Below the pieces are notes generated by a model. It worked only from the letters and a program-made list of their open reading frames with translations. It searched no databases and was not told where the DNA came from. The translations under genes were made by a program, and so were the position numbers. A stretch of DNA of 25,888 bases, taken from positions 1 to 25,888 of the IMG/VR virus record IMGVR_UViG_3300033076_000693, one strand, 5' to 3'. Within the stretch, counting starts at the first letter, position 1; every line of letters begins with the position of its first letter. This document shows positions 1 through 25,888 of the stretch, piece after piece. Origin of the DNA: a virus. Its lineage: Duplodnaviria > Caudoviricetes.

Positions 1-580
1 GCTCCGACAGCCAGCGGGCGAAGTCACCGTAGTCGGAGTTTTTGTATCCGGCCCTCCGGTGGCGCAGCTCGATCAGCCCAGCCTGCACGAGCGGGTTGAT
101 GATGGACCCCCGGTAGGTATTGCCGACGAACCCTGCGAACCCCGCCCGGCGCGTCTTGGCCGTACCACGGCAGGCGACGTACGGGCGCGGATCTATCGGA
201 ACGAGCGTTGTCAGGTCTGCCGTCGGACAAGACGCGCCATCGATATTAACCTGCCTCGAAAAACAGCCCGCTTTTCGGTATTCGGCCATCTTCGGCCACC
301 AAGGACTGTCCCCACCGTCGAAGCAGATATGCACAAGCGGCACCATCTTTCGGATAGCCGCGAGTATCTCAGGACGGGGATTGCCCGGCAGCCACGCAGC
401 GCCGATATAAAACGCGACATCCGGCGACGCTCCCTCGATGAACGGCAGTAGGTGAGCGTCGTCAGGAGAAGAAGCAGCTTCGTTGTATCGCGTCCACGCA
501 GGCGTCTCATTGAAGCTGCTCCAGCCACCCACAATCGGGTCGCAGTTGTCGGTTGACGTTGTGATGAAGGCGGCTTTCAT
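1..580 (-). CDS. putative glycosyltransferase (GT-B, CgeB/Glyco_trans_1_2-like), 3'-partial
   Basis: Not in the ORF track; translated by hand. ATG at 580 overlaps the gcrA stop (ATGA) and the frame is open to the window edge: MKAAFITTST...SPDVAFYIG...LVHICFDGGDSPWW...IDPRPY...AGFAGFVGNTYRGSIINPL...YGDFARWLSE. This pattern resembles CgeB-type GT-B proteins. Confidence 0.55.
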   Translation of the reverse strand, partial: MKAAFITTSTDNCDPIVGGWSSFNETPAWTRYNEAASSPDDAHLLPFIEGASPDVAFYIGAAWLPGNPRPEILAAIRKMVPLVHICFDGGDSPWWPKMAEYRKAGCFSRQVNIDGASCPTADLTTLVPIDPRPYVACRGTAKTRRAGFAGFVGNTYRGSIINPLVQAGLIELRHRRAGYKNSDYGDFARWLSE

Positions 581-1248
581 TCTGCGATCCCCTGTCTCGC
601 CACTTGCAGCGGATGCGGCCTGTAGCAGATACGAACATGATGCTCGCAGTAGGCAACCCCCGTCAAGGGCGGCCTGCCGCAGTAAAGGGTGCGTTCGCCT
701 TTTGGGTCGCCGGGGATAAATTGGCAGTGCCGCCGGGATCCGCCGACCCCCGCGACCAGCGTCGCCGGGTCGACGTCGTAGACCGGCATTTCCATCGGAA
801 CGCCGCTCTCGTTGATGGCCTTCCACTGCGTCAGGCGCGGCGATGGCTGCTTTGCCGGTCCCACCCTGCCGATCTTGATGCCTGCCCGGTTCAGGATGTT
901 GACGACGCGCCCGCGTGGAATTTCCGTATTGGCGCTGATGACCGTCGGATCGATGACGCCGTCGTTATAGCTCTTCAGCACCGCGTCGCGCTGCTGCGCC
1001 TCGCGGGCGGGATTGCGAAACGTCGTTGGCCCCTTGATTGGCGACAGGCGCGGGGGAAGCATCTGGCGATGCGCGCGACCAGTGACGGCAGACTTGGTCT
1101 TGCCGAGTCGCACGCCGATCTCGGTACAGGAAAGCCCCGTCAACCACAGCTCTTTCAGGAGGGCGTCCTGATCCGGCGTCCAAAGCGCCGAGGCTGGGCG
1201 TGGCCCCGTTGCCCCTGTCATTTCAGCACCAGCTTGTGTCCCGTGCAT
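577..1248 (-). CDS. gcrA: GcrA-family cell-cycle regulator homologue
   Basis: N-terminal WTPDQDALLKELWLTGLSCTEIGVRLGKTKSAVTGRAHR and C-terminal CQFIPGDP...YCG...YCEHHVRICY are GcrA signatures. Alternative start at 1221. Confidence 0.85.
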   Translation of the reverse strand: MHGTQAGAEMTGATGPRPASALWTPDQDALLKELWLTGLSCTEIGVRLGKTKSAVTGRAHRQMLPPRLSPIKGPTTFRNPAREAQQRDAVLKSYNDGVIDPTVISANTEIPRGRVVNILNRAGIKIGRVGPAKQPSPRLTQWKAINESGVPMEMPVYDVDPATLVAGVGGSRRHCQFIPGDPKGERTLYCGRPPLTGVAYCEHHVRICYRPHPLQVARQGIAE

Positions 1249-1430
1249 GCTTCCCCCTCCCCATTAAAACACATGATCATCTCGCTACCCTTCTCCTCGG
1301 TGCCCGCCCGGACCACCGCGACGATTGGCGCGTCTTTTGGGCCGCTTGCTGAAATGATCCGAGCTTCGCAGCCGCCGGGCGTTGTGACGTAGTAGCCATA
1401 GTGCGGCGTGATGATGACAGCGAAGGTCAT
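1218..1430 (-). CDS. hypothetical protein (70 aa)
   Basis: GGAG RBS and ATGA coupling to the upstream gene; MTFAVIITPHYGYY... Confidence 0.6.
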   Translation of the reverse strand: MTFAVIITPHYGYYVTTPGGCEARIISASGPKDAPIVAVVRAGTEEKGSEMIMCFNGEGEACTGHKLVLK

Positions 1431-1741
1431 TTTGGAGTCTCCGGGATAAAGGACCACTCGCTTAAATCTTTGTCGTTAAATGCGCTCGGCCCCCATTCAC
1501 GCCAGCAACGGCTATCCCAGCGAACGCAGCGCACATAAACATTCTTAGGGTCAACAGGATATATCCAATTTCCCCCGTTGTAGCGTGCAAGTATAAAACG
1601 CCCGTCCCTTGGTGCTGTCTCGATTGGTTGCCACTTGCTACCCCATCCCATCCCAACGTCAACGCCCGCCGTGTGGCCTTCGTCATAGCCATTGCTGAAG
1701 CCAGTGCGGTACCCTTTCGAGTATTCACTTTCCTCGCTCAT
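1427..1741 (-). CDS. phage protein with WQPIETAPRDG (DUF551-like) module
   Basis: KWQPIETAPRDGRFILA motif and N-terminal GYxxGFxxGY repeat; coupled at both ends. Confidence 0.7.
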   Translation of the reverse strand: MSEESEYSKGYRTGFSNGYDEGHTAGVDVGMGWGSKWQPIETAPRDGRFILARYNGGNWIYPVDPKNVYVRCVRWDSRCWREWGPSAFNDKDLSEWSFIPETPK

Positions 1742-2025
1742 TCCTTATCCGCCTCCCACCAAATGCACGCCATGCCGTCCTTGCGAACCTTGACGATCAG
1801 GCGCGGGATCTTGCCGCAGCCTTCGGTCGTGTGCCGAAGCACGAAATTGACGACCCGGCCGCCGTCGGGGAGCTTGTCGCCGCCGTGCATCGAGTAGCAT
1901 AGCGTAGCGAGGCGGTTGAACAACTGCCCCATCGGCTCGAACTCGAACGGCTGGCACTCGATCACGCGCCCCTGCGCGTGAACGCCTCCCGCCAGAAGGC
2001 ACAAAACGACGACCAGCCTAGTCAT
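1738..2025 (-). CDS. hypothetical exported protein (signal peptide, 4 Cys in mature part)
   Basis: GGGAG RBS; MTRLVVVLCLLAGGVHA-QG resembles a Sec signal peptide. Confidence 0.6.
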   Translation of the reverse strand: MTRLVVVLCLLAGGVHAQGRVIECQPFEFEPMGQLFNRLATLCYSMHGGDKLPDGGRVVNFVLRHTTEGCGKIPRLIVKVRKDGMACIWWEADKE

Positions 2026-2323
2026 CGGCAGCTCCCGCCATGCGAGACGCCACGACATGCCGCGAGCCGATGGCGTGTTTGACAGCCGACCGCTTCATAC
2101 CCAACCGCTCGGAAATGACGTCGATGCTGACCCCCTGCGCGTGCAGCTCGACGGCGCGGCGTGTGTGGAACGCGATGTCGAGATCCTTGCCGCTTTTGGT
2201 GCTGATACGGTTGCGGCTCGCAACAATATACACCGCCGCCCGCGAGCATCCGACACGCTCGGCGATCTGCGCGGCCTTCAATCCCTGTCGTAACAAGGTC
2301 AATATCTTTTCGGTTTGCGTCAT
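2018..2323 (-). CDS. tandem helix-turn-helix DNA-binding protein
   Basis: GLKAAQIAERVGCSRAAVY and GVSIDVISERLGMKRSAVKH. Confidence 0.75.
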   Translation of the reverse strand: MTQTEKILTLLRQGLKAAQIAERVGCSRAAVYIVASRNRISTKSGKDLDIAFHTRRAVELHAQGVSIDVISERLGMKRSAVKHAIGSRHVVASRMAGAADD

Positions 2324-2559
2324 TCTTTCCCTCCTTTTAATACCGCCTCGCGGCAGGCGTTGAAGCCCTTGGCGTAATCGCTTTCAATCTCAAATTCTTC
2401 CTTGTCGTTCTCGTCGTAACACCATTCCTTACGGGTATCTTCCTCTGGTACCCGCGCACTCAGAAACGCGGCGAGGGCTTCCCGTGTTCTGCCAAGGCCC
2501 GCGTGGACTTCCCAGAACGCCTTTATCTCTTCATCGCTGATCCTCGGGGCGTCGGTCAT
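2320..2559 (-). CDS. hypothetical protein, MTDAPRIS family copy 1
   Basis: ATGA-coupled; shares MTDAPRIS, RTRExLAAFLxARVP and GFNACR blocks with 2825..3091. Confidence 0.75.
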   Translation of the reverse strand: MTDAPRISDEEIKAFWEVHAGLGRTREALAAFLSARVPEEDTRKEWCYDENDKEEFEIESDYAKGFNACREAVLKGGKE

Positions 2560-2828
2560 GGCGCTACCCCAATATCTTCCGCAACCATCTCGGTACGGCG
2601 CTCGGCAATCTCCCGCGCGATCATTCCAAGTGGCTTTACGGTATCGTCAACATACAGATCCCGGAACGTCATCTCGTCGTAAGACGGATACGGCTCGCCG
2701 GGGAAAGTGTAGTAACGCGGCGCAAGGGCTTGAATGGCCGCTTGTGGCGGCAGACTGGCGAGCCACGCAGCCCATGCTTTATCAGTATGCGCGCGCAGTC
2801 CATAGTCTGTTGTGAATGGAACGGTCAT
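2556..2828 (-). CDS. hypothetical protein (90 aa)
   Basis: ATGA overlaps at both ends; MTVPFTTDYGLRAH... Confidence 0.65.
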   Translation of the reverse strand: MTVPFTTDYGLRAHTDKAWAAWLASLPPQAAIQALAPRYYTFPGEPYPSYDEMTFRDLYVDDTVKPLGMIAREIAERRTEMVAEDIGVAP

Positions 2829-3091
2829 CCCTTTCCCCTCAACACAATGTCCCGGCAGGCGTTGAAGCCGCGCTTCCAAGCGGGCTGTTCGTGGCCGGGC
2901 ATCATGTCATCTTCGTTGAGAAACACGACAACTCCGGGCGCAACTGCATCCGGCACCCGTGCGGCGAGGAACGCGGCGAGGTATTCACGGGTCCGCGTGA
3001 TGTAGCCTTCGGATGGCATGAACGTGCTGCCGTGCATGTCGTGGATGTGCTTGATCGCTTCCTCGCGGCTGATCCTCGGGGCGTCGGTCAT
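2825..3091 (-). CDS. hypothetical protein, MTDAPRIS family copy 2
   Basis: Start placed at 3091 from the 24-bp identity with the start of 2320..2559 and ATGA coupling. Confidence 0.75.
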   Translation of the reverse strand: MTDAPRISREEAIKHIHDMHGSTFMPSEGYITRTREYLAAFLAARVPDAVAPGVVVFLNEDDMMPGHEQPAWKRGFNACRDIVLRGKG

Positions 3092-3219
3092 CGCGGCCCC
3101 CATTGAAGAAGCGCATACATGATCATCGCGACGATGTAAGTGGCCCACGCTGGTCCGCGAGATAGATGCGGCGCGATGCAGATTATTCCGCAAAGGCCGA
3201 TGAATTGTGCTGTTGTCAT
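3088..3219 (-). CDS. small hydrophobic (probable membrane) protein, 43 aa
   Basis: Hand translation MTTAQFIGLCGIICIAPHLSRGPAWATYIVAMIMYALLQWGPR; GGAGG RBS; ATGA overlaps at both ends. Confidence 0.65.
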   Translation of the reverse strand: MTTAQFIGLCGIICIAPHLSRGPAWATYIVAMIMYALLQWGPR

Positions 3220-3659
3220 CGCGGGGCCTCCGGTGCTGCGGCGAGCATGGCGGCGTAAGACTTCTCGAACATCATCTGCGGCGACATGCGGAAGCCGAGC
3301 GGCGCGATGCAGCCAAGTTTCAGCCCGTGCGCGTCGATGGCCGCGTTGAGCATTTCGTCAGTCGGCACGACCGGAACCAACTTCCATCCCGTCGGCACCT
3401 TCCCGGCCATGCGGGCGAGGACGGCGGCGCGGGCGTTTTCCGGCTCGCCGTCGGGGGCTAGATCAAATTCATCGTCTCGTATCATTTGAAGATAATGATC
3501 CAGCACCGCCGCATCCTCCGGCCCCGGCTGCGGCGTGAGGGGGGCGGCAGCGTTCCACGCTGCCTCGCAGTCGTTCATGTGCTTGGTGTCGGCCCCGCGC
3601 GTGCGGAAGGTTCGGTTGTACCAACGCTCGAACGGTGTCAGGTCGTCGGGGTCAGCCAT
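3216..3659 (-). CDS. mosaic phage accessory protein with GWKLVPxxPTxEM...YxAMLAAAP module
   Basis: VPTGWKLVPVVPTDEMLNAA...YAAMLAAAP is a common module of phage early accessory proteins; carries anchors A, B and C. Confidence 0.75.
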   Translation of the reverse strand: MADPDDLTPFERWYNRTFRTRGADTKHMNDCEAAWNAAAPLTPQPGPEDAAVLDHYLQMIRDDEFDLAPDGEPENARAAVLARMAGKVPTGWKLVPVVPTDEMLNAAIDAHGLKLGCIAPLGFRMSPQMMFEKSYAAMLAAAPEAPR

Positions 3660-3671
3660 GCTCGCTTCCTT

Positions 3672-3848
3672 TCATTCGCAAGACAGGTCGGGACGGTGGG
3701 GGTCGTAGACGTCTTTTTCCTTGCGGGCTTTTATCGCGCAGATTGCGTGCTGCGTACGCCAACCACCGTTGTGGCGCTCGAAATGCCCGTCGCCAGCTTT
3801 GACCAGCTTGTCGCAGCGGTAGCAAATCCCGGGGTATTTATTTCGCAC
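3672..3848 (-). CDS. small putative Zn-binding phage protein, 58 aa
   Basis: Hand translation from GTG with AAGGAG RBS: MRNKYPGICYRCDKLVKAGDGHFERHNGGWRTQHAICAIK... (CxxC...HxxC). Confidence 0.7.
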   Translation of the reverse strand: MRNKYPGICYRCDKLVKAGDGHFERHNGGWRTQHAICAIKARKEKDVYDPHRPDLSCE

Positions 3849-4290
3849 CGGTCGGCTCCTTGGTCTTGAGTGCGCGGGCGTATGCGACGGCTTTGCGAAG
3901 CTGCCGAAGCGCGAACCCCGGACCTTGGCCGACGAATTGTTCTTCGGTGATGTCCAATCCCTCGATCAGCGCGAAAGTGTCCTTGCACGCCGCCAGCGCG
4001 GCAGACAGGCGTTGACGGGCTTCAAGGTGCTCGTCTGCTCGATTGCGCTGGAACACGGCATCGGCCCGCGCCTCGCCTAATGATTGGTGCAGCCCCGCCA
4101 TGTGGCGGCGCAGGGCTTCCCCGTGTGCAGGATCGGTGAAGCGGGCAAGCAGTTCCTCTCGGTAGTCACCGCTTTCTGTTTTATGAGGCACGCGACGAAC
4201 CAGACGCCACCCGTCATGCGTGACGATCAACGCCTCGTCGTCAGGCGCGACCTCGACGGGCTGCGCGGTCATCGGGTCACGCTTTGGCAC
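3838..4290 (-). CDS. hypothetical protein (MPKRDPMTA start), coiled-coil rich
   Basis: GGAGG RBS and GTG start lie inside anchor E; same start as 18629..18871. Confidence 0.7.
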   Translation of the reverse strand: MPKRDPMTAQPVEVAPDDEALIVTHDGWRLVRRVPHKTESGDYREELLARFTDPAHGEALRRHMAGLHQSLGEARADAVFQRNRADEHLEARQRLSAALAACKDTFALIEGLDITEEQFVGQGPGFALRQLRKAVAYARALKTKEPTGAK

Positions 4291-5179
4291 GGTCGCCTCC
4301 TTCCGATGCGAGTGCGGCATCAACTTGGTTTGATATACGGGCTTTCTCGAATGCCCCGCGAGACGTACTCGGCAACCAGTAGCGCAAGCCGTCCGCAGCC
4401 TCGCGCAACGCAGCAGCCAGCCGGTCGGCGCGGGCTTTCTCTGCATCACGCTCTGCCTTGAATTGCTCGCCAGCATTGAAGGCGTCGCTCCACCGCTGGT
4501 TTGCCGTGAGCGCGTTGTCCTGAGCGTCAAGGGCGGCTTTCTGTGCGGATTTCAGCCAGCCATCCAACTCCCGCACGCGGGCCTCGGCTTTGTCGATGCG
4601 GTCGGCGGCTTCTTCATTGAGCAGAAACGTCGGATCGTCGTTCCGCAACCGCGCCACCAGATCGTCGGCGGGGGCGGGCTTGTTCCACGCTTTCGCAAAC
4701 TCCTTGTCGGGGCCGATGTACGGCGGGCGCGGTGTCAGCCCATGCGTCAGCAATTCCGTAAGCTGCTTGTTCGCGGGTAGGTCTGCGATGCGCTCGCCGT
4801 CTGCCGGTGTAAAAGGAGCGGCGGCGCTCTCCGGACCTTCGCGCTCGCCTATGGGGTCCACATCCTCACGCACGGGAACCGAAGCAGCCATGCTTGACTC
4901 GGCCTCACCAGTGCTAGCGGGCGTCCGGCCCAATTCCTTCGCCTCGGCCTCACGGCGCTTCTTCCACTCCGCGATCCGTGGCGTGCAGGGGCCGGCGCAT
5001 GTTCCGACGCACGGGTGCCCGCCGCAGAAATCACCGTACTGCGGTTCGCGCTGCTCGGCCTCCCGGCGCGCGGCTTCTTCGCGGAAGAACTCAGCGACGG
5101 TTAAATTCGGGTACTCGTAACCACGCTTCCACACGTCAGCCAAGTCCCGCAGCATCGGCGGCGTCAGGCGGTCGGTCAT
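4277..5179 (-). CDS. modular mosaic accessory protein, MTDRLTPP family copy 1 (Ead/Ea22-like architecture)
   Basis: 300 aa, ATGA-coupled; contains EEAADRIDKAEARVREL coiled coil and anchors J, I, H, G, F shared with 19147..19827. Confidence 0.75.
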   Translation of the reverse strand: MTDRLTPPMLRDLADVWKRGYEYPNLTVAEFFREEAARREAEQREPQYGDFCGGHPCVGTCAGPCTPRIAEWKKRREAEAKELGRTPASTGEAESSMAASVPVREDVDPIGEREGPESAAAPFTPADGERIADLPANKQLTELLTHGLTPRPPYIGPDKEFAKAWNKPAPADDLVARLRNDDPTFLLNEEAADRIDKAEARVRELDGWLKSAQKAALDAQDNALTANQRWSDAFNAGEQFKAERDAEKARADRLAAALREAADGLRYWLPSTSRGAFEKARISNQVDAALASEGGDRAKA

Positions 5180-5439
5180 GACGTCACTCCCTGATCGGCA
5201 ATTGCCTCGGCGATCTGCTCATATTGATTAAGAACTGCGGAGACAGCCCTCATGCGCGCACTATGCTCGATGGTAGCTTCGTTGATCGCGCTTGGTCCCT
5301 GCGGATAATAGTCGCGCCCGTTGGGGTATGCCTCTTCCATGGCCGCCATCGCCGCGCGAAGAGCCGCGATGGCCTTGAGCTGCTGCTCCAGCAGACGCTC
5401 GCCGCTGGTGCCGTTCGTGTGGATGGTTGGCGTGATCAT
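5176..5439 (-). CDS. hypothetical phage protein (87 aa)
   Basis: ATGA-coupled at both ends; PTIHTNGTS...PNGRDYYPQG. Confidence 0.7.
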   Translation of the reverse strand: MITPTIHTNGTSGERLLEQQLKAIAALRAAMAAMEEAYPNGRDYYPQGPSAINEATIEHSARMRAVSAVLNQYEQIAEAIADQGVTS

Positions 5440-5609
5440 GCCTCGATCCCCCGCTCCGCGCCGACGATCTCCATCGCCTGCCGCAAGCGCGCGACCAGCT
5501 CGGTCGTGGTGAAATTCATCGCCGTTTGGTAGGCGACGACCTGCGCGTGGAAGGCGGGAAGCTCGGCCTTCAGGCGCAGCATGATGAGATCCGCATCGAC
5601 ATTCGACAT
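5436..5609 (-). CDS. hypothetical protein, 57 aa
   Basis: Hand translation MSNVDADLIMLRLKAELPAFHAQVV...; AAGGAG RBS; stop overlaps next ATG. Confidence 0.7.
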   Translation of the reverse strand: MSNVDADLIMLRLKAELPAFHAQVVAYQTAMNFTTTELVARLRQAMEIVGAERGIEA

Positions 5610-5651
5610 TTCATTTCTCCTTGGTTGGCAATCGGACGATGACAGGGATTG

Positions 5652-5679
5652 AGGCGGCGGTCAAGCGCGACCGCCGCCT
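5652..5679. promoter_or_regulatory. perfect 11-bp-stem hairpin overlapping a candidate leftward -35 (TTGACC)
   Basis: aggcggcggtc-aagcgc-gaccgccgcct; no U-tract; minus strand reads TTGACC-N17-CATCGT. Confidence 0.45.
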
Positions 5680-5686
5680 GCGCGGT

Positions 5687-6100
5687 TCAAAAGTTGTAGT
5701 CGTGGAACTTGTGGCGACCAACCGAGACGCTGCCGCCCTGCTGGCGCGTGCCGTAGCCCGCACGCTTCCACAGGCGGCGCTCGTTGCCCTCCTCGTCCTT
5801 CCAGCGGCGCAGCGTCAACGTGACCAGAGAACCGGCAGCGTCGGCTTCGTAGGTGTAGGTCTGCGACGACTGGTTCGTGCAGTGGCCGACGAAGCCGCCG
5901 GGGATCACCTCCGGCTTCCAATCTGGCGACAGCGTCGCCTTGTCGCACCGTGCGACGATGCGCGTCGGGGTGACCTTCAAGACCGTGTAGGCGTCGGCGT
6001 CGGTGTAGACGCTGACCGTGATGCCGTCGCCCGGCTTGACGGCGGCGATCTCGGCGGCGCGGGCGTTGAGTTCGGCAGTGCGTTCGGAAACGTAGGTCAT
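5687..6100 (-). CDS. hypothetical phage protein, first gene after leader copy 1
   Basis: GGAG RBS then ATG at 6100; phage-like codon usage; ends GRHKFHDYNF. Confidence 0.75.
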   Translation of the reverse strand: MTYVSERTAELNARAAEIAAVKPGDGITVSVYTDADAYTVLKVTPTRIVARCDKATLSPDWKPEVIPGGFVGHCTNQSSQTYTYEADAAGSLVTLTLRRWKDEEGNERRLWKRAGYGTRQQGGSVSVGRHKFHDYNF

Positions 6101-6175
6101 GTGGATCACTCCTGTCTGGGCGGGTCAAAAGCGACCCTGCCCACGAAATATCGCCGATACGTCAATCAGTGTCAA
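6098..6175 (-). promoter_or_regulatory. conserved promoter + hairpin leader, copy 1
   Basis: TTGACACTGATTGAC...AGGGTCgcttttGACCCgccc...GGAG...ATG. Confidence 0.7.
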
Positions 6176-6214
6176 CTGTTCTTTTGAGGCTAAAAATGCG
6201 TTGTTTTTCAATGG

Positions 6215-6409
6215 TTAAAATGGCGGGTCTTTCTGCGTCCGGCGCTGCATTTCCTCGATATAGCCGGTCACGACCGTCTCGATCAACGTGTTCCATTCGC
6301 CCTCGCTGAACGTCGCGACGTCAGTCTTTTTCAGGTGTTCGAGGTACTCGCCCGCGAGTGTGCCAGCGGCCTGCATTGCGGCGACTTCATCTTCGTTCGG
6401 ATCGATCAC
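6215..6409 (-). CDS. DUF6511-like protein (possible Cys-rich N-terminal extension)
   Basis: GGAGG + GTG start; IDPNEDEVAAMQAAG...GEYLEHLKKTDVATFSEGEWNTLIETVVTGY; frame is open upstream to 6577. Confidence 0.65.
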   Translation of the reverse strand: MIDPNEDEVAAMQAAGTLAGEYLEHLKKTDVATFSEGEWNTLIETVVTGYIEEMQRRTQKDPPF

Positions 6410-6455
6410 GCGGTCCCTCCCGTATAAGCATTTGACTGAGCAAAAGTAACGCACC

Positions 6456-8093
6456 CTAGAATGCGATGTCTTCCCCAGTTGGAAAAACAACAACCCGCGC
6501 TCCGCTCTCCCGCACCTGCAGATCGCGCGTATCGACGATTTCCGTAAACTTTCCATTCCTTTTAATTGCGATTTCACCGGGCACCTTCAGCGTTTGCGTT
6601 TTCGTGAGCGCCTCCGTCACCGTCGCGGGCGGAACCTTCTCGCCTGTGCGCTCCCACCACCACCGCGCCGCCTTCGTGCGCGCGTAGCCCTGATGCTCAA
6701 AACAGACCCACTCGCGATGCGTCGTGTAGCCAGTGTCGTAGGTCACGACCATGCTGTCCGGCTTGCCTTCCTTCTGGTGGCGACGATACGAAACGCTATC
6801 GACGGCAATCCACTCCGGTCGGTTGTCGCTCAGAACTTTATGCGCGCTCGCGATAGGCACGATCTTCAACTCGCGCGGCGGGAATACGTATCCACAATCC
6901 GGGCACTCCAGCACGCTCGCGTGAACCATGCTCGCGCACTCGGGGCATTCCTTGACGGGAGCCTCGCCGTCGCCCTTCCCCGGCTCCTTCGGGTTGACGG
7001 CATCGATGGGGCCGTGGCGCTCGATATTTTTTGCAAAATCTAAAATCAGACAATTCTCCTTGCCCGGCGACAGGCGCATGCCGCGCCCGCAGATCTGGAC
7101 GTAGAGGCCCGTCGATCCCGTGGGGCGTGCCATCGTGATGAGATCTACGGCAGGCGCGTTGAAGCCCGTCGTCAGCACGCCCATCGAACACAGGCATGTA
7201 ATGCGCCCCGCCTTGAACTCGCGGATGATGCGGTCGCGCTCGGTCTTCGGTGTGTCCCCTAGGATCACCTCGCACGAATAGCCGCGCTCGCGGAAGATCG
7301 CCGCAAGGTGATGCGCGTGGTCCTTCCCTGAGGCGAACACGAGCCACGATTTGCGGTTCTGCGCCGTCGCCCAGTGGATCGTCTCGTTGACGACGGCGGT
7401 GTTTACGTCGACCTTGTCGACCGCCTTCTGGAGCTGGTCGGGGATGTACTCGCCGCCGCGCTTGCCGACGCCCGTGACGTCGAGCGTCGTCTCGGTTGCC
7501 TTGGTGACCAGCGGCGACAGGTAGCCCTCCTTGACCGCGCGCAGGACGTCGTAATCGTAGGCAATACCGTCGAACATGCGATCATCGCCCCGGTCGAGCC
7601 GCCCGCTGTCGAGCCGGTAGGGCGTCGCCGTCAGGCCGATGACCTTGACGTAGGGGTTGGCGAGCTTCAGCACCTTGAAGAGCTGACCGTAGCGCGTGTC
7701 GCTGTCGCGCGGGATCATGTGGGCCTCATCGACCAGCACGAGATCGACCTTGCCGAATTTATGCGCGTGCTTGGCGACCGACTGCACGCCGCAGAAAATG
7801 ATCTGCTGGTGATAGTCGCGCCGACCGATCCCCGCGCTGTTGATCCCGGCGGGCGCATCCGGCCAGAGGCCAATCAGCTCGCCGTAGTTCTGGGCGATCA
7901 GCTCCTTGACGTGCGTCACGATCAGGATCTTGCTGTCCGGGTGATCGTCCAGCACGCGCCCGCAGAAGGCCGCGATCACGAGCGACTTGCCAGTGCCGGT
8001 CGGCAGCACGACGAGCGGATTGCCCTCCTCGTTTTCAAACCACGAGAAAATGCCATCGATGGCGTCGTGCTGATAATCACGCAGTGTCAGCAT
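6456..8093 (-). CDS. superfamily II DEAH helicase, RadD/YejH-like with Zn finger
   Basis: LRDYQ Q-motif, PTGTGKS Walker A, DEAH, GLTATP, QICGRGMR, CPEC...CPDC. Confidence 0.92.
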   Translation of the reverse strand: MLTLRDYQHDAIDGIFSWFENEEGNPLVVLPTGTGKSLVIAAFCGRVLDDHPDSKILIVTHVKELIAQNYGELIGLWPDAPAGINSAGIGRRDYHQQIIFCGVQSVAKHAHKFGKVDLVLVDEAHMIPRDSDTRYGQLFKVLKLANPYVKVIGLTATPYRLDSGRLDRGDDRMFDGIAYDYDVLRAVKEGYLSPLVTKATETTLDVTGVGKRGGEYIPDQLQKAVDKVDVNTAVVNETIHWATAQNRKSWLVFASGKDHAHHLAAIFRERGYSCEVILGDTPKTERDRIIREFKAGRITCLCSMGVLTTGFNAPAVDLITMARPTGSTGLYVQICGRGMRLSPGKENCLILDFAKNIERHGPIDAVNPKEPGKGDGEAPVKECPECASMVHASVLECPDCGYVFPPRELKIVPIASAHKVLSDNRPEWIAVDSVSYRRHQKEGKPDSMVVTYDTGYTTHREWVCFEHQGYARTKAARWWWERTGEKVPPATVTEALTKTQTLKVPGEIAIKRNGKFTEIVDTRDLQVRESGARVVVFPTGEDIAF

Positions 8094-9054
8094 TCGTGCC
8101 TCCGTCCACCCACGTCGAGCCATCCGGTCGCGTGTACTCGATCCAGTCGTCGCCCGCGTCGGTCTGCTCCCACGGCACGAGCGCCGGGATTAACAGGTGC
8201 GCCGGGCAACCTTGGCGCTGCTTGTCGAAGGCCAGAACCTCATCGAAGCGCGCACAGTGCCATGTGCCATCGTCCATCGGCGTGGCGTGGATGCAGGTGC
8301 GGCAGCCATTGTGAGCGGCGATCCTGTCGCGGTCGTGGCAGACGTCCTGATGATCGCACCAGTGGCACTGAAACCACGAGGGATCGTCCGAGATACGCGC
8401 GGGCGGCGTCGGCGACTGGATGACGCGCTTGGCCTTCGCGATGATGCGGATGGCGTCGGCCTCGTCGTATGCCGTGCGGCATGTCACGACGTCGCGCACG
8501 CCGGGCGTGCAGGCCGTCAGATAGTGACGGTCCACGCCCATGTAATGCATGTAGATCTGCGCCTGCGCGTAGTAAATCTCGTCCCACGCTTTAAGCGCAT
8601 TCTTCTCGCCATGCTCGTGCTTCAGCTTGGCGAGCGCATCGACCTTCTTCTGATCGACGACCTTGTTTTCCCAGACGTGCCACGTCTTGGGGGCTTGTAG
8701 CAGACCAAGGATCATGCCATCGAGGTGCCCGCGAAAGTGACCGCCGAAATCTTCAAAGCCGATCTGCTCGGAGCTGTCTTCCGGCGTCGTGTGCAGCGTA
8801 ATGGCTTTCACCATTTGCAGGCGGGACGCCATGATCGCCTCACCCGTATGGCCGTCGTGAATGCGACGGAGGCCCTTGGCGTCGATCTTGCGCGGGCTGG
8901 CGTGGCGGAAGTCCAGCCACGATTTGCGCTCGCAGGCGTGCCCGATGCCCGACGCGCCGAGATACTTGCGCGGTGGCTGGGCGGCTTCGTACGCGACCAT
9001 AGCCTCGTCGATGGCCTGCATCGTGGGGTCTTGCGTGTCGGGGATTTTAGCCAT
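8077..9054 (-). CDS. Cas4-like PD-(D/E)XK phage exonuclease
   Basis: YLGASGIGHACER, GHLDG...WENK, QAQIYM, CHWCDHQDVC plus CRTC...C; located in a recombination module. Confidence 0.8.
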   Translation of the reverse strand: MAKIPDTQDPTMQAIDEAMVAYEAAQPPRKYLGASGIGHACERKSWLDFRHASPRKIDAKGLRRIHDGHTGEAIMASRLQMVKAITLHTTPEDSSEQIGFEDFGGHFRGHLDGMILGLLQAPKTWHVWENKVVDQKKVDALAKLKHEHGEKNALKAWDEIYYAQAQIYMHYMGVDRHYLTACTPGVRDVVTCRTAYDEADAIRIIAKAKRVIQSPTPPARISDDPSWFQCHWCDHQDVCHDRDRIAAHNGCRTCIHATPMDDGTWHCARFDEVLAFDKQRQGCPAHLLIPALVPWEQTDAGDDWIEYTRPDGSTWVDGGTNADTA

Positions 9055-9065
9055 TGGCCCTCGTC

Positions 9066-9105
9066 AGAAAGAAACCCCCGGCGACTGCTAATCCAGCCGC
9101 CGGGG
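9066..9105 (-). terminator. Rho-independent terminator after the SSB gene
   Basis: Minus strand ccccggcggctg-gattag-cagtcgccgggg followed by gtttctttct. Confidence 0.7.
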
Positions 9106-9113
9106 TGCCGTGG

Positions 9114-9644
9114 TCACGCGCGCTTGGCGCGCTCCCACGGCTTGCCGCCCGTCGCCGCCGGGGTTGCAGGCTTCGCCGCAGCCGGTGCGGGACGCGCGGT
9201 AGGCGCAGGACGCCCCGCAGGCTTGGTGGCAGGCTTTGCCGCCGGTTCGCCTTCCGGCTTGTAGCTGAAGGCGTTCTGCACGCCGCCCCGCTGCTTGTCG
9301 GGCACGAGGCGCGCCTTCGCGACGAACGGGATCTGATGCAGCTCCTCGCTGTCGTCGACCCGCAACTTGCCGACGGCGTGGCAGATTGCCGACAGCGTGC
9401 GCTGCGCGATCTCGACGGCCTGCGCGTTGGCGTTGTCGAGGTTGAGGCGATCCCAGATCTTCCGGTTGGCGTACTCGCCGTCGAGGATCTGCATCTCCAG
9501 CCACAGGTAATTCCCGTTGCCATCCTTCGTCGCGCGCATTTCGCTCGCGACGATCTCGACACGGTAGTCGCCGACCGGCAGCGGCTCGAAATCGGCTGCC
9601 GGGGGCACTGCCTCCGCGTCGAACGTCTGTCCCAAACTTGCCAT
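9114..9644 (-). CDS. DUF669-family phage single-stranded DNA-binding protein
   Basis: FEPLPVGDYRVEIVASEMRATKDGNGNYLWLEMQILDGEYANRKIWDRLNL...; Pro/Ala-rich tail ending KPWER; in-frame upstream ATG at 9749. Confidence 0.8.
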   Translation of the reverse strand: MASLGQTFDAEAVPPAADFEPLPVGDYRVEIVASEMRATKDGNGNYLWLEMQILDGEYANRKIWDRLNLDNANAQAVEIAQRTLSAICHAVGKLRVDDSEELHQIPFVAKARLVPDKQRGGVQNAFSYKPEGEPAAKPATKPAGRPAPTARPAPAAAKPATPAATGGKPWERAKRA

Positions 9645-9745
9645 TACTCCATTCCTTTCATTCATCCAGATTTCGATTGCCTTCATTCGATCTTCGACAA
9701 TGTCAGGCACAAGCCTGAAGCGGTCAAAGATTTCGTCGTAGCCGC

Positions 9746-10582
9746 TCATGCGGCTGCCTTCTTGCCTCCCTTCTTCGGCTGCTCCGGCTGGGGCTGCTCC
9801 GCCTCGGCCTCTTCGGCGGGAGCGGCGTCCTGACCGCCCTGCGCTTTTTCAAGGCGTGCGGAGAACGTCGCCCAGTCGAGCGGGCAATCGGTGCCAATGC
9901 GCCAGCGGCTCTTCGCGGTGAAGCCGGGGCGCTCCTCCAGATAGATCGTGCGCTGGCCGGTGCCCTTGCCCTTCGCGATCTTCTTGTTGAAGCCCGCGTC
10001 GATTTCCTTGATTGCGACGCGGAAATTCACGAAGCCCACGATGTCGGCCCACTCGCACAACGTGCTGGCCGCGTTCTTGTGGAGGTCCGGGCCGTAGCGG
10101 TCGTAGCCGTCGACTGTCGGATCCTCAAACCGCTTGATGGCGGCGTGGCCGATCAGGATGACGCCCATGCCGCGCTCGTTCCGCAGGATGTCGAGGCCCT
10201 CCAGCAGCATCGACCAGCGGGACTGGGCGAAAACGTAGCCCTTGCCGTAGCCGATGTCCTCGATGGAGCTGACCTTCTGCTCCTGCGCGACATCCTTCCA
10301 GATGAGCTGCTCCAGCCAGTCCACGCTGTCGATGGCGACCGTCTTGAACGCATGCTCCTCCTCGTAGAGCGCGCCGACGGCCTCCATGACGTCGCCGAAG
10401 GAACGCGCCAGTGGGAAGGCATTGACGTCGAGCGCGTCGAGGCCGTCTTCGGTCTGGATGAACACGGGCGACGGTGCTGCCGCCGCAAACGTGGACTTGC
10501 CCACGCCGTGAATGCCGTAGGCAAGAATGCGTGGCGGTCGCTTGACCGACGTCTTGCGAAGCGACGCGAGATTGATTGCCAT
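9746..10582 (-). CDS. Sak4-like (AAA_24) ATPase / single-strand annealing recombinase
   Basis: YGIHGVGKST Walker A, IQTEDG, TVAIDSVDWLE, GYGKGY, ILIGHA, EWADIVGF, AKSRW. Confidence 0.82.
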   Translation of the reverse strand: MAINLASLRKTSVKRPPRILAYGIHGVGKSTFAAAAPSPVFIQTEDGLDALDVNAFPLARSFGDVMEAVGALYEEEHAFKTVAIDSVDWLEQLIWKDVAQEQKVSSIEDIGYGKGYVFAQSRWSMLLEGLDILRNERGMGVILIGHAAIKRFEDPTVDGYDRYGPDLHKNAASTLCEWADIVGFVNFRVAIKEIDAGFNKKIAKGKGTGQRTIYLEERPGFTAKSRWRIGTDCPLDWATFSARLEKAQGGQDAAPAEEAEAEQPQPEQPKKGGKKAAA

Positions 10583-10589
10583 GCTGGTT

Positions 10590-11009
10590 CTACTCCTCCG
10601 TCTTGACGATGACCACGCCGGTCTTCGCCGGTTTCGTCACGACGAACTTCGCGACGATCTTGTAGAGATCAGGCTGATTGTCCTGCAAATACTTGAGGCC
10701 CGCGACGTCCAGCTCGATCTTGGTCTTGGTCGGCTGAAGGTTGGCGGGAAGCTTCTTGCAGGCTTCGAGAAAATCTCCGAAGTCGGACGCCTTGCGATCC
10801 AGCTTCGCGGTGAGGGTGACCTTGTACGGACCTTCGCTGAAGGTCTGCGAACCTTCGACTTTATCGAAGGCGACGGCGGCAATAAATTCGTTTTCGAGTT
10901 CGATGCGCGCCTTGTTGGCGTCGGCTTCAATCTTCTTCGCGGCCATCAATTCGGCGGCGATAATTTCCGGCGTGCGATTACGCGCGGCCTTTGCAATCGA
11001 CTTACCCAT
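10590..11009 (-). CDS. conserved phage protein of the recombination module
   Basis: GGAG RBS; AAKKIEADANKARIELE...EGSQTF...YKVTLTAKLDR...TKPAK. Confidence 0.75.
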   Translation of the reverse strand: MGKSIAKAARNRTPEIIAAELMAAKKIEADANKARIELENEFIAAVAFDKVEGSQTFSEGPYKVTLTAKLDRKASDFGDFLEACKKLPANLQPTKTKIELDVAGLKYLQDNQPDLYKIVAKFVVTKPAKTGVVIVKTEE

Positions 11010-11059
11010 TTTCATTCTCCATTCAATGTGCCTGCGGCACTGCTTCTTCAACGCTGCGG

Positions 11060-11110
11060 AGATTGGCCCAAATCAAAACTGTTGTCAAGACGGCAAAATC
11101 GGATTAGCGT
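11060..11110. promoter_or_regulatory. back-to-back divergent sigma70-like promoters with overlapping -35 boxes
   Basis: Plus strand TTGTCA(11082)-N17-TAGCGT(11105); minus strand TTGACA(11088)-N17-CAATCT. Confidence 0.6.
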
Positions 11111-11118
11111 GCCCGACC

Positions 11119-11604
11119 ATGAAACTCGCATCATACCTCAACAAAACCGGCATCACACAGGCGCAGTTCGCGCGCCTGATCGGTGCCTCGCCGGGCGCGG
11201 TCAACCGGTGGCTCGCCGGAAACCGCAAGCCCTCCCTCGGCCAGCTTCAGGCCATTCGCCGCGTCACACGCGGCGACGTGATGCCGGAAGATTTCTACGA
11301 CACAAAGTGCGACGCACTCGACTGGCGTTGCCGCGTTCGTGCGTGGGCAATCCAGAACAATACCGAGCTGCGCGAGATCGCGCACAAGATCGATCTCAAT
11401 CCATGCACGTTCGCGCGCATGATGTCTGGTGCCGCGCGTCCGTCGATGCGCGCCGCGCGCAGCATCGTCGCCGCGACCGATCCCTCAATCCGTCTGGAGG
11501 CGTTCCTTGAACCGCGATCCAATAACAATCAGTCTCGCGCAAAAACCGCAGGGCAAAGGAAGGCCGCGCTTTACAAGAAACGGTCGCCCGTACACGCCCG
11601 ATAA
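11119..11604 (+). CDS. Cro/XRE-like regulator with two tandem HTH domains
   Basis: MKLASYLNKTGITQAQFARLIGASPGAVNRWLAGNRKP...TRGDVMPEDFY, then a second unit LREIAHKIDLNPCTFARMMSGAARPS...TDPSIRLEAFL. Confidence 0.8.
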   Translation: MKLASYLNKTGITQAQFARLIGASPGAVNRWLAGNRKPSLGQLQAIRRVTRGDVMPEDFYDTKCDALDWRCRVRAWAIQNNTELREIAHKIDLNPCTFARMMSGAARPSMRAARSIVAATDPSIRLEAFLEPRSNNNQSRAKTAGQRKAALYKKRSPVHAR

Positions 11605-11923
11605 AACCCGCAGCTACGAGCAGGCGATCCAGCACGCGGCGCGTCTGGAAATGCGTGGCCGCCTTCCAATGGAGGGTCCGCTCAAGCTTGCCTTGCGCGC
11701 GGTGTTCGAGCCGCCGCATTCGTGGTCGAAGAAGAAAACCGCCGCCGCGATGGTCGGCGATCTGCGCCCGATAGGTAAACCAGACGTCGATAATATTATC
11801 AAAGCGTGGGGGGATGCGTTGGAGGGCATCTGCTATCTCAACGACACGCAGATTGTCGTCGTCCATGCGCAAAAAGAATACGGCCCGCAGGATCTCGTTG
11901 TCGTGACGGTGTCGGCGCTGTGA
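11507..11923 (+). CDS. rusA: RusA-family Holliday junction resolvase
   Basis: PQGKGRPRF...YTPDKT, KPDVDNIIKAWGDALEGICYLNDTQIV; GGAGG + TTG start. Confidence 0.88.
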   Translation: MNRDPITISLAQKPQGKGRPRFTRNGRPYTPDKTRSYEQAIQHAARLEMRGRLPMEGPLKLALRAVFEPPHSWSKKKTAAAMVGDLRPIGKPDVDNIIKAWGDALEGICYLNDTQIVVVHAQKEYGPQDLVVVTVSAL

Positions 11924-14169
11924 CATCGCCCTTCGCTACCATCGGCCAGCGCCTGATCGATCTCGGTTACAGCGCAATCCCCATTGTGCCGGGCGAAAAA
12001 CGCCCCGGCGCATTCATGCGCGGAGAGTGGCGCGGGATGAAGGAGTGGGAACGCTACTGCGACCGCCTGCCGACCACGTTCGAGATCAACAATTGGGAGA
12101 AGTGGCCCGACGCGGGCGTGTGCGTGGCGCTGGGGCGCGCCTCCAATCTCGTCGCCATCGACTTCGATTACGGCCCTGACAAGCTGCGCGCCGAGCTGGA
12201 GGCCCTGCTGCCCCCGTCGCCTGTGAAGAAGAAGGGTGCCAAGGGCTACACGGCGTTCTATCGCGGCTCCGACATTGCCGCGCGCAAGTGGCGCGTCGGC
12301 GGCCAGTCGGTCATGGAGATCCTCGGGCATGGTCGGCAGACGGTCCTGCCGCCGACGATCCACCCCGACGGCATGCCGTATGCGTGGCTGACCGAAGACA
12401 CGCTGGAGAATACGTCTGCCCGTGAGCTGCCCGAGCTGCCGGAGGATCTGATCGAGCGCGTCGAGCGCGTCATCGCACCTTGGCAGACAGACGAGGACAA
12501 GGCCCCGCTCGTCAAGCGCAGCGTCGTGATCGGCGAGAACGACAGCTACTGGCGCGAGATCAACGACCGCGCGATGGCGGATTTCGGCGCGTGGGTGCCG
12601 GAGCTGTTCCCGATGGCGAGGGCGCGCCCCGACGGCTCGTACCGCGTGATCGCGCACTGGCGAAACTGCGAGCGGCCTAATGTCGCGATCCATCCCGACG
12701 GCATTACCGACTGGGGCGAAGGTCGAAGCTTCACGCCGCTCGACCTTGTCATGGCGGCGGCGTCGAGTGATCTGGAGACGGCAACAAACTGGCTGAAAGA
12801 GCGCGTCGGAATGCCCAACGTCGAGCCTATGCTTCTCCAACAGATGAAGGCGACGTCGCAGGCCAAGCCGCAGGAGGAACCGGAAATCGTGGCGGTACCT
12901 GCGCCTCGCGTCGATCCTGTGGCACCCGGCTTCTTTGAGCTTGGCGGTGTGATGCAGACGCTGTTCGATCACATCATTGCGTCGGCCCGCCGCCCGCAGC
13001 CGATCCTCGCCGTCGGCGCGTGCATTGCCGCCATCGGCGTGCTGGGTGGCCGCAAATACAAGACGACGACGGGGCTGCGCTCGAATGTGTACGTCGTCGG
13101 CATCGCCGACAGCGGCAGCGGCAAGAACATCGCGCGCGAGATCATCAATCGCGCGTTCTTCGACGCCGGGCTGTCGGAGTATCTTGGCGGCCACAAGATC
13201 GCTTCGGGTGCTGGTCTTCTGTCAGCCGTCGCGCGTCATCCGGCGATCCTGTTCCAGCAAGACGAGTTTGGGCAATTCATGTCGGCCATCGCCGACCGCA
13301 AGCGAAGCCCGCGCCATCTGACGGAAATCATCGATCACCTGACCGATCTCTACACCGCCGCGAACGGCGTCTTCCTCGGCACCGAGTACGGCAACCAGAA
13401 AGAAAATCCGCGCAAGGAAATCATCCAGCCGCATGTGTGCCTGCACGGCACGACGACGCCGGGGCAGTTCTGGTCCGCGCTGCAATCGGGTAACACTCTT
13501 GACGGTTCGCTCGCGCGCTACCTCATATTCCAGACCGAGGAGAGCTATCCCGATCCGCAGAAAATAAACGGCGAGATCGTTTTGTCCGAAGAGCTGCTCG
13601 ACGGGCTTCGTGCCGTCGCGTGGCCGCCCGGCGCGAATGGAAATCTGACGCAGTTCATGGCGACGGGCGATGTGCCGCCGCAGCAGCTCGTCACGGTGCC
13701 GATGGACGCCGACGCCGAGGCACGCCTCGACGAGTTGAGCGAGACGATCAACGAGCGGCAGCGGCTTCTCGCGGGCACGCAATACACCGCGATCCTCGCA
13801 CGCCAGTGGGAATACACCAGCCGCGTTGCGATGATCCGCGCGATCTCGCGCTCGCCCGGCGATCCGGTGATCACGCTCGCCGACGTCAAGTGGTCGGAGT
13901 TGGTCGTGCAGCGCAGCGTCGAGCTTCTGTGCGACGGCATCGAGCGCCACGTCGCCGACAACGCGGCGGAGGGTCAGGTCAAGCGGACGCTGGAAATCAT
14001 TCGCGCCGCCGGGCGCGAGGGCATCACGCGGTCGGCGCTGATCCGGGCCACGCACTTTCTCGGGCGCGACCGGGACGCGGTGATCAAGAGCTTGATCGAG
14101 GCCGAGAGCGTTTTTTCGGAAATCAGGCCCACCTCGACCAAGCCGACGACGATTTATCGCGCAAAATAG
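11920..14169 (+). CDS. bifunctional primase-polymerase domain fused to DUF3987-like ATPase/helicase
   Basis: GYSAIPIVPGEKRP, LVAIDFD, GRQTVLPPTIHPDGMPYAW (Prim-Pol); ADSGSGKN Walker A, QDEFG, GSLARYL; GTGA coupling to rusA. Confidence 0.85.
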   Translation: MTSPFATIGQRLIDLGYSAIPIVPGEKRPGAFMRGEWRGMKEWERYCDRLPTTFEINNWEKWPDAGVCVALGRASNLVAIDFDYGPDKLRAELEALLPPSPVKKKGAKGYTAFYRGSDIAARKWRVGGQSVMEILGHGRQTVLPPTIHPDGMPYAWLTEDTLENTSARELPELPEDLIERVERVIAPWQTDEDKAPLVKRSVVIGENDSYWREINDRAMADFGAWVPELFPMARARPDGSYRVIAHWRNCERPNVAIHPDGITDWGEGRSFTPLDLVMAAASSDLETATNWLKERVGMPNVEPMLLQQMKATSQAKPQEEPEIVAVPAPRVDPVAPGFFELGGVMQTLFDHIIASARRPQPILAVGACIAAIGVLGGRKYKTTTGLRSNVYVVGIADSGSGKNIAREIINRAFFDAGLSEYLGGHKIASGAGLLSAVARHPAILFQQDEFGQFMSAIADRKRSPRHLTEIIDHLTDLYTAANGVFLGTEYGNQKENPRKEIIQPHVCLHGTTTPGQFWSALQSGNTLDGSLARYLIFQTEESYPDPQKINGEIVLSEELLDGLRAVAWPPGANGNLTQFMATGDVPPQQLVTVPMDADAEARLDELSETINERQRLLAGTQYTAILARQWEYTSRVAMIRAISRSPGDPVITLADVKWSELVVQRSVELLCDGIERHVADNAAEGQVKRTLEIIRAAGREGITRSALIRATHFLGRDRDAVIKSLIEAESVFSEIRPTSTKPTTIYRAK

Positions 14170-14185
14170 GGCTTAAAATAGCCTA

Positions 14186-14262
14186 TTGACACCGATTGAC
14201 GTTTAAGCTTATTCTGTCTGGGTAGGGTCAATTCCGACCCGCCAACGGGAGTTACCCAAATG
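14186..14262 (+). promoter_or_regulatory. conserved promoter + hairpin leader, copy 2
   Basis: TTGACACCGATTGAC...TATTCT...AGGGTCaattccGACCCgcca...GGAG...ATG. Confidence 0.7.
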
Positions 14263-14448
14263 CGCGTTTCCCCAAACATGAACCTTCTGGAACTGGCTTT
14301 TGCAATGGGCGGCAACGTCACGCCCGACCACGCTCGCGCCATGCGCGACGAGCTGGTGCGCCTGCGCCCCGGCTGCGACACCGACAGCATCTGGGCTGGC
14401 GAGTGGGATGCCATGATCCATCGCGCAGCCATTTTCGCGGAGGCCTGA
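14260..14448 (+). CDS. hypothetical protein (62 aa)
   Basis: GGAG RBS; first gene after leader copy 2. Confidence 0.7.
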   Translation: MRVSPNMNLLELAFAMGGNVTPDHARAMRDELVRLRPGCDTDSIWAGEWDAMIHRAAIFAEA

Positions 14449-14451
14449 GCC

Positions 14452-14979
14452 ATGCTGAAAGTTCCCGCCAAAGATCCGAGCCGCACCAATTGGTGCGGCC
14501 CCACGGCCATCGCGATCCTGACCGGCAAGACCTACGCCGAGGCGCGCGATCTCGCCGCCATCGCCAAGGTCAAGGGCGGTCGCTCCGCCAAGCGTGTCGT
14601 CAAGGGCCTCGGCTCTTCCGCCATCGTTCGCGCCCTGAAGCGCGCCGACGTCAAGCTCATCGGCTCGTGGCAGAAGTTCATCGAGAAGCCGACGCTGATG
14701 CGCCTCGACGAGCGCCTCAAGCCGCGCCGGTTCTATCTCGTGATCACCGGCAACCACTACGTCACCGTCAACACGCACGACTGGACCGTCTGCTGCAACT
14801 GGTCGCGGGCATGGGTGGCGCTCCGCGATCACCCGTTCAACCGCACGCGCGTCACCGAGGTGATCGAGGTCACCCCCGCCCCGGAAGCGTTCGGGACCAG
14901 CGCGCCGGTCGCCGAGCCTGCCCAGCCCGCCAAGGTCGAGTACCTCGGCGTCCAGTTCATCGATGAAATCGCAGCCTGA
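14452..14979 (+). CDS. hypothetical protein, possible papain/C39-like Cys-His fold
   Basis: NWCGPTAIAILTG...FYLVITGNHYVTV; GGAGG RBS. Confidence 0.6.
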   Translation: MLKVPAKDPSRTNWCGPTAIAILTGKTYAEARDLAAIAKVKGGRSAKRVVKGLGSSAIVRALKRADVKLIGSWQKFIEKPTLMRLDERLKPRRFYLVITGNHYVTVNTHDWTVCCNWSRAWVALRDHPFNRTRVTEVIEVTPAPEAFGTSAPVAEPAQPAKVEYLGVQFIDEIAA

Positions 14980-14991
14980 AGGAGAATGAAA

Positions 14992-15279
14992 ATGAAGACC
15001 CACTACAAAGTCCATCTGGAAGGCAGCGGCGTCATCGCCTCGTGCGCCTTTGCCGCGCACGCCGTGATGATCCACGCGCAGTACATGCAGGCCACGATCA
15101 AGTGGGGCGGCCTGACGCTGCTCGGCAAGGGCGAGCATATCGGTATGCCGACCGCCGTGATGGAGGATCGCCGCCTGAAGAAGCTCGACGCGGCGCGCAT
15201 CAAGTGGGAGGCCGCGCAGGAACGCTACAAAGCCGAGATGGCCGCTCGCAACACCGAAGCCCTGATCGAGAGGAGTTGA
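14992..15279 (+). CDS. hypothetical protein
   Basis: AAGGAG RBS; strong GC3 codon bias. Confidence 0.7.
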   Translation: MKTHYKVHLEGSGVIASCAFAAHAVMIHAQYMQATIKWGGLTLLGKGEHIGMPTAVMEDRRLKKLDAARIKWEAAQERYKAEMAARNTEALIERS

Positions 15280-15281
15280 AA

Positions 15282-15494
15282 ATGACCCCCGCCGACGCCG
15301 TTTTGGAGATCGCCCGGATCTCCCGCGCAGACTACCGCCGCAGGGCCGATGGCAAGGCGCTGGGACGCGCTCTGGACGTGCTGGGCGTCAAGACCCCCGA
15401 CGAGCGCCTCCGGGTCGCCCACAGCCTCGATTTCGCCGATCCTGACGGCAATGCGTACCCCGTCCGGGGCGGCGACCCCATTCGGTTCTGGTAA
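15282..15494 (+). CDS. hypothetical protein (70 aa)
   Basis: AGGAG RBS; MTPADAVLEIARISRADY... Confidence 0.65.
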   Translation: MTPADAVLEIARISRADYRRRADGKALGRALDVLGVKTPDERLRVAHSLDFADPDGNAYPVRGGDPIRFW

Positions 15495-15504
15495 AAGGTT
15501 AACG

Positions 15505-15539
15505 CCGGAGGCGGCTGGACCCCGCCTCCGGATTTTCTT
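15505..15539 (+). terminator. Rho-independent terminator
   Basis: ccggaggcgg-ctggacc-ccgcctccgg followed by attttctt. Confidence 0.7.
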
Positions 15540-15550
15540 CAAAAGAGCTA

Positions 15551-15624
15551 TTGACGCCAATTGCTGTTGGTGTATTCTCCTTTTCGAGGGTCGCTTTTGA
15601 CCCCGCCAGATGGAGCTACCGATG
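15551..15624 (+). promoter_or_regulatory. conserved promoter + hairpin leader, copy 3
   Basis: TTGACGCCAATTG...TATTCT...AGGGTCgcttttGACCCcgcca...GGAG...ATG. Confidence 0.7.
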
Positions 15625-16482
15625 ACCAAGTCCTTCGCCGACGAAATGGAAGAACTTCTGAACGCCCCGGCCCGCACGGCCCCCGCGCCGATGCCGGAGA
15701 TCGTCAAGGTCGCCGAGGCCGCCGAGCGCCGCATCATCGAGAACTGCCCGAAGTGCCGGGGCACCGGTCGCTTCATCAGCTATTCCGGTCGCCCCCTCGG
15801 CGAGTGCTTCACCTGCAAGGGCGCTGGCAAGAAGGCCTTCGCCAACGCCGCCCCGGTGCGTGCCGCGAACCGCGAGAAGGCCGCCGCCCGCCGCGAGGCC
15901 GCCAAGGCCGAAGTGGTCAACGGCTTCGCCGCCGCCCACCCCGCAATCCACGCTTGGCTCGTCGCCAAGGCCCCCACCTTCGGTTTCGCCGCGTCGCTGC
16001 TGGAGGGCGTCCAGAAGTTCGGCAGCCTGACGGAGAAGCAAATCGCCGCCGCCGAGCGCCTGATGGCCTCGGACGCCGAGCGCGACGCCCAGCGGGCCGC
16101 GCAGCGCGCCGCCGCCCCGGTCGCCAAGACCTACCCCGCTCTGACGGCTGTCGTCACTGCCTTCGCGCATGTCACCATCGGCCAGATCGGCTTCAGCAAA
16201 AAGAACGGCGAGCCGCTCTGGTGGGTCAAGTCGGGCGATGCCCTCGTCGGCAAGCTCGACGCCGACGGCCTCCAGCTCTGGAACGGCAAGATCGCCAAGG
16301 CCGGTCTAGACCGCGCCGCCATCGAGGCCGCCCTCGACGAGATCGAGCGCGACCCGAAGCTCGCTCTCGCGGCCCACGGCCACGCCACGGGCAGCTGCGG
16401 CTGCTGCGGTCGCGAGCTGACCGACCCAGAGAGCATCGAGCGCGGCATTGGCCCGATCTGCGCTGGCAAAATCGGCTTCTGA
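15622..16482 (+). CDS. Zn-finger protein with C-terminal DUF6011-like domain
   Basis: CPKCRGTG...CFTCKGAG (DnaJ-type CxxCxGxG) and CGCCGRELTDPESIERGIGPIC. Confidence 0.8.
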   Translation: MTKSFADEMEELLNAPARTAPAPMPEIVKVAEAAERRIIENCPKCRGTGRFISYSGRPLGECFTCKGAGKKAFANAAPVRAANREKAAARREAAKAEVVNGFAAAHPAIHAWLVAKAPTFGFAASLLEGVQKFGSLTEKQIAAAERLMASDAERDAQRAAQRAAAPVAKTYPALTAVVTAFAHVTIGQIGFSKKNGEPLWWVKSGDALVGKLDADGLQLWNGKIAKAGLDRAAIEAALDEIERDPKLALAAHGHATGSCGCCGRELTDPESIERGIGPICAGKIGF

Positions 16483-16491
16483 GGCAAACAA

Positions 16492-16514
16492 GGGAGGGGC
16501 ATCATGCCCCTCCC
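16492..16514. repeat. perfect inverted repeat just upstream of an RBS
   Basis: gggaggggcat-c-atgcccctccc; no U-tract. Confidence 0.6.
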
Positions 16515-16527
16515 GCAGGAGGATCCC

Positions 16528-16797
16528 ATGGCAGACCACCACCACCAGATCATCGGCATGCATCTCGGTCGCGGCGACCGTGCCGTCGATCTCGACGTCG
16601 TCGCGACGTACACGTATCGGGCCGGATATCCCGGCAAGCTCTGGGGGCCGCCCGAGCATTGCTATCCGCCGGAAGGCCCCGAGGTCGAACTGGTTGCGCT
16701 TTTCGCGGGTGCCGTCGATCTGCTGCCCCTGATCGACGACGACATCCGCGACGAAATTATCGACACCATCTGTGAAAACCACAACGAGGAGTACTAA
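16528..16797 (+). CDS. hypothetical phage protein
   Basis: GGAGG RBS; GKLWGPPEHCYPPEGPEVE motif. Confidence 0.75.
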   Translation: MADHHHQIIGMHLGRGDRAVDLDVVATYTYRAGYPGKLWGPPEHCYPPEGPEVELVALFAGAVDLLPLIDDDIRDEIIDTICENHNEEY

Positions 16798-16798
16798 G

Positions 16799-16978
16799 AT
16801 GAAGATCCGCACAACGCACGACCCGCGCGCCCTGCTCCCCTCGTGGGAGTGGATCGCAGTCGACGACGACACCTATGACGGTGCGCCGGATGCAGGCCCG
16901 CGCGCTCGTGCCATCGGCTACGGTGCGACCGAGGCCGAAGCCATTGCCGACCTCAAGGAGCAGCTCGATGTCGAGTGA
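16799..16978 (+). CDS. small phage protein (59 aa)
   Basis: GAGGAG RBS; WIAVDDDTYDGAPD...IGYGATEAEAIADL. Confidence 0.75.
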   Translation: MKIRTTHDPRALLPSWEWIAVDDDTYDGAPDAGPRARAIGYGATEAEAIADLKEQLDVE

Positions 16979-17177
16979 AGGGATCGAATACGAAGCCGAA
17001 GTTTACTGGTCGACGGCGCAATATATCGCCGACGCCAAGCGCCTCGGCGTGTACCTGACCAAGGACGACATCGCACAAATCCGGGCAAACGCGATGCGCC
17101 TGCAGGCGAGCCGCTTTGCCAGCGTGCGCCGCTGCGCCCGGAGTTTGCCGGTCGTCGTCGTCAACGCGCCTGCGTGA
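16968..17177 (+). CDS. hypothetical protein (69 aa)
   Basis: AAGGAG RBS; MSSEGIEYEAEVYW... Confidence 0.6.
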   Translation: MSSEGIEYEAEVYWSTAQYIADAKRLGVYLTKDDIAQIRANAMRLQASRFASVRRCARSLPVVVVNAPA

Positions 17178-17463
17178 GACTGAACGCATACTCCGTCACG
17201 AGGACGCGCCGGGACGGCAGGCCGAGTTGTTTTAGCACAAGCACCATGTTGTGCGCGCCCGATGTGTAGTCCCATTCGTAGACATGCGGGATTGGCATCT
17301 TGGCGTGTGCCCCGCGCAGCCTGTAGGTAAAGCGGCGGCTGTTGGACATGTCTTGGCCGTACCATGCTTGCTCCACGAACAGGTCTTCACCTGACGGAAT
17401 AACCGTCAATCTGTACAGCAGACGACGCGGCGCGCGAGCGCGCTTCAGGTATGGCTGCGTCAT
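17161..17463 (-). CDS. hypothetical protein (100 aa)
   Basis: GGAGG RBS and ATGA start lie inside anchor A; MTQPYLKRARAPRR... Confidence 0.6.
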   Translation of the reverse strand: MTQPYLKRARAPRRLLYRLTVIPSGEDLFVEQAWYGQDMSNSRRFTYRLRGAHAKMPIPHVYEWDYTSGAHNMVLVLKQLGLPSRRVLVTEYAFSLTQAR

Positions 17464-18314
17464 CGCGGGGCCTCCGGTGCTGCCGCGCCGATAAACGAAA
17501 TCTTGTAGTAGCCGCTCTTGGATCGGTGTTCTTGGTCGCAATAGCGACGGAACGCGGCCTCGTGAAGTTCGCCGGGCAGCATTTTAATGCTGGTGCCGAC
17601 CGTGCCACCCTTCCACGATCCCTTCTCTTTGCCCGTCTCGCCGGAGAATTCGATATTGAGAGTGCGTTCGATCTTTGGCTTGCGGAACCACGCAAGCCAC
17701 TTGAACCAGCCCTCGCCATGATGCCATTCGAGTTCTTCGATTCTCGTCTTGGCAATCTGTCGCTCGCCATCGTAATCAGCGAAAGCGAACTCGACGTGGG
17801 GGCAATCTTCTTCGGCCTTCTTCACTTGGTCCCAAATGTCGAAAAGCCGCCCCCTCGGTTCGGTCCATACGTGCTCGCCGTTCAGGCCATACAGACTGCG
17901 CCTAACATTACGATGTCCTTTCCACGGCAAGAACCAGCCCCACTGCTGCTGCACATCGCTATCGCCGCTTGGGCCACCTGTCCGTCCGTAGTAGACGGAG
18001 AGATGGCTGCCGCTCAGGCTGAAACCGTACTTGCGCGGATCGATGTTCCAATACCAGTTGCGCCCTAACCGTTCGACGGTCTGCGCATCCCAGTTAGGAT
18101 AGACCTTTTCGCGCCACGGCCGGATGATGTTCGGCAGCGCGACGATCAGTGTGGCGTTCTTCATGCTGATGCGCAGTGTGCACGTCCCAGTATCGTCACC
18201 GTCGCGATCTCCGCGTGATTTCAGAACCACGGCCCAGTGCGGATACGACGTGCTGTAAGACCAAGTGAACGGCCCAAAATAGCGGTCGTTGTCGCTCCAT
18301 CGCGCACGCATCAT
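17460..18314 (-). CDS. Trp-rich hypothetical phage protein
   Basis: AAGGAG RBS; RWSDNDRYFGPFT...EFSGETGKEKGSWKGGTVG; ends AAAPEAPR (anchor A). Confidence 0.75.
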   Translation of the reverse strand: MMRARWSDNDRYFGPFTWSYSTSYPHWAVVLKSRGDRDGDDTGTCTLRISMKNATLIVALPNIIRPWREKVYPNWDAQTVERLGRNWYWNIDPRKYGFSLSGSHLSVYYGRTGGPSGDSDVQQQWGWFLPWKGHRNVRRSLYGLNGEHVWTEPRGRLFDIWDQVKKAEEDCPHVEFAFADYDGERQIAKTRIEELEWHHGEGWFKWLAWFRKPKIERTLNIEFSGETGKEKGSWKGGTVGTSIKMLPGELHEAAFRRYCDQEHRSKSGYYKISFIGAAAPEAPR

Positions 18315-18315
18315 C

Positions 18316-18639
18316 TTATTTCTCCTTTTTGGAATCTGTCGGCGTCGTCGTCCCGCGCATCGCGGCGAGGACGGCTGCGCGGGCTGCTTCACACTCCTTG
18401 TCGTATCCCATGCGCCCGTCTGCGGCGTATCCTGCGGCGTCGATTAACGCATCCACCAGCGCCACGGCGTCCGCTGTCGGCTGCGGCGTGAGGGCGGCGA
18501 GTGCCGCTTGATAGCCCGCGATGTAGCTGTCGAATGCAGCGGTGTAATCGTCTCCGCTCCAATGCTTCGCCGCATACTCATCCGCTTGTTTCGCTCCCAG
18601 TTCCTCGGCGGGCGGGGTGGGGGTCATGTCACTTGCCAT
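18316..18639 (-). CDS. mosaic accessory protein sharing LTPQP and ARAAVLA anchors with 3216..3659
   Basis: Anchors C and B in frame; start at 18639 or 18627. Confidence 0.7.
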   Translation of the reverse strand: MASDMTPTPPAEELGAKQADEYAAKHWSGDDYTAAFDSYIAGYQAALAALTPQPTADAVALVDALIDAAGYAADGRMGYDKECEAARAAVLAAMRGTTTPTDSKKEK

Positions 18640-18871
18640 CGGGCTTGGTCCTCTCGGTGAGCGACTTTTCGAGCGCGTCAAACCGCCCGCACAAATGCGT
18701 CATGCGTTTGACGTTGCAGGGGAAGCACCACGGCCCCCAATAAGTGACGCATCCCTTCGCACCACACCCCGCGCACCTGACTCGTGGGCGTAGCTTATTG
18801 CTCGGGTGCGTTGCATCGGCCCACGCAGGCGGGTTTTCGGGCTTCGCGGTCATCGGGTCACGCTTTGGCAC
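18629..18871 (-). CDS. small Cys-rich (putative Zn-binding) protein with MPKRDPMTA start
   Basis: CAGCGAKGCVTYWGPWCFPCN; GGAGG + GTG start in anchor E. Confidence 0.7.
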   Translation of the reverse strand: MPKRDPMTAKPENPPAWADATHPSNKLRPRVRCAGCGAKGCVTYWGPWCFPCNVKRMTHLCGRFDALEKSLTERTKPDGK

Positions 18872-19154
18872 GGTCGCCTCCGTCGAGAAGGGCGCGGGTC
18901 GCCATGAGGACGGGATCGCCGCGCTCCATTGCGTCCACCGGATCACACGTTCCGCCGAGCGAAACGATGCGGTCTCGGCCCGATTCAATTGTGTTGACGT
19001 ACCCGCGATAGAGACGGCGCATCCCATCTTCCAGCGCAGCTATCCGCTCATCCTTCCGGCGCACGTCGTCATCGGTGTAGCCGACGGGTTCGTAATGAAC
19101 GACGCCAATATCTGGTCCAGTTGTTTTCTCGTGTCTGCGATACAGTTCAGCCAC
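18858..19154 (-). CDS. hypothetical protein, direct-repeat-flanked cassette
   Basis: LYRGYVNTIESGRDRIVSLGGTCDPVDAMERGDP; ends GGDRAKA like 4277..5179. Confidence 0.75.
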   Translation of the reverse strand: MAELYRRHEKTTGPDIGVVHYEPVGYTDDDVRRKDERIAALEDGMRRLYRGYVNTIESGRDRIVSLGGTCDPVDAMERGDPVLMATRALLDGGDRAKA

Positions 19155-19827
19155 GGTCGCCTCTTTCGGTCAGTGCCTGACGCGCCACAAGTCCCGCCTC
19201 CAGACATGGCGTGCAGCATGAATTATCCGCGATGCTCTTGAGCGCAGCAGCCAGCTTGTCGGCGCGGGCTTTCTCTGCCGCGAATAGCGCCTTGATTTCG
19301 TCGCGTGCGTTGAGCGCGTCCGCTTGCGCTTTGTAGTCGGTCTGCGCTTGGTGCGTGTTCGAGCGAGTAAAGCGCGACACAGCATCGCTCAACTTGTCGA
19401 TAGCGCGGTGCAGATCGTCGGCAGGGGCGGGCTTGTCCTCTGCGCGCCATTCATCGAGCGGCACATGCTTTCCGTCGCGCAGAACACCCGTTCCATGAAC
19501 CAGCGCGTCGGCGTTGGCCTTGTCCCATTCGGTTGGCTCGCCGCTTTTCCGAAAGTCATCGAGGATGCGCCGATAAGTGCCGTCAGGATCGGCGGGAGCG
19601 GCGGCGCTGCCCGGACCTTCGCGCGCCACTTGCGTGGCCGTCCGCACACCAGTTTCGACCCCGATGTGATCGTCCCGAATGACGGTGCGCGGATCAGGGG
19701 CCTCGGCCTCCCGGCGCGCGGCTTCTTCGCGGAGCCAGTCAGCCCAAGTTGAAGGACCGGCGAATCTCAGCCATGATGCCCACAGATGGGCCAAGTCCCG
19801 CAGCATCGGCGGCGTCAGGCGGTCCAT
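19147..19827 (-). CDS. modular mosaic accessory protein, MDRLTPP family copy 2
   Basis: ATG at 19827 (TAATG overlap); anchors J, I, H, G, F in frame. Confidence 0.75.
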   Translation of the reverse strand: MDRLTPPMLRDLAHLWASWLRFAGPSTWADWLREEAARREAEAPDPRTVIRDDHIGVETGVRTATQVAREGPGSAAAPADPDGTYRRILDDFRKSGEPTEWDKANADALVHGTGVLRDGKHVPLDEWRAEDKPAPADDLHRAIDKLSDAVSRFTRSNTHQAQTDYKAQADALNARDEIKALFAAEKARADKLAAALKSIADNSCCTPCLEAGLVARQALTERGDRG

Positions 19828-20075
19828 TAGCGTGTCTCCGTCTTTGCAAGGCAGCGGTTCGCTTCCGCAGGATCGTGCGCGAAATGCACTTCGGGATGAC
19901 CCCACTTGATGCGATTGCGGATGCCGCTTTCCCAGCGAACCGTAAAGACCTTCCGGCCCTTTTCGATGACGCGGCCATACAGGCATTGCAGACCCATTGC
20001 GCCTGTGTCGAAAAGCGTTTGCACGGTTTCGCCGCGACTTAACGTGCTCCATTGGGGCGTCAGGCGGTCGGTCAT
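19827..20075 (-). CDS. hypothetical protein (82 aa) with MTDRLTP start, direct-repeat-flanked cassette
   Basis: GAGGAG RBS; first 20 nt identical to the start of 4277..5179. Confidence 0.7.
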   Translation of the reverse strand: MTDRLTPQWSTLSRGETVQTLFDTGAMGLQCLYGRVIEKGRKVFTVRWESGIRNRIKWGHPEVHFAHDPAEANRCLAKTETR

Positions 20076-20077
20076 TG

Positions 20078-20209
20078 TCAGCTCCTCACGTTAAACAGGG
20101 CCGGGCGCATGTCGCCCCGCGCGACGCACAGTCGGCAGAGATCCGCGCGCCGTATGGCGAGGCGCGAGCTGGTCATCAGCAGGTAGCGGCGAAAATTACT
20201 GCGGATCAT
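20078..20209 (-). CDS. possible small protein (43 aa)
   Basis: ATGA-coupled ORF MIRSNFRRYLLMTSS... that fills the gap exactly. Confidence 0.4.
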   Translation of the reverse strand: MIRSNFRRYLLMTSSRLAIRRADLCRLCVARGDMRPALFNVRS

Positions 20210-20466
20210 GCGCTTGCCTTCGCGTCTTTAAGTGCCCTAATCAGCTTCTGGCGCGCGTGCGGATTGCGCCAGCGCGCACGCATGCGCTTGCTGGCGGCCT
20301 TGCGGGCTTCGGGCGTCCAGCCCGCCGTGCTGCGTGCGCGACGCTTGCTCGGCTTTTTGATTGCCTTGGCCGGTTCCGCCGTCATTTGCTCGGCGACGCA
20401 CCGGAAAATGTCAGCAACGCAGACGGCAACCTGTCGGATCAGCTTGGCTTGGGTTTTCTTGTTCAT
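20206..20466 (-). CDS. small basic protein with NUMOD3-like motif
   Basis: WTPEARKAASKRMRARW; GGAG RBS. Confidence 0.6.
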   Translation of the reverse strand: MNKKTQAKLIRQVAVCVADIFRCVAEQMTAEPAKAIKKPSKRRARSTAGWTPEARKAASKRMRARWRNPHARQKLIRALKDAKASA

Positions 20467-20513
20467 TTTTCAGTCTCCAAAAATAATGCGAAAAATCAGG
20501 AACACGAGGTCAA

Positions 20514-20732
20514 TCATTGAGCGGTCTCCCTAAGGGCGTCCGCGACGCCGTTTAATTCAAGGGCGCGCACGCGCAGCGCCATTTCGATGTTGGCGAGTGA
20601 CCCAGCCCCCGGCGGTCGGGCACCGCTGTACCAGCGGCGCACCGTGCGCGGATTGGTGCCGAGCATCTCGGCGGCCTTCTCGCAGCCGCCCAGCACGTCG
20701 AGGGCGACGCGGATCATGTCGGGGGTGATCAT
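20514..20732 (-). CDS. Cro-like HTH protein
   Basis: GGCEKAAEMLGTNPRTVRRWYSGARPP. Confidence 0.75.
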   Translation of the reverse strand: MITPDMIRVALDVLGGCEKAAEMLGTNPRTVRRWYSGARPPGAGSLANIEMALRVRALELNGVADALRETAQ

Positions 20733-20974
20733 TCATTGTCCTCCGCGATTTCGTAGCAGTCGCCCAGCACGGTCAGGATCTCGTCGTCGCGCAGCAGGCG
20801 GCGCTCCTCCAGCATCGCGAGCAGGCGGCCCACCATGTTGGCCGCATTCTCGACCTGCTCGGTCAGGCGGTGGATCTGGTCCTCGGCGTGGGCGGACATG
20901 ATCGTCGCACGCGCGGCGTCGTCGAGATCCATGGCCTGCTTGGTGCTGTTCCAGCTTGTGGAGATGAGCTTCAT
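20729..20974 (-). CDS. hypothetical protein (81 aa)
   Basis: GGAGG RBS; coupled. Confidence 0.7.
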   Translation of the reverse strand: MKLISTSWNSTKQAMDLDDAARATIMSAHAEDQIHRLTEQVENAANMVGRLLAMLEERRLLRDDEILTVLGDCYEIAEDNE

Positions 20975-21262
20975 CTACCGGCCCTCCGCTTTGGCAATGG
21001 CGGCACGCGCCGCGTCGAACTCGACCGTCTTGCGATCCGCAACCGCAACCACCGCTTTCAGCGCCTCCAACATCTCCGGCGCTGCCGCGATCAGGCGGGC
21101 GTTGTCCTCCGGCAAATGTTTGAAGGTGACGTTGACAGTCGCGACGTGCATGCCGACACCACCCGCAGGATTGTGCGGCTTTACCGTGCGAATGAGATAG
21201 TCCCACTCGCCACCACGCTTGTTGATGTCCAGCATCCAAGGGCCGGGCGTGTGCTTGCTCAT
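20975..21262 (-). CDS. phage protein of the HTPGPW...ARLIAAAPE family
   Basis: MSKHTPGPW...DNARLIAAAPEMLEALK...ARAAIAKAEG. Confidence 0.8.
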   Translation of the reverse strand: MSKHTPGPWMLDINKRGGEWDYLIRTVKPHNPAGGVGMHVATVNVTFKHLPEDNARLIAAAPEMLEALKAVVAVADRKTVEFDAARAAIAKAEGR

Positions 21263-21825
21263 GCCACGTCTCCCTTCTGGAACTGCTTCAGGAGATCCGC
21301 GAGTGCGGCGTCAAAGGCGGCGGCCTCATCGAGGGTAAGGCCTTCGACGCGCACTGTGCGCGAAACATCGAAACGCCCCGTGCGCGATGTCGGGTCGATG
21401 GTCGTGCCGCCCGGCAGCTTGAAGCCATAGCCACGTTCCTGCGGGAAATGGGCGTTGATGGCATCGATGTTCGTCGAGCGGATGTTGCTTGCGGCTTGCT
21501 GGCGCGTCTTGCGCTCGGCGCAATAGATCAGCCCGTCGGCGATGGCGGTATAGTCGAAGCCATGCTCGCGCTTGGCCGACCAGTGAAAGCGGCCCTTGCT
21601 CTCGCCGTCGATGTCGACGTACCAGCCGCCGCTGTGGTCCGGCCTCCACTGCGAGGATCCCGGCGTGCGCTTGCGGCGGATATCGATGCGGACGTACTGC
21701 CCGAGGAGCAGGACGCGCTCCTCCCAGCCGGTCTTGCCGTTGTGCGTGGCCGTCACATTGCGCGTCTTGATCGCGGCGAGGATGTTGGCGATGATCTGCT
21801 CGCGGGTAATGTCGTTGGCGTTCAT
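21259..21825 (-). CDS. hypothetical protein (188 aa)
   Basis: AAGGAGG RBS; strong codon bias. Confidence 0.7.
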   Translation of the reverse strand: MNANDITREQIIANILAAIKTRNVTATHNGKTGWEERVLLLGQYVRIDIRRKRTPGSSQWRPDHSGGWYVDIDGESKGRFHWSAKREHGFDYTAIADGLIYCAERKTRQQAASNIRSTNIDAINAHFPQERGYGFKLPGGTTIDPTSRTGRFDVSRTVRVEGLTLDEAAAFDAALADLLKQFQKGDVA

Positions 21826-21840
21826 GTGTGTCGGGCCTCC

Positions 21841-22044
21841 TTAGCCCTGCTTGGTAATCGGTTCGACGTAGAGGTCGCGGTTCACGACGAGGCCGTGGCG
21901 GCCCACGTAGTTCGACGCAACTTCGGTGATGCTGACTTCGCCGCGCTTCTCCATGGCGCGTGCCCGGCGCTTCTGGGCGGGCGTCACGGCGGTCCACGGC
22001 ATGTTCCGCAGGGTCCACGCGAGTGCTTGGGTGATGTCGCTCAT
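21841..22044 (-). CDS. hypothetical protein (67 aa)
   Basis: GGAGG RBS; ATGA-coupled; MSDITQALAWTLRN... Confidence 0.65.
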   Translation of the reverse strand: MSDITQALAWTLRNMPWTAVTPAQKRRARAMEKRGEVSITEVASNYVGRHGLVVNRDLYVEPITKQG

Positions 22045-22172
22045 GCGCGCCTCCCGTCGAGCCAAGCCTGTGCAGCTTCGCGGGTCGCGTGCGGGCCGCC
22101 GAGGGGGGCCTGATGGGGGCCGCGCACGACGTACCATGCGCCCAGCAGCCGGTTGTAGACGATGCGGATCAT
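22041..22172 (-). CDS. small phage protein (43 aa)
   Basis: Hand translation MIRIVYNRLLGAWYVVRGPHQAPLGGPHATREAAQAWLDGRRA; fills the gap and is coupled downstream. Confidence 0.65.
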   Translation of the reverse strand: MIRIVYNRLLGAWYVVRGPHQAPLGGPHATREAAQAWLDGRRA

Positions 22173-22175
22173 GGC

Positions 22176-22349
22176 TCAGGCCCCCACCCGCTCGTGGGTG
22201 CCGTCGCGGAAGATCCAGTACGCCGTGCCGGTCACGTCGACCGCGCGATAGGCGTGGACCTGCGGCGAGAGGAACTCAAGCTTCCAGTCGTCGAGCGCGA
22301 GCCACTCGTTGATGGTCATGCCGCGCGTGTTGTTCTTGATCTGGGTCAT
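22176..22349 (-). CDS. hypothetical protein (57 aa), first gene after leader copy 4
   Basis: GGAG RBS; MTQIKNNTRGMTINEWLALDDW... Confidence 0.65.
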   Translation of the reverse strand: MTQIKNNTRGMTINEWLALDDWKLEFLSPQVHAYRAVDVTGTAYWIFRDGTHERVGA

Positions 22350-22421
22350 CTGGATCATCTCCTGTTGGCGGGTCGAAGCGACCCTCGAAAAGACAATCTC
22401 ACGAACATCAATCAGCGTCAA
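22347..22421 (-). promoter_or_regulatory. conserved promoter + hairpin leader, copy 4
   Basis: TTGACGCTGATTGA...AGGGTCgcttcGACCCgcca...GGAG...ATG. Confidence 0.7.
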
Positions 22422-22894
22422 TCGACTTTCTGGGTAATTTTATTGCTTTTTGAGAGAAGTGTCTCGACCCTGAAAAAACGATGTTTTTTGATTAGCACGC
22501 ACGGCTCGCGGTCGTTTTTGTCCTGCCGGTCGTAGCGCCCGCCCATCCGCACGCCGTCGTGGCGGGCGGGCATTACCCCGGCCCAGTAGATGCCGTCGTC
22601 GGCGGCGACGACGAACAGGACCGGCACGCCGGTCGCCGCGTGCAGGGCGCATCCGGCGGCAAATTTGTGTGCGCTTAACAGCACGCCGCCCATCGCGTCC
22701 ATTTCATCCATGTCATAGTGGCGGCGCTTGATTTCAGCGAATGCCCGAATGCCTTTGCCGTCCTCAAAGGCGGCGTCCACCTCGTAGAACGGTTTCAGGC
22801 GCTCGCCCGCGCAGCGCCACACATGTGCCAGCGCGTGCATGACCGCCGTCTCGTTATCGCGGTCGTGCTGGCTCTCGTAAATCGGGCGGCTCAT
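22418..22894 (-). CDS. PD-(D/E)XK-like nuclease
   Basis: RPIYESQHDRDNE...YEVDAAF...FAEIKRR...GRYDRQDKNDREP. Confidence 0.65.
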   Translation of the reverse strand: MSRPIYESQHDRDNETAVMHALAHVWRCAGERLKPFYEVDAAFEDGKGIRAFAEIKRRHYDMDEMDAMGGVLLSAHKFAAGCALHAATGVPVLFVVAADDGIYWAGVMPARHDGVRMGGRYDRQDKNDREPCVLIKKHRFFRVETLLSKSNKITQKVD

Positions 22895-23490
22895 CCCTGC
22901 CCCCTCAGTTTCGCCAGTGCCGCCCGGTCGGCCTCATCGAGATCGAGGCCCTCCAGCCAGTCGAGATCGGCCTCCAGATCGGCAGCCGGGCGCGCCACGA
23001 GCGTGCCCTCCTGTCCGGGCACGCTAGAGGGCTTGATGTCGACCGTGCGGCCCACGAGGTCGTCCCAGCGCGTCATGCCCTGCACCGGCACGACCGGGGC
23101 CAGCTGCACGCGCGCGTCAAGGTCTTCGTTCCAGCCGCTGAAGCGCACCCGGTCGATGGCGCAACCGAGCCGTCGCACTTCGAAGATGATGATCCCCGCC
23201 GGGGCATTCCGCATCAGGCCCAAAATCGTCGCCGGATGCTTGGGGGGCCTGACCTTTGGCGGTTTGGGGGCGGGGGGTGCCTTGGGCGGCTTCGGTGGTT
23301 TCTCGACCTTGGGCAACGCCAGCAGGACGTGCGCGAGATTGTTCTTCGTGATCCAGTTCAGGATCGCCGTCTCGACCAGCTTGTCGGGGGGCAGGCCCAC
23401 GTTGGCCGCGTAGCGCACGGCGCGGGCCGCCGTCGCCGACAGCGTCACCGTGAGCTGCTCCTCGGGCTCGGTGGTGATCAGGTCAGGCAT
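22891..23490 (-). CDS. hypothetical protein with possible N-terminal RHH and Pro/Lys-rich linker
   Basis: GGAGG RBS; LTVTLSATAARAVRYAA...; PKVEKPPKPPKAPPAPKPPK. Confidence 0.65.
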   Translation of the reverse strand: MPDLITTEPEEQLTVTLSATAARAVRYAANVGLPPDKLVETAILNWITKNNLAHVLLALPKVEKPPKPPKAPPAPKPPKVRPPKHPATILGLMRNAPAGIIIFEVRRLGCAIDRVRFSGWNEDLDARVQLAPVVPVQGMTRWDDLVGRTVDIKPSSVPGQEGTLVARPAADLEADLDWLEGLDLDEADRAALAKLRGQG

Positions 23491-23653
23491 TCTTGGCCTC
23501 CCGGTCGCGCCAGATCAGGTCGAGCCGAAGCCGGACAGCCTCGCGCAGGAACTCGCTGCGGCTCTCGCGCAGGACGGCGCACTCGTCATCCATCTGCGAA
23601 CATATCTCGATTGGCAGACTAAATCCGATCTGGGCCTTCAATTCGCGCGGCAT
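23483..23653 (-). CDS. ribbon-helix-helix (CopG/Arc-like) regulator, 56 aa
   Basis: Hand translation MPRELKAQIGFSLPIEICSQMDDECAVLRESRSEFLREAVRLRL...; GGAGG RBS. Confidence 0.75.
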   Translation of the reverse strand: MPRELKAQIGFSLPIEICSQMDDECAVLRESRSEFLREAVRLRLDLIWRDREAKNA

Positions 23654-23899
23654 CTGGTGTCCTCCACAATTATTATTATCAAGTACGGGAACGTCTCCGC
23701 GTCGGTCAAGGCCATTCTTGGCCTCCTTTCTGGCCGGGGGAGATAATTCAGGAAAGTGCGCTTTGCATTATTCGAATGGTAAAATACCAGCATTTACTGA
23801 AACAAATGATCGTCGGGTTGAAAAGTGATCTTGAACCGGCCCTATACCCTGTGGAGGTGATTGTGGTTTTTTTGGCCCCCTCCACCGGGGGTGTCGCTT

Positions 23900-24075
23900 C
23901 TGAGTGTGTTCTCCTCTACCTCTATCTAGGTAGTATTAATAGTATTATTTATATAAATATAAAAAGAATGAACAAAATCAATGACTTAAGCGGCGTTCTT
24001 AATTTGAACTATTAATGCATTATTTGAAATTATTCGTTATTATTCATGATTTCAATGATTTAGCTGTTTTACACG
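23900..24075. other. very AT-rich non-coding region between the early arm and the packaging genes
   Basis: Runs such as tagtattaatagtattatttatataaatataaaaa in a GC-rich genome; repeated TCAATGAYTTA. Confidence 0.7.
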
Positions 24076-24157
24076 CAAATATCCGCGAACCACTTGCGTT
24101 TTCGGGGATTTTTCCACACGACTGGGGCTTCAGCCTCAACCATTGCGGGCTTCCCAA

Positions 24158-24487
24158 ATGACCGAGCCTGTGACTGCTGAAAAAAGTACGGGCGATCAAA
24201 AGCCGCGCCGGGGTCGCAAGGCTGGCGTGCCCAACAAAGCCAGCATCGCGCGGCAGGCTGCCATCGCCGCGTCAGGCCTCACGCCGCTCGACTACATGCT
24301 CAAGCAGATGCGGAACGCCAAGCTGCCGCCCGACATGCGCCTCGATGCAGCACGATCCGCAGCTCCCTACGTCCACCCGAAACTCGCGCAGACGCAGATC
24401 ACGGGCGAGATGACCGTCAAGGCCGAGCTGAAATCCGAGCTGCTCGACAAGCTCGTCGCGCTCGTCTCAAAGGTCAAGCTCGCGTGA
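24158..24487 (+). CDS. terS: terminase small subunit
   Basis: GRKAGVPNK, TPLDYML, RLDAARSAAPYVHPKL; directly upstream of and coupled to terL. Confidence 0.75.
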   Translation: MTEPVTAEKSTGDQKPRRGRKAGVPNKASIARQAAIAASGLTPLDYMLKQMRNAKLPPDMRLDAARSAAPYVHPKLAQTQITGEMTVKAELKSELLDKLVALVSKVKLA

Positions 24488-25888
24488 ACATCGAGGCGCT
24501 CGCAACGCTCGACCCGAGCGCGGTGCGCGCCGAGCTGGCCTCGTGCAGCGTCGAGGATCTCGCCGCGTACGTCGCGCGCCTCGAATGGCTGCTCAACGCG
24601 CGCACCGCGCAGCGCATGCCCGAGGACGAATACTGGAACATCTGGCTGCTCATGGCCGGTCGCGGCTTCGGCAAGACCCGACCCGGTGCCGAGGAGACTT
24701 GGTGGTATGCTTACAAAAATCCCGGCGTGCGCTGCCACGTTCTGGCACCAACGCACAGCGACCTGCGCGGCGTCTGCTTCGAAGGCGAGAGCGGGCTGGT
24801 GGCGCGCATTCCGAAAGAGATACTGGAGAATTACAATTCGTCGCTGTCTGAGATCACAATTCGCGCGGCTGGCGGCAAAGGCAAGTCGCTGATCAAAGGC
24901 TTCAGCGCGACCGAGCCTGACCGCATGCGCGGCCCGCAGGCGCACTGGCTCTGGGGCGACGAAATCGCCGCGTGGCAGTACGCGCAGGAAGCATTCGACA
25001 TGGCGATGCTTGGCCTGCGCCTCGGGCAGAGGCCCCGCGCCATGTTCACGACGACGCCAAAGCCGGTCGAGCTGGTCCGCAAGCTCACGAAGCGCAAGGA
25101 CGTCATCCTCACGCGCGGCACGACGTACGACAACCGCGCCAACCTCGCGCCGACGTTCTTCGACCAGATCAAGGCGCTGGAGGGCACGCAGCTCGGCAGG
25201 CAGGAGCTTCAGGGCGAGCTGATCGATCCCGAGGAAAGCGGCATCGTGCGCCGCTCGTGGATCAAGCAGTGGCCCGCCAAAAAGCCGCTGCCCAAGTTCG
25301 AGCATATCCTGATGTCGCTCGACACGGCATTCACCGAGAAGACCATCGACACCAAAACCAAGGATCCCGACTACACCGCGTGCAGCGTCTGGGGCGTGTG
25401 GAACAATCCCGACACCAAGCGATTGGAGGTGATCCTACTCGATGCGTGGCAGGACCAGCTCGGCCTGCCCGATCTCGTCGCGAAAGTAAAACAGGAGCTG
25501 ACGTACCGATACGGCGAGATCGACAAGCCCGTCATCCGCCCCCTCGTCGGCCCCGCCATCGCGGAGGCGGGCGGCCGGAAGGTCGACACCATCGTCATCG
25601 AGGACATCGGCGCAGGCAAGTCCCTCCGGCAGTTCCTCGCGCAGTCAGGTGTTCCCGCCCTCGCCTACAACCCCGGCAAGGCCGACAAGCTCGCGCGCCT
25701 GCACCTCGCGTCGCCATTCTTCCGCCTCGGGCAGGTCTGGATGCCGGAAAGCGAAAACCGTCCGGGCGAGCTGAAGACGTGGTGCGAGGATCTCGTCTCG
25801 CAGCTCTGCGCGTTCCCCAACGTGCGCCACGACTCCGTGCCGTGGTGCGCGGCCTTCGTCGGCGCCATGCTCCATCGCGCTGGCGTCA
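24484..25888 (+). CDS. terL: terminase large subunit, 3'-partial with anomalous end
   Basis: Hand translation from GTG: WLLMAGRGFGKTR (Walker A), RGPQAHWLWGDEIAAW (Walker B), FTTTP, SLDTAFTEK...DPDYTA, IED, DKLAR, AFPNVRHD. Confidence 0.92.
   Translation, partial: MNIEALATLDPSAVRAELASCSVEDLAAYVARLEWLLNARTAQRMPEDEYWNIWLLMAGRGFGKTRPGAEETWWYAYKNPGVRCHVLAPTHSDLRGVCFEGESGLVARIPKEILENYNSSLSEITIRAAGGKGKSLIKGFSATEPDRMRGPQAHWLWGDEIAAWQYAQEAFDMAMLGLRLGQRPRAMFTTTPKPVELVRKLTKRKDVILTRGTTYDNRANLAPTFFDQIKALEGTQLGRQELQGELIDPEESGIVRRSWIKQWPAKKPLPKFEHILMSLDTAFTEKTIDTKTKDPDYTACSVWGVWNNPDTKRLEVILLDAWQDQLGLPDLVAKVKQELTYRYGEIDKPVIRPLVGPAIAEAGGRKVDTIVIEDIGAGKSLRQFLAQSGVPALAYNPGKADKLARLHLASPFFRLGQVWMPESENRPGELKTWCEDLVSQLCAFPNVRHDSVPWCAAFVGAMLHRAGV

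Follow-up and report, generated by a model that had tools for sequence, protein, structure and literature searches.

Short ordered DNA anchors as likely crossover points in a mosaic family of phage accessory proteins

Why would two blocks of small accessory genes in a single viral genome share one ordered series of short sequences, with unrelated DNA between them? We addressed this for a stretch of 25,888 nucleotides (here termed the window; IMGVR_UViG_3300033076_000693, positions 1 to 25,888; virus, Duplodnaviria; Caudoviricetes) from a record that is about 45% complete. The two blocks are located at 3215-5179 (array 1) and 17459-20075 (array 2).

Two arrays share an ordered set of anchors

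A first-pass annotation of the window had described nine collinear anchors common to both arrays, and recomputation gave the same identity for each of them. They are listed here together with anchor X and partial copies.

Anchor J, 5139-5173 (copy 19790-19824), minus strand: 35/35 identical; gene start, peptide DRLTPPMLRDLA.
Anchor I, 5054-5085 (copy 19702-19733), minus strand: 32/32; REEAARREAE; in 130 of 150 family proteins.
Anchor H, 4815-4844 (copy 19595-19624), minus strand: 28/30; REGPxSAAAP; four viral loci by DNA pattern.
Anchor G, 4658-4683 (copy 19411-19436), minus strand: 25/26; KPAPADDL.
Anchor X, 4592-4612, minus strand: EAADRID; in array 1 and relatives, not in array 2; in 64 of 150 proteins; matches L038 (21/21), L004 (19/21), and L013 (19/21).
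Anchor F, 4409-4444 (copy 19243-19278), minus strand: 34/36; AEKARADxLAAA; 31/31 to L013.
Anchor E, 4257-4300 (copy 18838-18881; partial extra copy 19139-19171), minus strand: 43/44; a gene boundary where one gene stops and the next starts, with a ribosome-site-like GGAGG.
Anchor C, 3525-3541 (copy 18478-18494), minus strand: 17/17.
Anchor B, 3414-3434 (copy 18364-18384), minus strand: 20/21.
Anchor A, 3215-3239 (copy 17459-17483), minus strand: 25/25; spans a gene boundary.
Partial tandem copies: J at 20056-20075, E at 19139-19171, A at about 3087-3100.

The anchors thus comprise about ten distinct sequences of 17 to 44 nt that keep a fixed order across phages and mostly lie in frame within genes. 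I, H, G, X, F, C, and B are intragenic, with a spacing of about 20 to 70 codons between intragenic anchors, and a boundary position is limited to E, A, and the start of J. Beyond the first nine, the set includes X, the partial tandem copies of J, E, and A, and three further motifs, M, K, and L; K and L are also present, in the same order, in L005. The genes in and around the arrays are as follows.

2320-3091, minus strand: extension of array 1 with two small genes (2320-2559 and 2825-3091) that carry the same mini-scaffold (M, K, L) with different fillers.
3216-3659, minus strand: 147-aa gene of array 1 with C, B, and A in frame.
4277-5179, minus strand: scaffold gene of array 1 (P0001, 300 aa) with J, I, H, G, X, and F in frame, terminating in E.
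6456-10582, minus strand: helicase, Cas4-domain exonuclease, DUF669 SSB-like gene, and Sak4-like annealase.
17460-18317, minus strand: Acb3-family (anti-CBASS) gene, carried as cargo by array 2 in slot B-A; its final codons are anchor A.
18316-18639, minus strand: 107-aa gene of array 2, carrying C and B.
18858-19154, minus strand: 98-aa extra gene between two copies of anchor E.
19147-19827, minus strand: scaffold gene of array 2 (P0003, 226 aa) with J, I, H, G, and F; its fillers differ from those of array 1.
19827-20075, minus strand: 82-aa gene directly upstream of the array 2 scaffold gene; it begins with a 20-nt copy of the J start (20/20 to 5160-5179).

The 16 spacer lengths (eight pairs, array 1 versus array 2) also agreed with the annotation: J-I, 53 versus 56 nt; I-H, 209 versus 77; H-G, 131 versus 158; G-F, 213 versus 132; F-E, 108 versus 361 (owing to the 98-aa extra gene); E-C, 715 versus 343; C-B, 90 versus 93; and B-A, 174 versus 880. 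Differences reach fivefold, and in all five intragenic slot pairs they are a multiple of three. The spacers had been called unrelated, and indeed none of the eight slots aligned in any same-strand frame pair, the protein score of each being reached by at least 10 of 100 codon shuffles. At the DNA level, G-F alone was borderline (2 of 100 shuffles). The two intervals have 75 17-mers in common, compared with a mean of 0.005 (maximum, 1) in 200 Markov shuffles, and none of 12 other stretches of the window gave a single 17-mer match.

In sequencing run X2, the arrays form separate unitigs of equal depth (5.6 to 6.0), which excludes a chimeric contig, and anchor E is collapsed into a 37-nt unitig with a depth of 16.9. 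X2 is probably the source sample and hence gives no independent support for the arrays. No allele switched between the arrays was seen in its contigs; apparent joints in X2 were rejected as switched alleles, being array 2 unitigs aligned to array 1. In the independent run X1, five of the eight contig pieces listed match at an anchor and nowhere else; in one longer piece, divergence begins precisely at the edge of anchor A. A joint between 19173 and 4406 in X1 has a single low-depth contig behind it. Two arrays per genome are not the rule, as five relatives, of which two are at least 90% complete, each had one scaffold gene.

Slots are mixed independently in an undescribed protein family

A profile search with the main scaffold protein returned 162 relatives. 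The family is undescribed in Pfam and PHROGs, with no match of P0001 to either, no fiber or adhesin family was found among 150 proteins, and a cluster look-up of 10 proteins gave "hypothetical protein" names only. A single-sequence AlphaFold model of P0001 was mostly helical and of low confidence (pLDDT 64, pTM 0.32), too weak for a fold search, and an Atlas search gave nothing above the thresholds of that resource.

Across the family, ordered anchors are common property and slot fillers are mixed independently. We used one representative per 50% cluster and counted a slot as shared at ≥60% identity and as unrelated at <25%. The other slots of the 87 protein pairs with a shared slot allowed 146 comparisons, of which 135 were unrelated, 7 intermediate, and 4 shared, figures that overstate slot independence because clustering at 50% removes pairs sharing all slots. 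At least two slots were shared at ≥75% with different partners in 17 of 150 proteins, and P0013 has four slots in common with four sets of partners. Allele numbers were high, with 75 among 99 proteins for J-I, 56 among 70 for I-H, and 33 among 37 for H-G. Two fillers of the window are shared from anchor to anchor with other phages: G-F of P0003 (common to phage G002; 164 nt at 80% identity to L005) and C-B of the 147-aa gene (common to phage G001; 140 nt at 81% to L004).

Block ends fell within 2 aa of an anchor in 228 of 445 de-duplicated cases (115 expected), an approximately twofold enrichment. Of 636 block ends, 324 (51%) were at anchors, compared with 26.6 ± 1.4% in 20 simulated sets of random breakpoints; the 312 ends off the six primary anchors dropped to 278 after addition of five secondary motifs. 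Relatives therefore do not keep the same inter-anchor content, and breakpoints are not indifferent to anchors. The proposal of the first-pass annotation that the anchors are reusable crossover points through which slots are exchanged between phages is well supported by this mosaicism and breakpoint enrichment.

Anchors are conserved at silent sites

Between the two arrays, 71 of 73 synonymous codons were identical (31.5 expected). Against distant phages, with anchors that had not been used for finding the loci, this was the case for 103 of 117 (53 expected) in a DNA set of seven loci. Core-gene motifs, a small control of 79 codons from three alignments, kept 46 (39 expected). Within the same two genome pairs, 40 of 48 codons were identical in anchors versus 35 of 59 in shared fillers (Fisher p = 0.01), and less common codons were kept across phages in H (GAA, GGT, and GCT) and J (TTG). 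A comparison of the whole window with five relatives yielded six DNA matches with E ≤ 1e-5, all within the arrays; the core proteins shared with relatives show 30 to 37% identity. Judged by these alignments, the anchors are conserved as DNA beyond codon bias, core-gene motifs, and shared fillers.

Recombination at anchors and competing explanations

We consider it likely that the anchors, nearly the same in phages that are otherwise unrelated, serve as ordered crossover points for ordinary short-homology recombination, the pieces between them being exchanged slot by slot. Co-infecting phages or prophages of one host group would recombine via whatever annealase each carries (Sak4 here, RecT in G005), and the anchors would be the only homology available because the fillers are unrelated. 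A crossover at an anchor would preserve frame and translational coupling, and repeated exchange would homogenize the anchors because lineages with drifted anchors leave the pool. New fillers, for example the Acb3-family gene, would enter once by a nonhomologous event and then move as portable alleles. The outcome would be a large library of chimeric proteins, and the second array of the window more likely arrived from another phage of the pool.

Annealase-mediated relaxed homologous recombination of temperate phages, as presented in the available part of PMC3945230, would be a sufficient enzyme mechanism, with short pairing and tolerance of divergence. The minimal pairing segment of Red-beta given there, 23 to 27 nt, is matched by the anchor length. 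Sak4 is described in PMC5928155 as a weak annealase that anneals oligonucleotides with up to 20% divergence, and action on 17- to 44-nt islands flanked by nonhomology was not found in the accessible sections of that paper.

A bolder version, which we regard as rather unlikely, sees the anchors as cis-elements under selection, with CGCCG as their functional core, and the early region of unrelated phages as a shared combinatorial library. The scaffold would then be a coiled coil with independently swappable modules of 15 to 100 residues that bind host defense proteins, and Acb3-like genes would be plug-in alleles.

Alternatively, the anchors might be protein motifs under selection for structure or partner binding, with fillers varied by random illegitimate recombination plus selection for products that are in frame and folded, and with DNA identity as a by-product. 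Each anchor invariably gives one and the same peptide, read in one frame, and the P0001 model would place J and I in a pair of N-terminal helices, with a single long helix containing both X and F. Half of all block ends lie off the primary anchors, and most phage mosaic junctions lack boundary sequences according to the portion of PMC3029335 at hand. Yet synonymous sites are kept beyond all three comparisons made above, including less common codons at H and J, and E and A each straddle a gene boundary, which leaves this explanation unlikely as the full account. Constraints at the DNA and protein levels are compatible, and protein-level selection probably contributes.

Quite improbable, in our estimate, is a dedicated shuffling system with the anchors as cis-acting sites for a specific protein, from the Sak4 module or elsewhere, that recognizes a short shared core. 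CGCCG does occur on the coding strand of 8 of 10 anchors (P = 0.002 versus GC-matched fragments; P = 0.0025 versus synonymous resampling of the anchor peptides; about 0.01, 32/3000, with any 5-mer allowed), and Sak4, SSB, and exonuclease genes sit between the arrays. However, the motif was picked post hoc in GC-rich, Ala-rich DNA, the anchors are unlike one another beyond five bases (no 7-mer in more than 4 of 10), and no stable hairpin was found in them. The suggested link between the Sak4/SSB/exonuclease module and the anchors did not extend to relatives: a protein search found Sak4 in none of five related records and PF13479 in none of four, with the window itself positive and two records at least 90% complete. 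One relative instead encodes RecT and an integrase (G005, RecT) and another a YqaJ exonuclease. No site-specific recombinase was detected among 53 plus 5 window ORFs scanned, in a record about 45% complete. There is no evidence from these searches for a dedicated, site-specific shuffling machine; the Sak4 module of the window is a plausible local recombination engine, and relatives have anchors without it.

An old duplication of the accessory operon, with short motifs alone surviving divergence, would explain two collinear copies in one genome but is extremely improbable and refuted by slot mosaicism, near-identity of anchors at silent sites, and unrelated spacers of up to fivefold different length, with the fillers of each array matching other phages more closely than the other copy.

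Comparison with known systems

Ordinary recombination at the anchors resembles the Botstein/Campbell linkers of lambdoid mosaicism and the short conserved boundary sequences, as recounted in the available parts of PMC2839356 and PMC3029335, respectively. In both, short conserved DNA flanks unrelated modules in several phages and steers homologous exchange to places where the product stays viable, and here E and A are at boundaries. Junctions coincide with conserved sequences (51% versus 27% simulated), with about half elsewhere. In contrast to linkers, most anchors are in reading frames, about ten are distinct and keep a constant order, and what is exchanged is a fragment of a protein. Conserved intragenic motifs also alternate with hypervariable segments in T-even gp38, with exchanges in or near the motifs, but gp38 is an adhesin with glycine-rich motifs (PMC3157838, part available). 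Here, the accessory proteins look nonstructural, lack fiber or adhesin matches, and are modeled as helical; the anchors are mutually dissimilar and not glycine-rich, the fillers are nonhomologous and very different in length, and the scaffold crosses several genes and phages with unrelated core genes.

In PeSL cassettes of T4-type phages, short homologies likewise lead to insertion, deletion, or replacement of accessory genes, and genes lying between two copies of a single anchor (E, J, or A) resemble PeSL-bounded insertions. PeSL, as covered in the same portion of PMC2839356, is one repeated intergenic promoter-terminator (stem-loop) unit, whereas the anchors are coding, mutually distinct, and hairpin-free. 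A scan of the array 2 region (16900-21000) gave one promoter-like and one terminator-like site, at or below shuffle level. A site-specific shufflon or integron would have one repeated recognition site and a cognate recombinase; the anchors share just a 5-nt core, and no such recombinase was found among the scanned ORFs of the roughly 45% complete record.

Ead/Ea22-type early proteins of lambdoid phages are accessory, coiled-coil rich, and mosaic. The present proteins are similar in being mosaic, coiled-coil-rich accessory proteins of the early region, encoded in a neighborhood that adjoins recombination and Lar-like genes. Membership in that family was not borne out, as 0 of 150 proteins matched PF13935 at E ≤ 0.001; an Ead/Ea22 Atlas neighbor was subthreshold (score, 0.80).

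The likely mechanism is of a known kind, that of lambdoid linkers and gp38 motif swapping, here with about ten distinct ports inside genes. In mainly open-access literature without supplements, neither the family nor an intragenic multi-anchor accessory scaffold was found described. It has long been asked whether phage mosaicism arises by linker recombination or by random joins plus selection (PMC3029335 and PMC2839356, in the parts available). The family is an unusually clean, countable intragenic case for the linker side, offering 150 proteins with six slots, statistics on junctions, and a signal at silent sites, and makes a direct test of this question possible.

Cargo, distribution, and host

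The Acb3-family gene matches PF25187 over its full length (E = 7.7e-69; 243 of 245 positions; 232.6 bits versus a cutoff of 27), and its product is a predicted anti-CBASS protein; Acb3 is presented as a CD-NTase inhibitor in the accessible text of 10.1101/2025.07.23.666291. No solved structure matched the protein by sequence. Among the 120 Acb3-family homologs listed, one, the window's own, has the anchor A tail. Judging solely from the cargo, the pay-off of slot exchange is likely rapid variation of early host-interaction and anti-defense functions. The region combines an undescribed protein family with the collection of anti-defense cargo, and its fillers are a candidate pool of new host-interaction modules.

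In searches for further loci, exact patterns of anchors E and J gave no match in viral contigs, and blastn of array 1 gave none among isolated phages. With a degenerate J pattern, 17 metagenome loci were retrieved, three of them family members (L010, L013, and L008, the last identical in protein to L005), and none of 15 loci in genomes belonged to the family; the nonfamily loci were discarded as chance matches. L001 has only a short I-H piece in common and was left out of later comparisons. Blastn of array 2 against isolated phages hit eight records, all within the Acb3-family gene only. The host group is probably Alphaproteobacteria, as suggested by a GcrA homolog.

Two arrays built on common anchors

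Every anchor identity and spacer length that the first-pass annotation had given for array 1 (3215-5179) and array 2 (17459-20075) proved correct on recomputation. The two intervals have 75 17-mers in common, compared with at most one in 200 shuffles and none in 12 other stretches of the window. The eight spacer pairs gave no protein-level alignment, so an ordinary diverged duplication is not borne out. In sequencing run X2, which is probably the source sample of the window, each array has its own unitigs, equally deep in both, and anchor E has collapsed into one about three times as deep; the repeat structure is thus not an assembly error.

In each array a single gene, here called the scaffold gene, carries five anchors in frame (J, I, H, G, and F):

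4277-5179, minus strand: scaffold gene of array 1, 300 aa
19147-19827, minus strand: scaffold gene of array 2, 226 aa

Anchors C and B lie inside a second gene in each array, while E and A span a gene end and the start of the next gene. Length differences are multiples of three bases in 5/5 intragenic slot pairs. Further anchors (X, M, K, and L) extend the scaffold to 2320, and additional incomplete copies of J, E, and A border individual small genes. A single-sequence structure model predicts two helices at the N terminus and a long one at the C terminus, the part between them being of low confidence, consistent with a protein that would tolerate varied fillers.

Slot-wise mosaicism in the scaffold-protein family

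A word search yielded 13 proteins, including the window's two, and a search with their profile gave 162 cluster representatives (E <= 0.001); the analysis covered 150 of them. Anchor I was called in 130 of these 150, J in 101, F in 73, H in 72, G in 65, and X in 64; shuffled proteins gave 0 to 4 false calls for each anchor. Comparison of the 150 proteins with Pfam and PHROGs found no profile for the family, the matches being to single members or generic coiled coils.

Filler diversity is very high (e.g., 75 alleles in 99 J-I slots), and single fillers reappear at 75 to 100% identity between otherwise unrelated proteins. Family member P0013, for instance, matches P0004 in slot J-I (95%), P0020 in I-H (87%), P0028 in H-G (85%), and P0017 in X-F (99%). 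Where a protein pair shared one slot, the others were unrelated in 135 of 146 comparisons (intermediate in 7, shared in 4), a count that overstates slot independence because clustering at 50% drops pairs alike in every slot; near-identical slots beside unrelated ones cannot be created by clustering. One scaffold protein (P0094) carries a Lar restriction-alleviation domain, and in loci L038 and L040 of other phages the scaffold gene has Lar-like genes on its flanks.

A complete gene occupies slot B-A of array 2:

17460-18317, minus strand: Acb3-family anti-CBASS gene, family match over the full length

The family comprises 2,178 proteins at E <= 1e-20. The anchor-A peptide forms the end of just one protein among the best 120 of these homologs, the window's own, a finding that suggests capture of an outside gene by the scaffold. 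Homologs occur in Synechococcus and Sulfitobacter phages, mostly annotated as hypothetical.

Breakpoints and silent sites at anchors

A block search that did not use the slot definitions found 170 high-identity blocks in 105 proteins with at least three anchors. De-duplication left 445 block ends, and 228 of them lay no more than two residues from a primary anchor, where 115 were expected. Counted pairwise, anchors held 324 of 636 ends (51%), whereas 20 sets of chimeras simulated with breakpoints placed at random gave 26.6 ± 1.4% (maximum, 28.9%); breakpoints are thus enriched at anchors. The other half of the ends is unexplained by these anchors, and adding five secondary motifs raised the number accounted for only to 358.

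Anchor order was preserved in all seven usable loci from other phages (L004, L005, L010, L013, L038, L040, and L041). Synonymous codons were identical at 71/73 positions between the anchors of the two arrays (31.5 expected) and at 103/117 between the window and other phages (53 expected), leaving out whichever anchor had been used to find a locus. Conserved runs in the shared helicase and terminase genes, used as a control, gave 46/79 (39 expected). In two genome pairs with a shared filler, identity was 40/48 at anchors versus 35/59 in the filler (P = 0.01). At E <= 1e-5, the whole window matches five related records six times at the DNA level, in every case inside the arrays; the core proteins that it shares with them are 30 to 37% identical. 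Among the pieces listed from the independent run X1, 5/8 fit at an anchor only. Distant phages therefore have the anchors and little else in common. Locus L004 (near 10562 and 11333) and L038 (near 4406 and 4588) carry their own repeated gene-boundary anchors (at least 18 nt exact) around small genes, and a second I-like match at L040:284-316, about 9.6 kb upstream of the scaffold gene, may be due to chance.

Probable shuffling mechanism and recombination enzymes

Judged from sequence, the exchange of slots between phages proposed in the first-pass annotation, i.e., anchor-guided shuffling of fragments and genes in an undescribed phage accessory-protein family, appears real and is well supported by mosaicism, breakpoints, and silent sites. 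The same working principle is described for linker or boundary-sequence recombination (PMC2839356; PMC3029335) and for motif-guided swapping in T-even gp38 (PMC3157838). The anchor system does not belong to the PeSL cassettes, nor the scaffold proteins to the gp38 adhesins or the Ead/Ea22 Pfam family. Shuffling at anchors is known in principle; what makes this case a new form of it is that it runs within genes, over many anchors and across phages, together with the evidence from silent sites. No published description of the family was found in the literature searched, where subscription journals were thinly covered; a survey of phage domain mosaicism anticipates that accessory proteins without known function hold much mosaicism yet to be described (PMC10684548).

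Phages of one host group would most likely exchange slots by short-homology recombination. The anchor lengths fit the minimal Red-beta pairing segment, cited as 23 to 27 nt in PMC3945230, and Sak4 is described as annealing diverged oligonucleotides (PMC5928155). The proposed link to the window's Sak4 module was not supported: Sak4 was not found in the anchor-carrying relatives searched, of which G005 encodes RecT together with an integrase and G003 encodes a YqaJ exonuclease, so the recombination enzyme is not fixed. Five relatives have one scaffold gene apiece (three being <90% complete), which makes the second array likelier an acquisition than a design feature. The 5-mer CGCCG, noted post hoc in 8/10 anchors, may point to a step that depends on sequence; the 10 anchors showed neither a longer consensus nor a hairpin. 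In L038, a phrog_11517 protein (2452-3072, plus strand) lies between a YqaJ exonuclease and a small gene of the phrog_18187 family, whose member in L041 comes after RecT; the phrog_11517 protein is a candidate unrecognized annealase.

Gene setting of the arrays

The window is the entire virus record (25,888 bases; completeness, about 45%) and encodes a GcrA homolog, helicase, Cas4-domain exonuclease, DUF669 SSB-like protein, Sak4-like annealase, primase-polymerase, and terminase. The sole host clue is a possible mimic of a cell cycle regulator:

577-1248, minus strand: GcrA homolog (PF07750, E = 1e-19)

It suggests a host that we presume to be alphaproteobacterial. A plus-strand block (11806-16775) with the primase-polymerase and a 290-aa DUF6011/phrog_4046 protein separates two minus-strand early blocks. 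Two inverted intergenic similarity pairs (6098-6175 and 14186-14262, 80 nt, 72%; 15550-15608 and 22366-22422, 60 nt, 82%) lie near the starts of oppositely oriented gene blocks and may be early promoters or regulatory elements that these blocks have in common. A phrog_1273 gene (20975-21262, minus strand) stands out in run X2, where contig depth is high and several joints fall at 21103-21236; this suggests another widely shared mosaic gene.

What the first reader, a model, noticed from the sequence alone, without database searches (positions are those of the whole stretch)
4277..19827. Intragenic anchors preserve frame and are conserved as DNA rather than as protein
Seen: both proteins read (T)DRLTPPMLRDLA-[var]-REEAARREAE-[var]-REGPxSAAAP-[var]-KPAPADDL-[var]-AEKARADxLAAAL-[var]-GDR. 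All intragenic slot length differences are multiples of three (3, 132, 27, 81 nt). Wobble positions in the anchors are almost all identical, including GCA/GCT codons in a GC-rich genome, while the mismatches in F (CGG/AAG), H (GAG/GGC) and E (CAG/AAG) change amino acids. Inference: homogenisation acts on nucleotide identity, giving a combinatorial protein with about five exchangeable slots, possibly for host-interaction or anti-defence variation.
Basis: partly seen in the sequence, partly recalled or inferred. Interest (0 to 1): 0.8.

Follow-up and report, generated by a model that had tools for sequence, protein, structure and literature searches.

The report
Mix-and-match phage protein family
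Two genes of this phage belong to an unnamed family of about 100 proteins in which short, fixed DNA anchors separate freely varying segments; the anchors likely serve as crossover points that let phages reshuffle the protein in frame, and its job, likely acting on the host, is untested.

Summary
Confirmed and extended. Genes 4277-5179 and 19147-19827 share six collinear in-frame DNA blocks (16-36 nt; 50 of 51 same-residue codons identical) around unrelated slots.

They belong to a family of about 100 metagenomic proteins with no Pfam, PHROG or fold assignment. Its 530 inter-anchor segments fall into 415 types, with 12 four-gamete violations. Across 11 phages, anchor codons are 75% identical (47% expected), rare codons included, while neighbouring shared genes sit near saturation (52% vs 50%).

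'DNA rather than protein' overstates it. Anchor mismatches still favour third positions, and C-terminal slot lengths keep coiled-coil register. There are 3-12 anchor blocks per protein, not five fixed slots. The same kind of block sits at gene junctions, including the end of an Acb3-like anti-CBASS gene.

Best reading: short homology blocks used by phage annealing recombinases (Sak4-like here; ERF or RecT in relatives), shuffling an Ea22-like early coiled-coil protein. Recombination was not observed directly, function is untested, and the four-gamete proteins could include assembly chimeras. The principle is known (T-even gp38, Ea22, PeSL); the scale and the register-keeping form were not found in print.

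The parts
4277..5179 (-). Gene 1, 300 aa, member of the anchor-slot family
   Evidence: no Pfam, PHROG or NCBIfam hit
19147..19827 (-). Gene 2, 226 aa, second member; its ATG overlaps the stop of the upstream gene
5139..5179 (-). Anchor A/B (MTDRLTPPMLRDLA), gene 1 copy; 35 nt identical to gene 2, first 20 nt identical to 20056-20075
19790..19824 (-). Anchor B, gene 2 copy
5054..5085 (-). Anchor C (REEAARREAE), gene 1 copy
19702..19733 (-). Anchor C, gene 2 copy
4815..4844 (-). Anchor D (REGPxSAAAP), gene 1 copy, in a low-confidence, likely disordered linker
19595..19624 (-). Anchor D, gene 2 copy
4658..4683 (-). Anchor E (KPAPADDL), gene 1 copy
19411..19436 (-). Anchor E, gene 2 copy
4579..4614 (-). 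Family anchors (AADRI, AEARVREL) present in gene 1 but not gene 2; visible only through homologues
4409..4444 (-). Anchor G (AEKARADxLAAA), gene 1 copy, inside the predicted long helix
19243..19278 (-). Anchor G, gene 2 copy
4264..4303 (-). Gene-end anchor H: GDR codons, purine-rich SD-like stretch and GTG start of the next gene; 37 nt identical to 18845-18881
18845..18881 (-). Anchor H, second full copy, at the end of gene 18858-19154
19827..20075 (-). 82-aa gene that starts with anchor A, bounded by a 14-nt direct repeat (20056-20069/19811-19824); likely inserted into the start of gene 2
   Evidence: insertion is inferred
18858..19154 (-). 98-aa gene bounded by a 12-nt direct repeat (19152-19163/18869-18880); likely inserted into the end anchor of gene 2
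   Evidence: insertion is inferred
3215..3239 (-). Gene-junction anchor (AAPEAPR-stop overlapping ATG), 25 nt identical to 17459-17483
17460..18314 (-). Acb3-like anti-CBASS gene, ending in the same junction anchor (17459-17483)
   Evidence: Pfam PF25187 E=1e-68; function not tested; no solved-structure hit
2536..2559 (-). Gene-start anchor (MTDAPRIS), 24 nt identical to 3068-3091; with a second shared block 2351-2367/2853-2869
3525..3541 (-). Intragenic 17-nt anchor (LTPQP) shared with 18478-18494 and with locus L009
9746..10582 (-). Sak4-like single-strand annealing protein, candidate shuffling enzyme
   Evidence: PHROG 124 E=6e-49; Pfam AAA_24; role inferred
9114..9749 (-). SSB-like DUF669 gene next to Sak4
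8077..9054 (-). Cas4/RecE-like exonuclease
6147..6175 (-). Sigma-70-like promoter match (10 of 12) upstream of array 1
   Evidence: 1 found; 0.2 expected; consensus match only

Best explanation
The two genes are members of a phage accessory protein family built from fixed short anchors and interchangeable in-frame segments, and the anchors likely act as the crossover points at which phage-encoded annealing recombinases swap segments between co-infecting phages, prophages and paralogues. SHOWN: anchors are shared, in frame and collinear; segments are extremely diverse and occur in incompatible combinations; anchors keep synonymous identity where neighbouring genes have lost it; phages carrying the family encode Sak4-like, ERF or RecT annealases. 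INFERRED: an exonuclease plus annealase pairs two genomes at 20-40 nt anchors. In-register crossovers replace a slot; out-of-register ones delete, repeat or move slots, or insert whole small genes. Anchors stay alike because each exchange re-copies them and a drifted anchor drops out of the pool. Selection on the protein then filters products for open frame and, in the C-terminal half, coiled-coil register. PREDICTED: a short helical hairpin, a flexible middle and a long coiled coil, which would oligomerise and display variable peptides to host factors early in infection, as proposed for lambda Ea22. I put a host-modulating role (lysis-lysogeny or counter-defence) at about 0.5 and near-neutral churn on a tolerant scaffold at about 0.3.
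For: Family: 74 then 88 proteins at E<=0.001, 94 distinct; the same anchors in reading order. Diversity: first slot has 52 alleles in 60 proteins; 0 of 6 pairs sharing slot 1 share slot 2; 530 segments, 415 types, 345 singletons in 100 proteins; 159 of the 178 pairs sharing any segment share only one. Reassortment: 12 four-gamete sets, 2 between adjacent slots; L009 matches P0021 from anchor C to the end but has another first slot. Breakpoints: 171 of 228 internal ends of shared segments lie within 2 aa of an anchor; null mean 121.5, max 147 in 2000 draws. DNA identity: 831 of 1112 same-residue anchor codon pairs identical across 12 genes of 11 phages (0.75 vs 0.47); modal codon 220 of 259 vs null max 191; rare codons fixed (TTG 7/7, GGT 5/5, GAA 7/7 and 8/8). 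Neighbouring genes 769 of 1471 (0.52 vs 0.50); anchor above neighbour in 17 of 18 phage pairs. 181 of 182 DNA matches are in frame. Register: period-3.5 p<0.03 in 5 of 6 C-terminal anchor pairs, p=0.043 in 1 of 7 N-terminal pairs; control periods 0 of 39 under 0.1. A contig from another study joins anchor C directly to anchor E. Recombinases. Red-beta minimum of about 30 bp and preference for short, diverged homology: PMC3945230, passages.
Against: No crossover was observed; only contigs, not reads, were available. 11 of 12 four-gamete sets rest on nine metagenome proteins for which I hold no DNA, several pair non-equivalent slots, and chimeric assembly is not excluded. The whole-slot test found 0 cycles. 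57 of 228 segment ends are not at an anchor. Phage pairs are not independent. Four of ten related loci were found with a DNA-specific anchor-D pattern; that anchor was excluded for them but not. Anchor B2 is only 0.54 vs 0.44, and pair L010/L035 shows no excess. The register test rests on 3-13 distinct distances per pair and 65 tests. Many anchors are at or below the 30-bp minimum cited for Red-beta, and HK620 Sak4 is described as a weak annealase on its own (PMC5928155, abstract). The model has pTM 0.33. Nothing shows function.
Confidence: 0.7

Rival explanations
1. The anchors are conserved as DNA or RNA for a function of their own (protein-binding sites, translation coupling, RNA structure), and recombination at them is a by-product.
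For: Gene-junction anchors contain SD-like purine runs and overlapping stop/start codons, which alone would fix their letters. Rare codons are fixed across phages.
Against: Intragenic anchors share no common core (longest common stretch 8 nt), no palindrome over 6 nt and no consistent hairpin (z from -1.9 to +1.8). They can be lost, repeated or joined directly.
Confidence: 0.12
2. The anchors are conserved protein motifs inherited from a common ancestor; slots diverged or were replaced by illegitimate recombination; no homogenisation is needed.
For: Third-position bias of anchor mismatches, helical anchors and heptad register show constraint on the protein.
Against: Protein constraint cannot hold synonymous sites at 0.75 while neighbouring genes, one of them 91% identical in protein, sit at 0.54 or lower. 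Non-preferred codons are fixed.
Confidence: 0.08
3. Much of the apparent reassortment is chimeric metagenome assembly through repeats as long as the assembler's k-mer.
For: Nearly every protein is known from one contig. Anchors of 31 nt or more break the contig graph in X1. Four-gamete sets cluster in a few Logan and ENA proteins.
Against: In X1 the assembler breaks rather than joins at those anchors, and single contigs bridge D, E and G for both genes. Chimeras would not create 345 singleton segments. Some variants recur on several contigs (L010, L015, L016, L018; L030, L034). Random chimeras of unlike anchors would not keep heptad register.
Confidence: 0.07
4. A dedicated site-specific system (integron-, shufflon- or DGR-like) cuts at the anchors.
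For: Sharp boundaries and direct-repeat-bounded genes.
Against: No shared core or palindrome; no recombinase of that kind or reverse transcriptase among 42 window ORFs scanned (the genome is partial). The integrases in L010 and L035 are ordinary phage integrases.
Confidence: 0.03

Closest known systems
T-even gp38 adhesin (GRM/HVS design)
   Same: Conserved short motifs separate hypervariable segments; exchanges often fall in or near the conserved motifs (PMC3157838, passages and section 20).
   Different: gp38 is a virion adhesin with a fixed five motifs and four segments from a restricted palette, and each part is essential. Here an early-region coiled-coil protein has 3-12 anchor blocks, hundreds of unrelated segments and dispensable slots.
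Lambdoid Ea22/Ead proteins
   Same: Early accessory gene, mosaic blocks, short N-terminus plus coiled coil plus variable C-terminus (PMC10834534, passages). In L035 the gene lies between exonuclease/RecT and integrase.
   Different: No PF13935 or DUF551 hit in 74 proteins. Ea22 variants share the whole first half and swap a few large blocks; here segments are about 24 aa and change at every anchor.
PeSL cassettes of T4-type phages
   Same: Short repeats in hyperplastic regions mediate modular shuffling of non-essential genes (PMC2839356, abstract).
   Different: PeSLs are intergenic promoter/stem-loop units; these anchors are coding, unlike one another and without hairpins.
Relaxed homologous recombination by phage annealases; lambdoid 'boundary/linker' sequences
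   Same: Mosaics bordered by short homologies, made by Rad52-like recombinases (PMC3945230, passages). The boundary-sequence idea for HK620 is recalled, not read.
   Different: Median mosaics there are about 400-500 bp. Here the unit is a sub-gene segment of about 70 nt, in frame and in coiled-coil register.

Membership tests
Ead/Ea22 | Pfam PF13935 signature | tested here: not met
   0 of 2 window proteins, 0 of 72 homologues; Atlas feature score 0.80 only, a chance-level lead
Ead/Ea22 | Central coiled coil with variable termini | tested here: met
   Predicted helix 183-268, block pLDDT 67-98; heptad-keeping spacings; prediction only
Ead/Ea22 | Position between recombination genes and int/xis | tested here: inconclusive
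   Met in L035 (exonuclease, RecT, gene, integrase) and upstream of an integrase in L010; no integrase in the partial window
Ead/Ea22 | Oligomer that favours lysogeny | not testable with these tools
   Needs bench work
T-even gp38 adhesin | Glycine-rich motifs in a tail-fibre-tip protein | tested here: not met
   Anchors are Ala/Arg/Glu-rich; no tail gene among the neighbours scanned
T-even gp38 adhesin | Variable segments exchanged at conserved motifs | tested here: met
   (comparative evidence, no cross)
PeSL | Promoter plus stem-loop in each repeat | tested here: not met
   No consistent hairpin in 10 anchors; the one promoter match in 5400-6400 lies upstream of the array; the anchors themselves were not scanned for promoters
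PeSL | Mini-circle formation | not testable with these tools
   Only contigs were available
Integron/shufflon cassette arrays | One recurring, palindromic recombination site plus a dedicated recombinase | tested here: not met
   Longest shared core 8 nt, self-complement at most 6 nt; no such enzyme in 42 ORFs
Diversity-generating retroelement | Reverse transcriptase and template/variable repeat with adenine-specific change | tested here: not met
   No RT hit (genome partial); variation is whole-segment replacement
Annealase-driven phage mosaicism | Phage encodes an SSAP and mosaic borders show short homology | tested here: met
   Sak4-like, ERF in L009, RecT in L023 and L035; borders at anchors
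Annealase-driven phage mosaicism | Exchange depends on the SSAP | not testable with these tools
   Needs genetic crosses

The most novel reading that the evidence does not exclude
These phages maintain a shared, enzyme-agnostic 'exon shuffling without introns' system: a set of coding anchors kept alike across phages with different replication and recombination modules. It assembles a library of small peptide modules in frame and in coiled-coil phase on one scaffold, and moves whole anti-defence genes by the same rule, as an adaptive diversity generator against host defences.
Probability: 0.25. Interest if true: 0.85.

Novelty: new variant of a known kind. Interest (0 to 1): 0.62.

Why it matters
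It gives a clean natural test of the old question whether phage mosaic joints are guided by short conserved homologies or arise at random and are filtered. Here the joints are inside a gene, nameable, 20-40 nt long and can be recoded without changing the protein. It also shows a kind of protein family that clustering and profile libraries miss, because nearly every member is unique. If the modules bind host factors, the family is a catalogue of several hundred small candidate host-interaction peptides next to Acb3-, Lar- and GcrA-like genes.

Tried and rejected
Function by homology: none in Pfam, PHROGs or NCBIfam for the two genes. No Pfam hit reaches the curated cut-off in 72 homologues; 4 had sub-threshold hits. 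Foldseek viral 0 hits at E<=0.001; Atlas leads all under 0.9.

Cultured relatives: no convincing match among annotated phages (best E 0.01-0.02 over short stretches). GTDB genomes: 600 candidates, none confirmed; 3 and 12 pattern hits, none a family member on translation. Exact start-anchor scan of viral contigs: 7 hits, none a member. Two-anchor gapped pattern: 0 hits.

Whole-slot cycle test: 0 cycles, too coarse because slots hold further anchors. In one search, 4 of 7 four-gamete sets were dropped because P0016 carries both supposed alternatives (seen).

No RNA holder listed. A hand-listed check of individual modules was left out; the four-gamete result rests on the automatic analyses. Earlier scan notes: none. 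Site-specific, DGR and PeSL readings are rejected as listed under membership. No complex prediction was run.
Full report
CONTEXT. The window is a whole 25,888-nt contig from a tailed phage: helicase, Cas4/RecE-like exonuclease, DUF669 SSB, Sak4-like annealase, RusA, primase, a weak small-terminase hit and a GcrA-like gene. The GcrA-like gene suggests an alphaproteobacterial host (inference). Two leftward arrays of small genes (about 500-6100 and 17000-23500) each hold one of the two genes of the finding. A sigma-70-like match precedes array 1.

OBSERVATION. Six collinear blocks are shared in frame, with slot differences of 3, 132, 27, 81 and 30 nt, and 50 of 51 same-residue codons identical. 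The longest exact repeat is 37 nt against at most 19 in 100 simulations. Contigs of run X1 carry both genes at similar depth (about 6). One contig bridges 4271-5083 unchanged; breaks fall on the anchors of 32 nt or more, so the pairing of first slots with genes is not independently checked. Frame preservation between two intact ORFs is not evidence by itself, but across 12 genes 181 of 182 DNA matches are in frame.

FAMILY. A single-sequence search gave 10 proteins; profiles gave 74 and then 88, 94 distinct, all from metagenome-type sources and mostly from one contig each. They carry the same anchors in the same order, plus further anchors absent from gene 2. Anchors cover 23% of residues, there are 3-12 blocks per protein, and the median slot is 24 aa. 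With six added locus translations (100 proteins, at least one near-duplicate), 530 segments fall into 415 types: 70 shared, 345 seen once. Segments of both window genes recur elsewhere in other settings: gene 1 residues 148-167 at position 20-39 of P0074; gene 2 segments in P0023, P0053 and L012.

REASSORTMENT. Of 178 protein pairs that share a segment, 159 share only one. Twelve four-gamete sets were found, two between adjacent slots; eleven draw on nine proteins and one on four others. An earlier run gave seven sets, of which I dropped four. A coarser whole-slot test gave no cycle. Shared segments end at anchors more often than chance: 171 of 228 against a null of 121.5, maximum 147. A contig from a second study joins anchor C straight to anchor E. 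In array 2, one small gene sits between 14-nt direct repeats of the start anchor and another between 12-nt repeats of the end anchor, which reads as insertion by the same anchors (inference).

DNA VERSUS PROTEIN. Ten distinct related loci gave DNA. Six were recovered by wobble-degenerate patterns and four by a DNA-specific anchor-D pattern. With anchor D excluded for those four and the gene 1/gene 2 pair left out, 831 of 1112 same-residue codon pairs are identical (0.75; 0.47 expected), and rare codons are fixed in several columns. Thirty-two hand-picked neighbouring gene pairs give 769 of 1471 (0.52; 0.50 expected; range 0.16-0.84), and anchors exceed neighbours in 17 of 18 phage pairs (pairs not independent, anchor D not excluded there). 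So DNA-level conservation is real. Protein constraint is real too. Anchor mismatches run 3.0, 5.6 and 10.7% by codon position. AlphaFold predicts a helical hairpin from anchors B and C, a low-confidence middle and one helix from 183 to 268 (pLDDT 69, pTM 0.33). Distances between C-terminal anchors keep a 3.5-residue phase: 18, 32 and 46 for one pair (10 of 10 proteins), p<0.03 in 5 of 6 pairs, against p=0.043 in 1 of 7 N-terminal pairs and 0 of 39 control tests under 0.1. In 20 later-found proteins, 7 of 8 new distances fell in classes already occupied, a weak check.

MECHANISM. The anchors are unlike one another, not palindromic and not consistently folded, which argues against a site-specific enzyme. 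Carriers encode different annealases: Sak4-like here, ERF in L009, RecT in L023 and L035; L010 and L035 have integrases. Phage Rad52-like recombinases favour short, diverged homology, with about 30 bp cited as the Red-beta minimum (PMC3945230, passages). HK620 Sak4 anneals weakly alone and is stimulated by its neighbouring SSB (PMC5928155, abstract), the arrangement seen at 9114-10582. I therefore infer homologous exchange at anchors, self-maintained by re-copying and filtered for frame and register. No crossover was observed.

FUNCTION. Nothing was assigned by profile, fold or language-model search. The neighbourhood is that of early host-interaction genes: Acb3-like, GcrA-like, and a Lar-like gene directly after the family gene in L010. 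The architecture parallels Ea22 (PMC10834534, passages) without its signature. A scaffold that displays variable peptides is my best guess (about 0.5); near-neutral churn remains plausible (about 0.3).

KNOWN SYSTEMS AND NOVELTY. gp38 adhesins have conserved motifs flanking exchangeable segments (PMC3157838, passages and section 20). PeSLs shuffle genes in T4-type phages (PMC2839356, abstract). Lambdoid boundary sequences are recalled, not read. It works like these and is a member of none. Searches for this family or design found nothing: searches returned 0 papers; some searches returned listings that do not describe it; PMC8022706 passages were not informative; for Acb3 I saw one search listing only. 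The library lacks most subscription journals and I read no supplements, so absence from print is not established.

VERDICT. Real and well supported as a mosaic family with DNA-conserved anchors; mechanism inferred at 0.7; function open; new variant of a known kind; interest 0.62.

Noticed in passing
window 17460-18314 (-): Strong Pfam Acb3 (anti-CBASS) match, ending in a junction anchor identical to the end of an unrelated gene at 3216-3659.
   Followed up: partly
window 577-1248 (-): Phage GcrA-like gene (Pfam E=1e-19, below the NCBIfam equivalog cut-off); hints at an alphaproteobacterial host.
   Followed up: no
window 6115-6138, 15550-15610, 22376-22422: A shared upstream element (inverted pairs I1 and I9) precedes three operons, one on the opposite strand; likely an early promoter/leader.
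   Followed up: partly
window 5139-5173 and 4264-4300: In run X1 these two collapsed repeat contigs have depth 17-18 against about 6 for unique sequence, which may mean a third copy outside the contig, or noise.
   Followed up: no
L020 gene (P0032) versus window 20975-21262: After anchor D, P0032 continues into a C-terminal segment that resembles, by eye, the end of a different small-gene family (PHROG 1273-like); possible cross-family joint.
   Followed up: no
window 2320-2559, 2825-3091 and 3216-3659: Other small genes of array 1 are also anchor-and-slot mosaics, with segments shared by L009, L012, L023, L029 and L030.
   Followed up: partly
L012:1826-4747 (-): Helicase interrupted by a Hint/homing-endonuclease (intein-like) insertion.
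   Followed up: no
L010:3756-4451 (-): Lar restriction-alleviation domain fused to a coiled-coil tail directly downstream of the family gene.
   Followed up: no
window 4293-4528: A contig from a second study (X2, labelled groundwater) matches the last 236 nt of gene 1 with 4 differences.
   Followed up: partly
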